From: an uncultured Acidobacteriota bacterium
GTDB taxonomy: Bacteria > Acidobacteriota > Thermoanaerobaculia > Multivoradales > JAHEKO01
NCBI GenBank assembly: GCA_963713825.1
Contig: CAVQNG010000003.1
Location: 480,001 to 544,000, forward strand
Reading direction: 5' to 3'
Length of the DNA stretch: 64,000 bases
Shown here: piece after piece, positions 1-64,000 of the stretch
Numbering within the stretch: the stretch's first letter is position 1
How the letters are laid out: every line of letters starts with the position of its first letter
Notes under the pieces: generated by a model
Database searches by the model: none
The model's input: only the letters and a program-made list of their open reading frames with translations
What the model was told of the DNA's origin: nothing
Position numbers and translations under genes: made by a program

Positions 1-1
1 C

Positions 2-1690
2 TCTATTCCAATTCAGCGGACTCCGATCAACTCGCTTCTCGCGATCCTGGCATTCTGTGGAATCGGCGCAGAAATAGTCAGGCACAGGTTCAGTGATGAC
101 GGCCAAGTGCCACGACCAAGCCGAGCCCTGCCATGGTGGATTGGGTTCTTTCTTGTTCTGCTAATTCTGATACCAGCTTTGTCACTTCTACTCGACGCGG
201 CAGTCGACCCGATTCGTGATATTGATGGAAGGCACATCTGGGTCCCCAAGGCCCGATATATCCGTGAGGCGGGCACTGTCCTTCCCGAAGTTCTCCGGGA
301 AAAACGATGGGTGGTCGAACACCCCCGCTACCCTCCTCTCATGCCACTCGCCCAAGTCGTCACTCTCGAAGTGACCCGGGGAGCAGACGAGAGAGTCATT
401 CGAATTCTGTACGCAGCCTTTTGGCTGGTATGGGTCCTCATCATTCTGGACCAGGCTCGTATTCTCGGAGGCCGTCGAATCGCCGCCTTGATCCTGGCTC
501 TGGCGGCTTGCGTCCCATTCGTAGCCTTCGCTTTCAATGGAGGTGCCGCTGGGGCCTACAGCGACCTTCCTCTGGCCTGCTTCTGGGGCGCCGGCATATG
601 GCTTCTTCTTGCCTCCAAGGATCGGCAAGGATCCACCCTGGCTGCGGGTCTTCTCCTGACCGGGACTGTCCTTACCAAGAATGAAGGACTGGGGTTGGCA
701 GTATTGGCCCTCGTGGTTGGTCTAATTGCGTGTCTTGGCAAGAAAGAAGCTTTTCTGCAATGGATCAAGACCTTGATTCCAGTATTGTTGGCGTTGGCTC
801 TCCTCGGTTCTTGGAAGAACGGGATCCCCAATAGAAGGGATGAGTCCTATTTCTCCAAACTCTCCCTCGAGTCGATGTCCGAGGGGCTGACGCGCCTCGT
901 AGCAGAAGGCATTCCAGCCGCTCTTGGCACGATGATGGACGTACGCTGGTGGTCTCTTCTCTGGATCGTTTTGGCGCTCCTTCTCCTATTCGGAGCAAAG
1001 GGGCTCAAGGATAGAAGGGCCATGATCGTGGCCCTGCTGGTCGTGGGCGGATTGGCACAGTTCCTCGTTGCGTACCTGGTTACCGGTTGGAACGTGAGCC
1101 ACCTTGTCCGAGTGACCTGGAACAGAGCCCTGCTCCAAGTCTCTGTACCGTTGCTGGCGCTGGCCGCGATGGCCGCGAAATCAGTGCCGTGGAGAGACAG
1201 TCTCTCCTATCGCTTCTTCGGCGGAGAGAGAGCATCTCGGGGGCCGGCATCCGCTTGGATCGATCTCCTCAAACTGTCTATTCTGATTCACGTTGCACTT
1301 GGCTGCGTGATGATGATGGGATCGAGCACCGATCGTCTGAAGCACGCAATCGAGAACAGTGGACAAGGCTACTCCGAGGCCCGGAGGCGCCTGCTGGGTG
1401 AGTACTCTCATGGTCTGGAGACGATCCAACTCACGATTCCAGAGTCGGGTTCCTATTTCATAGCCAACTCCACAAAGAGTACTTCATGGATAGTGATCGC
1501 TGGAGACCTTGCTCCACGTAAGGCTCATTTCGTGAAGGATCCATCCAAATTTCAGCAGCGCTGGCAAAAGGGTGAATGGGTGAGAGACTTGAAATGGACC
1601 GTCGTCTTCCGAGGATTGGACAAGGAACCGCTTGTTCTACCGACGCCCAAATACCTTTCCAGTCCAGAGGCTCTGAACCCAGAAGATTGA
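2..1690 (+). CDS. Polytopic membrane protein, GT-C/PMT-like glycosyltransferase (5' partial)
   Basis: Frame is open from the window edge; many TM segments; D..IW..KA, HPRYP, YSDLP and TKNEG motifs typical of GT39-like proteins. Confidence 0.6.
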   Translation, partial: SIPIQRTPINSLLAILAFCGIGAEIVRHRFSDDGQVPRPSRALPWWIGFFLVLLILIPALSLLLDAAVDPIRDIDGRHIWVPKARYIREAGTVLPEVLREKRWVVEHPRYPPLMPLAQVVTLEVTRGADERVIRILYAAFWLVWVLIILDQARILGGRRIAALILALAACVPFVAFAFNGGAAGAYSDLPLACFWGAGIWLLLASKDRQGSTLAAGLLLTGTVLTKNEGLGLAVLALVVGLIACLGKKEAFLQWIKTLIPVLLALALLGSWKNGIPNRRDESYFSKLSLESMSEGLTRLVAEGIPAALGTMMDVRWWSLLWIVLALLLLFGAKGLKDRRAMIVALLVVGGLAQFLVAYLVTGWNVSHLVRVTWNRALLQVSVPLLALAAMAAKSVPWRDSLSYRFFGGERASRGPASAWIDLLKLSILIHVALGCVMMMGSSTDRLKHAIENSGQGYSEARRRLLGEYSHGLETIQLTIPESGSYFIANSTKSTSWIVIAGDLAPRKAHFVKDPSKFQQRWQKGEWVRDLKWTVVFRGLDKEPLVLPTPKYLSSPEALNPED

Positions 1691-1799
1691 AGACGAAATC
1701 CGTAGTCCGGAGGCCGGGATCTCGGCGGGCCTACTTGAACTTCTCGATCAGAGCCGTGTAACAGGATGCTTCGTGAAGAGGATTGAAGCTGGGGTCAGC

Positions 1800-1841
1800 A
1801 CTTCTAAAGTCCCACGGAAACGGACCCAGAGTGGACCACGA
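1800..1841. repeat. Degenerate tRNA-proximal module end (GGACCC/GGACCAC pair)
   Basis: cttctaaagtcccacggaaacggacccagagtggaccacg resembles cttctgaaggtccacggaaatggaccacccgtggaccacg at ~11318-11357. Confidence 0.6.
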
Positions 1842-1889
1842 ATCGAGGTCGAGGAGACAAAAAGGCCCGGCCCCCTTTTCGACCTGCAA

Positions 1890-4061
1890 CTACCGCGGGC
1901 CTCTCATTTCTTCAACCAGGTGCTGCGCGCCCTCTACGGTCTCCATCACCCAGAGGACATATCGCATATCCACGTGGATCGAGCGCGAGACCTCCGGGAT
2001 GAAGTCCCAGTCCGCAATAATGCTCTCCCAGACCCCGTCGAAGAGCAGTCCCACCAGCTCGGACTTACCGTTGAGCGTCGCCGAGCCCGAGTTGCCGCCG
2101 GTGGAGTCCAGAGTGCTGAGAAAGTTCACCGGGACCGAGCCGAGGGGCTCGTAGTGGAAAGACTCGCCGGCGCCTTCACGAATGGCTGCAAGCTCCGCCT
2201 CGGGCGCGTCGAAAGGCTCCTCCCCAGTGTTCTTCTCGACGATCCCCTCCAGGGTTGTAAATGGGAGGTAGGTAACACCGTCCCGAGGCGAGTAGCCCTC
2301 AACGGAGCCATACGTCACCCGCAAGGTCCCGTTGGCATCCGGGTAGACCTCTCTGCCGCGGGCCCCAAGGTAGGCGATGAGCGCCTCCATGTAGCGGGAG
2401 CGAACTTCGTCAAACAGGCCGTCGAGCTCCTTGCCCTCGGCCTCGAGCTCCAGGTCACTCTCGAACATGGCAACTGCGAGTTGGAGGAACGGGTCGTCAC
2501 TGGCTTCGATCTCGGCCGGAGTGGCGTCCAGCCAGGCAAGGCGAGGCTCCTGCTCGTCCAGGCGGGTGGCCTCGTACATTTCCTCCAGCCGCTGGTCCAG
2601 ACGCGCTTCGTCGAGACCTTCCACCCCGATTCCGAACCAATCATCGAAGACGCTCACATGCTGATCGGCGGGGATCGAGGCGTAGTTGACGATGAAGTGC
2701 CGCCAGATGGCCTGATCCACCCCGGGGTCGAACGTGCGATCGATGCGGGTAAGTCGCTCGCGGACCCTGGGCACGTCGCGCTCCTGGTAACCCTGCTCTC
2801 GTTCGAGATCGGGCTTCTGCCTTTCATTGGCCAGCCGGTAGAGGGTGCGGGCGGTGCTCAGGAGATCTCCCCGGCGAACCAAGTACTCGTAGTACATCTG
2901 CCGTTCGCGGGTGCTCTGTTGGCGCACCGCCAACTCCTGGAGCTCCTGGAGAGTCGGCAGAAAGGCGTCCTTGCGGCCGGGGTCGCTTTCGATCCACTGT
3001 TGCAGGTTCCGTTCGAACTCCACCTTGCGGCTCACCATGTCGCTCCTGGCAAAGCCGTCGAGCATGCCCGTGTAGTTCTTGACCGCGTTCTCCAGGCCCC
3101 GGACCAGCGAGGCGTATGCGATGGTCAGCTTCTCGCTCTCGGCCGTCTCCCTGACAATGACGTCGAGCCACTCTTGGTACAGGCCGATGCGGGTCGGGTA
3201 GTACCAGCCAAAGGTGTCCTCGACCTCGGTGGCCAAGCGATAGCGATTGGTTCTTCCCGGGTAGCCCAATGCCATGACGAAATCGCCTTCACCAAGGTGC
3301 TCAGTAGCAACTTTCAGGTAGTGCTCCGGCCGGTAGGGGACGTTTTCCTTCGCGTAGTCGGTCGGCTTGCCATCGGGCCCCACATAGCCCCGATAGAAAG
3401 CGTAGTCGCCGGTGTGCCGGGGCCACATCCAGTTGTCGATCTCCCCGCCAAAGACCCCGATGGAGCCAGCCGGGGCGTGGACCAGCCGGACGTCCCGGAT
3501 CTCGAGCTGCTTGATCAGCTCGTACTCGTGGCTACCGTGATACGCGGCCACCTTGCAGCGATGCCCGGTATCCTCCTCGCAGCCAGCGACCAACTCCTTC
3601 TCCTTGGCAGCGATGGCCTCCCAGCGCTGCCGGCCCGTGGCCCCTTCGGGGAGGCTTCCCCGGATGGTCTCGGTCACATCATCCACCGCCACTGTCACCA
3701 GGATCCGGGAACCAGGAGCTGCCGGGAGCTCGTCGCCCCTCTCGGCAGCGAGAAAGCCCGACTGGAGCAGGTTCCGATCCTCGCTGGAGTTGTACTGGAT
3801 GGCTCCGTAGGCACAGTGATGGTTGGTCACTGCCAGCCCCTGAGAGGAGACAAACGAGGCGGTGCAGCCGCCAAGGCTTATGACTGCACCCATCGGGTGG
3901 CCAGTCAGATCGGCCAGCTTGCGGAACTCGGTCTCGAGGCCTAGCTCCTCGAGCCGGTCCTCGAGGTCAGGGAGCTGCCCCGGCTTCCACATGCCCTCGT
4001 CGGCCACCAGGGCCGGGCCGATGACACAGATCAGAATCAGGGCAGGTACGATCCGCTTCAT
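1890..4061 (-). CDS. S46 family dipeptidyl peptidase (DPP7/DPP11-like), secreted
   Basis: Signal peptide then DEGMW; TNHHC; NWMWPRHTGD; catalytic TGGNSGS. Confidence 0.93.
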   Translation of the reverse strand: MKRIVPALILICVIGPALVADEGMWKPGQLPDLEDRLEELGLETEFRKLADLTGHPMGAVISLGGCTASFVSSQGLAVTNHHCAYGAIQYNSSEDRNLLQSGFLAAERGDELPAAPGSRILVTVAVDDVTETIRGSLPEGATGRQRWEAIAAKEKELVAGCEEDTGHRCKVAAYHGSHEYELIKQLEIRDVRLVHAPAGSIGVFGGEIDNWMWPRHTGDYAFYRGYVGPDGKPTDYAKENVPYRPEHYLKVATEHLGEGDFVMALGYPGRTNRYRLATEVEDTFGWYYPTRIGLYQEWLDVIVRETAESEKLTIAYASLVRGLENAVKNYTGMLDGFARSDMVSRKVEFERNLQQWIESDPGRKDAFLPTLQELQELAVRQQSTRERQMYYEYLVRRGDLLSTARTLYRLANERQKPDLEREQGYQERDVPRVRERLTRIDRTFDPGVDQAIWRHFIVNYASIPADQHVSVFDDWFGIGVEGLDEARLDQRLEEMYEATRLDEQEPRLAWLDATPAEIEASDDPFLQLAVAMFESDLELEAEGKELDGLFDEVRSRYMEALIAYLGARGREVYPDANGTLRVTYGSVEGYSPRDGVTYLPFTTLEGIVEKNTGEEPFDAPEAELAAIREGAGESFHYEPLGSVPVNFLSTLDSTGGNSGSATLNGKSELVGLLFDGVWESIIADWDFIPEVSRSIHVDMRYVLWVMETVEGAQHLVEEMRGPR

Positions 4062-4217
4062 CTCGTGCCTCCTCGCTAGTTCTCTTCACAGGGCCCCGCG
4101 GGCAACCGTGTCGCCGGTCATTTGCAGCTACCTTCGTCCGGGTGCGAGGGTACAAGATGTCACTCACCTCCAACGCCACCCAAAGAGGTGGGGAGAGGCG
4201 GTCGAGCAGGTCCAGCG

Positions 4218-4250
4218 GTCCACCGAAATGGACCACCCGTAGACCACGCG
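4218..4250. repeat. Short tRNA-proximal module end (GGACCAC pair)
   Basis: ggtccaccgaaatggaccacccgtagaccacg matches ends at ~8500-8532, ~11327-11357 and ~21450-21482. Confidence 0.7.
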
Positions 4251-4311
4251 GCTGGATGAGGGACGTGTGTCAAGCCAAACGTTGGGGTGGTTCGGATCGC
4301 GCCTTCATCCT

Positions 4312-4923
4312 TCAGAGCGCTTTCGTCATTCGAACGAACCTCAATCCCGGTATGGCCAAGCGTTTTGGCCACTGGGACTCGACAGTCATCCCGCGGTGCT
4401 CGTAGAGTCTGCGAGCACTCTCGTTCTTGGCAGAGACGTCGAGCGCGAGTCGGGCTGATCCACTGGCAACAGCCCGGTCCTCAATCAAGTCCATCAGGGC
4501 AGAACCGACGCCGTCGCCGCGAACTTCCCTGTCGACGGCGATGGCCTGGAGGTAGAAATCGTCATCGCCGATGGTGTCGATGATTCGTAGCAGTGGAGCA
4601 AACAGTATCGACACAACCATCATCCGCAGATTCCACCTGCCTGCAGCCCTCTTCAGAGTCCGGCCCGAAGAACCACGATGCTGCTCGGCGGTGTAGCCCG
4701 AGACCATTCCTACGATGACCTTGTTACATTCGGCGAAGGTTACGTTTTGGAAAGAGAGGTCGTGGTCGGGCTGGATGAAGGCCGTGGCGACTATGTCCAC
4801 AGCGCGGCGGCCGAGCATGAAACGGAAGAAGCCCTCAGCTGCTGTATCGAGGTAGCGGGCAAACACCCGTCCTTCGTCGAAGGTGGGGTTCGCGGCTCGA
4901 AAAACTGTCGAGTGCTGATGCAT
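4312..4923 (-). CDS. GNAT family N-acetyltransferase
   Basis: AVDREVRGDGVGSAL acetyl-CoA motif A; N..A..LY..G motif B. Confidence 0.85.
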   Translation of the reverse strand: MHQHSTVFRAANPTFDEGRVFARYLDTAAEGFFRFMLGRRAVDIVATAFIQPDHDLSFQNVTFAECNKVIVGMVSGYTAEQHRGSSGRTLKRAAGRWNLRMMVVSILFAPLLRIIDTIGDDDFYLQAIAVDREVRGDGVGSALMDLIEDRAVASGSARLALDVSAKNESARRLYEHRGMTVESQWPKRLAIPGLRFVRMTKAL

Positions 4924-5057
4924 GATTGCTATCTTTGGCCCAACTACAACTAGTTCTCGCTGTCAGCCCACCGAACCGTGTGACTGGAGTGGAATCTAGC
5001 CGGCCGCAGGACTCACATTCTAAGGGCGACAAGCCTTGGGGCTCACGTCACAGGGGC

Positions 5058-6356
5058 CTACCCTTCTTCTTGCCCGTACCCCTTCAACAGAGCCTGAAAG
5101 CGAGGGTGGTCACGGAGGGGGTCCAGGTTGCTGTCCTGCCGGAGCCACTCGATGTAAGCGAGTCCGCTGCTGACGGATTTCTCGATGCACTCCAGGGCCC
5201 GATCGAGGTCTCCGGCCAGTGAGTAGACGCAGCCGACGTTGTAGAGGAGCATCGGCTCATTGGGCTCCAGCTCCAGCGCTCGCTCGACCCAACGGAGTCC
5301 CCGCTCCGACTGACCCAAGCAGACGAGTGCGGTGGCGCCCAGGTAGAGCGCCCGGGTCTCTTCGGGGTTGTGTTGCAGGCGGCGCTCGGCGGCCTGTACT
5401 CCCCGACGCCGGATCGCAGCGGCCTCCTCCGGGCGCTCCAGGTCGTCGTAGATCTGCGCCAGGAGCAAGGGCGCCTGGTAGTCGTCGGGATCGATTCTGG
5501 AGGCATGCCCGAACAGCCTCGCCGCGCTCGCCAGATCACCCTGGGCGAAACTGCTGCGAGCGTAGAAGTAGTACGCCTCGAACAGCTTCGGATTCAAGCG
5601 GATCGCCGTCTCGAAGGCTTCCTCGGACGCTTCGTACTGGTGCTGCATCGACAGCACCAGACCGCGCGCCGCATGCGCCTCGGCCAGATCGGGGGCGAGC
5701 TCGAGCGAACGCCGGCTCGCCAGGTCGGCCTGCTCGAGGTCGGCCTCGTCACCGTCGGCGTACATGAAGAGAAAGGTGCAGCATTCGGCGACGCCAGCGT
5801 AGGCGCGCGCGTAATCATGGTCCAGCATCAGAGCCATGTTGAACAGTTGCAGGGCTGCTTCGACGCCGCGGCGCCGGTACTCGAAGAACCGCTCGCGCCC
5901 TTTGAGGTAGTACTCATAGGCTTGAATGTCGGTGGTCGGTGGTCGCTTGAGAGCCTCCGACTGTCGCTCGTCGAGGCGCAGCTCGAGCGTGTGGGTAATG
6001 CGCTCGGCGATCTCGTGCTGGATGGCGAAGACATCCTCCAGAGGGCGATCGAAGGTCTTGGACCAGAGCTCGAATCCGTCGTCCGTACTGGTCAGTTTGG
6101 CCCTCACGCGCAGACGGCCGTCGGCCTTACCGACGCTGCCCTCGAGAACTGCGGACACCCCCAGCTGCCGCCCAGCCTCCTGAGCGTCGTCGACGGCTCG
6201 AAAGCGGAAGGAGGAGCTGCGCGGTGCGACCCGCAGGCCCTCGATGCGGGACAGGGCAGTAATCAACTCTGTGGCCAGACCGTCGCAGAAGTACCGCTGA
6301 TCCTTCTCTGCGCTCAGATCGGCGAACGGCAGTACAGCTATCGAGAGAGACGGCAT
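5058..6356 (-). CDS. TolB-like N-terminal domain plus TPR repeats (C-terminal module of kinase/adenylate cyclase-type regulators)
   Basis: SIAVLPF.DLS...Q.YF.DGL..ELI..LS signature followed by TPR helices. Confidence 0.85.
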   Translation of the reverse strand: MPSLSIAVLPFADLSAEKDQRYFCDGLATELITALSRIEGLRVAPRSSSFRFRAVDDAQEAGRQLGVSAVLEGSVGKADGRLRVRAKLTSTDDGFELWSKTFDRPLEDVFAIQHEIAERITHTLELRLDERQSEALKRPPTTDIQAYEYYLKGRERFFEYRRRGVEAALQLFNMALMLDHDYARAYAGVAECCTFLFMYADGDEADLEQADLASRRSLELAPDLAEAHAARGLVLSMQHQYEASEEAFETAIRLNPKLFEAYYFYARSSFAQGDLASAARLFGHASRIDPDDYQAPLLLAQIYDDLERPEEAAAIRRRGVQAAERRLQHNPEETRALYLGATALVCLGQSERGLRWVERALELEPNEPMLLYNVGCVYSLAGDLDRALECIEKSVSSGLAYIEWLRQDSNLDPLRDHPRFQALLKGYGQEEG

Positions 6357-6359
6357 CGA

Positions 6360-6695
6360 TTACCTCCCCTGAAGCTCGGTCTTATCCCTGGCGGCCTCAT
6401 CGGGCATGAGTGGAATCGGTACCACATCTCTGCCATCGATTCTCTCACCCTTCAATTCAGTGTTCCCCATAGCGACAATGGCCCCCGTGACCTCGTTGTC
6501 TTCGCCGAAGATGAATTCCAGCTCCCAGCCAGAGTTGATATCAATGAAATGATTATCCGAAGACCAGTCGATCCGACAAGATAAGTTAGATGTTACCCTT
6601 CTCCGATCCTCAGTGACCTGCGGATCCGTTCCTACACTCTTCTCAATGGCTGGTACCGCTATCTCAATCTTCGCGGACCGCTCCCGTGGCTCCAA
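6360..6695 (-). pseudogene. Probable chimeric gene remnant
   Basis: First ~12 codons lie inside the conserved non-coding module end (6658-6793); in frame with the downstream TPR ORF across a TAA. Confidence 0.35.
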
Positions 6696-6793
6696 GATAC
6701 CTTCTCTGGCCAGGGAGACATGTCGAAAGGCCTCACTGATGGTTCAAGAGCCGCCCACAAGGCCCACTGAAATGGACCACGAGTATTGAGTGA
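6658..6793. repeat. Long tRNA-proximal module end, copy 1
   Basis: gctatctca...ctccc..ggctcc.agat.cc...ctggcc..ggagacatgtcg...aaatggaccac...attgagtga shared with 11218-11369 and 21344-21494. Confidence 0.85.
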
Positions 6794-6843
6794 ACTCTCG
6801 GTGTAGGGATGTCCCTTACGGGCGCCCGCGGGAGGGGGCAAGC

Positions 6844-6951
6844 TGTACGTTCTCACGACATAGGTAACACTCGTGTATCAGGACATCGGTAACACCTGAG
6901 GCAAGCTAGTGCCTTTAGTAGAGGAGGTGCTGGATGCCCTGGAAGGAGACC
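6844..6951 (+). mobile_element. IS481-family left-end remnant
   Basis: TGT terminus, repeated gacat(a/c)ggtaacac sites, RBS gaggagg, then ATG CCC TGG AAG GAG ACC (MPWKET) and truncation. Confidence 0.6.
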
Positions 6952-6967
6952 GAAGGGAGGCACCCGC

Positions 6968-7000
6968 GGACCGCGTGAACGGTCGCCGGTTTTCAAGACC
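6968..7000 (-). repeat. tRNA-Ser fragment A (anticodon arm plus variable arm), att-like
   Basis: ggaccgcgtgaacggtcgccggttttcaagacc identical to 21545-21577. Confidence 0.92.
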
Positions 7001-7109
7001 TCCGATCTCCCACAACTGACAACCCTCCACAACATCTGACAACGAAGCGACGGGGCTTCGCTGGCAGAGGTGATTGTTGTGGTCGATGCTCAAGAGTGGT
7101 GGTGAGTTG
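7001..7109. repeat. tRNA-distal module end, copy 1 (ACAAC/GTTGT phased repeats; truncated)
   Basis: Near-identical to 14793-14900 and similar to 8749-8856. Confidence 0.88.
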
Positions 7110-7211
7110 GTGACGCCAAGCTAGTTCCCCCGGGGGAAACCCTGCGATGAAGGGTGTTAGGGTGAGAGTCGAGATTCACCCTGCCGTCAAGCGCGGAGGA
7201 CCGTTGAATCC

Positions 7212-8498
7212 ATGAGAACCGGCAGTTGGGTCCGAGTTGCATCTTGGTTGGGGGGTATCTCTCTCATCACATTGGCAGTCCTGCTCGGTGTCGCGGGCGC
7301 GGTCCTCGGGTTTCTCGGCGCCTCGGCTCTCACTTCCCGTATCCCCCTACTTGCCGCGGTCGGTCTTGGGCTCTGCCTGGGCATCGCTACGGGTCTCGGC
7401 TGGCTGGCCGGGACACTGCTCGCCCGGGTCCGACGACGACGCATTGCGATCGGTGTCGGTTGTGGAACAGCGCTAATTGTTGTCGTCGTATCCTCACTCA
7501 CCGTCTTCGAGCCGCTGGTGCCCGCAGCAGAGATCATCCCTCTCGCCGTGCCTCCGGATGTTGCGTTCTGGGACCTCCCGACTGGCTCCCGAATCGCGTA
7601 CCGCGAGGTCGCCGCCATTGCGAGCGCCAAGAAGGCACCAGTGATCTATCTTCATGGAGGGCCTGGCGCTGGAGTCGTCTCGGTGGAGAAGCTCGTGCAA
7701 GCCTTCTCGTTCCCAGCTTGGCTCGGGCACGATGTTCTCCTCTATGACCAAATAGGCGGCGGACTCTCCGGAAGATTGAGTGATGTCTCCGAGTACACCC
7801 TCGAGCGCCATATCTCCGATCTCGAGGCGATCCGACTGCGGATTGGGGCCGAGACGGTCATCCTGATTGGAGAGTCCTGGGGCGCCGAGCTGGCGACTCA
7901 TTACCTTGCCACCTATCCCGACAGGCTCGATCGCCTCATACTCGTCTCTCCAGGTCCCCTCTATCCCAAGGAATGGGGAGACCGAGATCCATGCGACCTC
8001 AAGGGTACCGCCTCGACCGAGATCCAGGAGCGTTTCGAGCGATTCTTCGGACCCCGCTTTTGGGCGGCGGCGCTACTGCTCGAGGTCAACCCAGTTGCAG
8101 CTCATGCGTTCCTCCCCGATACCGAGGGCGACGCCATAATGCGTCGAATGATCTCTCTGTTGTTACCGGGAGGAGTGTGCGACCCCTCAGAGCTTCCTCG
8201 CGGTGAGGACTTCGCTTTCGGGATGTGGGGAAATATCATGACCGATGAGAACTACTCCGAGCGAGAGAACCGAATCGAGGACTCCCTGTCTCGGCTCAAG
8301 ACACCGGTCTTGATCCTCAGAGGAGAGTGCGACTACTGCATCCCCGAGGTAGCGAGCCAATACGAGTCGATGTTCTCGGAATCCACACTGGTCCATGTGG
8401 AGGACGCGGGGCACTTTCTTTGGCTCGAAAAACCGGATGTTCTGGCCGAGGTTGTAGGCTCGTTTCTCTCCGGAGAGCCCGGGCCACATCCTCATTGA
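7212..8498 (+). CDS. Membrane-anchored alpha/beta hydrolase (proline iminopeptidase-like)
   Basis: Three N-terminal TM helices; HGGPG; YDQ.G.G.S; GESWG nucleophile; AGH. Confidence 0.85.
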   Translation: MRTGSWVRVASWLGGISLITLAVLLGVAGAVLGFLGASALTSRIPLLAAVGLGLCLGIATGLGWLAGTLLARVRRRRIAIGVGCGTALIVVVVSSLTVFEPLVPAAEIIPLAVPPDVAFWDLPTGSRIAYREVAAIASAKKAPVIYLHGGPGAGVVSVEKLVQAFSFPAWLGHDVLLYDQIGGGLSGRLSDVSEYTLERHISDLEAIRLRIGAETVILIGESWGAELATHYLATYPDRLDRLILVSPGPLYPKEWGDRDPCDLKGTASTEIQERFERFFGPRFWAAALLLEVNPVAAHAFLPDTEGDAIMRRMISLLLPGGVCDPSELPRGEDFAFGMWGNIMTDENYSERENRIEDSLSRLKTPVLILRGECDYCIPEVASQYESMFSESTLVHVEDAGHFLWLEKPDVLAEVVGSFLSGEPGPHPH

Positions 8499-8545
8499 AG
8501 CCCCACTCGAAATGGACCACCCGTGGACCACGGACATTGAGTGAC
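8497..8545. repeat. Short tRNA-proximal module end
   Basis: aaatggaccacccgtggaccacggacattgagtga. Confidence 0.85.
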
Positions 8546-8549
8546 CAAT

Positions 8550-8576
8550 CGGCCGGCAGGGGCACCGGCCGCTTCA
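8550..8576. repeat. REP-like palindrome CGGCCGGCAGGGGC(A/G)CCGGCCGCTTCA
   Basis: Copies at 8550, 11375, 24051 and 30626; GC hairpin. Confidence 0.8.
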
Positions 8577-8587
8577 CGTATTGGAGA

Positions 8588-8748
8588 TGGCGGAGGGGGT
8601 GGGATTCGAGCACGGAGGGGCAGGTGCGGGGGTGCAGTGCCGGCGACCAACGGGAGCCCAACACGGAGGGGTAGGCGAGGGGATGCAGTGAAGCCGACCA
8701 TCGGGAGGCAACCTTGGGCCGCGTGAACGGTCGCCGGTTTTCAAGACC
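8588..8748 (-). repeat. tRNA-Ser 3'-half fragment B with ~100-nt T-loop insertion
   Basis: tggcggaggg..gggattcga [8610-8710] accttgggccgcgtgaacggtcgccggttttcaagacc versus 21517-21577. Confidence 0.9.
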
Positions 8749-8886
8749 TCCGGTTCCCTACTACTGACAACACTTCACAACACCTCACAACGAAGCGACG
8801 GGGCCTCTCGGGCAGAGGGGATTGTTGTGGTCGATGCTCGAGAGTGGTCGTCAGTTGTGGTCTAGGGGACCGAGAGTGGACCACGG
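8749..8886. repeat. tRNA-distal module end, copy 2
   Basis: ACAAC repeats...gttgtggtctaggggaccgagagtggaccacgg, as at 14793-14930. Confidence 0.88.
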
Positions 8887-8941
8887 ACGCAGCCTTCAGA
8901 TCACAGAGGGATCTCTTCGTGGCGGCTTTACTTGTAGACCC

Positions 8942-9400
8942 CTAGCCTCGGCCGGAGGAGTGTGTTGAGTTCCCATCTTCCTCCCGCGCCAGTCGGCCTG
9001 CGGCAACGTAGGCGGAGATCATCAGAGTGAACAGTGTGATCTTGAGCACGAACACCGGCGCTAGGCTGAGCGCAGAAGTGGTACCAGTCGCAGCTGCCAG
9101 TGAGCCGGTGATACCCAGACCGACAAGAACTGGGAACGCCGTCAGAAGCAGCACCCCACGGCGCTCCACCGGCCGCCGATCGGCCCACAGAAGTAGGAAC
9201 GTCCAGCCGAGCATCAACGAGGCGCCGACACCCATGTCGATTCTGTACTCCAATCCGGGACTGAAATCCGATTTGCCGAAAACAAGGCCCCACAGCGGCG
9301 GGTAGATCATGGCAACGAAGAAAAAGAAGTCAGCGACGGCACCTGTCCAGTAAGCTGCCCTCAACAAGACGACATTCTTTCGAATCATGAGGTCCCCCAT
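8942..9400 (-). CDS. Hypothetical four-TM membrane protein
   Basis: Hydrophobic segments; LMLGWT.LLLWADR.P.ERRGV motif; RBS ggag upstream. Confidence 0.75.
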   Translation of the reverse strand: MGDLMIRKNVVLLRAAYWTGAVADFFFFVAMIYPPLWGLVFGKSDFSPGLEYRIDMGVGASLMLGWTFLLLWADRRPVERRGVLLLTAFPVLVGLGITGSLAAATGTTSALSLAPVFVLKITLFTLMISAYVAAGRLAREEDGNSTHSSGRG

Positions 9401-9511
9401 CTGTTCTCCATTCTAACGATGGACCAGGGAAGCCTAGTAGGCTCGGCTTAGGAACGGAATCCAGCATCCCTCGCCGCTAGTTGTCTCGCTCTTGAGAAAG
9501 AGAAACTGATC

Positions 9512-11107
9512 ATGGGTCATGTGTTGAGAACGGGCGCCACGTTAGCAGTGACGATTGTGCTAGCCGGTTGCGGCCAACGCGAGGAACGACAACCGCGGCC
9601 CCAACCCCCAGACGGCGCGGTCGCAGGGGATTTCGACGTAGTCCCCTGTGTTCATGTGGCACGCGACGTTGAGTACCCGGCCGAGTGCGGCACGCTGATC
9701 GTCCCGGAAAACCGCCATGACCAGACCTCCCGCCTGATTGCCCTGCCCGTCAATCGTATCCTCGCCTCGGGCGATGCGCCGGATGAACCGATCTTCCACC
9801 TCACAGGCGGGCCGGGGATGTCGAATATGGCCTACAGCACGGTGGAGTGGTTCCAGGAGAACCACGACATTGTTCTAGTCGGCTTTCGCGGCGTGGACGG
9901 AACGGTCTATCTCAGCTGTCCGGAAGTAACCGAGGCGATGGGCTCCGGGCTGTCGCTGATGAGCCGAAACGGCATGGCGGCCCAGAGTGAGGCCTATGCC
10001 GCCTGCTCCGCGCGGTTGACCGCAGAGGGCATCGATCTGGACGGCTACACGCTCTTGGAAGTCGTTGATGATGTGGAGGCCGCACGTCAGGCTTTGGGCT
10101 ACACACGAATCAACCTGGAAAGCGGCAGCTACGGTACGCGCCTTGCTCAGATCTATACCTGGCGATATCCCGACAAAGTCCACCGCAATGCGATGGTGGC
10201 AGTCAATCCGCCGGGCCGCTTCTGGTGGGACGGAGCGATCCTGGAAGAGCAGATCCTGCGTTACTCGACCCTGTGCGCCGAAGATGAGTACTGCTCCTCG
10301 CGCACCAACGATCTCGCCGCTTCTATCCAGACGGCGCTGGACAACATGCCGGAGCGCTGGCTGGTCTTCCCGGTCGATCGCGACGCGGTGCTCTTCGCCA
10401 CCTTCATGGGTCTTTACTCCACAGATGGCGCTGCATCCACCTTCGACATTTGGCTTGCCGCCGCAGAGGGCGACTACAGCGGCATGGCGTTGGTATCTGC
10501 AGCGCTGATGTTCATGCTGCCGACCGACATGGCCTGGGGCGACAGCGCGTCGAAAGCCGGCAGCGCGGACTATGACTTCGACCCGACAGCCGACTATGTC
10601 GCCGAGGTTACGCCAGATCCCTATCTCATCGGCTCGCCGGGTTCGTCGATGGGCTGGGCCTCGGCGGCCACCTGGCCAGCCAAGAAGATCCCCGATGAAT
10701 ACCGCACGGCACAGCCCTCATCGGTGGAGACGCTGCTGCTCAGCGGCTCGCTGGACGTCTCCACCCCAGCTCAGAATGCCCGGAACCAACTACTCCCCCT
10801 TTTGGAGAACGGCGAGCAGGTCGTGCTTTCCGACTTCGCGCACACCGGTGACCTCTATTATCTCCAGCGAGAAGCGACGCGGCACTTGCTGAGAAACTTC
10901 TTCGCTACCGGGGAAGTGGACGCTTCGCTCTACCAGCCGAACACGGTGAACTTCAAGCCAGACTGGGGCTTCCCACTTATCGCCAAGCTCCTGTTGGGCG
11001 GCGCGGCACTGACGCTGATCATCGTAATGCTCCTGATTCGATTCTTCTTTCGCTTGGGGAGACGAGTGTTGATGCGGCACCAGACTGGAGGGCTCCCTGC
11101 AGGATGA
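9512..11107 (+). CDS. TAP-like alpha/beta hydrolase lipoprotein with C-terminal TM
   Basis: Lipobox LAGC; ECGTLIVPENR; GGPG; SGSYGT nucleophile; D..TP; AH. Confidence 0.85.
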   Translation: MGHVLRTGATLAVTIVLAGCGQREERQPRPQPPDGAVAGDFDVVPCVHVARDVEYPAECGTLIVPENRHDQTSRLIALPVNRILASGDAPDEPIFHLTGGPGMSNMAYSTVEWFQENHDIVLVGFRGVDGTVYLSCPEVTEAMGSGLSLMSRNGMAAQSEAYAACSARLTAEGIDLDGYTLLEVVDDVEAARQALGYTRINLESGSYGTRLAQIYTWRYPDKVHRNAMVAVNPPGRFWWDGAILEEQILRYSTLCAEDEYCSSRTNDLAASIQTALDNMPERWLVFPVDRDAVLFATFMGLYSTDGAASTFDIWLAAAEGDYSGMALVSAALMFMLPTDMAWGDSASKAGSADYDFDPTADYVAEVTPDPYLIGSPGSSMGWASAATWPAKKIPDEYRTAQPSSVETLLLSGSLDVSTPAQNARNQLLPLLENGEQVVLSDFAHTGDLYYLQREATRHLLRNFFATGEVDASLYQPNTVNFKPDWGFPLIAKLLLGGAALTLIIVMLLIRFFFRLGRRVLMRHQTGGLPAG

Positions 11108-11217
11108 GATCGCAAACTGGCGCGACTGATTGGGCGATCCACGGCCTGACCTGACCCCCTGAAACGAGTCCAGTTGGAGGGTTAGGGAGCCGCGCTTCAG
11201 ACACTTTCAGGCTTCTA

Positions 11218-11369
11218 GGTAGCTATCTCAGTATTCCCGAACCGCTCCCGCAGCTCCGAGATGCCTCTTCTGGCCGCGGAGACATGTCGGAAGGGCTTCC
11301 TGATGGGTTCCGAAGTCCTTCTGAAGGTCCACGGAAATGGACCACCCGTGGACCACGGGCATTGAGTGA
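11218..11369. repeat. Long tRNA-proximal module end, copy 2
   Basis: Aligns by eye with 6658-6793 and 21344-21494. Confidence 0.88.
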
Positions 11370-11374
11370 CCAAT

Positions 11375-11401
11375 CGGCCGGCAGGGGCGCCGGCCGCTTC
11401 A
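11375..11401. repeat. REP-like palindrome
   Basis: cggccggcaggggcgccggccgcttca. Confidence 0.8.
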
Positions 11402-11412
11402 CGTATTGGAGA

Positions 11413-11574
11413 TGGCGGAGGGGGTGGGATTCGAGCACGGAGGGGCAGGTGCGGGGGTGCAGTGCCGGCGACCAACGGGAGCCCAACACGGAGGGGTAGG
11501 CGAGGGGATGCAGTGAAGCCGACCATCGGGAGGCAACCTTGGACCGCGTGAACGGTCGCCGGTTTTCAAGACCG
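11413..11574 (-). repeat. tRNA-Ser 3'-half fragment C with ~100-nt T-loop insertion
   Basis: Nearly identical to fragment B. Confidence 0.9.
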
Positions 11575-11722
11575 TTGCACGGCTTCCAAGCGAGACAAAT
11601 CCAGACTAAAAGGGACCAAAGGAGACTAATGACCGTCGATCTTGTGGGGAAACATCATTTTGTCTGGTTTTGTCCCGATTGGTCTGGTTTGGGCTCCTCG
11701 GTGTACCACAGGTGTACCACGG
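11575..11722. repeat. Variant tRNA-distal module end (AGAC/GTCT phased repeats, GTGTACCAC pair)
   Basis: agacaaatccagactaaaagggaccaaaggagact...tgtctggttttgtcccgattggtctgg...gtgtaccacaggtgtaccacgg. Confidence 0.6.
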
Positions 11723-11783
11723 GATGTGCACCACCCGAACTCGCCACTTCGGGTCCACACAGCCGCAGAACTGATTCAGGAGC

Positions 11784-12680
11784 CTACTTTGGAAACAACA
11801 GTTTCAGCTGCAATCGTAGCGTCCACGTTTCACCCTGATTCTGCAGGTTGGGTGCGTCGGCAATCCGCGGCTTCGGCTTCTCAACGTTATAGAAGGCCTG
11901 CATCGAAAGGTCCAGGGGCTGCTTGCCCCACTTGACGATCCTGCCAAACCCGCCGCCGAGTGGTACCGTCCATCGGTTGCTGCTCGAGGCCGTCCAGTTG
12001 GCAGTGATCACCGGCACCGACGTTAGGTACCAGCCCTTGTTCAGGTTGTAGTTGATGATGGGCTGCAGCGTCATCAGGTTTACACTCTCGGCATCGTCAT
12101 CCCCTGCGAAGGACCATACATTCTGAACCAGGACACCCAGAACCCAGCTTCCGGGCATGGTCAGCACCACGACGCCGGCTCCGCCCGACCACTTCTCGCT
12201 GGCCCAGCTGTCCTCGGTTGCAGAAGGGAACAGAAAGGACGGCCCGACACCCCAGATGATCTTTCCCGGCTGAGACGGCGAGATGAAACCGGTGTAGCTG
12301 ATGTCTCCCAGACCCGACCGACTGTCACCTACCTCCGAGAAGACCGCCTCTTGATAAATCAAAGGCACGATGCCACGGTTGATCAGGTTGAATTTCTTAC
12401 TCAGACCTACCGGATAGACGGGCTGGATGTTGAGAACGTTCGAAATCGCATCGTCCGGTCCGATACCAAAGCTGGTGTTGTTCTGAAACGGCAGGCTGAC
12501 GAGATTGCCAATCGGGTTCTGCGACTGTTTGGCGAGATCCGACTCACCCTCCTCCTGCGCTGCGGCAGAGACCAAGGAAAACACCAAAGCCAGGACTGTG
12601 GTTACGGTTCCTCTTCGTGCTCTAGTCACACTAGCGACGCGAACCTTGGGCCACCCCCGAACCTCGGGTAGTCTGCTCAC
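11784..12680 (-). CDS. Putative outer-membrane beta-barrel channel ('neuromedin U'/MetA-pathway-like)
   Basis: LAKQSQNPIGNLVSLPFQNN, NIQPV.P, GLGDI, WTVPLGGG; C-terminal LLFPK. Confidence 0.75.
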   Translation of the reverse strand: MSRLPEVRGWPKVRVASVTRARRGTVTTVLALVFSLVSAAAQEEGESDLAKQSQNPIGNLVSLPFQNNTSFGIGPDDAISNVLNIQPVYPVGLSKKFNLINRGIVPLIYQEAVFSEVGDSRSGLGDISYTGFISPSQPGKIIWGVGPSFLFPSATEDSWASEKWSGGAGVVVLTMPGSWVLGVLVQNVWSFAGDDDAESVNLMTLQPIINYNLNKGWYLTSVPVITANWTASSSNRWTVPLGGGFGRIVKWGKQPLDLSMQAFYNVEKPKPRIADAPNLQNQGETWTLRLQLKLLFPK

Positions 12681-13954
12681 TGCTGTTTCTCGTTGAGTCC
12701 AAACTGCTCGTTGACCTCGTCATATATGGGCTGAATCACGTCCTTCATGTCGTATTTGCCGCCTGCGATCATGTCCGAATAGGGGATCATGAGACTTGGA
12801 TCGGGCACCAGCGGCTCCTTGGTGGCCGGAGGTGGCCAGACGTCTTCATCAACAACTGCCATCCGTACGCGAATGTCGTCCTTGGTTATGTTCCACACCA
12901 TGTAGTCCACGGAAAGGCTCAGCGGACCCTCGTAGGTAGTTCGGATGCGAGCACCGACGTCAGGTCCGATGTCCCAATCATTGAAGAAGTGATATGCGAC
13001 CGCCATCCGCGGCTTGATGATCGACATCATCTTGCCAAACGCCTCTGGTGCGGTGTGGATCTGGGTAGCCACCGATAGAGCGCCTTGTGGTGTGAACTTG
13101 AACCTGTCGATCATGGCCGGTACGGGAATGAAACACTCGTGAATCGCCAGGTCGGCGCCCTTCGCATACTCCGCGTACCACTTGTTCGGATAAGTATCAC
13201 CTCCGAACACGAATTTGAGATCGTTCCACTCGACGATGAAACTCACTGGACCATCCAGGGAATGGATGGCTGGGATGGACCGAATCGTGACGCCGTTCTC
13301 CTGATAGATGATCTCATTCACGCCCTTGTAGTCGAACTCGGTAACCTCAAAAGGTACATATCCGCGTGGATCGGTAATTCCCTTGCGGCCATCGAGGTCC
13401 CAGGTGAGCGCCTTGTACAAATGATCCAGCGCGTATTTCGTGCCCCTCTCCGGTGTATCACCGCTCGGACCCCAAACGCGTAACGGTCCCTGGCGGCCGG
13501 ACAACGCGCCACCGACAAACAGTGCATCCAGATCACCGAAGTGGTCGGTATGCAGGTGGCTCAGGAAGACCTTGTCGAGGAAGTTGTAGGGGATTTGTAG
13601 TGCTGCGATCCGCTCTGCCGATCCGGTGCCAGCATCGAATACAAACTTGTCACCGTTCCCCAGTTCGAGCAGCCAGCACGACGCCGCTTGTTTCGGACGA
13701 GCCGTTGGCATGCCAGTGCCACAGGCAATCAACCGCATTTCGTCCGGACCCAGTGCCTCGCTGTTTGGCGTATAGAAGTCGCGCTCGCGGGGTTCGATCG
13801 GAGAAATCTCCTCCGGTGGAGTCGCCGCTACGAGAGAAATGAAGCCTACGGTCGCAGCCATGCCGACTGCGAGCCCAGCCACGAACGTGAACCTCTTTGC
13901 TCTGCCTACTCTCATTTTTCGATTCCGCATCATCAACCTCCTGCCGCTTCCCAT
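12677..13954 (-). CDS. Exported MBL-fold hydrolase (RNase Z/AtsA-like)
   Basis: GTG.P, D.GTG, HLHTDH, GDT, HE, HT, H metal motifs; signal peptide. Confidence 0.85.
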   Translation of the reverse strand: MGSGRRLMMRNRKMRVGRAKRFTFVAGLAVGMAATVGFISLVAATPPEEISPIEPRERDFYTPNSEALGPDEMRLIACGTGMPTARPKQAASCWLLELGNGDKFVFDAGTGSAERIAALQIPYNFLDKVFLSHLHTDHFGDLDALFVGGALSGRQGPLRVWGPSGDTPERGTKYALDHLYKALTWDLDGRKGITDPRGYVPFEVTEFDYKGVNEIIYQENGVTIRSIPAIHSLDGPVSFIVEWNDLKFVFGGDTYPNKWYAEYAKGADLAIHECFIPVPAMIDRFKFTPQGALSVATQIHTAPEAFGKMMSIIKPRMAVAYHFFNDWDIGPDVGARIRTTYEGPLSLSVDYMVWNITKDDIRVRMAVVDEDVWPPPATKEPLVPDPSLMIPYSDMIAGGKYDMKDVIQPIYDEVNEQFGLNEKQQ

Positions 13955-14052
13955 GCGGCGACAACCAACACCAGATGTGTTCGTCTGAGCCTGTATTATT
14001 AGACGCCGGCGTATAGTATCATTTGTGTACGCAATCGTCTAGTAATGTTAGA

Positions 14053-14622
14053 ATGCACCTCGTGTCGTCCAAGAACAAACAGCCGCGAAGGAAGAAGGAC
14101 GACTGGCTCAGAGCGGCCCTTGAGGTGTTTGAGAAAGAAGGTATCGAAGGGGTCAGGGTGGAGAGACTGGCGCGGGATCTCAACGTGGCGAAGAGCGGCT
14201 TCTACTGGCATTTCAAAGACCGTGATCAGCTGTACGACGAGTTGCTCGGACTCTGGGAACAAGAATCCACACTGGACGTGACGACGAGCGACGCGACTGT
14301 CTCTCTACCCCCCGCGGACCGACTCTTGCGAACGGCCTACCTGATCTGGGTACACGACCTCACGCGTTTCGATCTGCCTTTCCAGGCCTGGGCTCAGAGA
14401 GACCCCAAGGTTCTCGACCGGGTGCATCAAGTCTACGAGCAGAGGCTTTCCTGGATCCGACAGATGTTCCGCGAGCTCGGTTTCAAGGGCGAAGACCTCG
14501 AGATGAGGACCCGCTTCTTCGTCGTCTACCACGCCTGGGAGCGTACCGTGTTTCCGCAGCTGCCAAAGGCTCAGGCGAAGCGACTGATCAAACGACGGGT
14601 GGATCTGCTCGTTCACCCCTAG
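14053..14622 (+). CDS. TetR/AcrR family regulator
   Basis: HTH VRVERLARDLNVAKSGFYWHFKDR; divergent from the hydrolase/channel pair. Confidence 0.9.
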   Translation: MHLVSSKNKQPRRKKDDWLRAALEVFEKEGIEGVRVERLARDLNVAKSGFYWHFKDRDQLYDELLGLWEQESTLDVTTSDATVSLPPADRLLRTAYLIWVHDLTRFDLPFQAWAQRDPKVLDRVHQVYEQRLSWIRQMFRELGFKGEDLEMRTRFFVVYHAWERTVFPQLPKAQAKRLIKRRVDLLVHP

Positions 14623-14681
14623 GCCGACCGCTTTGTTGCTCCAGTGCTCCACTGCTTCACTGCCGGGTGGGCGGGCGGGAA

Positions 14682-14792
14682 TGGCGGAGGGGAAGGGATT
14701 CGAGCACGGAGGGGTAGGCGCGGGGATGCAGTGAAGCCGACCATCGGGAGGCAACCCTTGGACCGCGTGAACGGTCGCCGGTTTTCAAGACC
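14682..14792 (-). repeat. tRNA-Ser 3'-half fragment D with 50-nt T-loop insertion
   Basis: Identical to 21517-21577 apart from the insert at 14704-14753. Confidence 0.92.
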
Positions 14793-14930
14793 TCCGATCT
14801 CCCACAACTGACAACACTCCACAACACCTGACAACGAAGCGACGGGGCTCCGCTGGCAGGGGGGATTGTTGTGGTCAATGCTCAAGAGTGGTGGTTAGTT
14901 GTGGTCTAGGGGACCGAGAGTGGACCACGG
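14793..14930. repeat. tRNA-distal module end, copy 3
   Basis: Same sequence family as 7001-7109 and 8749-8886. Confidence 0.88.
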
Positions 14931-14936
14931 GGCGTC

Positions 14937-15104
14937 CTGAATCCCTTCAGAGTCAGGCGACATCTGCTCCGACCAGCCAACCAGCGAATGCTGCGTGCCC
15001 GCTCCTTCCTTGTGTGGCATGAGGTGACGTGTGCCTGCCCGATCCAGAATTAGGCCCCGGATTCGGCCCAAGCCTCGCTCGGCAGACGCCAAGTTGACAG
15101 AGCC
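14937..15104 (+). mobile_element. IS6-family right-end remnant
   Basis: Translates LNPFRVRRHLLRPANQRMLRARSFLVWHEVTCA (IS6-like transposase C-terminus); ends aagttgacagagcc (GGCTCTGTC-type IR). Confidence 0.55.
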
Positions 15105-15178
15105 TAGGCGACGGGTCTCGGCGACACCATGCTGCTCATGATGGTGGCTTCCAATTCTGGCATTGCGAGGGGCTTCCT

Positions 15179-16486
15179 TCAATCGAACAGCCCTGATCTT
15201 GCGAGCTGCCTGGCGATACGCGGCATTTCATCCATCCGCCCTGCAGTCTTGGTGCCGAACCACGCAACTACCAATTCCTTCGACGCAGACACGTACAGGC
15301 CTTGCCCGCCGAATCCACTCTTGAAGAAGTCGCCGTCAGAGGTGACGACGTCCCATTGGCGGGTACTGTGGTGGAACGACCCATCACCGAGATCTTCGTT
15401 GTGCCAACGCCTTTGCTCTTCGGTGGTTAGCTCGGGTCGACCGGCTTCTTGGATGTTGTCGAGATAGGCATCAGACACCACAGGATTCCCCCCGGCGCGC
15501 CCCTTCGGAGTGAAGAGCATCCCGTAACGAGCCAGATCACGCAAAGTGCTGCTGAACCCTCCCCCGGAAAAGGAGTTGCCGTGGGCCGTGGCAGTGATGA
15601 ACGCGTCGGACTCAGCACCTGTGCGCCGCCAGATCTCACGCTCGACAAAGTCAGAGAAGCGCTCCCCCGAGACGGCCTCCACCAACCCATTGAGGATCTC
15701 GGTATTCACCGAGGTATAGTCGAACACCTGACCGGACGGCGCACCCCGAGACATCTGTGCGACGGTGTTCATTGGGTCGGCCAGAACTTGGTCAGTCTCC
15801 GGCCACCCGAAGGCGTCGTAGAAGGCCCAGAAGCACGAGTCGGGCTCATATTGAACTTCCGGGCAGTCGATCCCGGACGCCATGTCCAAGATGTCGATGA
15901 CCGGAATGCCTTCCCAGGCGGTCCCGGCGAGGGGTTTGAGATAGGAGTCGATGGGCCGGCTCACATCGATGCGCCCGCGGTCCTCCAGAATCGCCATGGC
16001 CGTCGAGACCATGGTCTTCGAGACCGAGAACCAAACATGTCTGTCGGTGGGCAGCATCCGCGGATAGGTCTCGAAGACGATCCGCCCATCGTGGACGACC
16101 AGCGCTCCGTCCACTGCAGAATTCTCCGCGTAATCCGCCAGAGTCATTTCGCCCGCCTCCACCGATACCGTGACGTTCCCGATCCCTGCGCCGGGGTCCA
16201 CGGGAAGCGACCTGATGGGCCCGTTCCGCCTGAGTACGATCTGTGGCCAGAATTCCGACATGTGTAGGTAGACGTAACGGGTGAAGTCCCCGCCCTGTGA
16301 CCACTCGGAGAAGGTGGGATCGAAGCGTCGATGGATGTCCCTCACCTCCTCCAAGGTAAAGAAGCGCTCGGCCTCCGATAGGGCGGAGGTGGAATCCACC
16401 ACCTCGCTGTCAGAAGCCGCCGGCTCCGTGGCTGGCATACATCCGACTGCCAGGACAAGGACGAGTCCGGCCATTGGCTGCTTCAT
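15179..16486 (-). CDS. Serine hydrolase, class C beta-lactamase/NylB-like lipoprotein
   Basis: Lipobox AVGC; SVSK (SxxK), YTS, KSG.GGQ. Confidence 0.88.
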   Translation of the reverse strand: MKQPMAGLVLVLAVGCMPATEPAASDSEVVDSTSALSEAERFFTLEEVRDIHRRFDPTFSEWSQGGDFTRYVYLHMSEFWPQIVLRRNGPIRSLPVDPGAGIGNVTVSVEAGEMTLADYAENSAVDGALVVHDGRIVFETYPRMLPTDRHVWFSVSKTMVSTAMAILEDRGRIDVSRPIDSYLKPLAGTAWEGIPVIDILDMASGIDCPEVQYEPDSCFWAFYDAFGWPETDQVLADPMNTVAQMSRGAPSGQVFDYTSVNTEILNGLVEAVSGERFSDFVEREIWRRTGAESDAFITATAHGNSFSGGGFSSTLRDLARYGMLFTPKGRAGGNPVVSDAYLDNIQEAGRPELTTEEQRRWHNEDLGDGSFHHSTRQWDVVTSDGDFFKSGFGGQGLYVSASKELVVAWFGTKTAGRMDEMPRIARQLARSGLFD

Positions 16487-16534
16487 TGTCTCAAGCTCCC
16501 AGAAACGGCTCCACCTACGCTGCTACGAGAGGCC

Positions 16535-16705
16535 GCATAACGGATCCGCCCATAACCTGCAGGCTTCGCCGCGTAAGAGTTGGCGAGAAGATACCACCCC
16601 GGAGCCAGGCAGCTAGAGCGGCCTTCTCGGCGACAGCCGAGACGAGGTCGCGGAATTCACTCCCAACTCGTCAAGCGGCCTGTAAGGTTCAGGGGCTTGT
16701 TATGC
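16535..16705 (-). mobile_element. Integron attC site 1
   Basis: Minus strand: GCATAAC aagcccctgaaccttacaggc...gcctgcaggttatgggcggatcc GTTATGC; R''/L''/L'/R' layout. Confidence 0.75.
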
Positions 16706-17161
16706 GGCGGACGACGTAGCCATCTCAGATCTCGCGACGAGGTACGCGAGGTAGAACATTCGGAGAAACGAGATCATGAAAACCACGGACAGCACGATCA
16801 GCAGGGGACCGTAGGTAGGATCCTCGGCCAAGGGTCTACGTCCCTCGGGAACGAATCTGTCGAGACCAACGGCGCCGAGAAGACTGAAAAACGAGAGAAT
16901 ACGATTTGTAGCGACAGCCTTGCGTCTTCTGGATGCAAGCTGAGATGACTCATTCGGCCGGACGGGCGACGCGAACACCGGAAGCAAGAAGGGAATCCCG
17001 AGCGCCGCTGGAAGCCACCAAGCCGGGTTCTCACCTGGTATATCGACTGCAAGGGGGACTGCGCCCAAGAAGACAAGGAAGAGCCCTAGCGAGCCTGAGG
17101 CGATACGTACGGGCAGGCCAATCGGCGAGTTGCTTTTAGCCACCAAATGAGTCCGCCGCAT
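16700..17161 (-). CDS. Gene-cassette membrane protein (hypothetical)
   Basis: Fills the space between two attC sites; its TAA lies in R''; TM segments. Confidence 0.65.
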   Translation of the reverse strand: MRRTHLVAKSNSPIGLPVRIASGSLGLFLVFLGAVPLAVDIPGENPAWWLPAALGIPFLLPVFASPVRPNESSQLASRRRKAVATNRILSFFSLLGAVGLDRFVPEGRRPLAEDPTYGPLLIVLSVVFMISFLRMFYLAYLVARSEMATSSAA

Positions 17162-17292
17162 AACGCCCTCGGGCTAACCGGCGCCGCCAACGACGGTACC
17201 GGGAATCTCGATTGATTGAACTGGTCACTTGCAGAGTTTACAACCGCTCCCGCAACGCGACGGGCGGCGTCCGGTTCAGCGAGTTGTTAGAG
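17158..17292 (-). mobile_element. Integron attC site 2
   Basis: Minus strand: CTCTAAC aactcgctgaaccggacgccgcc...ggcggcgccggttagcccgagggc GTTATGC with an extrahelical base. Confidence 0.78.
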
Positions 17293-17427
17293 GGCACCTC
17301 AGAACACGTAGTCGACAAAACCAACAACGGCCGCGCCAACGATGGACAGAATGAGCGCCAGCCAGAGGGAGGAACGAGCCTCATGGATTCTGACGCCCGG
17401 CCGGAGGAGCACGATGATGGTGTCCAG

Positions 17428-17919
17428 CTACTGAACGGCGCTGGACCACGCTGTGGTGTCGCCAGACTCGAAGCCGTCGGCGAAGACCCTGGTGATGGGC
17501 GGACAGGGCAGTGTGGCCGCGCGGACCACCTCCAAGCCGGTGCCCTCCACGCGGGCCGCTTCGGCTACGGACAGAGCCTCGGGATGACAACCGTTCCGGA
17601 CTTGGAGGTCTACCAGAGTTACCAGAGCTCCCGATCCGACCACCTGCACCAACCCCTCGATGATCGGCGTCCCGGCACCCGGCCCAGTGATCGTCAGGGA
17701 ACGAGGCACGTGGATCGACTCCGCATACGTCTGATCGACCAAGTCGATCTGGGTGCAAGCAAGATCGTCCACGGCCGCCTGAATCGTGAGGTGAGAGCCG
17801 GGCACGGTGCAGGTGATTGCTCGTACAGGGACCCGAGCCATCAGAACCAGAACCAGAACCAGAAACAAGACTGGCCTGACGAGGGGAGGTAGGGACTGCA
17901 GCGTTCGTCGCGTGCGCAT
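17428..17919 (-). CDS. Secreted protein with C-terminal FADGFESGDTTAWS motif
   Basis: Signal peptide; VPG...TIQAAVD beta-helix-type start; conserved tail. Confidence 0.75.
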   Translation of the reverse strand: MRTRRTLQSLPPLVRPVLFLVLVLVLMARVPVRAITCTVPGSHLTIQAAVDDLACTQIDLVDQTYAESIHVPRSLTITGPGAGTPIIEGLVQVVGSGALVTLVDLQVRNGCHPEALSVAEAARVEGTGLEVVRAATLPCPPITRVFADGFESGDTTAWSSAVQ

Positions 17920-17923
17920 CGGA

Positions 17924-19288
17924 CTATTGGCTGGCGCAGTAGAGATCCACGGTCACCGTGGAGGATCCTAGGGGGTTGAACGCACCGCACGCCCACCCCG
18001 TCGGCGGTAGACCGGCTCCAGCACTGGTCGGTGCGCTGTTGATCAGGGTGGCCGAGCCCGGGAAGGCCGTACATCCACCGGTCCAGACGATGCTGCCAGC
18101 TGGGCATGCTACGGAACAGCTGAAGGTGCCGCTGCAGGAAACGTGGGTCAGGGTCGGTTGTCCACAAACCCAGGCGGAGCCGTTCCAGTGAACGACCTGA
18201 CCCGGGCCACAGGACAGGCTTGCCAGGGTATCGGTACCCGTGCTGGCGCATACCCAGGCTCCTCCATCCCACTGTGCCACCTGTGTAGCGGCGCAGGAGA
18301 GGCCGCCCAGAGTGTCGTCGTTCTCGTCGGCGACACATTGCCAGGTCGCGCCATTCCACTTGGCGATCTGTGTTGGGCTACAGGCGAGAGATCCAAGTGT
18401 GTCGCTATCGGTCAGGGTGGTGACAACGTCGGCGCCATCCACTTGTAGGGTCATCGCGCCTGTACCGGAGTTGCGGATGTCGAACGTCTGATCGCTGCCG
18501 GAGGAGCGATCCAGTGTCGACTCGGTCAGTCCGGCGTCGGGTGCAACACCGTCTCCCCGCAAGAGCAAGTCGGTGGCATCTGCGGTGTTCTCCGCCGACA
18601 ACCCGGCGCCACCGGGCGAGCTGCTGATGCCTTCAACGCCGTAGGTCTCACCCGTTGGATCGGAAATCTCACCGCGAATGGCCGCGATTCCCGTCCCCTC
18701 TGGCGCACTGGGACCAGTACCAGCCTCGCCAGCTGCAGCCCCAAGCTCCAGAGTCTTTGTCCGTGGTTCCCTTTCCTCGCCTGCTACCTGCGGTCCCAGC
18801 GGGTCTGCCTCGCCACGTTGCGCACGTTCCACGTAGAGGTTGAGAACGTCGAGAGCCGCTTCGACCGCTGCCACCGTGGGTCGAGCGCCGACCGTAAACA
18901 TCCGGGGATCGGCCCACTTCGACGGCACGTCCTCGGCGAGAGCTCGTAGCGTCCAGGCATAGCTCCCTCCTGGCTTCAAGCATTGATCGAGAGACGGGGT
19001 CCACCCTCGGGCCGCTCCAGGGACCGTCACGCGAAGGACAGGCTCTACCTCCTCGACCCCTACACTTCGAGGCAGCTCCTCGGCGGAGAGCCGATAGATC
19101 ACCAGCTCAAAGGAGGTAGCCCTTACATCCGAGCCCCAGTTGAACGTGGGGCAGTGATCAGCGATTTCTACGCTTCTTTGGGAGTCACCCGGTGAGACCA
19201 ATTCAAGTGGCAGGCTTGCGCCCTGCGCCCAGGGGCTAGCGAGAAACAAGACGAGTGAAGGCACCAGAACTCGGCATGCTGTGTTCAT
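17924..19288 (-). CDS. Secreted protein with three Cys/Trp repeats (fibre/adhesin-like)
   Basis: Signal peptide; DTLxxLxCxxxQxxxWxGxxWxC x3. Confidence 0.7.
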   Translation of the reverse strand: MNTACRVLVPSLVLFLASPWAQGASLPLELVSPGDSQRSVEIADHCPTFNWGSDVRATSFELVIYRLSAEELPRSVGVEEVEPVLRVTVPGAARGWTPSLDQCLKPGGSYAWTLRALAEDVPSKWADPRMFTVGARPTVAAVEAALDVLNLYVERAQRGEADPLGPQVAGEEREPRTKTLELGAAAGEAGTGPSAPEGTGIAAIRGEISDPTGETYGVEGISSSPGGAGLSAENTADATDLLLRGDGVAPDAGLTESTLDRSSGSDQTFDIRNSGTGAMTLQVDGADVVTTLTDSDTLGSLACSPTQIAKWNGATWQCVADENDDTLGGLSCAATQVAQWDGGAWVCASTGTDTLASLSCGPGQVVHWNGSAWVCGQPTLTHVSCSGTFSCSVACPAGSIVWTGGCTAFPGSATLINSAPTSAGAGLPPTGWACGAFNPLGSSTVTVDLYCASQ

Positions 19289-19452
19289 CTTGAAACTCCT
19301 TTACTGTGGTTCTTCCGAAGACAGAGCAGAAAGTCCAATCCGTCGCAGATTCACATCCGCGGTAAACGCCGAAGCAGCAGTCTTCTCTCCGATCCTACCT
19401 CGCTCGACAGCGGCTGAGATGACGGCGCCCTCCAGTCACTTTGCGGCCTTAC

Positions 19453-19794
19453 CTAGATGCGCCTAATGCAGTCATCTAGACTCTGTTTCACCTGATGTTC
19501 CCAGATCCGGATGACCGTCCACCCTTTTCGTCTGAGTGACTGGTGGTTTCGCCGATCTCGCTTTCGGTTCCCCACGATCTTTGCCTGCCACTTCGGAGAC
19601 AGGGTGTCTTTCCACGAAGGGAATCGCCAGCCGTGCCAGAAATCACCATCCAGGAAAACGGCAACCTGTTCCACCCTGAAGACGATCTCGGGCTTTCCAG
19701 CTAGGTCACCACCGTGCTTCTCGAGCTCGCGCCAGAACTCGGGCTCGGCGAGCAGGTCCTCCATGAAGGCCGCAGGGTCGATGATGGGCACCAC
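19453..19794 (-). pseudogene. vsr: Vsr very-short-patch repair endonuclease fragment
   Basis: L.GKPEIVF...VFLDGDFWHG...W..KI..N..RD...L...GW.VIRIWEH; canonical N-terminus absent. Confidence 0.75.
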
Positions 19795-19829
19795 CTATTG
19801 GTCTGTTGAGGGGTGGGTAGCGTTACAGG

Positions 19830-21179
19830 CTAGGGGTCAGAACTCGACCAAGCCGACGTGTCGCCCGACTCGAAGCCGTCCTGAAAGATCCAAGACGATT
19901 GGAACATCCGAGCTTGGATGCTCGTTAGATCATCATCGGTTCCAGGCGATCTCCAGCCTGACCAAGCCACGACAAACCTTCCTCCAGGCCCAGGAGCTAT
20001 CGCCGGATTCCGCTGGCCGTCTGTTGTGTAGCTGTTGACCTGAAAATCGCCTGTAAGGGGAGTGCTGTCTGCCTTGAACTCTCGCCCAAGGATCCCCGAT
20101 GAATCAGTATGAGGTGGCCTACCGTAGTGATGCCAAACAACGACGAACTCTCCATTCGGTCGCATCGCAATTGGCGAGGTCACCTGATACTGGGTCGTGT
20201 AGTTGCTGACCTGGAACTGTTGCCCGAGAGGCTCGCCCTCATTGTCGAATCGTTGTGCCTGGATCGTCCAGGCCGAGGTGTTGACGCCATAGAACGATGT
20301 CCAGGTCACCACGAAGTCACCAGAAGCGTCTGCGCCAATGTACGGGGCGGTTTGTACATGATCAGTGAAGGAATTGACCTGGAAGTCGCTGCCTTGAGGT
20401 GTTGTATCCGACAAGAAGCGGCGAGCTTGAATGCTCTGCCTCCAGTTATCCGACCCGTAGGACCCGTCACTAGTCCAGGTGACCACGAAGTTTCCTCCAG
20501 CGTCTGACGCTACCTGCGAATTTCGCTGCGGCCCGGTAGTGTAGCTGTTCACTCGAAACTCGCCCCCCATTGGCGTTCCATCTGACTGGAACCGCCGACC
20601 CTGCACGCTCCGGTCCGGGTCGGTTCCAAAGCCTCCTCCTGACCAAGTCACAACGAATTGACCATTTCCTTGACTCGCAGCCGCAGGGCAGCATTGGCTG
20701 CCGGTTGTATGGCTATTGACCTGGAACTCACGAGAGTCGTGGGGGGCCCAGGGTCTTACGACACGACCCTGGATGCTGAAACTGTCGGTATCGCTTTCAA
20801 ACGAGCCTTCACTGTGCCACATGACAATGAAATTGCCCGACTCATCCGCAACTGCATGAGGGAATGCCTGGGCACCTGTTGTGTAGGTATTGAGCTGAAA
20901 CTGGCTTCCCATCGGCGCGCCTAGAGCATCGAACCTCTGGACCTGAATGCTGTAGTCGTCTATGTCCGTTCCAGCGGAGCCCTCGCTCTGCCAGGCAATG
21001 AGAAAGCTCCCGTCGGGCGCTACCGCCACGGAAGGAAACCACTGCCAACCGGTGGTGTAGGTGTTGACCTGGAAATCATCACCAATTGGAACCGGCCCCT
21101 GAGCGGTCAGAGTAGAGGATTGGCAGAGCAGGAGACTCGCGCCCAGTAGGTTCGAGAACTTTCGGAGAAGGTGACGCAT
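19830..21179 (-). CDS. Secreted repeat (beta-propeller-like) protein with C-terminal FQDGFESGDTSAWS motif
   Basis: ~7 repeats of FQVN.YTTG.Q..P.VA....G.FVV.W; signal peptide. Confidence 0.8.
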   Translation of the reverse strand: MRHLLRKFSNLLGASLLLCQSSTLTAQGPVPIGDDFQVNTYTTGWQWFPSVAVAPDGSFLIAWQSEGSAGTDIDDYSIQVQRFDALGAPMGSQFQLNTYTTGAQAFPHAVADESGNFIVMWHSEGSFESDTDSFSIQGRVVRPWAPHDSREFQVNSHTTGSQCCPAAASQGNGQFVVTWSGGGFGTDPDRSVQGRRFQSDGTPMGGEFRVNSYTTGPQRNSQVASDAGGNFVVTWTSDGSYGSDNWRQSIQARRFLSDTTPQGSDFQVNSFTDHVQTAPYIGADASGDFVVTWTSFYGVNTSAWTIQAQRFDNEGEPLGQQFQVSNYTTQYQVTSPIAMRPNGEFVVVWHHYGRPPHTDSSGILGREFKADSTPLTGDFQVNSYTTDGQRNPAIAPGPGGRFVVAWSGWRSPGTDDDLTSIQARMFQSSWIFQDGFESGDTSAWSSSDP

Positions 21180-21343
21180 AGGCAGCCCAACAACGACCCA
21201 GAGTCCATGGTGGCACGAGGCCACACAAGAGTCAGTGATCTGCGCTACCGCTTTCGCAGGACTCTCTGCTCGCCGTCTTCCGGTGGGAATGATCCGGGGA
21301 GGCCAGTCTTTCCCCTTGCCCTCCCTGGACTTCTGACCTCCGG

Positions 21344-21494
21344 GTAGCTATCTCAATATTCGCGAACCTCTCCCGTGGCTCCGAGATACCGCTTCTGGCC
21401 ACGGAGACATGTCGGGGAGCTTCACTGGCAGTTCAGGGGTGCTTCTGAAGGTCCACTCCAAATGGACCACGCGTGGACCACGGACATTGAGTGA
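21344..21494. repeat. Long tRNA-proximal module end, copy 3 (next to the intact tRNA)
   Basis: Ends aaatggaccacgcgtggaccacggacattgagtga. Confidence 0.88.
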
Positions 21495-21516
21495 TCGGTA
21501 CTCAATAGGGAGAAAG

Positions 21517-21606
21517 TGGCGGAGGGGAAGGGATTCGAACCCTTGGACCGCGTGAACGGTCGCCGGTTTTCAAGACCGGTGCTTTCGACCACTCAGCCAC
21601 CCCTCC
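21517..21606 (-). tRNA. tRNA-Ser(TGA)
   Basis: GGAGGGG acceptor stem, anticodon arm CCGGT-CTTGAAA-ACCGG, long variable arm, AAGGG-TTCGAAT-CCCTT, G discriminator, encoded CCA. Confidence 0.97.
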
Positions 21607-21679
21607 GCGAGTGGTGAGACACAAGAGCTTACTCGGATCAACGGCGAGTGTGTAGTCGTTGCCTCAATCTGCGAAAACT

Positions 21680-21892
21680 CTACTTGGACTTGTCTTTAAT
21701 GCTGCGGGTATCCCAGCCGAACACGTTGTAGGCGAGACAGCTGCCGCTCAAACCCGTGATCAGCGGAATCACTCCGATCCAGCCCCAAAGAGTCTGCGGT
21801 CCAACAAAAACCAGAGAGATCAGGCCGATGCCCACGATCACCCTCAAGGCGCGGTCCACGGTTCCCTCGTTGTGCGTAAATAGCTTGGCCAC
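21680..21892 (-). CDS. DUF2892/YgaP-like small membrane protein
   Basis: NEG.VDR.LR.IVG...WGWIG..PL.TG....C..Y..FG. Confidence 0.85.
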   Translation of the reverse strand: MAKLFTHNEGTVDRALRVIVGIGLISLVFVGPQTLWGWIGVIPLITGLSGSCLAYNVFGWDTRSIKDKSK

Positions 21893-22003
21893 TTTTCCAG
21901 CCTCCCTTTCCTACATGAGCCTAATTCTGGAACCTTAACAGGGAAGCCGTTTTGCGGCATCCGCTCGGGAGGGGGCAAGCCCCTCACCTACATTCTGTGA
22001 CTC

Positions 22004-23425
22004 TCAGATCTCGGCCCGGGCGGCGTTTAGGGCGTCGAGCAATCTATCGAGGTCGGCCTCGGTGGTCCTGTGGCTGGTGATGCAGGCGCGGAGAACGGGG
22101 CGGTCTTCGAAGTGGGCAGCCGATATCCAGGCCTCACCCGCTTCGACGACATGCATCGCGACCGCCGTTGGCTCGGTGCCCGATCGTTGATCGACAAAGC
22201 AGACCGTTGCAAGACTCGGATTGTTGACCACCCTCCATTCGCTCTGATCGAGCAGGCCACACAGCCTCATGGCAAGTTCGATACTCCGCTCGATCATCGC
22301 TGCATAACCATCCCTTCCCAGAACAGCGAGGGAGAGGAAGAGTTTGAAGCCCATGAATCGCCGCGACCATTGCGCCGAATTCGAGTAGGGATCGAGTCCC
22401 GCCACACCTTCGGGCATGTAGCTCGTCTCGATGCCAAAGGTCTTGCCCAGAATCTCCTGGTCGCGGCAGAGAATCACGCCAGCGCCCATCGGCACCGCCA
22501 GCCACTTGTGGGCATCGAGCGTGATGGAATCTGAGGTTTCAATGCCCGACATCATCGCTCTGTGCATCGGACTGACACAGACGGCACCACCCCAGGCTGC
22601 GTCGACGTGGTACCAGAGGTCGTAGTCGTTGGCGACCTCGCGAATCGGCTGGAGGGGATCGATCATCCCCGCGTTCGTTGTACCAGCAGTGGCCGCAACC
22701 ATGACTGGCACATATCCGGACGACCGATCCTGGTCCACCATGAGCCGGAGGGCGGCGGCATCCATGCGACCCGTGCCATCGGTGGGCACCAGACGCACGG
22801 CCTTTCGGCCGATCCCGGTCTGATGTGCGATCTTGAACCAGGCGAGATGGCTCTCCTCCGAGGCGTAGATGAAGGGGCGTCCCGCAAAGCTCGTGGCGCC
22901 CTTGTCGGCGAAGGCCGGCTCCGCACGTGTCAGGGCCAAGAGGGTGGCGGTGTAGTTCGCTTCGGCACCTCCGGAGGTGAAGTGGCCGAAGGTCGCGTCC
23001 TCCTCCCACCCGATCCAGCTCCCCAGGGTCCGCACGACATGCCGTTCGATCTCGACGGCAACCGGGGCATGGGTCCAGACCGCCAACTGGGGATTCAGGG
23101 CAGCGGTGATCGTGTCGGCCAAGATGCTCGGGAACGTCGGCGATGGATTGAACAGGCCGAAGTACCGAGGGTGCTGAGTGTGCACCATACCTTGCTCCAG
23201 GAACTCCACCACATCATCGAGCACCGCTTCGGCGCTCCTTGGCTGGTTGAAGTCGTAGCGTTCCAGATGCTCGCGGATGCTCGACATGTCGAGAGATGGC
23301 ATTGGGGATCTCTCGGGCAAGGTATCGAGAGCTTCATCGAGGCGGCGTGTCACCTGCTTCCATAACGCCTCGCGGGTTTCGCTGTCCGGCAAGAGATCTC
23401 TCTCGAGAGCTTCCTGGTCTGTCAT
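22004..23425 (-). CDS. Group II PLP-dependent decarboxylase
   Basis: HPRYFG, SGG.EAN, AGTT..G..D, HVDAAWGG, DAHKW. Confidence 0.9.
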   Translation of the reverse strand: MTDQEALERDLLPDSETREALWKQVTRRLDEALDTLPERSPMPSLDMSSIREHLERYDFNQPRSAEAVLDDVVEFLEQGMVHTQHPRYFGLFNPSPTFPSILADTITAALNPQLAVWTHAPVAVEIERHVVRTLGSWIGWEEDATFGHFTSGGAEANYTATLLALTRAEPAFADKGATSFAGRPFIYASEESHLAWFKIAHQTGIGRKAVRLVPTDGTGRMDAAALRLMVDQDRSSGYVPVMVAATAGTTNAGMIDPLQPIREVANDYDLWYHVDAAWGGAVCVSPMHRAMMSGIETSDSITLDAHKWLAVPMGAGVILCRDQEILGKTFGIETSYMPEGVAGLDPYSNSAQWSRRFMGFKLFLSLAVLGRDGYAAMIERSIELAMRLCGLLDQSEWRVVNNPSLATVCFVDQRSGTEPTAVAMHVVEAGEAWISAAHFEDRPVLRACITSHRTTEADLDRLLDALNAARAEI

Positions 23426-23579
23426 TTCTCGTCCTCTCTTTGTCGCCCAGAAACTAGCTCATGGACCCGGGTGGCACAACCCGATTCGTGATTCTCCCCG
23501 ACCCTCCGGTCGCTGTGAGAGGTTGTAACGGTTCACAGGGGAGAGACGACATACAATCATGGGTGGAGGCCAACACATT

Positions 23580-23789
23580 ATGCGAAAGTCCTTCACCCTC
23601 GAGTATTGGCGTGATGAAGACTGGTTCGTGGGGCGACTACAGGAAGTCCCAGGAGTCTTCAGCCAGGGAGAGACTCTGGAGGAGCTCGAGGACAACATCC
23701 GTGACGCGTACGGGATGGTCTTGGCGGCACAGGAACCGCCGTTCGCTCCACAGGAGACCCAGTTCAAGGAGATCGAGGTCGAAGTGTGA
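23580..23789 (+). CDS. hicB: HicB family antitoxin
   Basis: VPGVFSQGETLEELEDNIRDA. Confidence 0.88.
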   Translation: MRKSFTLEYWRDEDWFVGRLQEVPGVFSQGETLEELEDNIRDAYGMVLAAQEPPFAPQETQFKEIEVEV

Positions 23790-23965
23790 AGAGGCGCGCT
23801 TTCGTTCGAGAGCTGCAGCGCGCCGGTTGTCATCTCAAGCGACACGGAAAACAACACGACCTCTACAGCAACCCAGAGAATGGCAGGGTTGCTCCAATAC
23901 CACGACACACCGAGATCAAGGACAGTCTCTGCAAGCTGATCCGAGGGCAGCTCGGATTGAGCTGA
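23786..23965 (+). CDS. hicA: HicA family toxin (absent from ORF track, 59 aa)
   Basis: GTG start overlaps hicB stop; MKRRAFVRELQRAGCHLKRHGKQHDLYSNP...IPRHTEI. Confidence 0.85.
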   Translation: MKRRAFVRELQRAGCHLKRHGKQHDLYSNPENGRVAPIPRHTEIKDSLCKLIRGQLGLS

Positions 23966-24050
23966 CGACGAGCCAACTCCAATTCTTCACGTTCCCGCGG
24001 AAACGTCGACGCGCGGGGGAAAGCCCCTCCCCTGCATCGCTCGCCCACCC

Positions 24051-24077
24051 CGGCCGGCAGGGGCGCCGGCCGCTTCA
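24051..24077. repeat. REP-like palindrome
   Basis: Same 27-mer as 11375. Confidence 0.8.
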
Positions 24078-24123
24078 AGGTCCTCCCCTACGCGCCTACG
24101 CCCTTCCCGTGAGAGGCTAGTCC

Positions 24124-24894
24124 GTGCTGGTCATGCTGTACGTCGTCACTCTGCTCTTCATGCTCGTGGTTGGGGGCTTCCTGTTCCTCGAATGGGGGAG
24201 CAACTGGGGCTCATCCGCTGACGAGCAAAGCGCCAGGATGCCTGGCGATACGTTCTTCGAGGGTGGACCGTCACGGCGCCTGGCGATGACTCGTGCCGTC
24301 ACGATCAATGGCTCCCCAGAGATCGTCTGGCCCTGGTTGGCCCAGATGGGTCGCGGGGCTAGCTGGTACAGCTACGACTGGCTGGACAACGGTGGCAAGA
24401 CTTCAGCGCGGCATATCGTTTCCTGGATACCGGCTCCCGAGCTCGGCGACGCATCACCGATCGGATACCTGCGTCATCTCGACCACGGTCAGTCCATGGC
24501 CTGGTGGCTGGGAGGTGTGCGGTTCGCAGGTGCGACGGCTCGCCTGGTGGTGGATATCAGCCTGACCCGAAAGGGAGATCAGTCCCGGCTGGTGATTCGA
24601 AACTCGGCCGATGCTTCGGGAGTCATGGCGACAACCGCCCTTCTGGTGTTCCGATTCATCGATTCGATCATGGCCATTCGGCAGTTAGTGGGCATCCGCA
24701 ACCGTGTCGAGTGTTTCGGGGCACGGTCCGAGAACCCGGAAACCCCCGAAACCGGGGCCAAGGACCAATACCAGCTGTACGAGACGATCTTCGCCTCCGG
24801 AGAATGGGCTGGCAGGCGGGGCAGGGAGCACGCTGCGAGATGGCGTCAGTCAGCGCTCGAGGACGGAGTTATTCGTTCCAAGCCGCCCATGTAG
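24124..24894 (+). CDS. SRPBCC-like hypothetical protein
   Basis: MPGD...TRAVTI....[19 protein letters not shown]. Confidence 0.7.
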
Positions 24895-26138
24895 GGGCGG
24901 AGCTTCTCGGGGATGGTGACCGAGCCGTCCTCGTTCTGGTAGTTCTCCAGGATCGCCACCAGGGTACGACCCACAGCCAGGCCCGAGCCATTCAGTGTGT
25001 GAACGAGGCGTGTCTTGCCGCCATCGGCGGGGCGATACCGGATGTTGGCCCTCCGAGCCTGGAAAGCCGTGCAATTCGAGCAGGAGGAGATCTCTCGATA
25101 GGCCTCCTGGCCGGGAAGCCAGACCTCGAGGTCGTAGGTCTTGGCGGCAGCGAACCCCATGTCTCCAGTGGAAAGACAGACCGTGCGATAGGGCAGCTCG
25201 AGTAGCTGCAGGACCTTCTCGGCGGCAGCGGTGAGCTCCTCGAGAGCCTCGAAGCTCGTCTCCGGTGTGGCGAACTGGAACAGCTCGACCTTGTTGAACT
25301 GATGCTGGCGGATCAGGCCGCGCACATCCCGCCCGTGAGATCCGGCTTCTGCTCGGAAACAGGGAGTAAAGGCCACGTATTTAATGGGGAGCTGTGCTTC
25401 TTCAAGGGTCTCGCTGCGGTGGAGGTTGGTCAGGGGCACCTCGGCTGTCGGAGCCATGAAGTACTCGTGATCCTCGAGCTTGAAGAGATCCTCCTCGAAC
25501 TTGGGCAGCTGGCCGGAGCCGACGAGCGACTCACGGCTGACGATGAACGGTGGCAGGACTTCGGTGTAGCCGTGCTCACGAGTGTGGAGGTCGAGGAAGA
25601 AGTTGATCAGCGCCCGCTCGAGGTGGGCGCCGGCACCAAAGTAAGCCGTGAATCGGGCGCCAGTGATCTTGGCACCGCGCTCGAAATCCAAAATCCCCAG
25701 TTCAGGGCCGAGATCCCAATGGGCTTGGGGCTCGAAATCGAACTCTCGGGGCGTGCCGACCTTTCGTTCCTCGCGGTTGGCTGACTCGTCCTCGCCGCGA
25801 GGCACGCTCGCATCGGGCAGGTTGGGCAAGTTGAGCTCCACATCGGCCAGCTTCACCTCGACATCGGAGATCTTCTCTTCCAGCTCTCCGATGCGCCCCT
25901 TGAGACGGCCGACCTCCTCGATCTGGACAGCGGCGTCTCCACCCTGCTGTTTGACCTTGCCGATCTCCTTGCTGGCTTCGTTGCGCTGCCGTTTCAGATC
26001 CTCGACTTCGACCAGAGCCTCTCGCCGCTCCTTGTCGAGAACCTCCCAGCTGCCGAACAGCTCGGGGTCGGTACCCCGCGTCGCCAGCAACTCCCGAACC
26101 TCTTGCGGTCGTTCCCGCAGCAACTCTCTCGATAGCAT
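24846..26138 (-). CDS. serS: Serine--tRNA ligase
   Basis: Coiled-coil arm, [38 protein letters not shown]. Confidence 0.98.
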
Positions 26139-26270
26139 GAGGCGAGTCTAATGAGGGCAACAGAAGGGGTCAACGGCCAACGGACCACCCCCAGCAGTTG
26201 TAAACGATAAGATCCGATCCAAAGACGACCCTGCTTCCGGGCGTCGGGATCGGGCCCGGGAGACTCTTCC

Positions 26271-27986
26271 ATGAGCTCGCACGCCCGCTACTCTCCAGCC
26301 AGCGTCGCCGTCGTTCTGGCCGCCGGGGCGTCTCTGTTTCTGCTAGCTGCGGTTCAGGCCGATCCCCAGGCCGCAGTGGAAACCCGGTACCTGGCTTTCT
26401 GGTCCACGGCGGTGCTGCTCTGCGCAGCGGGACTCTCGAGACAGCCCTCCTTCGAGCTTGCAGGTAGCGCTCTACTACTCGTGCTGGCGGGTTGGGCGGT
26501 ACCGTCGGGCCCTGTCAGAGCCGCGACTTTCGGCTTGCTCTTGGCTGGCGGCTTGGGACTGGCGATACACCGTCACCTCGCCGATCGCTCCGGTGGTTTC
26601 GATTGGAGCCTCTGGATACCGGCCGCTCTCGGAATCCAACTCCTCGCCAGATCCGATCATCTCCTGGCGAACCCGCTGGAGCCCAAGACCCTCGTCGGGC
26701 TGGTCGTCCTGCCCGTTGCCGCCGCCTGGAGCCTTGGCACCATCAGCCGAAACCGCGGTGTTGGCGCCGCCCTGCTGGCGGCCGGTGTCAGTCTGGTTCT
26801 CGTACCAGGCTGGAGCGTGGCCGTTGTCCTGTCGCTTCTTGCCATCGCCCTGAGAGTCGGATCTCCCATCGGGGCGGCTAGAAGCTGGCTTCGCTTCGCC
26901 GCGCTGGTGCTGCTGGTGATTGTCGCCGGCCTCTGGCACCCGAGTCTTCCGGTCGTGGTTCTCCTCACGACGCTGCTCGTGGCCACTCCGCAGGATTGGA
27001 AGCGGAACGCTGCCGTGGTTCTGGGAACGGTCATCGCCCTGATCCTCCTGCCAGGAGTTCGCCTCTGGGAGGAAAGTCTTCTTCAAGTTGGCCTGCTTCT
27101 GGTGCTGTTGCCGGCAGGGGCTCTGGTCGGAAGCAAGGATTTGCGACGAGTCATGCCGGCGGCTCTCCTGGTAGCCTTCCTGGCGGCTCGGACGGTTCCT
27201 CTGCCCGGCGCCCTGGCAGCACCTCTGGCCGCGGTAGCCCTCGCCCTTCCTCAGCAGGGGATCTATGTGGGCTTGCAGCGCATCTGGACGGGAACGCTAG
27301 CCGCAGGAACGGTACTCCTTGCGGCCTACCCTTGGCTCCGAACCGAGCCTTTGAGCGACACGCTCCGGCTCCTCGGAGTTCGAGGGGATTGGTCTTCGGT
27401 GCTCGGCGTCGTGGTCAGCTTCTTTCTGATCGGATGGCTGGTGGACCTGGCGCAGGCTCGAAGGCACAGAGCCCTACTTCCGGCGAGCGTCGCATTGATG
27501 GCTCTGGCCGTCGCCGCCCTGCTACAGCTGCCACCTGCAGGGGTCTACTCTCTGACTGGCGCCCCGGTCGTCCTGACCGCTGAGCACTACGAAGTCATCC
27601 GAGAGCTGGAGGTCGATACCCCGGTAAGCGCAGTGGTAGTCGACTCCTATCTGGAGAATTCGGCACAGCTGGCCGCGGGCACTCCGTTCGCCGAGGTCAC
27701 GCTGGAAACCGAGGATGGCAACTTCCAGCGATGGCTCCTTCGTGTCGGTATTGAAAGTGGGGAGTGGGCGGCCCGGCGGGAGGATGTGGCAAGCCGGGAC
27801 GGATTCCAGGCACCACCACCATGGCTGTCCTGGATACCCGCCGAGAGTGAGGTTTTCGCTCAGCGCTATCGTGCTCGTTGGGACCTCCCCGAATCCGTCA
27901 GGGCGACGCGTTTGACCCTCACCCGCCTTCCCGCACTGCAATCCGACGTCGGCATCGCGATCCTCGATCTGGAGCTCCGGCCATGA
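26271..27986 (+). CDS. Polytopic membrane protein with C-terminal soluble domain
   Basis: Many TM segments; ATGA overlap with next gene. Confidence 0.7.
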   Translation: MSSHARYSPASVAVVLAAGASLFLLAAVQADPQAAVETRYLAFWSTAVLLCAAGLSRQPSFELAGSALLLVLAGWAVPSGPVRAATFGLLLAGGLGLAIHRHLADRSGGFDWSLWIPAALGIQLLARSDHLLANPLEPKTLVGLVVLPVAAAWSLGTISRNRGVGAALLAAGVSLVLVPGWSVAVVLSLLAIALRVGSPIGAARSWLRFAALVLLVIVAGLWHPSLPVVVLLTTLLVATPQDWKRNAAVVLGTVIALILLPGVRLWEESLLQVGLLLVLLPAGALVGSKDLRRVMPAALLVAFLAARTVPLPGALAAPLAAVALALPQQGIYVGLQRIWTGTLAAGTVLLAAYPWLRTEPLSDTLRLLGVRGDWSSVLGVVVSFFLIGWLVDLAQARRHRALLPASVALMALAVAALLQLPPAGVYSLTGAPVVLTAEHYEVIRELEVDTPVSAVVVDSYLENSAQLAAGTPFAEVTLETEDGNFQRWLLRVGIESGEWAARREDVASRDGFQAPPPWLSWIPAESEVFAQRYRARWDLPESVRATRLTLTRLPALQSDVGIAILDLELRP

Positions 27987-30193
27987 GTAGCGGGAGTTCA
28001 GTCTCTACTGCCGGGGCCCTCCTGGTGGGTGCAGTCGCGGCCTTCGCCACCCGATTTGCTCTGCCCCTCGGGCCTGAGGACCCATTTCGCGGCACACTGA
28101 TCGCCTTGCCGCTGATCCTCGCTTCGTTCGTTGCCTTGGGAAGTTGGGCCATCGCCCGCGGGGGTCGGCCGACCCCCGAACGGGTCGTCCTGTTGGAGTG
28201 GGCCTCACTCGCGTCGTTGATTCTTGTTGCTCTCGGCAGAAACCGGCTCGGACTGCTCGGTAACCCCACGGCTCTCGACGGTGTCCTGGCGGCTGGCTTT
28301 CTGCTGCTGCTGGGTCACCGTACCCTTCGCATCCTGATCGCGCTTCGGCCCTCTCTCGAACAGTCAGAATCGAAGAAACCATCGTTCGCCTTCTTCTTCC
28401 TGCCGTTTCTGGTCTATCTGGCTGTTCTTCCGTGGTCGGCGTTCCACCACGCTCCCGATGGTGACGAGCCTCACTACCTGCTACTGACCCATAGCCTGGC
28501 CTACGATCTGGAGACGGACCTGGCCAATAACTACACCGAGGAGGATTCCCTGACCTTCATGGACAGGGCTCTGGAACCGCAGTTGGGGGATCCCGTTGGG
28601 CCGAACGGTGAGATGTATTCGCGCCACAACGTGTTGCTTCCGCTCGCCTTGGCACCCGTTTACCGCCTTGCGGGACTCGGCGGGGTCCTGGTGGTGATGG
28701 CGGGCCTGGCCGCGGCGCTGGTCTGGGCGACACTGGGCCTGGCGAAGGCTTATGGCCTACTGGACCCGGTCGGTACCCTCTGGACCTACGCCATCTTCGC
28801 CTTCACGGCACCGTTGATCCTCTACTCCTACCAGGTGTGGGTCGAGGTTCCCGCGGCCTTGCTGACGGTGCTGGCTCTGACGCTTATTCTCCGCGCGGCC
28901 GACGAGGAGTCCCACGGCTGGGCAACCTGGATGCGCATCGGTCTCCCCATCCTGGCGCTGCCATTCTTGAAAATTCGCTTCGTACTGCTGGCGGGATCTC
29001 TGGTGCTTCTGGCCAGTTGGTATGCCGGTGGCGCGAAGGCCCGGCGGCGAACCGCTCTCCTCCTTGCGACTCTTGGCGGGGTCACGGTCTCGATTCTGCT
29101 GTTCAATCGACTCTTTTTTCAAAATCCGCTCAAGTACCACGACATCGACGGTTTGCGCGCCTATGCTCAGTCACCCCTGACCTACCTGCAAGGCTTCCTG
29201 GGCCTGTTCTACGACTGCGCTTTCGGGCTTTTCGCATTCGCACCAATCTGGCTTCTGATCTTGCCGGCGGCCCTATTGATGGGGTCCCACCACCGCAAGA
29301 TCCTCACCGATTCGCTCTTGATTTTGATTCCCTACCTGATGCTGCTGGCACCGCGGGGCGAGTGGTTCGGTGGGTGGTCGCCTCCCTTTCGCTACGGGAT
29401 CATCGGCTTACCCTTCCTGGCTCTCTGGCTCATTCCGTTGTTGTCCGATCGCAAAAGGGGCGGCAGACAGTTCCTCATCGCCGGTCTGGCCGCCGCGACA
29501 GTCGGGCTGACGATTGTCTGGATCGTCGAGCCTGGTTGGACCTACAACCTGGCGCATGGCCGGAGTCATCTGCTCGACTACCTGTCCAGCGCGCTGAAAG
29601 CCGATGCCGCCAGGTTCTTCCCGAGCTCGACTCGCCCACGCCTGGCAACGTGGGTCTGGCCACCGGTCACGATCCTGGCCTGCTGCCTGCTCTGGTGGGT
29701 TCCGAAACGAGGTGCCCGCACCGGATCAGCACTGGGGCTGTGTACGGTTCTCCTGATCCCGGGTCTCGTTGCCTCCAGCGCCCAGATGCGCCACACCTCG
29801 GTTGTCGAGCTCGAAGACCCATGGATCCAACCCACCGGCGGGGAGGTCCACCCCGAGCTGTGGGTGATCTATCGACCACGCTATCGAGGCGGCTGGGCCC
29901 TTCCGGCTGGAGAGAGCGTGTCGATCCCAGTGGTGCCTGGCGGTCAGCGGCTCACCCTCGTGGTGGAGCTCCAGCAGCCAACAGCAGCCATGGGTCCCGC
30001 TGTCCTGGAGGTAAGGTCAGGCGAAGAGACCCTGAAGCACCGGCCCATTCAGGCCGAGAGCAAATGGCGGCGAGTCCGAGTGGCCGATCTCCCGTGGGAA
30101 GGTGACAGCCCCCTGGTCCTCTCCATTCGGCGCCGTGTCAGGGGCACGCATCCCGAGGTTCTCTTGGATAGGGCCTGGCTCGAGTGGCGGTAG
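27983..30193 (+). CDS. GT-C fold membrane glycosyltransferase-like protein
   Basis: GDEPHY.L...SL..D...DL.NNY, YS.H, W.E.PAAL, W.GGW.PP.RY. Confidence 0.65.
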   Translation: MSSGSSVSTAGALLVGAVAAFATRFALPLGPEDPFRGTLIALPLILASFVALGSWAIARGGRPTPERVVLLEWASLASLILVALGRNRLGLLGNPTALDGVLAAGFLLLLGHRTLRILIALRPSLEQSESKKPSFAFFFLPFLVYLAVLPWSAFHHAPDGDEPHYLLLTHSLAYDLETDLANNYTEEDSLTFMDRALEPQLGDPVGPNGEMYSRHNVLLPLALAPVYRLAGLGGVLVVMAGLAAALVWATLGLAKAYGLLDPVGTLWTYAIFAFTAPLILYSYQVWVEVPAALLTVLALTLILRAADEESHGWATWMRIGLPILALPFLKIRFVLLAGSLVLLASWYAGGAKARRRTALLLATLGGVTVSILLFNRLFFQNPLKYHDIDGLRAYAQSPLTYLQGFLGLFYDCAFGLFAFAPIWLLILPAALLMGSHHRKILTDSLLILIPYLMLLAPRGEWFGGWSPPFRYGIIGLPFLALWLIPLLSDRKRGGRQFLIAGLAAATVGLTIVWIVEPGWTYNLAHGRSHLLDYLSSALKADAARFFPSSTRPRLATWVWPPVTILACCLLWWVPKRGARTGSALGLCTVLLIPGLVASSAQMRHTSVVELEDPWIQPTGGEVHPELWVIYRPRYRGGWALPAGESVSIPVVPGGQRLTLVVELQQPTAAMGPAVLEVRSGEETLKHRPIQAESKWRRVRVADLPWEGDSPLVLSIRRRVRGTHPEVLLDRAWLEWR

Positions 30194-30362
30194 CGGCAGC
30201 CATCGACAGGGCAATCTTCCTGTCCACGATGCGATTCTGGGCATTCTTCCCCGCTCCCAACCAGCGACTCTCGGGCATTTTCCCAGGGCAGACACGACAG
30301 AATCCCCGAGAATTCCCTGTTCTCAAGGCAATTCTCACCGCGGTAGGCCGTCAACGAACATT

Positions 30363-30379
30363 CAGGCATGACTCTTGCT
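30363..30379 (+). promoter_or_regulatory. Putative sigma-54 promoter
   Basis: caGGcatgactcttGCt, GG-N10-GC. Confidence 0.5.
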
Positions 30380-30401
30380 CTATTTGTCGAGGGGGGATCC
30401 T

Positions 30402-30572
30402 ATGCCGAACGATGATCTGAAGGCCTTTGGAGTCGAGATTCCAGCGGGTGCTGACGATGCTCAGACGATGAGCCTCGATGCAGACGTGCGAGGCTTCACG
30501 GGGCTTCTGGTTGGCCTGGCGATCGGTGTCGCGACCTGGGGCCTGATCCTCGCAGTTTGGTGGCTGGTCTAG
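30402..30572 (+). CDS. Small single-TM protein
   Basis: RBS gagggggg; C-terminal TM. Confidence 0.55.
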   Translation: MPNDDLKAFGVEIPAGADDAQTMSLDADVRGFTGLLVGLAIGVATWGLILAVWWLV

Positions 30573-30625
30573 CGCCGCCAAGTGCCACCTCGGCCTCAAG
30601 TCCATTGCCTCAACTTCACGAATGA

Positions 30626-30652
30626 CGGCCGGCAGGGGCGCCGGCCGCTTCA
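30626..30652. repeat. REP-like palindrome between convergent genes
   Basis: Same 27-mer as 11375. Confidence 0.8.
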
Positions 30653-30656
30653 GCCC

Positions 30657-31673
30657 TCAGGGCCTTGACGCTGTGCGTCGTGGCAAGTCGCCCGAGATCA
30701 GGGCGAGAGTGGTCTGAACGACCTGGACCAGGGAACTGGGGTCGGCCACACCGCGTCCGGCGATGTCGAAAGCGGTGCCATGATCGACCGAAGTGCGCAG
30801 AAACGGCAGGCCGAGAGTCCAGTTCGTCGACAGGCCAAAGGCGCTCGTCTTGACCGCGATCAGCCCCTGATCATGGTAGAGGGACAGAACCCAGTCGTAC
30901 TCGCCCTGCCGCGCCCGAGCAAATAGTGAGTCTGGGCTGTCAGGGCCCGAGACATCGACTCCCTGCTCTCTGGCCCGCTCGACGGCCGGCAGCACGATCT
31001 CACTCTCCTCCGAGCCCAGGAGCCCGCCCTCGCCGGCATGTGGGTTGACGCCTGCGACCACCATGCGACCGCCCGCAGCGCGGTTCAGGAGGAGGAGTGC
31101 ATCGACCAACGCTGACTCGCGGATCTCGTCCAAAGCCTGTCTCAGCGGTAGATGAGTGGTCAGCAGGGCCACCTGCAGGTCCGGCGTCAGGAACGCCATC
31201 AGGTAATCGCGACCGTAGCACTCCAGACCCGCAGCCGCCGCCAGATACTCCGTGTGGCCTCGGAAATCGGGCCTGTGGTGATGGGCGATGGAGGCCTTGC
31301 TGACCGGCGCGGTGACCAGGGCATCTGCACACCCTTCCTGCACCGCTTCGATGCCGCCATCCAGGGCCGCCATGGCCCCGCCCGCATCGGCCGCACCTGA
31401 GCGACCGAGATTCACGGGTCTGTCCTCAGCAACAGGATCGACGACGGGGATCGACTCCAGCGGCAGTGCTTCGATCTCGCTGCGGCTTGGAACGGCGGGA
31501 AGGTAGACCAACCGCTCGACAAGAGAGCCGCCGACGGAAGAAGGCACCGCTTCCAGCGCTACCCTCTCGGCAAAAACCAGCGGCCGCCACTCCCTACTCG
31601 GCGGCTGCTCGACCAACAACTTGGTGATGATTTCTGGGCCCACGCCGGCGGGGTCGCCTTGCGTCAGGGCCAC
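30657..31673 (-). CDS. pdxA: 4-hydroxythreonine-4-phosphate dehydrogenase
   Basis: GDPAGVGPE, GHTE, NPHAGE, YHDQGL, RTSVDHGTAFDIAG. Confidence 0.95.
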   Translation of the reverse strand: MALTQGDPAGVGPEIITKLLVEQPPSREWRPLVFAERVALEAVPSSVGGSLVERLVYLPAVPSRSEIEALPLESIPVVDPVAEDRPVNLGRSGAADAGGAMAALDGGIEAVQEGCADALVTAPVSKASIAHHHRPDFRGHTEYLAAAAGLECYGRDYLMAFLTPDLQVALLTTHLPLRQALDEIRESALVDALLLLNRAAGGRMVVAGVNPHAGEGGLLGSEESEIVLPAVERAREQGVDVSGPDSPDSLFARARQGEYDWVLSLYHDQGLIAVKTSAFGLSTNWTLGLPFLRTSVDHGTAFDIAGRGVADPSSLVQVVQTTLALISGDLPRRTASRP

Positions 31674-31683
31674 TACGGAGATG

Positions 31684-32004
31684 TCAGCCAGAACGTCGCC
31701 CTCGCCTCTTGAGCTCCTCTTCCTTGTACATATAGCGGATCTGGTGCTTGTAGATCAGCAGGTTCGGCTCACTATGGCGATGGAACTTGATCGACCCCTT
31801 GTCGTACCACTCGATCCACCCGCGCAGCTCTTCTCCGTCGACCAGCACCAGGACCATGGGAGTCCGGGCTGCCATCTGCTTGAGAAAGTAGAACTCCTCG
31901 GCATTGGTCTGCTCGGGTGGCGCCTGCTTTCGCCGAACGGAACGGGCCTGCCCGTCCTTTCTGAAATCCGATGTGTCCGGCCTGATGAGCTTGCGATTCG
32001 TCAT
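31684..32004 (-). CDS. Hfq-like Sm-fold RNA-binding protein
   Basis: L.DGE.LRG.I..YD...I; LIYKH.I Sm2 motif. Confidence 0.75.
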
Positions 32005-32744
32005 GGTCTGGGACTCTCGTTGGGGGATGCCGACTTCTTCTTGGCCGGCGCTTGGTACTGGTCATCCTCGTAAGCCAAACAGCACAGGAGACGCCCACAC
32101 TGACCGGAGATCTTCGAGGGATTGAGACTGAGGCTCTGGCGTTTGGCCATCTGAATCGAGATGGGTCGGAAATCCTGCAACCAGGTGGAGCAGCACAGCG
32201 TGCGCCCGCAGACCCCGATGCCGCCGATCAGTCCCGCTTCGTCCCGCGCACCGACCTGCATCATCTTGATCCTGGCTGCAAAGCGACGTGAGATCTCCCG
32301 CACCAGTTTGCGAAAGTCGATCCTTCCTTCCGCCGTAAAGTAGACCACCGCCTTGGAGCCGTCCAGGGCGAAGTCGACCTTGGAGACCTTCATTTCGAGG
32401 CCCAGGTTCTTGGCCCGCTCGCGGCAGAACTGCTTGGCGGCGAAGTCGTTCTCGAGCTTCTTTTCGAAATCGGCCTCGTCGTTGTCGTTGGCTCGACGCA
32501 TGATCCGTCGGGCCGCGACCTTCTGGCACGGCTTGAAGACCGGCATCGGCGACTGCTCGACCTTGCCCAGGGCCGGCCCAGGATCGAGGTCGACTACGAC
32601 CCGCTCGTCCTTGCAGTAGATCTGATCACCCGTGGCGCAGAGAGTGAGGTTCGAGCCCTCGCCGACGCGGACTCCGACGTAGTTACCCTCCACACTGGTG
32701 GACATGCCCTTGTAGGAGCACCCCTGACACGCTGACATATTCAC
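32001..32744 (-). CDS. RicT/YaaT (PSP1) family protein
   Basis: [39 protein letters not shown]. Confidence 0.92.
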
Positions 32745-32942
32745 GCCACCCCTTCGACACGCAAAACAGATAACAGGCCGCGGCTGTCGGGACCTCTGTC
32801 AGAATCCCTTATTCCCTTGAAAATCCAAGGGATAGGCCGGTCTCCGTTGTCGTAGTTCTGACAGTCGAATGCCATTATGGCAACGCCCTGTTGTCGTGTC
32901 AACGCGACCCGAATCGGTCGCTGAATGGGTCTGGAAGGAAGC

Positions 32943-34220
32943 TCAGGCCTCTCGCGTCAGCACGCGCCGGCCGATATCGCGACGCATCACCTTGCTGGGC
33001 CATTGGATCCGGCCCGCCGCTTCATATGCCAACCTGAGAGCATCTTTCAGATTGGAGCCGGAGCCGCACACGTTGAGCACCCGGCCGCCGGATGCGATCA
33101 GCTTGCCGTTCTTCAAAGCCGTGCCGGCATGGAACACCTCTACGCCGTCGAGCTCTCGAGCCGCCGTGATCCCGCTGATGGGTTCGCCCTTGACCGGATC
33201 GCTGGGATAGCCCGCGCTGGCCAACACGATGCACACCGTGGCCGCCTTGCGGAAATGGAGTCGTGAGACTTCGAACTTCCCAGCGGCCCCGGAGGCCAGC
33301 ACCGGCAGCAGGTCGTCCTCCAGTCGCATGAAGAGCGGTTGGGCTTCGGGATCGCCGAAACGAACGTTGTACTCCAGGACCCTGGGACCGTCCTCGGTCA
33401 ACATGAGACCGGCGTAGAGGACTCCGATAAAGGGCCGGCCCTCAGCAGCCATGCCGGAGATCGTCGGGCGCATGACGCTCTCCAACACCCCCGAGGCGCT
33501 TTCGCCGGACAGCACGCCGGAAGGGCTGTGCGCTCCCATGCCACCGGTATTGGGCCCCGTGTCATCTTCGCCGATGCGCTTGTAGTCCTTGCTGGTGGCG
33601 AAGTTGAGAAGGCGCTCGCCGTCGCTCAAAGCGATAAAGGAGAGCTCTTCGCCCTCGAGACATTCCTCCACCACGACCCGGTCCGCCGCTCGGCCGAAGC
33701 GCCGATCATCGAAGAGCATCTTCAGCGCGGCATCGGCTTCGACGAGATTGCTGACAATCAACACACCCTTGCCGGCAGCCAGGCCATCGGCTTTGAGGAC
33801 CACCGGAAATCCGAACTTGGCCATCGCTGCCTTGGCCTCGTTGCCATCGTGGACAACCTCGAACGCCGCCGTGGGGATGCCATGCCGGGCCATGAACTCC
33901 TTGGCGAAGACCTTGCTGCCTTCGAGCTCGGCGGCCGGCTGCCGGGGTCCGAAGACGGCCAGGCCCCTCTCGTCGAGCTCATCGGCCAGACCCAGAGTCA
34001 GGGGCAGCTCGGGCCCCACCACCGTTAAGTCGATGTTCATCTCCTGAGCGAAGTCCGCCAGCTTCTGGACCTCGTCTGGTGCGATCGGCACCAGGTCCGC
34101 GACCTCCGCGATGCCGGGGTTTCCAGGCGCACAGTAGAGCTCCGTCAACAGGGGGCTCTGACGCAGCTTCCAGCACAGGGCGTGCTCTCGACCTCCACTG
34201 CCGACGACGAGTACTCTCAT
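32943..34220 (-). CDS. purD: Phosphoribosylamine--glycine ligase
   Basis: GSGGREHAL, KADGLAAGKGV, GPNTGGMGA, RFGDPE. Confidence 0.98.
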   Translation of the reverse strand: MRVLVVGSGGREHALCWKLRQSPLLTELYCAPGNPGIAEVADLVPIAPDEVQKLADFAQEMNIDLTVVGPELPLTLGLADELDERGLAVFGPRQPAAELEGSKVFAKEFMARHGIPTAAFEVVHDGNEAKAAMAKFGFPVVLKADGLAAGKGVLIVSNLVEADAALKMLFDDRRFGRAADRVVVEECLEGEELSFIALSDGERLLNFATSKDYKRIGEDDTGPNTGGMGAHSPSGVLSGESASGVLESVMRPTISGMAAEGRPFIGVLYAGLMLTEDGPRVLEYNVRFGDPEAQPLFMRLEDDLLPVLASGAAGKFEVSRLHFRKAATVCIVLASAGYPSDPVKGEPISGITAARELDGVEVFHAGTALKNGKLIASGGRVLNVCGSGSNLKDALRLAYEAAGRIQWPSKVMRRDIGRRVLTREA

Positions 34221-35110
34221 GGTTCACCTCGTTCAGGTTCGCGATGGTCACCCTCTGTGGCGACTGGCCACTCGAGGATAGCCTGTTCCACCTCATCGAT
34301 CACGTAGTCCGGTGTCGATGCGCCCGCGGTGAGCCCGACGGTCCCAACACCGTCGAACCACTCGGGCTGCAGATCTCGCGGGCCCTGGATGAGATGCGAT
34401 GGCTTCAAATCGCGACAGATCTCCCAGAGATGGCGAGTATTGGCACTCTGTTTGCCACCGACAATCAAAACAAGTCCCACGGCAGGATCGGCGCATAGGG
34501 CCTGGGCCGCATCCTGATTCTCTTTTGTGGCATAGCAGATCGTGTCGGCGCGTGATACATCAGCTGTCTTGGCTTCGATGAGCTTCACGACCTCTTCGTA
34601 GTCTTCCGAGTTGAGCGTCGTCTGATAGAGGACCTTTACCTTCGGATAGCGGCTCCAGTCTATCGCTTCGACCTCTTCGGCGGCCTTCAGAACATGGTAG
34701 GTGGCCGGATCCCGATCCCTTGTGTAGCCGATGACTTCGCGGTGCTCAGCCTCGCCGATGAAGACCAGATGCGAACCTTCGTCGAGAGCTCGGTCGGCCT
34801 CCTCGTGAATGTCGTAAACGAAAGGGCAGGTCGTGTCGAGAATCTTCAAGCTGCGACTCTGGGCCTGACTGTGAAACGACGGCGGCACTCCATGAGCAGA
34901 GAAGACCACAGTACCCTCATCAATCTCCTCGAGCGACTGGATGGTCGGCACTCCGAGCTGCTCCATCTCCTCGACCACGCGCTCGTTGTGGACCACCTGG
35001 CCGAGGATCTTGCCGTCGGCTCCGCCCAGAGACGCGAACTTCTTGACCTTGCGGTCAGCGACTCGCACGCCGGCGCAGAATCCGTACTTCTCGGCTCGTT
35101 GGACTCTCAT
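34217..35110 (-). CDS. ispH: 4-hydroxy-3-methylbut-2-enyl diphosphate reductase
   Basis: GFCAGV, VHN, SAHG, TCP.V, TICYAT, SANT, TAGASTP. Confidence 0.95.
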   Translation of the reverse strand: MRVQRAEKYGFCAGVRVADRKVKKFASLGGADGKILGQVVHNERVVEEMEQLGVPTIQSLEEIDEGTVVFSAHGVPPSFHSQAQSRSLKILDTTCPFVYDIHEEADRALDEGSHLVFIGEAEHREVIGYTRDRDPATYHVLKAAEEVEAIDWSRYPKVKVLYQTTLNSEDYEEVVKLIEAKTADVSRADTICYATKENQDAAQALCADPAVGLVLIVGGKQSANTRHLWEICRDLKPSHLIQGPRDLQPEWFDGVGTVGLTAGASTPDYVIDEVEQAILEWPVATEGDHREPERGEP

Positions 35111-35275
35111 GACAAGGCGGCGCGATTGTAGCAAACGACAGCGTCACAGCGAGCTGCCGAAAGCGTCCTCAGAAAAGGTCGTTTTCGCCAACCCATCAGA
35201 CCACTGGAAGCCTGCATGCTTCGGAAAAAACTACGTTTAGAAGGATTTTCAAGTGAGTTCTCCAACGCTGCCAAC

Positions 35276-35292
35276 CTGGCACCCGGGTTGCT
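35276..35292 (+). promoter_or_regulatory. Sigma-54 promoter
   Basis: CTGGCAC-ccggg-TTGCT, near consensus, 50 bp before a GTG with RBS aaggag. Confidence 0.7.
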
Positions 35293-35341
35293 GTTCCTTT
35301 CTGTGGAGAGCATAGGAAACCTCGAACGAAAGGAGACGCCC

Positions 35342-36064
35342 GTGCGCCATACACTGAAAGCCCTGCTCGTAGTCATGAGTCTCTACTTCGTCTCTCTGCC
35401 GGCTCTCGCTCAGTACCCGAGCCGGCCGTACACCGGACCGCAAGCGCCCAAGAACCAGCTGCGGCTCAATGTCGGCTACTTCACCCCGAACGGGGGTTCG
35501 GACTACTGGAACGACAAGCAGCTCGACTTCACCGGCTCCTCAGAAGACTTCGCGAACGCCACTGTGGGATTGGACTACATCCGTCTGCTGACCGGCCGCC
35601 TCGGCCTGCTGGTGACGGCGAACTTCTGGGACGGCGACTCGAACCAGTCGTACCGGGACTACACGGATGACGTCGGCGCCAACATCACCCACACCACCAA
35701 GGTCTCGACCAACTCTCTCGAAGTGGGTCTGATCTACAGCTTTCTGCCTCGGCAGGCAGCGGTGATTCCCTACATCGGCGGAGCCGGAGGCTACTACGCG
35801 TGGGAGCTCGAGGAGGCCGGAGACTTCATCGACTTCGGTGCCTTTCCTCCGCAGATCTTCAGCGACAGCTTCTCTTCGAGCGGCGGGACCTTCGGTTGGT
35901 CCGGCATCTTCGGGCTCGAGATTCCTTTCGGCCAGAAATGGTCACTCCTTCTCGAAGGCCGGTGGCAGGGTGTTCAAGCCGAGCTGGAGGGTGACTTCGA
36001 GGGCTTCGGCACTCTGGACCTGTCGGGTGGCAGTGCTCGAATTGGAGCGTCGTATGGATTCTAA
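35342..36064 (+). CDS. Outer-membrane beta-barrel protein
   Basis: Signal peptide, PYIGG.GG strand, terminal Phe (ASYGF). Confidence 0.85.
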   Translation: MRHTLKALLVVMSLYFVSLPALAQYPSRPYTGPQAPKNQLRLNVGYFTPNGGSDYWNDKQLDFTGSSEDFANATVGLDYIRLLTGRLGLLVTANFWDGDSNQSYRDYTDDVGANITHTTKVSTNSLEVGLIYSFLPRQAAVIPYIGGAGGYYAWELEEAGDFIDFGAFPPQIFSDSFSSSGGTFGWSGIFGLEIPFGQKWSLLLEGRWQGVQAELEGDFEGFGTLDLSGGSARIGASYGF

Positions 36065-36087
36065 GGAGACGGCTAGGCCCTCTCCCA

Positions 36088-36144
36088 TTAGGGGGGCTTA
36101 GGGGCTTAGGGGCTTAGGGGCTTAGGGGCTTAGGGGCTTAGGGG
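36088..36144. repeat. Tandem (TTAGGGGC)n, 7 G-tracts
   Basis: Directly visible between convergent genes. Confidence 0.95.
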
Positions 36145-36152
36145 AGCAAGGC

Positions 36153-36761
36153 CTAGCAGAAGGCTTCTTCGTAATCTTCGATGGCGGCACTCACGACCTT
36201 GAGCGCATGCTCGCGGCCGTAAACGGCCTCCACCACCATCTGGGACTCCTGACCAGGAACCATCTTGTAGGTCCCGAAGTAGTGCCGCAGCCGTTCGACG
36301 AGAATCTCCTGGAGATCCGAGATCTCATCCATCGAACCGTAGAAGTAGTCGTCTTCTAGAACGGCCACGATCTTGTCGTCGGCCTCACCGCCATCGACCG
36401 CCTGCAGCCCGCCGACAATCTTGGCGTTCAGGATCACTTCACTCCTGTTGATCGGGCGCTCGCTGAAGACGCAGATGTCCAACGGGTCGCCATCGCCCCT
36501 TTCCGCGTTGGGCGAGAGTGCGTTGACCCGTTCGGCACAGTAGGTCTGTGGAATGAACCCGTACAGGGCCGGCGGCTGGGATGAGCTGCGCTGCGGTCGA
36601 TCGACCCGCAGGTAACCGGTCACCTTGTCGACCTCGTACTTCACCAGGTCGAAGGGCGTGATCTCGATGTAGGCGTGGACCAATCGCGGTGGTCGTCGTC
36701 CGACCTCCAGACCATGCCAGGGATGCGGTCGCCAGCGAAAGAAAGAGGTCGCTTCGGCCAT
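36153..36761 (-). CDS. ppa: Inorganic pyrophosphatase (family I)
   Basis: [28 protein letters not shown]. Confidence 0.95.
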
Positions 36762-36765
36762 TCAT

Positions 36766-37518
36766 CTATCCTTTCGTGTCGGGGAGATAGTCCACCAGTG
36801 CTGGCGGCTCCAAGGAAGGGTCCTCGAGCAGTGCGAGCGCAGCCTCGATGACGGCCACCTGCTTGGCGGGATCGTTCGGCGTGTCGAGCGGGTAACCATG
36901 GCGGAAGGGCACCAAGAGTCCCCTCGGAGGACGGACCTTCTCGGCCACGAACCTCAGCAGCTGGATGACAACCGTCGAGATCCCATGGCGCTCCAACTCG
37001 GCTGCGATCAGACCCACGGTCTGATTGCAGGTCGGTCACACCGGAACCAACAGAGCGACATCCACACCCTGAGCCACTAATCTCTCCCGCGCCGTAGGCA
37101 ACACGTCCCGCACCATTCGACCGGTGGCCGTGATCGACCCCATGAAGGTCAGATAGCTCTCCGACAGCGAGCCGATGCGCCCCATCTCCAGTAGTTCCCG
37201 CATCCTGTCCAAGGGGAACGCGATGTTCGGATCCTGCTCGACACCCCGGTGGTCCCACGATTCACTGCGGTGATTCTCGACCAGCCGGCTGACATCCGAG
37301 TCCCAAGGAACCTCGCGGTAGGAGGCGTCGCCCCCTTTGATGCTCTCGTCGAAAGGTGTCTGGTCATCCAGGGTCAGGCCGGCGGTAGACACCAGGCTCA
37401 GCCGACACTCGGACAGCGGCTTACTCAGTGGCGTCCACGGTACCGGATCGATCCGCCGCCACCGGTAGGTCTTGATGAACGCCTTGACTCCAAACGAGAA
37501 CTCACTCATATCTCCCAT
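36766..37518 (-). CDS. GrdB/PrdB-like selenoprotein (UxxC), TGA at 37036-37038 read as Sec
   Basis: Two track ORFs are in frame: DVALLVPV-U-PTCNQTVGLIA; hairpin atcagacc-gtg-ggtctgat just 3' of TGA. Confidence 0.85.
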
Positions 37519-37542
37519 GGCGGCCCTATCCTAACTCGCAAG

Positions 37543-37645
37543 GGCTGAGGCACCCGGCAGTCCTGCCGGGTGATCTTTGAGGGCTTGGGGGTTGGAGCGA
37601 TCGGGCGTGCCTTCCGATCGACCTTTGAGCAGTGGGGGTCCCCCT
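37543..37645. repeat. Modular intergenic repeat (gggNtgag-hairpin-ctttgagggcttgg)
   Basis: Related to 43049-43143, 43450-43553 and 44510-44596. Confidence 0.65.
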
Positions 37646-37776
37646 CCCGTCACAGCTCCTGGCCCAACGCGTCATTGCTTCACCGGTGCCAGGGGTTCGG
37701 TGCGGGACCCAGGACCCAAGCCCCGGGACTGCTGGGCCTGCGGGCCAGTCGGACAGACCTCCACATTCCTCGTGGT

Positions 37777-38766
37777 TCAATCTGAGTCTGAGTCAACTGG
37801 CTCGGCCGGCTTCGGCACTGCATCTCGGACGATGGGGCGGGGGTTGCGGTCGACAGTGAGCTGGAAGACATCCGGACGACCGTAGTGACCGGCCACGTCG
37901 AGCTGGAAGCGCGGGCCCTGCATCAGCGCGGGATCGATCTCCCCGTAAAGGATCTCCTGGCTTTCCATCACCGGCTCGGTCACCCATTTGCCATCGGGAT
38001 CGACGATCGCGCTGCCGCCGGGATTGATCCACTCCATCCCTGGAGGAAGAAACTCCTCCTTGAAGGCGAAGCTATCGGGGACGTCGTCGCGCCGCATCGC
38101 ACTGCAGCAGCCGACTACGTAGACCCGACCCTCTTTCGCGATATGTCGTAGCGTCGACAGCCAGGGTTCACCCCTGTCCCACGTCGGGGCCACATGGATC
38201 TGGGTACCGCTAGCGTACAAAGCGAAGCGCGCCAGGGGCATGTAGTTCTCCCAACAAATCAATCCGCTCAACCGACCAACAGGCACGTCGTACACCCGCA
38301 GCGTGCTGCCGTCCCCTTGACCGTGCACGAAACGCTCGCCGACGGTCGGCACCAACTTGCGGTGGCACCCGAGGATCTGGCCATCGGGACCGATGAACAG
38401 CAGTGAGTTGTAGAGCGTGGCACCGCTTGCCTCCGCATTGCGCTCGTTGAGGCCCATGACCACCGTCACCTCGGCATCGCGAGCCGCCGCACAGAGCCTC
38501 TCAGTGGCCGCGTCGGGGACGCTCACAGAGTTGCCGAGGAGCTCGGTGTAGAGCTCCCGATGAGCCTTGGTGTTGCCGGAGGGAATGAACCAGACCCAGA
38601 ACGGGTAGCCTGGTAGGTAGCCCTCGGGAAAAACGACGAGACGTGCTCCTTTTTCTGCCGCCTCGGCAATCAGGGCACACGCCCGTTCGAGCGTCGATTC
38701 GCGATCCAGAAAGATCGGCGACGCTTGGACAGCTGCGACCAGGAACGGCTCACTCGAGTGCTTCAT
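37777..38766 (-). CDS. Nitrilase (carbon-nitrogen hydrolase)
   Basis: FPEG, HRKL.PT..ER, ICWENYMPL triad; D.AGHY.RPD. Confidence 0.92.
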   Translation of the reverse strand: MKHSSEPFLVAAVQASPIFLDRESTLERACALIAEAAEKGARLVVFPEGYLPGYPFWVWFIPSGNTKAHRELYTELLGNSVSVPDAATERLCAAARDAEVTVVMGLNERNAEASGATLYNSLLFIGPDGQILGCHRKLVPTVGERFVHGQGDGSTLRVYDVPVGRLSGLICWENYMPLARFALYASGTQIHVAPTWDRGEPWLSTLRHIAKEGRVYVVGCCSAMRRDDVPDSFAFKEEFLPPGMEWINPGGSAIVDPDGKWVTEPVMESQEILYGEIDPALMQGPRFQLDVAGHYGRPDVFQLTVDRNPRPIVRDAVPKPAEPVDSDSD

Positions 38767-38801
38767 CGATCCCTCCAGCTTGGGCTGTGACGGCTGCGCC
38801 C

Positions 38802-39464
38802 TCAGGGCGAAGGAAAGCCGAGCTTGGAAACCCTGCCTGCTGGCTCCGCGAATGGCACTGAGAGACCGGTCCAATGCACGGCGCTTCTCTCGACCAATTC
38901 GGACCAGACTGTCTCGGGGGAGGGATCGAAGACGAGGGACGGCTCTGCGGGCAGGATGCGCCAGCCTCCCCGCGCCAGCTCCGCGTCCAGCTGTCCTGCT
39001 GCCCAACCGGCGAACCCCAGGTAGAGCCGAAACTGCTTGTCGGAATCTCCCTCCGAGGCCAATTGCCGCAGCAGATCTCCACTGCCACTGAAGTAGATGT
39101 CCGCAAAGACATGCCGGGCGTCACCGGGCGCTTCGTCAGCCTGGACGAGTAGCGTGATCTGCCCTCGTTGTACCGGGCCACCAATGAACACCCGATGTTG
39201 GTTCTCCGTCAGCCCCTCGATGTCGGGCAGCACATGATCGGCGGTTATCTCTGTGGGCCAATTGATGATGAGGCCGAGGGCTCCCGTCTCATCGTATTCC
39301 AGCAGAAGAACGACGGTCTCGGAGAAGTTGGAATCCCTCATCTCTGGACCGGCGATCAGGAACTTGCCTCTCGCCGGCTCCTCCGCCTGCGGTGCCGACG
39401 CCACCCCCAGACCCCTGGCGAGGAGACCGAGCAGCAGGACACCGATCTGGATTCTGAATCGCAC
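38802..39464 (-). CDS. YqgE/AlgH (DUF179) family protein
   Basis: G.FLIA.P...D.NF..TV, GLIIN.P, GGPV, G.AGW..GQL..E. Confidence 0.88.
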   Translation of the reverse strand: MRFRIQIGVLLLGLLARGLGVASAPQAEEPARGKFLIAGPEMRDSNFSETVVLLLEYDETGALGLIINWPTEITADHVLPDIEGLTENQHRVFIGGPVQRGQITLLVQADEAPGDARHVFADIYFSGSGDLLRQLASEGDSDKQFRLYLGFAGWAAGQLDAELARGGWRILPAEPSLVFDPSPETVWSELVERSAVHWTGLSVPFAEPAGRVSKLGFPSP

Positions 39465-39610
39465 GTTCGAGCCTTTCACCCGCTTCCTGTTGGCATTCTC
39501 TCTCAACCCTCTCGATTCGGCCAGTCGAGAACCCCAGTTCGAGGGACCCGCGCTCGGCAGCGCCAACCGTCTACCTCTAGAATCATGGCCAGGGAATCGC
39601 AAACCGACCA

Positions 39611-40162
39611 TTGGAGGACGATGCCGTGTCAGGAACACTCCGCAGACTCTCCACCCTGTTCAGCCTCACAGCCCTGCTCGGCGCTACAGCGCTTCTAGGA
39701 CTGGACGCCAATCCACAACCGGTAGCCGCCGAAGTGCCAGCCCAACTGAAGCAACTCAATCAGACCCTGGCACAGATCGCCGCTCTGCTGGAACGCAACC
39801 TCGAAGGTCAGCGGTTGGGATTGGTGATGGCCCGGATTCAGATCAGCTCGGGTCGCTCGACCCGAGCCGAGGAGCAGTTGGCTACCGCTCGGGCCACTCG
39901 GGCCGATCTTCAGAACCAGAAAGCCAAGATGGAAGGTCAGCTCCAGATCTTCGCCGATCAAATGGACCTGGGGCAGGTCGACATGCCGCCGGAGCAGATC
40001 GAGGTCATGGCCGACGAGAGCGCGCTGCAGCTCGATCTACTCAAGAAGCGGATCAGGGGCATGGACCGGGAGATCATGGAGCTCGAGAATGCCCTGGCCC
40101 GTTACCAACAGGACCTCGACGACTGGCAGACGCTCGTCGATCGCCACCTGAGTGACTACTGA
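39611..40162 (+). CDS. Exported coiled-coil hypothetical protein
   Basis: Signal-like N-terminus, heptad-rich. Confidence 0.7.
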   Translation: MEDDAVSGTLRRLSTLFSLTALLGATALLGLDANPQPVAAEVPAQLKQLNQTLAQIAALLERNLEGQRLGLVMARIQISSGRSTRAEEQLATARATRADLQNQKAKMEGQLQIFADQMDLGQVDMPPEQIEVMADESALQLDLLKKRIRGMDREIMELENALARYQQDLDDWQTLVDRHLSDY

Positions 40163-40716
40163 GTCGAGGCGTCCCCTAGCCGGTCACTACTGTAGAGCTC
40201 GCTGCTCTTGAAGGGCACCAGCGCCAGCAGGATCGCATGCTCGTAGAGCTCACGACGGTCGATCACTTTGCCGGTCAGCAGTCCCAAGGCGCCTTCCTTC
40301 TGCTTCGAGTTGCGTCGCCCGAAGACGATGTCGTCGGCGTCCCCCAACTCCCTGCCGGCACGAACCAGGTCGCTCACGGGCGCGGGTAGAACAAAAGATC
40401 CTGACCGACCTCTGGAACTGAAGCCCCCTGACCGCACCACGACCCAGGCGAAAGCCAGGAGCTCACCGTCGCTCTCCTCGACCCCGCCTTCGATGCCAAC
40501 CCAGAAGTCGGCCTCAGCCCGCTGCTCCTCAGCAGCTTGCGCCCGCTGCGCCGCTCCCCGCAGAGTCTCGGCGTCGCTCATCGGCTGGGCCCCAACTCCC
40601 GAAGGTACCTTCGCACCGTCGACTTCGAATCGGACAGGCGCGAACATGCGGCTGAAGGCGTTCAGGGTCGCCTGGATCTTGACCGGGTTGCCAGAGGCCA
40701 CGATCACCTTCTTCAT
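40156..40716 (-). CDS. yjjX: Inosine/xanthosine triphosphatase
   Basis: VAS.NPVK, SGV..QP....ET..GA..RA, VGIEGG, NSKQK.GA.G.LT. Confidence 0.92.
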   Translation of the reverse strand: MKKVIVASGNPVKIQATLNAFSRMFAPVRFEVDGAKVPSGVGAQPMSDAETLRGAAQRAQAAEEQRAEADFWVGIEGGVEESDGELLAFAWVVVRSGGFSSRGRSGSFVLPAPVSDLVRAGRELGDADDIVFGRRNSKQKEGALGLLTGKVIDRRELYEHAILLALVPFKSSELYSSDRLGDASTQ

Positions 40717-41249
40717 CGATCCGCCTCCAATTCGACTCCCAGGCCGTCCGCGATGCGGTTGACGAACGCGAAGTAGGCCGTGATCGTGCAGATGTCGTGA
40801 ATCCCCCGGTCATCGAAGCCTGCGGCTCGCAGCTCCCCCACGTCGGTCTGGCGGACAGTGGCTGGCGCCTCGGTGAGTTTGAGGACATAGTCGAGCATCG
40901 CCTGGTCCATGCTCTTCAAAGGCGCTTGCCGGTGGTCCGAAATCAGAGCGGAAAGCAGCTCGGTTTGCTCTTGCTCGCCCATGCCATGTACAGAAAGAAG
41001 TCGACGGAGCCCCGCCCCGTGATGTTGGACTCAGTAGTGGCAGTCGTTGGCGGCTGAAACCACGACGGCGATCATCTCGCGCTGCTCGCGGCTCAACGGC
41101 CCTCGGCTGTACATCAACTCGCGGTAGAGGTCGAAGTGCTGCCGCATCGTCCTGCTATGAACACCGTGGATGCGCAGAATGTTGTCGTGGTCCGGAACTC
41201 GATCGGCTTCCGGCACCTCGTCCTCCGGGACGTAGTCGATGAACGCCAT
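40713..41249 (-). CDS. AhpD/CMD-like peroxidase selenoprotein (CxxU), TGA at 41031-41033
   Basis: EMIAVVVSAANDCHY-U-VQHHG continues in frame to AYFAFVNRIADGLG; hairpin acggggc-ggg-gctccgt after TGA. Confidence 0.85.
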
Positions 41250-41283
41250 CACAGAGCTCTCCGCAAATTCGAAGCTCCGACTC

Positions 41284-41607
41284 TCAAGGCGTCAGCCTTG
41301 TGCTCACTTCCCGCTGCGAGCCGTCAGGGTTCTGCCAGGCGACGATGGCATTGAAATGAATTCCTGTCCCGGTGGTGATGATGGCCTGCACTGACCGCTG
41401 CTCGCCGGCGCCGAGCTCGGCAATGGGGAACTTCTTCTCCAATTCACTTTCCAGCACAGGAGTGTTCTTGTCGCCTTCTGACTCGATCCTCAGCTCCACG
41501 TTGCGAGCCGCTGCGGGACCCTCGTTCTCGACTGTGAAATGGCGATCCCCACCGACACCGCTGAGGAAAACCAGCACATCCGCCGTCACGGGATTGTCAG
41601 CTTGCAT
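41284..41607 (-). CDS. Hypothetical Ig-like protein
   Basis: RBS aggagaaagg; V.N.G...A.NV pattern. Confidence 0.6.
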   Translation of the reverse strand: MQADNPVTADVLVFLSGVGGDRHFTVENEGPAAARNVELRIESEGDKNTPVLESELEKKFPIAELGAGEQRSVQAIITTGTGIHFNAIVAWQNPDGSQREVSTRLTP

Positions 41608-41754
41608 CTTCCTTTCTCCTCCGTCGGGCTTTCGAGCCCGTCTTCGATGAGACCATTTGCGGGGCCTAATATATCCTTCCCCTTCTGATCGTCGACACCT
41701 ACCTTGACGGCTGACCCGAACGCACCTGTGACCACCTGCGAGGATTCACCGACC

Positions 41755-43008
41755 ATGACGCGAGATCTCACAGATCTGGCTCAACGAATCGCCAACCAGG
41801 CCCCGGAGGAGTTGAACCTCACCAACGGCCAGCATCTCGATCTGGCTACCCAGGCCGCCGATGCGATTCTCGACGCTGTGGCCTCCCACGAGGAGCTGGT
41901 GGTTTTCGAGCAGCGGTTGTTCGAAGCGGATCAGGCGGCTCCGCTCCTCGTCCACCTGGCGGCCAAGCTCGCTTGCAGCAAGAGCCTCGTAAAGAGGCTG
42001 CCAGATCCCGCCCATCTGTCGGTGATCTTCGCGATGTACAAGGAGCACAACCGGATCCTGGAGCCCGAGGCGCACCCTCACGGAGAGGACTTCCTGCGTC
42101 GCAAGGCCGCTCAGCTCGAGTGGCTCTTCGAGGGGAATGAGCACATCGACTGGCGGATCTTCGCCGTCGATGACGGCTGTCCCGAAGGTAGCGGTCAGAT
42201 CGCGCAGCAGATCCTGCAGCAATCCGGACCCGAGCTGCGTGCCGAAGTCTTGTTCCTCGAAGAGGCCATTCGTCGGGAGGTGCCTGTGACCCGGCCCCTC
42301 GAGCAGACATCCGACAGCCAGAAGGGTGGCTCGATCCAGCTCGGCATGTGGCATGCCGCTCAGCGGAACGACCCCGGGCATGTCGTCTTGTTCACGGATG
42401 CCGACCTCTCGACTCACCTCGGGCAGGCCGGGCTTCTGATGGTTCCGATTCTGGCCGAGGGGGCCGATGCCGCAATCGGGTCACGTCGCGAAACCACTTC
42501 GGTAGCCATCAAGAAGGGCAAGCGCAATGTGCGCGGCAAGCTCTTCATCTACCTGTGGAAGCGACTGTTGCCCACGCTCGCCCGCGTCGTCGACACGCAG
42601 TGCGGGTTCAAGGCCTTTCGAGCCGATGTGGCCCGTACCATCGTCGTCGATTCTCTGGAGAAAAAATTCGCTTTCGACATCGAGCTGCTGCTGCGCACCG
42701 AGCTGGCCCGACCCGGCTCGATCGCCAAGGTGCCGATCGCGTGGATCGACAGTGAGGCGGCGTCGACCACGACCGACCTCGAGCCTTACCTGCCGATGCT
42801 CCAGAGTATTGTCGGTTTCTACCGCCACTACCTGACAGCCAATCCGGAGTCCGACACCTTCGCAGCGTTCATCGAGGGTCTCGACGAAGAGTCATGGAAT
42901 CGCCTCCTGGAATCGATCCCCGCCGAGATTGCTGAGGGCGACCCCAACCACTTCGGTGATCACGCACCGGTCACTACCGCCGATCTGCAAGCGATCCTCG
43001 CCTGCTGA
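41755..43008 (+). CDS. GT2 family glycosyltransferase
   Basis: VDDGC, KGG, FTDADLS, GSR, DTQCGFKAF, FAFDIELL. Confidence 0.85.
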   Translation: MTRDLTDLAQRIANQAPEELNLTNGQHLDLATQAADAILDAVASHEELVVFEQRLFEADQAAPLLVHLAAKLACSKSLVKRLPDPAHLSVIFAMYKEHNRILEPEAHPHGEDFLRRKAAQLEWLFEGNEHIDWRIFAVDDGCPEGSGQIAQQILQQSGPELRAEVLFLEEAIRREVPVTRPLEQTSDSQKGGSIQLGMWHAAQRNDPGHVVLFTDADLSTHLGQAGLLMVPILAEGADAAIGSRRETTSVAIKKGKRNVRGKLFIYLWKRLLPTLARVVDTQCGFKAFRADVARTIVVDSLEKKFAFDIELLLRTELARPGSIAKVPIAWIDSEAASTTTDLEPYLPMLQSIVGFYRHYLTANPESDTFAAFIEGLDEESWNRLLESIPAEIAEGDPNHFGDHAPVTTADLQAILAC

Positions 43009-43024
43009 TCGCTGATTGTCGGAG

Positions 43025-43553
43025 GCCCGTCCGGGTGGTTCGCCTCGAGGGTTGAGGCGCCCGTCGTGCCTCCGACCGTTCTTTGAGGGCTTGGGGGCTG
43101 AACCGTCCGTCGTCCCTCCGGCCGGCCTCTAGGGGCTTGGGGGAACCAAACTGGGCGGGCCCCAGACCCCTAATCGCCCAGACGTCCCCTATTGCCATCA
43201 GCGGTGCTCAAGAGGTTCGTTCGGGTGGTTCGTCAGGGGGTGCCGAGTCGAGCGCAGCGCAAGGGCCATCGAAGAGCACAAGAGATCCGGCGCGATGACG
43301 AGACAAGGTGGCGGCCCGTCCATTGCAGTCTGAGTAGCCGACGCCGTCCCCCAGGCGGATCACCCGGACGGACTTCCCGGAACCAACAGAGGTAATAGGG
43401 GCATAAGGGCTTAGGGGACTCTTGACCAAGCGGCATCCAGGGTTCGGCGTGGGACCCCCACACTGCCCCAAAGGCCGGCCGAAACGAAGTGCGGTCGGCT
43501 CAGCCCCCAAGCCCTCAAAGAACGGTCGGACGAAGTCCGAACGCTTCAACCCC
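43025..43553. repeat. REP/MITE-like cluster with 35-bp inverted repeats (43071-43105 / 43496-43530)
   Basis: tccgaccgttctttgagggcttgggggctga(a/g)ccg, 34/35 match in inverted orientation. Confidence 0.75.
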
Positions 43554-43560
43554 CTCGCTC

Positions 43561-44331
43561 TCATTGCTGAGCAATGAGGGCGAGGGTATTGTCGACGAGG
43601 TCCCAGCCGCCGGGCTGCCCGTGGCCCGGGACGATCAGGGCCGCTGTGGGATAGCGCGCTCTCACCTTCTCAACGCTCGCCGCCCAACGGTCGACTTCGG
43701 CATCCCCCAGATAGCCGATGTGCTTCGTGGCCGCGTTCTTGATCAGACAACCGCCGAACAGCACCTTGCGGTCTTCAAGCCAAACCACGATGTTGTCGTG
43801 ACTGTGACCGGGCCCCGGATAGAACAGCTCCAGGTGGTCCCCACCCAATGACAGCTCCATGCTCTGCGCGAAAAGCACTTTCGGCGGCTGGCTGCCGTCT
43901 TCGCGGGCGAGCTCTGCCGTCAGGGACAGGCCGTAGGTTGGAACCCCTCGTCGGTGGACAGCTTCGATCCCTCCCATGCAGTCCGAGTGGAAGTGGGTTG
44001 CGATGACACCTGCTACCGAGAGCCCGCGATCCTTTTCGATCCAATCCAGTAGGCGCTCAGTCTGGTCCTCGGTCCAGGGGGTGTCGATCAGCAGTGCCTC
44101 TTTCTCAGTCATCAGTAGAAGCCCATTGGCAGGCGTCGGTCTGCTGACCAGGACAAATGTGGAGACATGTCTCCAGAGCCCCGGCTCCAACTCGATCAGC
44201 TTCAGATCCTCGGCCAGGGTGATCTCAGCTGGTTGCGATGACGACTCCTGCGCGAGCAGATGGCAAAAGCCTGCGGTAGTCCACATCCACAGGAAAATGA
44301 CAAGCCAGAGTTGTCGACTCATTCGGACCAT
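43561..44331 (-). CDS. Subclass B1 metallo-beta-lactamase
   Basis: Signal peptide; ANGL, IDTPW, THFHSDC.GG, GPGHSHDN, LFGGCLIK, PGHG. Confidence 0.88.
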   Translation of the reverse strand: MVRMSRQLWLVIFLWMWTTAGFCHLLAQESSSQPAEITLAEDLKLIELEPGLWRHVSTFVLVSRPTPANGLLLMTEKEALLIDTPWTEDQTERLLDWIEKDRGLSVAGVIATHFHSDCMGGIEAVHRRGVPTYGLSLTAELAREDGSQPPKVLFAQSMELSLGGDHLELFYPGPGHSHDNIVVWLEDRKVLFGGCLIKNAATKHIGYLGDAEVDRWAASVEKVRARYPTAALIVPGHGQPGGWDLVDNTLALIAQQ

Positions 44332-44401
44332 GGTCACAATTCTCCCGTTACTGCGATCCGACCTGCAAGCCATCCTGAAACCCTGACCGTTCTGCCCATA
44401 T

Positions 44402-44596
44402 GAGGTCCGTCCAGGTGGTCCGCAGGCGGACGGCGTCGGCTACTCAGACTGCAACGGGGGGCCCACGCCGAATCCTCACACAACCTACGACTCAGATGAA
44501 TGCCCGCTGCCTCAAAGGTAGGCCGGAGGTACGACAGGCTCCTCAACCCCCAAGCCCCAAAGATCGGCTGGGAGGTACGACCGGCCGCCTCAACCC
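44402..44596. repeat. REP-like cluster; 44402-44456 is an inverted copy of 43321-43375
   Basis: ggacggcgtcggctactcagactgcaa identical in opposite orientation. Confidence 0.75.
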
Positions 44597-45378
44597 CTCT
44601 TCCTTCGTCGGGCGAAGAGGAGGCCCGACCAGGTCTCGTCGATAGAGCAGATCTTGTAGTCCACGAAGTCCGCGTCCAAGCCGAATGACCGCACGGCCGC
44701 CTGCGTGAGATCGGTAGTAACACCTGATGCCTTCTTGGGCCAGGCGATCCACAGCCCGCCGCTTTCGGCCAAGCAGCGGGTCGCGGTCGGAAATCGCCGC
44801 CCCATCTCGGCCTTGGATTTGACGAAAAGGAGGATCAGAGTCGCGGCCCCTCGCGCGCTACGCTTGAAGCGCACGTTCTCCGGAAGGGGCTGCAGCACCG
44901 CCTCGAAGTCTTCCGGAGCGCCGAGCAGGGCCACAACCGAATCGGGCTTGATTCCCAGTTTGCGAGGCAAGGGTGTCCCCGAATAGCCCGCCAGCGCTGA
45001 AGAAGGTACAACCGGGTCAGCAGGAGGATTGGCGATGGCGTGCTGGAGTCCGCTGCTGATTCGGGCCCACGGGATATAGATCGCATCGGGCAGTGCTGCC
45101 TCGATCTTGGCGCTCTTCTCAGGCTCGCCACCGGCGAAGACGAGCGGTAGGAAGCGACTACTCTTCGATTGTCGAAGGAGAAAGGCCACGTCCCGTCCCT
45201 GACTGGGTATGCGATCCAGATCGATCACCACAGCGTCGGGTGGATCGGCCCGAATGCGCCTCAGGGTCGGCGGCCCCTGAAAGGGCTCATAGGTCACCCG
45301 GTAGCCCGCTTTCTCCAACGCACTCACGCGGGCCTGGGCCTCGGCCGGCTTCCAATGAATGAGCTGCACCCGTTGCAT
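44590..45378 (-). CDS. Receiver-like domain fused to DUF3052-like domain
   Basis: AGYSGTPL..KLGIK, LWIAWPKKASGV.TDL, VDYKICS.D..WSGL. Confidence 0.75.
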   Translation of the reverse strand: MQRVQLIHWKPAEAQARVSALEKAGYRVTYEPFQGPPTLRRIRADPPDAVVIDLDRIPSQGRDVAFLLRQSKSSRFLPLVFAGGEPEKSAKIEAALPDAIYIPWARISSGLQHAIANPPADPVVPSSALAGYSGTPLPRKLGIKPDSVVALLGAPEDFEAVLQPLPENVRFKRSARGAATLILLFVKSKAEMGRRFPTATRCLAESGGLWIAWPKKASGVTTDLTQAAVRSFGLDADFVDYKICSIDETWSGLLFARRRKRG

Positions 45379-45902
45379 CAGGCGACTCCTGCTGCCTCCC
45401 ATGAGGCCTTGTCGATGCCGTAGACACCGACCTCGTCTCCAAAGAAATCGACGGTTCTTTCGAACTGCTCTCCAAGCCGCTTGGCCAGCGCGAGAGATCT
45501 CGTGTTGTCCGGATGAATGAGACTGATCACATGTTCACGCTCTAGCTTCAGAAAGGCATGCTCGAGGGCCACCTGCGCCGCTTCGAAAGCCAGTCCGTGC
45601 CCCCAGAAGGGCCGGGCGAGAGCCCATCCCAGTTCGAAACCGGGCCAACCCGGTGGGTCGATGAAGCCGACCCGACCCACGAAAGCACCGGTCTGTCGAT
45701 CTTCGAGAGCCCACATTCCATATCCCAGGAGCTGCCAATGGCCCAAGATCGCGGCTATCTGTCGCCAGCTCTCTCCCCGGGTCCAGGTGCGACCTCCAAG
45801 GAAGCGCATCACCTCCGTGTCGGAACACATCTGGGCATAGGACTCGAGATCGCTCTCGGTGAAGAGGCGCAGAATCAGACGTCTGGTGTCGAGAGTGCTC
45901 AT
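45378..45902 (-). CDS. RimJ/RimL-type GNAT acetyltransferase
   Basis: T.RL.LR, ELGW.L....WG.G.A.EAA, N..S..LA.RLG. Confidence 0.88.
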   Translation of the reverse strand: MSTLDTRRLILRLFTESDLESYAQMCSDTEVMRFLGGRTWTRGESWRQIAAILGHWQLLGYGMWALEDRQTGAFVGRVGFIDPPGWPGFELGWALARPFWGHGLAFEAAQVALEHAFLKLEREHVISLIHPDNTRSLALAKRLGEQFERTVDFFGDEVGVYGIDKASWEAAGVA

Positions 45903-45918
45903 GGCGCCCCGCTGCAAC

Positions 45919-46218
45919 TCAGCCCAGCAGACGGTACTTCCTGAGGTCCAGCTCCTGAGCCAGCAGGTCCGGAAACTCCTGCAGTGCGCTGGCAATATGG
46001 TCCGTGCTGAAATGGGCCTCGAGTGCCGATTCGCCCTGCCACTCCTCGATAAAGGTGAACTCCCGGCGATCCTCGAGGTTCTCGAGGAGCTCGTAGCCGA
46101 TGCAGCCCGGCTCCTCGCGGGTAGGCTCGATCAGGCCGACCAACACTTGCTTGAGATCGGCTTCCTTACCTGGCTGTGCTCTAACTCGGGCAATGACTCT
46201 CAGCGTGCTGTCTGCCAT
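45919..46218 (-). CDS. Antibiotic biosynthesis monooxygenase family protein
   Basis: TR.EPGCI.YEL, F.E.W....LEAH...H. Confidence 0.85.
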   Translation of the reverse strand: MADSTLRVIARVRAQPGKEADLKQVLVGLIEPTREEPGCIGYELLENLEDRREFTFIEEWQGESALEAHFSTDHIASALQEFPDLLAQELDLRKYRLLG

Positions 46219-46272
46219 GGCAGTCTCCTCTCCAATTCCCATCCCAGACCCTTTGGCCCTAACCAATACCGC

Positions 46273-46953
46273 TCATCGAGTGGCCTTGGATCTTCTCGCC
46301 ACGGCCTTGCGGATGTAGGTGGGGGCATCAGGCGTCTTGCAGCTCGTCTCGCCGTGATCCACCTCCACCTTACCGATCCTCTTGGCCGCCGCAAGAGCCT
46401 TGCGCTCGAGCTTCGGATTGCGGATTCCGATCGCGATCAGGGCGCTGTTCATGGAATGACGGCTTCTGTTCTTGCGGCCGTGAATCTCGGTCTCGATCGT
46501 CGCGAGATACTCTTCGAGCTCCTTGTCTGTCAGCTCGGGATCCTGTCTCGCCAGTCGGGCCAACACATTCCACCCCGCCGCACCGACAAACTCCTGGGCG
46601 GACCTGGTCCACCTACCGACCTTGGTCTTCGCAAATGGAGTCTGGCTCACCAGGTCGGAGAACGCGTCGGTCAGGACATAGTTGTCCAGATCCCGCACCC
46701 AGGCATCCAATAGCGAGCTTCGGATCTCCTCCGGATCAGCGATCATGGCCGCGAGGATCCGTGCGTCGTGGTTGCCGCTCTCCCAAAGGCCGATTGCCAA
46801 CTCCGTGTCGCCTCTGTTCTTCTTGGCCAGTTTTCCCTGGTTTGCATAGCTCACACCATACAGGGGATCGCCGACCCCGTGACGTCGATAGACCTTGCGA
46901 TTCTGCCCGGTCCCAGCAGCCTCTAGAGCTGCCAGCGCACGTTTCAGATCCAT
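46273..46953 (-). CDS. DNA alkylation repair protein (AlkD-like HEAT repeat)
   Basis: YGV, LW.SGN.DAR.LA, IG.V.VDHG.T.CKTPDA. Confidence 0.8.
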   Translation of the reverse strand: MDLKRALAALEAAGTGQNRKVYRRHGVGDPLYGVSYANQGKLAKKNRGDTELAIGLWESGNHDARILAAMIADPEEIRSSLLDAWVRDLDNYVLTDAFSDLVSQTPFAKTKVGRWTRSAQEFVGAAGWNVLARLARQDPELTDKELEEYLATIETEIHGRKNRSRHSMNSALIAIGIRNPKLERKALAAAKRIGKVEVDHGETSCKTPDAPTYIRKAVARRSKATR

Positions 46954-47093
46954 ATTCGCTCCAACCGATGATGAGCTGCTGCCGCCAATTCTGCCACAAC
47001 CCTCGAACAGAGGGAGCCCACCGCTTTCCGGTTCAGGCCAGGGCGTATACTTCAAGCCTCGGGGTGACGGCATAACTCCGTCGAGGATTCATC

Positions 47094-47840
47094 ATGGACT
47101 CGGATGTACGCATCGTTAGCCAAGGCGCTTTGACCTCCATTCCGACGGTCGAGTGGAAACAACTGGTCCTGGCAGCGATCAAGAGGGGCCGAAAGCGTCT
47201 CGACTTCATGTCCGACGAGCACCATGCGATTCGACGGTCCGCAGTCACCGAGCTGGTTCGAACCGGACAGCCCATCGCACCCGAGACCTTCTCTCGGCAG
47301 CTGGGAATCTCGACTTCGCGCACGGACGAAATCCTCGACGACCTGGAGCGCAATCTCTTCTTCTTGGTACGCAACGAAGAAGGGGCGGTCTCTTGGGCCT
47401 TTCCCGTGACGGCGGACCGCACTCCTCACGAGCTCACTTTCAGTACAGGGGAACGCCTCTACGGCGCCTGAGCGGAGGACGCCTTCATAGCGCCCTTCGT
47501 GCAAGGGCGATTGACCGACAGGTTCACCAAGGCCACGATCGAGACGTCCTGCGGCCACTGCGATCAGCCAATGCGACTGACCGTCGACAGTGAGATGAAG
47601 GTTCAAGTGGAGTTGGCCGGATCGAAACCGCTGTTCTTCGAGCCCCAGATCGACTGGCCGAGGTTCCAAGAGCCCAACATCATCCACGCCTACTGACGCA
47701 ATAGCGTCTTCTTCTGGTCAGAAGATCACGCCCTGGAGCACTTCGAAGCCGGCAAGCTCGTCGACGGAGATCTCCTGACGCTCGAGCACAGTTCGTACGC
47801 TTCACCGATCGGCCAGGCTGCCTTGTTTGGCCTGGACTGA
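47094..47840 (+). CDS. MerB (organomercurial lyase)-like protein with two predicted Sec (TGA 47469-47471 and 47694-47696)
   Basis: One frame: AFPVT...TPH...LYGA-U-AED, IETSCGHC, IIHAY-U-RNSVFF; both TGAs followed by hairpins. Confidence 0.82.
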
Positions 47841-47865
47841 TTGGCTTGGCGCGGGCTCGCCTGTC

Positions 47866-48441
47866 CTAGCTCTCTACAGCAGATTTCAGGTCGCGGGGAG
47901 AGAGAACTCCAGCCGAAGTGGCTTCCCCGGTGACGCAACGTCGGTGGTAGTCGATCTGGCCCAGATGGTAGGCGAGGTGGGCCACGAGATGGACCAGGAA
48001 TTCTCCGACAGTCGGCCGAACACCGGCGATCTGCTGCGGAAATGGACGATCCGTGGCGCCCTCTTCCAGACTGGCGAAGGTCGCATCGAGCGCGACGATG
48101 GTCTGGTCGAGCTCGCCCACAAGCTCGGCCACTGAGACGTCACGGCGACTGAACTCCGCCTCCCGGTCGCGGACGAATCCCGAGTCCCCAAGCTGTGCGC
48201 CGACGAAGTGCTGCAGGTTGCCGGCCACATGGAGACCGATCGTGCCAGCCGTGTTCGGCAGGCCTGGTACGGCACGCCAGATGTCGCCTTCGTTCTGGTA
48301 GGCCAGCAGCTCGCTCTTCAGGCCTTGAAGCTCCCGAATCATGATGCGGTGGATGGGCTCGATGAACACGACTCTACCTCCTCCAACACTGGCCGGCGCG
48401 TCGTTGCAAGGGATGACTCTTACAGGATCTCTCTTGCTCAC
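47866..48441 (-). CDS. DinB-like (DUF1572) protein
   Basis: N..G....H..GN, RDREAEF, H..YHLGQI. Confidence 0.85.
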   Translation of the reverse strand: MSKRDPVRVIPCNDAPASVGGGRVVFIEPIHRIMIRELQGLKSELLAYQNEGDIWRAVPGLPNTAGTIGLHVAGNLQHFVGAQLGDSGFVRDREAEFSRRDVSVAELVGELDQTIVALDATFASLEEGATDRPFPQQIAGVRPTVGEFLVHLVAHLAYHLGQIDYHRRCVTGEATSAGVLSPRDLKSAVES

Positions 48442-48857
48442 TCGCCGCGAGGGGACAAGCGGATCGTCGCCTTTTGCGACGCCACGACTTCGCCGCCTTC
48501 CTGACGCTCGACAGCGTAGACCACGGTGGTCCCATCAGGGCTGATCGCAATCGTGAACTCCAGGATGCCACCCGTCGGTGTCGACGAGGTCACGCTGGCC
48601 GGGTCCTCTCCCTTGGGAAACGCGAGCGTGGGCACCGACAGCACCTCGCCGCTCTCCGCATCCTGGATTTGCGCCGTCACTTCGTAGATCCCGGCCGCTT
48701 CGGAGGACGGCGCGAGATCCAACTCCACCGTCAGCCCAGCGGCCTCGACCGCTGTTGGAATGATCCCGGCAAGGACCAAGACGACCATCAACATCAGGCA
48801 TCGCAACGGGAATCGGTGCACGATCGGTCTCCTCTTCATCTCGCTGCCAATCGACAC
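48438..48857 (-). CDS. Secreted hypothetical protein
   Basis: Signal peptide, beta-rich; GTGA overlap with the DinB gene. Confidence 0.6.
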   Translation of the reverse strand: MSIGSEMKRRPIVHRFPLRCLMLMVVLVLAGIIPTAVEAAGLTVELDLAPSSEAAGIYEVTAQIQDAESGEVLSVPTLAFPKGEDPASVTSSTPTGGILEFTIAISPDGTTVVYAVERQEGGEVVASQKATIRLSPRGE

Positions 48858-48870
48858 GGCATCGGGAGGG

Positions 48871-49146
48871 TCAATGCCGAACTCCGAAATTGGAGAACTC
48901 TTCGTCGTAGTCCAGCTCTTCCACTCGCACCTGGCGCACGACCGCCAGAGGTGGGCCCTCCCCCACCCACGCGATCAGGGCATCCACGGCCGCAGTCTCA
49001 CCTGCGGCGACGATCTCCACCGAACCGTCTGCCATGTTCCGAGCGTAACCACGGACCCCCAACAGCTTCGCCTCCTGCATGGTGTTGGCTCGGAACCAGA
49101 CACCCTGCACGCGGCCCATCACGATTGCCTTGACCTTCTTCATCAT
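48871..49146 (-). CDS. acyP: Acylphosphatase
   Basis: GRVQGVWFR, G..RN..DGSVE, GPP.A.V. Confidence 0.93.
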   Translation of the reverse strand: MMKKVKAIVMGRVQGVWFRANTMQEAKLLGVRGYARNMADGSVEIVAAGETAAVDALIAWVGEGPPLAVVRQVRVEELDYDEEFSNFGVRH

Positions 49147-49238
49147 CGATCGACCCTCGAGGGGGATTGCGCGAACGATAGCACTTCGGGTACCCAGCCC
49201 CGCGTCGATACATTGGATCAGTTGCCGGAAGCGGCGCT

Positions 49239-49490
49239 CTACGAACGACTGGCCAGGGCGTTGTAGAGCCAAGCAAAGATGGCGCCGCCGATCGCACCAT
49301 CCACCAGGCCCCAGACCAGACCCGTCAGACTACCTGTGGCATTGAGTCCATAACCTCGATAGATCTGACCGATAAAGGTCATGCGATCCGACGAACCATC
49401 GAGAATGATGATCCACCAGGTTGCCAGGAACAGCCCTAGTCCCATCAGGAGTCCACAGGTGATCGCGAAAGCCTTGACATCTAGTTTCAT
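49239..49490 (-). CDS. Small membrane protein
   Basis: Y.GY.....GS..GL.WG.VDG...G..FAWLYN. Confidence 0.75.
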   Translation of the reverse strand: MKLDVKAFAITCGLLMGLGLFLATWWIIILDGSSDRMTFIGQIYRGYGLNATGSLTGLVWGLVDGAIGGAIFAWLYNALASRS

Positions 49491-49574
49491 GGCGCCCTCC
49501 TTGCAGACAGCCTACACCCACCGGGACCTCTCGCGTCTCACAACAGGCAAGAAGCCAAACTTGCCCGCCCGAGC

Positions 49575-50225
49575 TCACTCCGATTGGTTGTCGCCGAGCT
49601 CTAGCGCCAGTTCCTTCAGGTAGGCGAGCATGAACTCCGTTCGCCTCCGGGCCTCCTTGTGTCCGGCCTCGGTCTGCATGCTGTCGGCCAGCAAGAGCAG
49701 CTTGGTGTAGAAGTGGTCGATCGTGGACACCGCATCGTCGGCAGCCCGCGCCTCACAGAACGGGTCCTCGACATCGTAGAGAGGGCGTTCGAGACTGCCT
49801 CCCAGCATCAGACAGCGGGCGACCCCGATGGCACCCAGAGAATCGAGCCGGTCTGCGTCCTGAACGATCTTGGCCTCAATCGTCCGAGGAGCGATTCCGG
49901 CAGTGAAGCTGTGGGCCTCGATAGCGTGCGCAATTCCGTCGAGGTAGACCGGATCGTAGCCAGAAGTCCGGAGCCACTGGCGTGCCGTTCGAGCCGCCAA
50001 CGCGGAAGCCGTCGATCTGTTCGGAGAGTCCTTGGCGACGACGACGCAATCGTGCAACCAGGCTGCGGGAAGGACCACCTCGAGCCCAACTCCTTCGGCT
50101 GCCGCCAGGACAAGCGCATTGGCCACGACTCGTCTGACATGGTCCAGCCCGTGAGCCGGATCGGCATCGCCCCCGTCGCGTAGGTAGCTCTCGAAAACCT
50201 CTTCCCATCGGTCCTGGTCCAGCAT
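49575..50225 (-). CDS. HD-domain phosphohydrolase (YedJ-like)
   Basis: AH...H..RV, LHD, QDADRLD.LGA.G, HFY.KL. Confidence 0.9.
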   Translation of the reverse strand: MLDQDRWEEVFESYLRDGGDADPAHGLDHVRRVVANALVLAAAEGVGLEVVLPAAWLHDCVVVAKDSPNRSTASALAARTARQWLRTSGYDPVYLDGIAHAIEAHSFTAGIAPRTIEAKIVQDADRLDSLGAIGVARCLMLGGSLERPLYDVEDPFCEARAADDAVSTIDHFYTKLLLLADSMQTEAGHKEARRRTEFMLAYLKELALELGDNQSE

Positions 50226-50281
50226 GGCTCTCCTTTCGAAGACTCCGAGAGGCTCGTGCGGTGAGACCGAGCCGTACTCTT

Positions 50282-50968
50282 CTACATCGCATCCAGATAG
50301 GACGGTCCGCCGAGTTGCTCCATCTGGCGAAGGATCCAGTCGGCGCGTTCTTCCACATACGGAGAGGGTCGGCCCGGGGACATCCTCTTCGGACTTGGAA
50401 GCACGGCCGCCATCAGGGCCGCTTCCCGAGCACTCAACTGCGAGGCCGGCTTGTTGAAGAAGCCTTCGGCAGCGGCCTCGGCTCCGAAGATGCCTGTTCC
50501 GAACTCCGCTATGTTCAGATAGATCTCCAGAACTCGCTGCTTCGGCCACAGGACCTCGACAAAGACGGTGAGATAGGCCTCGAGGCCCTTCCGGATCCAA
50601 CTGCGGCCGGACCAGAGAAAGAGATTCTTGACGACCTGCTGCGAGATGGTGCTGGCGCCTCGTCCCCTGGACCCCTCCTCTTCCAGGGCCGATCGGATGG
50701 ACTCGGTGTCGAATCCGCGGTGCTCGGGGAATTTCTGATCTTCTGACGCCACAACCGCAATCGGCAGGTGGGGAGAGATCGCCTCCCACGGAACCCATCG
50801 CTGATGGACCTCCACGCCCTCGGCCTGGGCCCGCATCATGAATGCGCTCGCCGGCGGCTCGAGCCAGCGCCAGGGCAACACGATCAGAATCGGTAGGCCG
50901 ACGGCACCCACAAGCGCCAGGTAGAAGGCTCGCACCCAGCGCTTGCCGCGTTGGCCCTTCCGACTCAC
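50282..50968 (-). CDS. mtgA: Monofunctional peptidoglycan transglycosylase
   Basis: SEDQKF..H.GFD, GASTISQQ..KNLFL, RKGLE, YLN.AEFG. Confidence 0.95.
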   Translation of the reverse strand: MSRKGQRGKRWVRAFYLALVGAVGLPILIVLPWRWLEPPASAFMMRAQAEGVEVHQRWVPWEAISPHLPIAVVASEDQKFPEHRGFDTESIRSALEEEGSRGRGASTISQQVVKNLFLWSGRSWIRKGLEAYLTVFVEVLWPKQRVLEIYLNIAEFGTGIFGAEAAAEGFFNKPASQLSAREAALMAAVLPSPKRMSPGRPSPYVEERADWILRQMEQLGGPSYLDAM

Positions 50969-50978
50969 AACTCGGCCC

Positions 50979-51317
50979 TCAAGAACTTCTTGGGCTGGAG
51001 AACTCGAGAAACTCGATCGGTGCACCGTCATCGACGATGAAGGCAACGGTGACTCCATCGGAGGGGCTATTGGGCTCGATCAGGATCTCTCTGCCGGCGA
51101 TGACGGCCGCTAGATCGGGCACCTCGAAGGCGACATGTGGAACGCGCTTCACGAGGTCGGGGGTCGGGCTGTCGTCCTCGAACCTCAGCCACTCCACACC
51201 AAACGGGCTTCGATCAAAGCTCGAGATGTAGACCTTGAACTCGGGCAGGTACTCCTCGTCGTCGCGCTTCTGCTGCGTCGGAATTCCGATGTGGTGGTAC
51301 TTCAGCTCAGTCGACAC
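50979..51317 (-). CDS. VOC/glyoxalase-like protein
   Basis: YHH.GIPT, PHVAFEV.DL, G..IE.LEF. Confidence 0.75.
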   Translation of the reverse strand: MSTELKYHHIGIPTQQKRDDEEYLPEFKVYISSFDRSPFGVEWLRFEDDSPTPDLVKRVPHVAFEVPDLAAVIAGREILIEPNSPSDGVTVAFIVDDGAPIEFLEFSSPRSS

Positions 51318-51891
51318 CGTAAAACTCCTCGACGATCTCGAGCGCGGGCCTCGAGACAACGACATACGAAGGCAGCCCCAACCGCTTCCAAAGCCGGAAG
51401 CGATCTTCGGGATTCGGCTCGGACACCAGAAGCGAGATCACCGTTCCGTGGGTGACGACGGCCAGTGTCTCGTCGGGAAACTCGTCGAGCACGCCTTCGA
51501 TGGCCGTCGTGAAGCGAGTCCGAGTATCCTCGGCCGTCTCGTTGCCCACCACGACCATGTCCGGCTCGGCGAAGAACCGGCGGAAGGTCTCACGGTAGGC
51601 ATCGGCGCCGACGAATCCGAGACCGGTGCGATCGTTCTCCTGTAGATCCGGTCGAACGATATGACTACGACTCAATTCGGCGGCGAGGATCTCTGCCGTC
51701 TCTATCGCTTTCGGCTCATTGCTAGAGACGATTCGAGCGAGGTCGAAGCGTCGCAGCTTGTCAGCCAAGGGAGCGCAACGCTTGCGCCCCTCCTGGGACA
51801 GATGCCAGAACCGGGACTCCACCTGGATCTGCATCTCGGGAAGAGAGTGCTTGATCAGGACGAGTCTTGACTGCGTTTCTCGATCGGTCAT
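51307..51891 (-). CDS. Histidine phosphatase family protein
   Basis: LIKHS (RHG variant), SS...KA..TA, L.E, VTHG. Confidence 0.8.
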   Translation of the reverse strand: MTDRETQSRLVLIKHSLPEMQIQVESRFWHLSQEGRKRCAPLADKLRRFDLARIVSSNEPKAIETAEILAAELSRSHIVRPDLQENDRTGLGFVGADAYRETFRRFFAEPDMVVVGNETAEDTRTRFTTAIEGVLDEFPDETLAVVTHGTVISLLVSEPNPEDRFRLWKRLGLPSYVVVSRPALEIVEEFYGVD

Positions 51892-51922
51892 CTCGATCCG
51901 CCGAATCCTCGGCCGACTCCCC

Positions 51923-52585
51923 TCAGGAACCGGCGATAGGAATCACGTAGAAAAGCACTGCAAAGAAGTGCAGCACGCTGCCAGCCAGGACGAACAGGTG
52001 CCAGACAGCGTGGTGATATGGCATCCGACGCAATCCGTAGAAGATGACACCTCCGGTGTATGCCAACCCCCCGAGTAGCAGCAGAAGTAGTCCTCCCGGA
52101 GCCACAGCGGAAAGCAGCGGCTTGGTCGCGACCACTACGACCCAACCCATGGCGACGTAGAGGACCACCGAAACGACCGTCCACTTTCGCAACATGGTCA
52201 CCTTGAAGACGATGCCCAGGGTGGCGATGCCCCAGACGACGCCCAAAATGGACCAGCCCCAAGGCCCTCGAAGATTCACCAGCATCAACGGCGTGTAGGT
52301 GCCGGCGATGAGCAGGAAGATCGCACAGTGGTCGAAAATGCGCAGAATCGACTTCGCCCGGGCGCTGGGTATGCTGTGGTAAAGCGTCGAGGTCAAGTAG
52401 GAAAGGACTAGTGTCGCACCGAAGATACTGCAGCCGACGATGTGCCAGGCGGTGCCGCGCAGGACTGCGAACGCAACCAGCGTCGCCAGCCCAGCTATGG
52501 CGAGGAGTAGGCCGACACCATGCGTGATGCTGTTGGCAATCTCTTCAGCCGTACTGTATCGGGCCACCTGGGTTCGCGTGCTCAT
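51923..52585 (-). CDS. Hemolysin III/PAQR (TrhA/YqfA) membrane protein
   Basis: EE.AN..TH, STLYH, DH..I..LIAG.YTP, H..WH.FV. Confidence 0.93.
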   Translation of the reverse strand: MSTRTQVARYSTAEEIANSITHGVGLLLAIAGLATLVAFAVLRGTAWHIVGCSIFGATLVLSYLTSTLYHSIPSARAKSILRIFDHCAIFLLIAGTYTPLMLVNLRGPWGWSILGVVWGIATLGIVFKVTMLRKWTVVSVVLYVAMGWVVVVATKPLLSAVAPGGLLLLLLGGLAYTGGVIFYGLRRMPYHHAVWHLFVLAGSVLHFFAVLFYVIPIAGS

Positions 52586-52631
52586 CGACTGAACTCTATC
52601 TCACTGTGAACAAGATCTGCCTTGGCAAGGC

Positions 52632-53339
52632 TCACATCCCCGCTAGTGCCACCAGACTGGCCAGGTCGGGGATCTCCAGGTCGGGGGAGGCCTGCGTGGG
52701 CTTTGCAACTCCGACACCCGGGCAGCGGCTAGCACGATTCACCCAAACGGTGGTGAAGCCGAGCTGTTGGGCCGGGGCATGATCATGAAAGAGACTTTGG
52801 GCCACATGCAGTACCTGCTCTTGCGGCACCTGGAGGCGCTCCAAGGCAACTTGAAAGTTCAACAGTGACGGCTTATAGCTCTCGACCTGCTGGGCCGTGA
52901 TGACTTCGTCGAAGTCGACTCCCAAGCCCGCTTCCGTCGCGGCGAAAAGATCATCATCGATATTGGACAGGATGACCAGCTCGAAACCCATTTGCAGGCG
53001 TTGCAGAGCTTCGACACTGTCGGCAAACGGCGGCCACACTCCGACCGACTTCGGCAGCGCCAGAAAGTCGGCCTCGGACGGAGTGAATGCCAGCTCGTGC
53101 CCCATGCCATCCATCACTCCCATCAGGACCCGCTTGTAGGTCTTATAGGTACCGGCCTCCTGCTCCGCCTCGAGTCGAGCGTACAACTGCAGGATTTCGG
53201 CCTCTTCAATGGAGACCCCGTGGCGCTCCAACACGGCATTGACGGCCGAGAGAATTCCAGTCTCCCAATCGATGATTGTGCCGTAGCAATCGAACGTCAG
53301 GTGAGTGAACTTCTCGAAATCGATCATCGCAGTAATCAC
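52632..53339 (-). CDS. HAD hydrolase, haloacid dehalogenase type II
   Basis: FDCYGT.IDW, LSN, YKP, HVAQSL.HD. Confidence 0.88.
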   Translation of the reverse strand: MITAMIDFEKFTHLTFDCYGTIIDWETGILSAVNAVLERHGVSIEEAEILQLYARLEAEQEAGTYKTYKRVLMGVMDGMGHELAFTPSEADFLALPKSVGVWPPFADSVEALQRLQMGFELVILSNIDDDLFAATEAGLGVDFDEVITAQQVESYKPSLLNFQVALERLQVPQEQVLHVAQSLFHDHAPAQQLGFTTVWVNRASRCPGVGVAKPTQASPDLEIPDLASLVALAGM

Positions 53340-53376
53340 TGGGGCCGCGAGCCGGGAACTCGATTCTCGCTCTTGC

Positions 53377-53940
53377 TCATGATGCCGCGTATGCCTTTTT
53401 CATCCAGGCGACGAGCTCCGGATTCACCTCGTTGGCGGCGCTCAGACGGACCCGGTGAGAGACCATCGCATTGAAGCTCCCTGAAGCCTCGAGGCGCTCG
53501 GTAGGCTCGGCACCTTTGAGGTTGATTCCCACATCGACCCGGGTCTTCGTCGAGGGCTGAATGATCCCGAACTGCTGGTTGCGTCTCAGGCTCACATAGG
53601 CCTTCTTGGGAGCGATCTCGACGTCCGGCCCGAATTTCGAGATCTCGGCGATCAAGGCGTCGTAGATGGGGCGCAAATCCGCTTTGGGTCCAGAGTATTG
53701 GCTCTCGACCAGTTCGTTCTCCGTCGGCTGAGGCTGTCCAGCCCGCAGGGTCTCGTGGGCCACCATATTCGCGTACCCGTGGGTCATGCCGTGCTCCGAC
53801 TTCAAGAGCTTGACGATCTGACCGTGCTTCTCGAGCCCGCTGGCCCTGGTGATCTCGAGCCAACCAGCCAGGTCCTTGCCCGTCTTGTCTTCGAGATTGG
53901 CGATCATCGAAGCTGCCATTTCCTCGGGGGTCTTTGCCAT
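53377..53940 (-). CDS. DUF4287/DUF5655 domain protein
   Basis: NL..KTGK....W, LK.EHG..HG.AN, PKK.YVSL.R..QF. Confidence 0.8.
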   Translation of the reverse strand: MAKTPEEMAASMIANLEDKTGKDLAGWLEITRASGLEKHGQIVKLLKSEHGMTHGYANMVAHETLRAGQPQPTENELVESQYSGPKADLRPIYDALIAEISKFGPDVEIAPKKAYVSLRRNQQFGIIQPSTKTRVDVGINLKGAEPTERLEASGSFNAMVSHRVRLSAANEVNPELVAWMKKAYAAS

Positions 53941-53987
53941 AGGGAGTCCTCCTGCCATTTCGTGTTCGGCCAGCGACTTCAACTCAC

Positions 53988-55409
<1,422 letters not shown>

Positions 55410-55442
55410 TTCAGGTCTCCTTCGAACCGGGATCCAAGAGCG

Positions 55443-56759
55443 TCACAGCAGGAGGCGCCGCAGATCGGAAAGCAGCCCACAGAGGTAGGTCGTGAATCGA
55501 ACTCCCAGAGCGCCGTCGATGACCCTGTGGTCGTAGGACAACGAGATAGGCAGCATCAGTCGGGCAGTGAACTCATCGCCATTCCAGACCGGGCGCATCG
55601 CCGCCCGCGACACTCCCAAGATAGCCACCTCGGGAGCGTTGACGATCGGTGTGAAGTCGGTGCCACCAATGCCGCCGAGGCTGGTGATCGTGAACGACGC
55701 CCCCTGGACCTGATCGGGTCGCAGCTTGCCCTGTCGTGCTTGTTCGCTGGTCTCGGCCAGCTCTTTCGCCAGTTCGAAGACCCCCTTCTGATCGACGTTG
55801 CGGATGACTGGCACCATCAGACCCTGCTCGGTGTCTACCGCGACGCCCAGGTGGTAGTACTTCTTCAGGATCACGTGCTCGCCGTCCGGGTCGAGAGAGC
55901 TGTTGACACGGGGGAAGTGCTGCAAAGCACCCACCGTAGCTTTCATCAAGAAGGCGACGGGAGTCAGGTTGAACCCTCGAGCTCTGGCCTCTTCGGCGTG
56001 GGCGCGTCGAAACGCGTCCATCTCGGTGATGTCCGCCTCGTCGTGCTGCGTGACATGGGCAACGTGCAACCAGCTCCGGTGCACATTGGTCTTGGAGATC
56101 ATCTGAATGCGGGTCAGCGGTTGGCGCTCGACCTCTCCAAAGCGGGAGAAATCGATGACCGGCATCTCGGGTAATCCGGCAGAGCCCTGGCCCTGCGGTT
56201 GAGACAGCGTCTTCTTGACGAAACCCTGCACGTCTTCTCTCAGGACCCGCCCCTTGCGGCCGGTGCCCTTCACCCTCGCCAGGTTCACTCCGAGCTCGCG
56301 AGCATAGCGTCGAATGGCCGGGCTGGCATGAGTCGTGGTGTGCGGAAACTCGTCGACAGGAGCCGGAGACAGGTCCGCCCGCGATGCAGAGATCGTCGGA
56401 GTCGCGGGCGCAGGCGCCACGGGCTCTGCAGCCTGTGGCTTCTCCACGGGCGCGGGAGGTGCAGGGGCTTCTGGCTTCGACTCCTCCGGAGCCGGCGCGG
56501 ATTCCGCGGCCGCCGCCTCGTCGATCTCCAGCACGAGGATCACCGCGCCTTCGCCGATCTTGTCGCCCATCTTGACCTTGACCTCGACCACTTTGCCGGC
56601 GAGCGGTGATGGCACCTCCATCGTCGCCTTGTCGCTCTCCAGGGTGATGAGGGGGTCTTCGACTTCGACCGCGTCGCCCGGACTCACCAGCACCTCGACG
56701 ATCTCGACGGAGTCGAAATCACCGATGTCCGGAACCAGGATCTCTTCAGTTTTGGGCAT
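55443..56759 (-). CDS. aceF: Pyruvate dehydrogenase E2 (one lipoyl domain)
   Basis: ESDKATME, HASP..R..ARE.G, DHRVIDG. Confidence 0.95.
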   Translation of the reverse strand: MPKTEEILVPDIGDFDSVEIVEVLVSPGDAVEVEDPLITLESDKATMEVPSPLAGKVVEVKVKMGDKIGEGAVILVLEIDEAAAAESAPAPEESKPEAPAPPAPVEKPQAAEPVAPAPATPTISASRADLSPAPVDEFPHTTTHASPAIRRYARELGVNLARVKGTGRKGRVLREDVQGFVKKTLSQPQGQGSAGLPEMPVIDFSRFGEVERQPLTRIQMISKTNVHRSWLHVAHVTQHDEADITEMDAFRRAHAEEARARGFNLTPVAFLMKATVGALQHFPRVNSSLDPDGEHVILKKYYHLGVAVDTEQGLMVPVIRNVDQKGVFELAKELAETSEQARQGKLRPDQVQGASFTITSLGGIGGTDFTPIVNAPEVAILGVSRAAMRPVWNGDEFTARLMLPISLSYDHRVIDGALGVRFTTYLCGLLSDLRRLLL

Positions 56760-56770
56760 CGGTCAGCTCC

Positions 56771-59464
56771 CTACACCGTCCAAGGATCCGGCGCCTCGGG
56801 ATCGATGTCGTACTTCTGGATCGCTTCGGCTACCTTGGCTGCTGGCATCTTGCCGTTATCAGCCAGCGCCTTGAGTGCCGCCACGGCCACCTGATAGCGA
56901 TCGACTTCGAAGAAGCGCCGCAGCCGCTGCCGGGTATCACTGCGACCGAATCCGTCGGTCCCCAAGGTCAGATAGCGGCCTGGCACCCAGGGGCGGATCT
57001 GGTCGGCAACTGCCCTCATGTAGTCGGTCGAGGCGATCACCGGGCCCTCCTGACCCTCCAGGCACTGCTCGACGTAGCTCTGCTTCGGCTTTGCGGTTGG
57101 ATGGAGGCGATTCCAGCGCTCGGTCGCCATACCGTCTCGGCGCAGCTGGTTGAAGCTTGTCGTGCTCCAGATATCGGACCCGACGCCGAAGTCCTGCTGC
57201 AAGAGATCGGCACCGGCAATGACCTCTCGCAGGATAGAGCCACTGCCCAGGAGTTGCACTCTGGGCTGCTTCGACTTGGGCTTTCCCCCTGCCGCCTTCC
57301 GCAACAGATACAGACCCTTGCAGATGGCCTCCTCGACTCCCTTCGGCATCGGCGGATGAGGGTAGTTCTCGTTCAGCAGCGTGATGTAGTAGAAGACCGA
57401 CTCGTCGTCCGCATACATCCTTTTGAGACCATCCTGCAGAATCACTGCCAGCTCATACCCGTAGGTCGGGTCGTAGGAACGACAATTGGGTACCGTCGAG
57501 GACAACAGGTGGCTGTGGCCGTCCTGGTGCTGCAGCCCTTCCCCGTTGAGGGTTGTGCGCCCCGAGGTTGCACCCATGAGAAAGCCCTTGGCCTGCATGT
57601 CGGCAGCGGCCCAGATGAGGTCGCCGATGCGCTGGAATCCGAACATGGAGTAGAAGATGAAGAACGGCACCATCGGAATGCCGTGGTTGACGTGGGATGT
57701 CCCGGCGGCGATCCACGACGACAGGGAGCCCGCCTCGGAGATGCCCTCCTGCAAGATCTGCCCGTGCTTCTCCTCGCGGTAGTAGGCCAACTGGTCCGCA
57801 TCCTCGGGCGTGTAGAGCTGCCCCGTCGGTGCGTAGATGCCGACCTGTCGAAACATCCCCTCCATGCCGAACGTCCGCGCCTCGTCCGCCACGATCGGCA
57901 CGATGTGATCCTTGATCTTTTTGTCGCGGGTCAGGGACATGAGGAGTCGAACAAAGGCCATGGTGGTAGAGACTTCGCGGTCGCCACTGCCTTCCGCGAC
58001 GCTGCTGAAGGTGGACAGATCGGGAACGTCCAGCTTCTCTGCCGCTTCGGGCCGCCGAATGGGGATGTATCCCCCGAGAGCCTCCCGGCGCTCCCTCAAA
58101 TACCGCATGGGGGCGCTGTCCTCGGCCGGCTTGTAGAACGGCAGCCCCTCCACCCGGTCTTCGGCGATAGGGATGTTGAATCGATCCCGGAACAGGCGCA
58201 GCTCTTCCTCGCCCATCTTCTTCTGCTGGTGGGTGATGTTCTGCCCCTCGCCAGCCTCACCCATTCCATAGCCCTTGACGGTCTTGGCCAGGATCACGGT
58301 GGGCTGGCCCGTGTGCTTGACGGCTGCCGCATAGGCGGCGTAGACCTTCTGGGGGTCATGTCCGCCGCGACCGAGCCGCCAGATCTCCTGATCGGACATG
58401 TTCGCCACCATCTCTGCCAGCTCCGGATAGGCGCCGAAGAAGTGCTTGCGAATGTAGTCACCGTCGGCCGTGACGTAGGCCTGATACTCGCCATCGACAG
58501 TCTCTTCCATTCGTCGCCGCAGAAGTCCCGACGTGTCCTTGGCCAACAATGGGTCCCAGTTCGAGCCCCAGACGACCTTGATCACGTTCCATCCGGCACC
58601 CCGGAACACCGCTTCCAGCTCCTGGATGATCTTGCCGTTGCCGCGCACGGGGCCATCGAGGCGCTGCAGGTTGCAGTTGATGACGAAGATGAGATTGTCC
58701 AGTTTCTCCCGCGAGCCCAGCGAGATGGCCCCCAGCGACTCCGGCTCGTCCATCTCCCCGTCGCCCAGAAAAGCCCAGACCTTGCGACCCTCGGTGTCGA
58801 TGATGCCCCGGTTGTGGAGGTACTTCATGAAGCGCGCCTGGTAGATCGCCGAGATCGAGGTGAGACCCATGGAGACCGTGGGAAAACGCCAGAAATCCGG
58901 CATGAGCCAGGGATGGGGATAGGAGGGAATCCCCTCGCCGCCCACCTCCTGCCGGAAATTGGCCATCTGCTCTTCGGTGATACGGCCTTCGAGAAAGGCT
59001 CGAGCGTAGACGCCTGGCGAGCTGTGACCCTGGATCATCACCAGGTCGCACCGGTGATCGTCCCCAGGGCCATGAAAGAAGTGATTGAATCCGACCTCCA
59101 GCAGAGTTGCCACAGATTGGTAGGTCGCGATGTGACCGCCCAGATCCAGGCCTTCCCGGTTGGCTCTCACCACCATGGCCATGGCATTCCACCGGATGAT
59201 GCTCTTGATCCGACGCTCCAGGGCTGGGTCGCCTTGCCGGCGCTCTTCCTGATGCACGGGAATCGTGTTCAGGTAGGCGGTCGTTGCGTTGTAGGGCAGA
59301 TAGGCGCCCGAGCGGCGCGCCTTGTCGACCAATGACTCAATGAGAAAGTGGGCCCGCTCGGGGCCGTCTCTCTCGATGACCTCCTCGAGCGCCTCTTTCC
59401 ACTCCCGGGTCTCTTGAGAGTCGAGATCCTGATCGAGGGGGTTGTTCTCTCGTTCCGTATTCAT
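56771..59464 (-). CDS. aceE: Pyruvate dehydrogenase E1, homodimeric type
   Basis: GDGEMDEPE, NLQRLDGPV, GRTTLNGEGLQH. Confidence 0.97.
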   Translation of the reverse strand: MNTERENNPLDQDLDSQETREWKEALEEVIERDGPERAHFLIESLVDKARRSGAYLPYNATTAYLNTIPVHQEERRQGDPALERRIKSIIRWNAMAMVVRANREGLDLGGHIATYQSVATLLEVGFNHFFHGPGDDHRCDLVMIQGHSSPGVYARAFLEGRITEEQMANFRQEVGGEGIPSYPHPWLMPDFWRFPTVSMGLTSISAIYQARFMKYLHNRGIIDTEGRKVWAFLGDGEMDEPESLGAISLGSREKLDNLIFVINCNLQRLDGPVRGNGKIIQELEAVFRGAGWNVIKVVWGSNWDPLLAKDTSGLLRRRMEETVDGEYQAYVTADGDYIRKHFFGAYPELAEMVANMSDQEIWRLGRGGHDPQKVYAAYAAAVKHTGQPTVILAKTVKGYGMGEAGEGQNITHQQKKMGEEELRLFRDRFNIPIAEDRVEGLPFYKPAEDSAPMRYLRERREALGGYIPIRRPEAAEKLDVPDLSTFSSVAEGSGDREVSTTMAFVRLLMSLTRDKKIKDHIVPIVADEARTFGMEGMFRQVGIYAPTGQLYTPEDADQLAYYREEKHGQILQEGISEAGSLSSWIAAGTSHVNHGIPMVPFFIFYSMFGFQRIGDLIWAAADMQAKGFLMGATSGRTTLNGEGLQHQDGHSHLLSSTVPNCRSYDPTYGYELAVILQDGLKRMYADDESVFYYITLLNENYPHPPMPKGVEEAICKGLYLLRKAAGGKPKSKQPRVQLLGSGSILREVIAGADLLQQDFGVGSDIWSTTSFNQLRRDGMATERWNRLHPTAKPKQSYVEQCLEGQEGPVIASTDYMRAVADQIRPWVPGRYLTLGTDGFGRSDTRQRLRRFFEVDRYQVAVAALKALADNGKMPAAKVAEAIQKYDIDPEAPDPWTV

Positions 59465-59575
59465 GATTCCTACACCTCTAGGTCTGTGTGGCGGCCGGAA
59501 ACCACCTCACCCAACCTGATCCTTCCGGTTCTTCGCGGTGTCCTTCGCGAGCGTCGGCGTATTCTATGCCACCGT

Positions 59576-60847
59576 CTACGAGGCCGGGACCTCCGCACCC
59601 TCACCCAGAAGAAGAGTCAACGGAATCTCTGCTACGCGCAGATGCGAACTCTCACCCTCGGCCACGTCCACCCAGATCAGAAAAAGCTGTTCCTCGATCC
59701 GCTCGAGGCGAGGGAAGCCACTGGCTCGGGCATTCTGGGTCTCCGCCACGACGAAGGTCCGTTCGAGGTTCCCGGCCGAGGACAGCAAGCCCAGCATCAC
59801 CCTGGCCTTGTCGCTACCGCTCGCCAGCCAGCTCACGACCGCAACACCCTCACCCGCCGAGGCTAGATCCACCCGGCCAACGGGATTGTCCGCATCGATG
59901 AGGATCGGCTCTCCGAAGCTGGTGCCGCCATCCCGCGAAATGGCAGCCTTCACGCATGGCTCGTCTGAGGCCGCGGTGAACCAGGCCACAAAGAGGTCTT
60001 CGCCCGCAATGGCGGTGGCTGGGCCGTTGACAGGGCAGCCCGGAATCACCCACTCATCCGACGCCACCGGCGTCGTGGGGCTCCATTGCCCTACCTCGCG
60101 TCGCACGATAGCGATATCTCGGACCTCTGTTTGGCTTCGATCTCGAAACACCACGAGGGGCTCCCCGCCAACAACAGCCGCCGTTGTGGCGCAACAGTCG
60201 CAAACCCGCTCATCCAGGACCTCGGAGGGCGAAACCTCTTCCCGAACGACCGTTGTACGTAGGCTCATCGGCCCCTCGTCGAGCATCGCTCGGCCATCAA
60301 GCCAGAATGCCCGCACCGCATCTCCTTCCGTTACCCAGGAGACGAACCCATGCTCCGTCGGGGTCACGTCGTCGTTCAGTGGGCCCAGCGGTCGCCAGGT
60401 CAGACCCTGATCTGTGGAGCGTGCGAGAAGGATCGAGTAGGCGTAGGTTTCTCCCCCTGTCTTGGCGAGCCAGTGGGCGAGAAGACTACCGTCGTTCGCC
60501 TCGATCAAAGCTGGAATATCGGCCCAATTGGCAAAGAAGTCGCCGCCTTCAGCAATCGTCGTGGGCACCAGCCAATCACCATCAACCAGGCGGGAGAACC
60601 GCAACCGATGGCCCGAGCCTTCGGCCTGGGGCTCGCCTACTTCCAACCACGTAGCTGCCAATCGGCCGTCTACGACGGCCAGGTTCGGAGCCAGGGCACC
60701 AGGCCTGGCGGGCGGATCGACCGCCCTCCACTTCAGATCGACTTCTGCCAGGGTTCCAGGGGGGTCTTCAAGCTCTGGGGACGAGCCACCATCCGGCGAA
60801 CATGCTGCAAAGCAGACCACCCACGCCAGCACGCCGCAGGAAAGCAA
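59576..60847 (-). CDS. BNR/Asp-box repeat lipoprotein
   Basis: S.D.G.TW, S.DGG.SF; FFANWAD; VCDCC; GCPVNGP. Confidence 0.8.
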   Translation of the reverse strand: MLSCGVLAWVVCFAACSPDGGSSPELEDPPGTLAEVDLKWRAVDPPARPGALAPNLAVVDGRLAATWLEVGEPQAEGSGHRLRFSRLVDGDWLVPTTIAEGGDFFANWADIPALIEANDGSLLAHWLAKTGGETYAYSILLARSTDQGLTWRPLGPLNDDVTPTEHGFVSWVTEGDAVRAFWLDGRAMLDEGPMSLRTTVVREEVSPSEVLDERVCDCCATTAAVVGGEPLVVFRDRSQTEVRDIAIVRREVGQWSPTTPVASDEWVIPGCPVNGPATAIAGEDLFVAWFTAASDEPCVKAAISRDGGTSFGEPILIDADNPVGRVDLASAGEGVAVVSWLASGSDKARVMLGLLSSAGNLERTFVVAETQNARASGFPRLERIEEQLFLIWVDVAEGESSHLRVAEIPLTLLLGEGAEVPAS

Positions 60848-60873
60848 CCAGCTCGCTGACCGAGTAGGGCTCC

Positions 60874-61530
60874 TCAGTCCACCGCCTCCGGGTTCCCTGG
60901 AACCTCTTCCTCTTCCATCTCGACCATTCCCGGCACCTCTTCCAGGCCTTCCATGACAACGGTGCCACAGGCCAGCCGTGCCCCGGCGGCGCCGGTAGGC
61001 TGAGATTCGAGGTCGTCCTCGCCCTCGTGCAGGATCACGGCCCGACCGATGACCGTGGTTTCGGCGCCGGGCTCGACCGTCAGCATGTCGGTCAGGAGCT
61101 CGAGATGGCCGGAGCCATCGGCTCCGACGTCGATGTTGCCGAAATCACCGGCGTGACGGATCGAGTCGCTCGGGCCACCGTGCGGGTCTCCGGTGGGATT
61201 GAAATGACCACCTGTGGAAGTGAAGTCGCCAGCGCTGCAATCGCCTTTCTCATGCAGATGGATCCCATGCAGACCGGGAGCGACTCCGGAGACGTGGGCT
61301 GCGACTACGACACCCTCGCCTGTCTGGGTGAACGTCACCGTTCCCGCAACCTCCGTGTCGGCACGAGGTGTCAGGATCGCGACGGCTACCAGGGCCTCTT
61401 CCACAACCTCGACGACCTGTTCGGCGGACTCCGAAGAGGCTTCGGGCGCTGGCGATTCTGCCTTGGGACCACAGGCCGTGACAGAAACGAGAAGAGCAAG
61501 TACGAGCATAGAAAGTGAGAGCTTGGACAT
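60874..61530 (-). CDS. sodC: Cu/Zn superoxide dismutase lipoprotein
   Basis: HGIHLH, GGHFNP, H, RHAGD.GN, H..EDD, G.R.ACG; lipobox TAC. Confidence 0.92.
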   Translation of the reverse strand: MSKLSLSMLVLALLVSVTACGPKAESPAPEASSESAEQVVEVVEEALVAVAILTPRADTEVAGTVTFTQTGEGVVVAAHVSGVAPGLHGIHLHEKGDCSAGDFTSTGGHFNPTGDPHGGPSDSIRHAGDFGNIDVGADGSGHLELLTDMLTVEPGAETTVIGRAVILHEGEDDLESQPTGAAGARLACGTVVMEGLEEVPGMVEMEEEEVPGNPEAVD

Positions 61531-61711
61531 GATGTCTCCTTCCGAGATTCTGATCTGTTTCAAGGAACCTACGATTCTAGCGGATCAGCCGACAGGGCGT
61601 CGTTGGTCAGGCCCCAGGCACAGTGGATGGGGCCAGGCTACGCTGTGCTAGCCTTCCCGCCAACCCACGACCTCGTGGGGGATACCGCGTCTTCAATTCT
61701 GGAGGGATTCA

Positions 61712-64000
61712 ATGCGCGACAAGCTCCTAGCCCTGATCGTCGGACTCCTGCTGGCGACGGCGGTATTCGCAGTCCCACCCACTCCCGAGGAGTTCCTGGG
61801 CTTTTCTGTCGGCACCAACCGCAAGCTCGCCTCCTATACCCAGGTCCTCTCCTATTTGCGTCAGGTGGCCGCGGCTTCCGACAGGGTCTCCATCGACGAG
61901 TTGGGGGAGTCGACGCTGGGCAATGAAATGGTCGCGGTGGTGTTGACCTCCGCTGCGAACCAACTGAACCTCGATCGCTATCGGGAGATCGCTGGCCAGC
62001 TGGCCAACGCCGATCAGCTCTCCAGTGACGAGGCCGCCCTCCTCATCGACGAAGGCAAGGCCATCGCTCTCGTCACCTGCACCATCCACTCGACAGAGGT
62101 GGGCTCCACCCAGATGGCCATGGAATTCGTTCACGACTTCGCGACGACCGTCGATCCCGAGAAGCTGGCCTGGATGGAAGAAATGATCGTGCTGCTCATG
62201 CCGTCGATCAACCCGGACGGCCAGGTGATGGTCGTCGATTGGTACAACGAACATCTCGGCACCAAGTTCGAGGGCGGTCAGATGCCGTGGCTCTACCATC
62301 ACTATGTCGGCCACGACAACAATCGCGACTTCTACATGCTGACCCAGAAAGAGTCTCGAGTCGTCAACCAGGTCCTCTACCATCGGTGGTTCCCCCAGGT
62401 CTTCCTGGACGAGCATCAGATGGGCTCGACAGGGCCTCGGATGTTCGTGCCCCCGCAGACCGATCCGCTGGCACCCGAGATTCACTCCCTGATCTTTCGA
62501 CAAGCCGACTTGATCGGTACCAATATGAGCTATCGCCTCGAGGAGTCGGGTCGCACCGGGGTCGGCCACAACATGATCTTCGACAGCTACTGGCCGGGTG
62601 GCACTCGCAATACTGCCTGGTGGAAGAACGTCACCGGTCTGCTGACCGAGGTGGCTAGCGTCCGGATCGCCACGCCGATCCAGATCGATTCCGGCGAGCT
62701 CAGGGGAGGCAGCAAGGGCCTGCCCGAGTACACCCGAAGAGCCAATTTCCCCTCTCCCTGGCCGGGCGGCGACTGGACTCTGCGAGACATCGTCGACTAC
62801 GAGTTGGTCGCCACCTGGGCCCTGGTGGAGACCGTGTCGGAGAACAGACCTGAGTTCCTGCGCAACTTCTACCGCATGGCCAACGAGGCGACAGAGGCGG
62901 GAGTCACCGAGTCGCCTTCCGCTTGGATCGTCTCGCCCGACCAGCACGACCCGGTAGCCGCAGGCCGCATGGTCGAGCTGCTCTTGGAGCACGGCATCAG
63001 AATCTACACCTCCGACCGGCCGTTGCAGCTGGGCATGACGACCTACCCGGCAGGAACACACATCATCCCCGCCGCACAGCCCTATCGAGCCTTCTTGCTC
63101 ACCATGCTGCGACCCCAGCGCTATCCAGAGGTGGTTCCCTACCAGGGTGGACCCATCTATCCGCCGTACGACGTGACTTCCTGGTCGCTACCCATCGCTT
63201 TCGGGGTGGAGGTCGCCGAGACGGATCGTGCCCTGCCCGGAACACTGCGACGCATCGACACGCCCGTCTGGCCGCAGGTCGTTCTAACCGAAGGCTCTGG
63301 CGGCTACCTGATCCCGCACAGCTCGGACTCCGCTTTCACGGCCCTCAATCGCCTGCTGCGGGATGGCAAGGAGATCTACTGGCTGCTCACGCCACCAGAG
63401 GAGGGTCAGGTAGGCGACATCTGGCTACCGTCCGATGCGCTCTCCTCGAGTGAAGCATCGGCCCTTGCCGAAGAGTTGCACCTGCCGATCCGCTCACTCG
63501 ACTCGGCTCCCACCGGCGACCGACTGCGCGTCCGCTCTTCACGCGTCGGGCTCTTCAAGCCTTGGGTGGCCAGCATGGATGAGGGGTGGACCCGCTGGGT
63601 CCTGGAACAGTACGACTTCCCCTTCATCAATCTGAACAACCAGGACATCAAGGAAGGCTCTTTCCGGGGCGCCGCGGATGTGCTCCTGTTTCCCGATGTC
63701 AGCTCCTCGATCATCACCCAGGGAGAGCCGGACTCTCCCTGGGCCAAGCAGTTCTGGACGCCGCTGCCGCCGGAGTACTCGGGCGGCATCGCACCCGAAG
63801 GTGAGGAGGAGATCAAGAAGTGGGTCGAGGCGGGCGGCACGGTTGTCGCCATGGACTCGTCCACCAACTACTTTATCGAGCTGTTCGGCCTGCCGGTCAG
63901 CAACGTTCTCGAGGGACTCGAGGACGACCAGTTCTCGGCCCCCGGCACGATGGTCAAGCTGCTCGTCGATGTCGACCACCCCGTGGGATTCGGAATGCGC
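61712..64000 (+). CDS. M14 zinc carboxypeptidase family protein (3' partial; absent from ORF track)
   Basis: RBS ggagg, signal peptide MRDKLLALIVGLLL, IHSTE, NPDG, NRD, DEHQMG. Confidence 0.88.
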   Translation, partial: MRDKLLALIVGLLLATAVFAVPPTPEEFLGFSVGTNRKLASYTQVLSYLRQVAAASDRVSIDELGESTLGNEMVAVVLTSAANQLNLDRYREIAGQLANADQLSSDEAALLIDEGKAIALVTCTIHSTEVGSTQMAMEFVHDFATTVDPEKLAWMEEMIVLLMPSINPDGQVMVVDWYNEHLGTKFEGGQMPWLYHHYVGHDNNRDFYMLTQKESRVVNQVLYHRWFPQVFLDEHQMGSTGPRMFVPPQTDPLAPEIHSLIFRQADLIGTNMSYRLEESGRTGVGHNMIFDSYWPGGTRNTAWWKNVTGLLTEVASVRIATPIQIDSGELRGGSKGLPEYTRRANFPSPWPGGDWTLRDIVDYELVATWALVETVSENRPEFLRNFYRMANEATEAGVTESPSAWIVSPDQHDPVAAGRMVELLLEHGIRIYTSDRPLQLGMTTYPAGTHIIPAAQPYRAFLLTMLRPQRYPEVVPYQGGPIYPPYDVTSWSLPIAFGVEVAETDRALPGTLRRIDTPVWPQVVLTEGSGGYLIPHSSDSAFTALNRLLRDGKEIYWLLTPPEEGQVGDIWLPSDALSSSEASALAEELHLPIRSLDSAPTGDRLRVRSSRVGLFKPWVASMDEGWTRWVLEQYDFPFINLNNQDIKEGSFRGAADVLLFPDVSSSIITQGEPDSPWAKQFWTPLPPEYSGGIAPEGEEEIKKWVEAGGTVVAMDSSTNYFIELFGLPVSNVLEGLEDDQFSAPGTMVKLLVDVDHPVGFGMR

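What the first reader, a model, noticed from the sequence alone, without database searches (positions are those of the whole stretch)
1800..21606. tRNA-Ser-anchored tandem array of integrase-less mini-islands behaving like gene cassettes
Seen: four displaced copies of the tRNA-Ser 3' half (6968, 8588, 11413, 14682), all starting at the anticodon stem. They divide the DNA downstream of the intact tRNA into modules 14793-21516, 11575-14681, 8749-11412 and 7001-8587. Most modules keep the same two non-coding ends around unrelated cargo, usually 1-3 genes (about six in the tRNA-proximal module). Orphan proximal ends at 6658, 4218 and 1800 suggest older, eroded modules. No integrase ORF is present. 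Known: tyrosine integrases can cross over in tRNA anticodon loops and islands accrete in tandem. Inference: minimal elements of two ends plus cargo, mobilised in trans, form an integron-like capture array using a tRNA as the attachment site, with age increasing away from the tRNA.
Basis: partly seen in the sequence, partly recalled or inferred. Interest (0 to 1): 0.88.

Follow-up and report, generated by a model that had tools for sequence, protein, structure and literature searches.

The report
Integrase-less gene-module array at tRNA-Ser
Behind the only tRNA-Ser(UGA) gene of a sediment acidobacterium lies a roughly 49-kb stack of small gene modules, each bounded by the same recombination-site arms but with no recombinase gene of its own, and related species swap these modules; the layout is a known way of collecting foreign genes, seen here in an unusually pure, cassette-like form.

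Summary
The window holds the tRNA-proximal 21 kb of a ~49-kb array (G000:C3:452,676-501,606) with about 15 junctions or junction relics between tRNA-Ser(TGA) and rsgA.

A full junction has three parts: a 133-nt distal arm, a copy of tRNA positions 30-90, and a ~177-nt proximal arm. The tRNA copy often carries a 51-nt or ~70-nt insert in the T-loop.

The same junction occurs in 5 of 5 congeners and in 30 of 33 metagenome loci, beside dozens of unrelated cargo genes. No recombinase was found in or beside any array.

Evidence for movement:
- Array cargo is 92-99% identical between species whose core genes are 75-86% identical.
- One near-identical strain carries a different module, with its own distal arm, in the same slot. 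The switch point lies inside the tRNA anticodon-stem copy (p = 3.6e-17).

The proximal arm carries a TGGTCCA double repeat. The same repeat sits in the tRNA-to-integrase spacer of a tyrosine-integrase family. That family has one copy elsewhere in this genome and members beside tRNA-Ser(TGA) in other genera.

Verdict: tandem accretion of cis-mobilizable (CIME-like) modules. This is a variant of a known kind, and this scan has met it on other DNA. Mobilisation in trans is inferred, not shown.

The parts
21517..21606 (-). Intact tRNA-Ser(TGA), the anchor (attB side) of the array
   Evidence: ARAGORN; Rfam tRNA 63.9 bits; the only TGA isoacceptor in the genome
21340..21516 (-). Proximal arm ('P-end', P' arm) of module 1. 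It starts CTTTCTCCCTATTGAGTA-N6-ACTCAAT and carries the double repeat GTGGTCCA-CGC-GTGGTCCA plus an inverted TGGACC at 21450-21481
   Evidence: (copies at 11218-11369, 8496-8544, 6658-6784)
14931..21339 (.). Cargo of module 1. A 464-aa protein with seven ~57-aa repeats (19830-21224, minus strand); unknown ORFs at 17924-19288, 17428-17919 and 16700-17161; a beta-lactamase-fold serine hydrolase (15179-16486). Not found in the 5 congeners
14798..14930 (-). Distal arm ('D-end', P arm, family A). GTGGTCCAC at the outer edge, two CCACAAC, and four GTTGTSAG/GTTGTGG repeats next to the core
14682..14797 (-). Displaced tRNA copy. Positions 30-68 (14753-14792) and 69-90 (14682-14703) are 100% identical to the gene and are split by one 51-nt unit (14704-14754) in the T-loop
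11701..14681 (.). Cargo of module 2: TetR regulator (14023-14622, plus strand), metallo-beta-lactamase (MBL)-fold hydrolase (12677-13954, minus strand), 298-aa unknown ORF (11784-12680, minus strand). No proximal arm
11579..11700 (-). Distal arm of a second att family ('D-end2', CCAGAC/GTCTGG repeats). A related arm precedes the tRNA copy at C3:453,908-453,973
11412..11578 (-). Displaced tRNA copy (positions 25-68) with two 51-nt units. Its 3' end has the CCCAC T-stem type, a mismatch to its own AAGG 5' half
11218..11411 (-). REP-like GC hairpin (11375-11401) plus proximal arm positions 23-174 of module 3
   Evidence: (D2, D10)
8887..11217 (.). Cargo of module 3: alpha/beta hydrolase with TAP-like domain (9512-11107, plus strand) and a 152-aa ORF (8942-9400, minus strand). 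A 99%-identical strain (L047) has a DUF5996 gene here instead
8757..8886 (-). Distal arm (family A) of module 3. It is 15% diverged from the arm at the same place in L047, while the DNA on its other side is 0.6% diverged
8587..8756 (-). Displaced tRNA copy with two 51-nt units. 8509-8748 is 99% identical to 11334-11573
   Evidence: (D2)
8496..8586 (-). GC hairpin plus truncated proximal arm (positions 23-71) of module 4
7110..8495 (.). Cargo of module 4: proline-iminopeptidase-type alpha/beta hydrolase (7212-8498, plus strand)
7006..7109 (-). Distal arm (positions 30-133) of module 4
6952..7005 (-). Eroded displaced tRNA copy (positions 30-62 intact, then a degenerate start of the 51-nt unit)
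6658..6951 (-). Unrelated insert containing a GC-rich hairpin repeat (6803-6953, copies in G003 and G004), then proximal arm positions 43-170 (6658-6784) of module 5. In G004 the homologous arm directly follows the intact tRNA
1890..6356 (-). Cargo of module 5: TPR protein (5058-6356), GNAT acetyltransferase (4312-4923), isolated arm motif (4217-4248), S46 peptidase (1890-4061). 99% identical to G004:C74 over 4235 nt
1770..1840 (-). Collapsed junction: distal-arm positions 1-19 fused to proximal-arm positions ~48-90. G004 has the complete junction at this place

Best explanation
The DNA between tRNA-Ser(TGA) and rsgA is a tandem accretion array of small integrative modules that have lost, or never had, their own integrase. 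These are cis-mobilizable, CIME-like elements.

Each module is proximal arm, then cargo, then distal arm. Each junction is an attP-like site: distal arm + tRNA positions 30-90 + proximal arm of the next module.

Proposed steps:
- A tyrosine integrase that crosses over in or next to the anticodon stem-loop copy inserts a circular module. It inserts either at the tRNA (only modules with an intact 3' half) or at any displaced copy. This step is inferred.
- The distal arm and cargo therefore move together. This is shown.
- Modules are exchanged between strains and species. This is shown by identity contrasts.
- The integrase is supplied from elsewhere. This is inferred.
- The arms point to one tyrosine-integrase family, whose tRNA-to-integrase spacers carry the same TGGTCCA double repeat. 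This genome has one member at C25:523,105-524,208.
- Homologous recombination between the conserved junctions probably adds to the shuffling and collapses some junctions.
For: 1. Anatomy.
- The direct tRNA copies all start at position 30 and are flanked by conserved arms with phased short repeats.
- About 15 junctions or relics lie between the tRNA and rsgA.
- The terminal junction joins a distal-arm fragment to the same flank that follows the tRNA directly in G003. The whole array is therefore an insertion between the tRNA and rsgA.

2. Spread.
- The distal arm occurs in 5 of 5 congeners and in 30 of 33 metagenome loci.
- It lies next to unrelated cargo such as kinase, PLD, GGDEF, AMP-ligase, Kelch and DUF5996 genes.

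3. No recombinase found.
- 0 of 65 array ORFs had a recombinase domain in Pfam.
- 0 of the 84 ORFs tested (of 151 ORFs of at least 150 aa) beside the metagenome junctions had one.
- No family of this kind recurred among 922 ORFs.
- tblastn with 5 integrases of the candidate family gave no hit in any array locus, while the positive control on C25 was found.

4. Unit of exchange.
- This genome and L047 differ at 12 of 1967 positions up to the core (window 6786-8752).
- They differ at 20 of 134 positions in the distal arm, and beyond it the cargo is unrelated (Fisher p = 3.6e-17).

5. Gain near the tRNA. In G004 the intact tRNA and proximal arm are followed directly by the TPR module. That module lies four modules away from the tRNA here.

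6. Horizontal exchange.
- Core flank is 75-86% identical to congeners.
- Array segments are 92-99% identical.
- On the single contig G004:C80, the core side is 76-83% identical and the array side 91%.
- Distal-arm copies do not cluster by genome: 11 label changes against 12.2 in shuffles.

7. Core constraint.
- Of 41 distal arms that reach the boundary, 29 are followed by at least 30 of 33 matching tRNA bases, and 17 by 33 of 33.
- The arms themselves average 89% identity.

8. Integrase family.
- The double repeat T[GT]GTCCA-N3-5-T[GT]GTCCA occurs 8 times in the genome.
- Three are proximal arms, two are one arm-like copy held on two contigs (C14/C38), and one lies 22-39 nt upstream of the C25 integrase start. 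The other two are unexplained.
- It also lies in the spacer upstream of the integrase gene in 3 of 39 other family loci, two of them beside a tRNA (Poisson p = 1.5e-5).
- One of these (L190) has the same layout as the proximal arm, including the inverted TGGACC.
- 4 of 40 family loci lie beside tRNA-Ser(TGA).
Against: - No integrase of the candidate family was found in the 5 congeners. G001, 91% complete, shows only two Xer-like genes.
- In this genome the motif beside the C25 integrase is inverted relative to the other family loci. That integrase sits in an island next to tRNA-Lys, not tRNA-Ser.
- The proximal arm and the tRNA-Ser-to-integrase spacer of G157 are only weakly alike overall (z = 2.4).
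- No circles or empty sites were seen (one search was uninformative).
- The identity switch at the core would also arise from homologous recombination inside the near-identical tRNA-copy block.
- 16 of 69 distal arms lack the core and 9 of 41 have a truncated core, so part of the array is dead.
- rsgA and katG, which are ordinary chromosomal genes, lie among distal arms in G003 and G004.
- In G005 the S46-TPR block sits elsewhere without junctions, at core-like 77-78% identity.
- The proximal arm of module 5 is 91% identical to G004 while its cargo is 99%, a mosaic.
- The congeners are MAGs, and short high-identity contigs could be mis-binned.
Confidence: 0.55

Rival explanations
1. Fossil array. 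Ordinary integrase-bearing islands inserted one after another at tRNA-Ser and each lost its integrase by deletion. Nothing moves by site-specific recombination today. The arms survive only because the events are recent.
For: - Many junctions are damaged. 16 of 69 distal arms are core-less, 9 of 41 have truncated cores, and there is one collapsed junction and one eroded copy.
- No integrase was found in 5 congeners.
- The proximal arm looks like a tRNA-to-integrase spacer, as expected if the integrase gene was deleted just behind it.
- A tRNA-Arg locus in the same genome also has three displaced copies and no integrase.
Against: - No integrase remnant was found in about 40 junction contexts.
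- Modules are 1.5-6.7 kb, smaller than typical islands.
- Arms and cores are far better kept (89% and ~97%) than core genes between the same species (75-86%).
- Near-identical strains differ by whole modules.
- Module identity of 92-99% across species needs recent transfer.
Confidence: 0.2
2. Homology-driven cassette shuffling. The conserved ~400-bp junctions act only as portable homology. After DNA uptake, RecA-type recombination between junctions replaces, deletes or adds modules. No dedicated recombinase is involved now.
For: - Two junctions share a 240-nt repeat at 99% identity (family D2).
- The collapsed junction at 1809-1840 joins two copies of the same 18-nt motif.
- Identity inside module 5 is a mosaic, 91% against 99%.
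- The switch point lies at the edge of the near-identical block, where homologous exchange would also end.
- Chromosomal genes (rsgA, katG) share the high inter-species identity.
Against: - It does not explain the origin of direct tRNA copies that all start at position 30.
- It does not explain the phased arm repeats shared with integrase spacers.
- It does not explain why cores are kept better than arms.
Confidence: 0.2
3. Assembly or binning artefact. The repeats misled the assembler, or the high-identity contigs of congeners belong to other strains.
For: - Congeners are fragmented MAGs of 210-640 contigs.
- A 240-nt 99% repeat could allow mis-joins between 8.5 and 11.5 kb.
Against: - The array lies inside a 1.9-Mb contig.
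- Independent metagenome contigs reproduce two stretches with their junctions at 98-99.6%.
- Single contigs (G004:C80, G003:C50) carry both low-identity core and high-identity array DNA.
Confidence: 0.03

Closest known systems
Cis-mobilizable elements (CIMEs) and tandem accretion at the 3' end of a target gene (ICESt1/CIME of Streptococcus thermophilus; Pavlovic 2004 and Bellanger 2011, as cited in review PMC5704250, of which I read passages only)
   Same: [quoted passage not shown]
   Different: No ICE or IME partner lies in or beside the array. There are about 15 junctions rather than one or two. Modules are mostly 1-3 genes. The same arms occur genus-wide with dozens of cargos. Derivation from an ICE is not shown.
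Dehalococcoides ssrA-specific genomic islands (PMC3146451, passages read)
   Same: Many tandem islands within 100 kb downstream of a single-copy RNA gene, bounded by direct repeats of its 3' end. Some lack the integration module and were proposed to be CIMEs. The region is strain-variable.
   Different: There, 16 islands carry a serine-recombinase (DsiB) module whose gene overlaps attL, and the repeat is 20 bp in the T-loop. Here no island carries any recombinase, no large serine recombinase lies near, the repeat is 61 nt starting at the anticodon stem, and the arms point to a tyrosine integrase.
Tycheposon-shaped islands of Prochlorococcus (bioRxiv 10.1101/2020.12.28.424599, passages read)
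   Same: Islands next to tRNA genes (tRNA-Ser(TGA) appears among that paper's gene labels), partial tRNAs between neighbouring elements, newcomers pushing older ones inward, degenerate remnants, cargo of environmental use.
   Different: Tycheposons carry an integrase, usually with a replication module. Partial tRNAs there mark whole elements, and most island DNA lacks clear boundaries. Here boundaries are sharp ~375-bp sites and none of the modules has an integrase or replication gene. A separate contig (C35) does carry an integrase, RepA and a helicase but has no link to tRNA-Ser.
Integrons (IntI, attI, attC cassettes; recalled, not tested against a paper here)
   Same: An array of small units of unrelated genes that lack their own recombinase, at one anchored site.
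   Different: There is no integrase gene fixed beside the anchor and no attC-type hairpin sites. Cassettes point both ways and carry regulators of their own. The anchor is a tRNA gene.

Membership tests
CIME / tandem accretion array | [quoted passage not shown] | tested here: met
   Direct copies of tRNA positions 30-90 with conserved arms at each module border
CIME / tandem accretion array | No integration or transfer genes inside the element | tested here: met
   Pfam on 65 array ORFs; PHROGs on 26 unknown ORFs; six-frame PF00589, PF00239 and PF07508; tblastn
CIME / tandem accretion array | Derived from an ICE or IME by decay and mobilised in cis by an adjacent functional element | tested here: inconclusive
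   The proximal arm resembles tRNA-to-integrase spacers of one integrase family. No integrase remnant and no adjacent functional element were seen
Tyrosine-integrase attP with arm-type sites (lambda-like; architecture recalled) | Core at the crossover, flanked by arms that carry repeated binding sites distinct from the core | tested here: inconclusive
   Repeats GTGGTCCA, CCACAAC and GTTGTSAG in both arms at about -130 to +120 from the anticodon loop. Binding was not tested
Tyrosine-integrase attP with arm-type sites (lambda-like; architecture recalled) | Cognate integrase encoded next to attP | tested here: not met
   None in the array, in congener array contigs or in metagenome flanks
Integron | IntI-type integrase with attI and a promoter beside the array | tested here: not met
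   No PF00589 hit in C3 between 67 kb and 1156 kb. Genes upstream of the tRNA are a decarboxylase, two unknown ORFs and SerRS
Integron | attC hairpin sites; cassettes mostly promoterless and co-oriented | tested here: not met
   Junctions are ~375-bp two-armed sites. Fold of the proximal arm shows weak covariation, -0.78 kcal. Cargo lies on both strands and includes TetR regulators
Serine-recombinase islands (ssrA-GI / SCC type) | Large serine recombinase at the island edge, its 3' end overlapping the att site | tested here: not met
   PF00239 and PF07508 hits only at C3:798-1479 in this genome and on G004:C201 and C120, none near an array. Junction indels are not multiples of three
Tycheposon | Integrase plus replication module inside the element, integrated in a tRNA 3' half | tested here: not met
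   tRNA 3'-half integration is met. No integrase or replication gene lies in any module

The most novel reading that the evidence does not exclude
A genus-wide gene-exchange platform without resident recombinase genes. The ~375-bp junctions (tRNA-Ser anticodon core plus arms carrying the binding repeats of one tyrosine-integrase family) are kept as portable recombination sites. Any cell that transiently hosts an integrase-bearing member of that family can then capture, reorder and export one- to three-gene modules, including chromosomal genes such as rsgA and katG, across species. The tRNA copies disabled by T-loop inserts serve as landing pads that spare the single essential tRNA-Ser(UGA) gene.
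Probability: 0.2. Interest if true: 0.8.

Novelty: new variant of a known kind. Interest (0 to 1): 0.55.

Why it matters
- If the modules are still moved in trans, this is an integron-like route of gene capture. It would run on tyrosine-integrase att sites at a tRNA gene, in an uncultured sediment lineage with few recognisable mobile elements. It would help explain how such genomes exchange hydrolases, regulators and transporters across species borders.
- The locus gives concrete test objects: a defined ~375-bp site, a candidate integrase family, and strain pairs that differ by one module.
- If the array is only a fossil, it is still a clean record of how tRNA islands are built and eroded.
- It also warns that 'island without integrase' does not mean 'no site-specific history'.

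Tried and rejected
- Reads. All 18 runs found are kept as short contigs. The joints on window 1750-21700 have sides of 20-37 nt and map to other tRNA-Ser genes or repeat variants. This gives no verdict on circles, deletions or order.
- RNA gene idea.
  - Rfam at E <= 1 finds only the tRNA; the other two hits are far below their thresholds.
  - The consensus fold of 11 proximal arms has 2 compensatory pairs and a covariation term of -0.78, so it was rejected.
- Proximal arm as a relic of the integrase 5' coding end. A peptide-like frame (..RGISEPRERFANIEIAT..) recurs. However, tblastn with three integrase N-termini gives only E >= 0.065 in scattered frames, and I saw no codon-position bias in the one pair of copies compared by eye. 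Not supported.
- Serine-recombinase lead from earlier scan notes. No such gene lies near any array.
- Integrase on contig C35 (Arm-DNA-bind_3 domain, with RepA_C and a DnaB-like helicase; identical over the sequence printed for G003:C173). It has no tRNA-like stretch longer than 13 nt and no arm motif. No link.
- Xer idea. Only Xer-like recombinases are shared by all congeners. The palindrome ATTGAGT-N7-ACTCAAT occurs only in the array plus one unrelated site. There was no way to test further.
- Viral contigs (two patterns, 0 hits), and phage and plasmid collections (only tRNA-Ser genes).
- Viral relatives of the C25 integrase are at most 38% identical and were not followed.
- One archaeal hit of the 21-nt pattern (L017) is a chance match.
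- The whole metagenome records behind the loci could not be opened. The 89-kb contig behind L051 was therefore seen only over 4 kb.
- The proximal-arm-like copy on C14/C38 is oriented opposite to the nearby tRNA-Arg and was not explained.
- Literature. Searches for 'integrase-less' + tRNA + island returned 0 papers. 'Thermoanaerobaculia' + 'genomic island' returned 2, and a five-term Acidobacteria search returned 8; none looked relevant from titles and abstract starts. Supplements of the tycheposon preprint are closed and may hold comparable integrase-less examples.

Full report
**What is there**

The window is G000:C3:480,001-544,000 of a 5.4-Mb, 38-contig genome. Earlier notes of this scan, and the titles of congener MAGs, place it in Acidobacteriota, class Thermoanaerobaculia.

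The window has one tRNA gene, tRNA-Ser(TGA) at 21517-21606 on the minus strand. It is the only TGA isoacceptor among 49 tRNA genes.

Read in the direction of the tRNA, the gene is followed by a ~177-nt conserved non-coding stretch, which I call the P-end (21340-21516). Then comes cargo, then a 133-nt conserved stretch, the D-end (14798-14930). Five bases later comes a copy of tRNA positions 30-90. The same pattern repeats at 11.4, 8.6 and 7.0 kb.

All copies begin at GGTCTTGAAAACC, the last three bases of the 5' anticodon stem.

**Corrections to the observation**

- Three of the four copies are interrupted in the T-loop, between GGGTT and CGAATCC, by one or two copies of a 51-nt unit (family D3, 5-7).
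- Other genomes show a different ~70-nt hairpin insert at the same place, and shortened versions of the 51-nt unit.
- The copy at 6952-7005 is eroded.
- Module 11575-14681 has another kind of distal arm (11579-11700, CCAGAC/GTCTGG repeats) and no P-end. A related arm precedes a further tRNA copy at C3:453,908-453,973. At least two att families are therefore mixed in the array.
- The 'orphan' at 1809-1840 is the first ~19 nt of a D-end fused to the middle of a P-end, at a motif the two arms share. Congener G004 has the complete junction at that spot.
- The 4217-4248 'orphan' is the bare 32-nt arm motif.

**Extent**

BLAST of the pieces against the genome shows that the array runs on for 27 kb beyond the window start. 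There are about 15 junctions or relics between C3:452,676 and 501,606.

The last relic is a D-end fragment plus GGTC, joined to the sequence that in congener G003 follows the intact tRNA directly and leads into rsgA. The whole ~49 kb is therefore inserted between the tRNA and rsgA.

Cargo across the array is ordinary accessory metabolism and regulation:
- alpha/beta hydrolases, a beta-lactamase-fold hydrolase and an MBL-fold hydrolase;
- TetR regulators, GNAT, a TPR protein and an S46 peptidase;
- an MFS and an ABC transporter, a methyltransferase, an amidohydrolase and DJ-1/PfpI;
- NUDIX, BLUF, an arylsulfotransferase, a two-component pair and several unknown ORFs.

Genes point both ways.

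**No recombinase in cis**

- Pfam on 65 ORFs of the array and its flanks gave no recombinase domain.
- PHROGs on 26 unknown ORFs gave none.
- Six-frame searches of the whole genome place the five PF00589 hits elsewhere: C25:690,869; C3:66,614; C25:523,198; C35:970; and a fragment at C3:1,156,518. The one large serine recombinase is at C3:798-1479.

**Is it a family?**

All 5 congeners (70-100% complete MAGs) have several copies of the D-end plus tRNA-copy junction. In the 35 other relatives searched, mostly only the tRNA part matches, with two partial exceptions.

One exception, in another genus (G022), is a displaced tRNA-Ser copy with recognisably related arms.

An exact 21-nt D-end pattern found 33 metagenome loci on 28 contigs. 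Of these, 30 carry a clear D-end, 1 a 23-nt piece and 2 nothing more. Both forms of the junction occur there, with and without the T-loop insert.

Of the 151 ORFs of at least 150 aa in those loci I scanned 84, leaving out overlapping frames and duplicate loci. None has a recombinase domain. The neighbours include kinase, phospholipase D, GGDEF, AMP-ligase, Kelch, DUF5996, FadL, sigma-54 activator and others.

Clustering 922 ORFs from all array loci gave no recurrent recombinase-like family. The only large cluster is the junction itself read as protein.

**Evidence that modules move**

First, identity contrasts.
- The core flank on the other side of the tRNA (window 21.5-41.5 kb, including SerRS) is 75-86% identical to the congeners and syntenic on G004:C80.
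- Array segments are far closer:
  - window 1822-6056 is 99% identical to G004:C74 over 4235 nt;
  - the MFS gene is 97% in G002, G003 and G004;
  - ABC/M1-peptidase segments are 92-97%;
  - katG is 95%, 93% and 88%, and rsgA is 94% and 92%;
  - a kinase/regulator pair is 96% in G005.
- On the single contig G004:C80 the core side is 76-83% identical and the array side 91%.
- D-end copies do not group by genome: 11 label changes, shuffled mean 12.2.

Second, gain and loss.
- In G004 the intact tRNA and a P-end are followed at once by the TPR gene (L011 1-608 = window 6251-6843).
- G004:C74 ends in the same gene 195 nt further on, so the two contigs probably abut.
- The four modules at window 7001-21516 are thus missing there. 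Apart from remote homologues of two genes and a 250-nt repeat, they were not found in any of the 5 congeners.

Third, a slot occupied by different modules in near-identical strains.
- One metagenome contig (L046/L047) matches window 5706-8885.
- Base by base there are 12 differences in 1967 nt from 6786 to 8752. There are then 20 in the 134 nt of the D-end, and no homology beyond.
- The neighbour is a DUF5996 gene instead of this genome's two genes (Fisher p = 3.6e-17).
- The switch lies inside the 37-nt anticodon-stem/variable-arm copy.
- Another contig (L050) loses homology right after GGTCTTGAAAACC.

**Constraint**

Choosing junctions by their D-end, not by the core, gives 41 arms that reach the boundary with enough sequence behind them.
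- 29 are followed by at least 30 of 33 matching tRNA bases, and 17 of those match all 33.
- 9 are followed by fewer than 25, because the copy is cut short.
- The arms themselves average 89% identity to the reference arm.
- Some of these copies come from strains nearly identical to G000, so they are not all independent.
- 16 of 69 D-ends stop at position 111-112 and are followed by a GC-rich hairpin repeat instead of the core. Those junctions are dead.

**What the T-loop inserts imply**

A crossover in the anticodon loop hands the newcomer's positions 39-90 to the working gene.

A site with an insert in the T-loop would wreck the only tRNA-Ser(UGA). That this tRNA is indispensable is my inference from its being single-copy.

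Consistently, the module next to the real gene supplies an uninterrupted 3' half, and the interrupted copies are all displaced ones. So either such modules insert only into displaced copies or the inserts came later.

Either way the array need not grow only at the tRNA. Copy decay is indeed not ordered by distance.

Three junctions pair an AAGG 5' T-stem half with a CCCAC 3' half. This points to some exchange between the two halves.

I could not explain the 51-nt unit. Its 3' part resembles the tRNA acceptor end (..CCCCTCCG..), which suggests a nested scar.

**Which recombinase?**

The P-end carries GTGGTCCA-N3-GTGGTCCA followed by an inverted TGGACC. The D-end starts with the same GTGGTCCAC.

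In the whole genome the relaxed double repeat occurs 8 times:
- three P-ends;
- one P-end-like copy present on two contigs (C14/C38);
- two unexplained sites;
- one site 22-39 nt upstream of the start of the tyrosine integrase at C25:523,105-524,208.

That integrase has relatives at E <= 1e-40 in 37 of 151 genomes of the order, but in none of the 5 congeners.

I examined 40 loci of the family.
- Where a tRNA was found nearby, it was Leu, SeC, Lys, Arg, Thr or Gly.
- In 4 loci it was tRNA-Ser(TGA).
- In 3 of the 39 loci from other genomes the double repeat sits in the spacer upstream of the integrase gene, in two of them beside a tRNA (Poisson p = 1.5e-5 against the rate in G000).
- One locus (L190) reads TGGTCCA-GAAT-TGGTCCA-CTGACTG-TGGACC-TT, the same layout as the P-end TGGTCCA-CGCG-TGGTCCA-TTTGGAG-TGGACC-TT.
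- In one tRNA-Ser locus (L171) the spacer starts ..CTTTCTCCTAT, like the P-end CTTTCTCCCTAT. The rest is only weakly alike, z = 2.4.

I read the P-end as the tRNA-to-integrase spacer (P' arm) of an element of this family, with the integrase gene gone. No trace of the gene is left in any array locus.

Points against the C25 gene being the helper:
- its motif is inverted relative to the other loci;
- it lies in a 12-kb segment bounded by a duplicated tRNA-Lys promoter and 5' part;
- the congeners lack the family.

**Mechanism, with what is shown and what is inferred**

Shown:
- the architecture;
- genus-wide reuse of the arms with unrelated cargo;
- absence of recombinase genes;
- module-level differences between strains and species, with the D-end linked to its cargo;
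- high inter-species identity of cargo;
- the shared arm motif with one integrase family.

Inferred:
- crossover by a tyrosine integrase in the anticodon stem-loop;
- circular intermediates;
- supply of the enzyme in trans;
- use of displaced copies as targets.

Homologous recombination between junctions is a real contributor, and it is a rival for the present-day exchange. Evidence for it: the collapsed junction, the 240-nt 99% repeat, and the 91%/99% mosaic in module 5.

**Comparison with what is known**

The closest descriptions are these.
- CIMEs with tandem accretion (review PMC5704250, passages).
- The tandem ssrA islands of Dehalococcoides, some of which lack the integration module (PMC3146451, passages).
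- Tycheposon-shaped islands (preprint 10.1101/2020.12.28.424599, passages).

The present case differs in four ways:
- no member with an integrase in six genomes and about 40 junction contexts;
- very small modules;
- long, well-kept two-armed sites;
- interrupted tRNA copies.

It is not an integron by any defining feature tested.

This scan has reported similar integrase-less arrays at tRNA genes on other DNA. A word search returned 38 notes, several of them at tRNA-Ser. The kind is therefore not new to the scan.

I found no paper on such arrays in Thermoanaerobaculia or Acidobacteria with the searches.

**Verdict**

It is a variant of a known process rather than a new kind of system. The open point is whether, and by which enzyme, the modules still move.

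Noticed in passing
window 17156-17407: A 250-nt non-coding stretch that is 91-93% identical to sites in G004:C201 and G003:C65 (two copies there), far above the core identity. It may be a small mobile repeat or an RNA gene, and it contains a possible ~28-codon ORF on the minus strand.
   Followed up: partly
window 8550-8576, 11375-11401, 24051-24077 and about 25 other genome sites: A 27-nt GC hairpin (CGGCCGGCAGGGGCGCCGGCCG..), REP- or terminator-like, scattered over many contigs.
   Followed up: no
window 6803-6953; also C3:454,4xx, 461,1xx, 467,4xx, 468,6xx: A GC-rich hairpin repeat (GGGGAGGGGCTTGCCCCCTCCC..GCAAGG..) sits inside several junctions and replaces the tRNA copy in 16 of 69 distal arms. 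Copies at 88-96% identity lie on unrelated contigs of G003 and G004.
   Followed up: partly
window 19830-21224 (minus strand) and 17428-17919 (minus strand): A 464-aa ORF with seven tandem 171-174-nt repeats. Its C-terminal ..DGFESGD..W.. motif is shared with the neighbouring ORF and with a gene next to the P-end-like copy on C14. No family hit.
   Followed up: no
G000:C14:85,987-113,328: tRNA-Arg(TCG) also has three displaced 3' copies (positions 33-77 at 100%, 57-77, and 33-73 at 90%) within 27 kb, and no PF00589 hit on the contig. This is a second integrase-less array in the same genome. An earlier scan note calls it ordinary scars.
   Followed up: partly
G000:C25:512,150-524,500: A 12-kb segment holding the candidate integrase is bounded by a 105-nt direct repeat made of the tRNA-Lys promoter and the first ~66 nt of the gene. 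The 5' part, not the 3' part, is duplicated.
   Followed up: partly
G000:C35 (21.9 kb) and G003:C173: A contig with a P4-type integrase (Arm-DNA-bind_3), RepA_C and a DnaB-like helicase. It is identical over the sequence printed for a contig of another species, suggesting a recently shared integrative replicon.
   Followed up: partly
G000:C1:146,162-146,232: A solitary junction away from any tRNA gene: a tRNA-Ser copy with a shortened 51-nt unit, a CCAGAC-type arm before it and a condensed P-end after it.
   Followed up: no
C3:444,985-452,609 (L001) and G003:C50, G004:C74: rsgA and katG, ordinary chromosomal genes, lie among distal arms in G003 and G004. They are 88-95% identical across species whose core is ~80% identical. 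In G005 the S46-TPR block sits elsewhere, without junctions, at 77-78%.
   Followed up: partly
window 12677-13954 (minus strand): An MBL-fold hydrolase scoring above the NCBIfam cut-off for the GntH equivalog (453 bits, cut-off 333). It sits beside a TetR gene and a 298-aa unknown ORF and has no other pathway genes nearby.
   Followed up: no
window 22004-26138: Seryl-tRNA synthetase lies 3.2 kb upstream of the tRNA-Ser gene. The pyridoxal-dependent decarboxylase between them (22004-23425) is absent at this place in G004.
   Followed up: no
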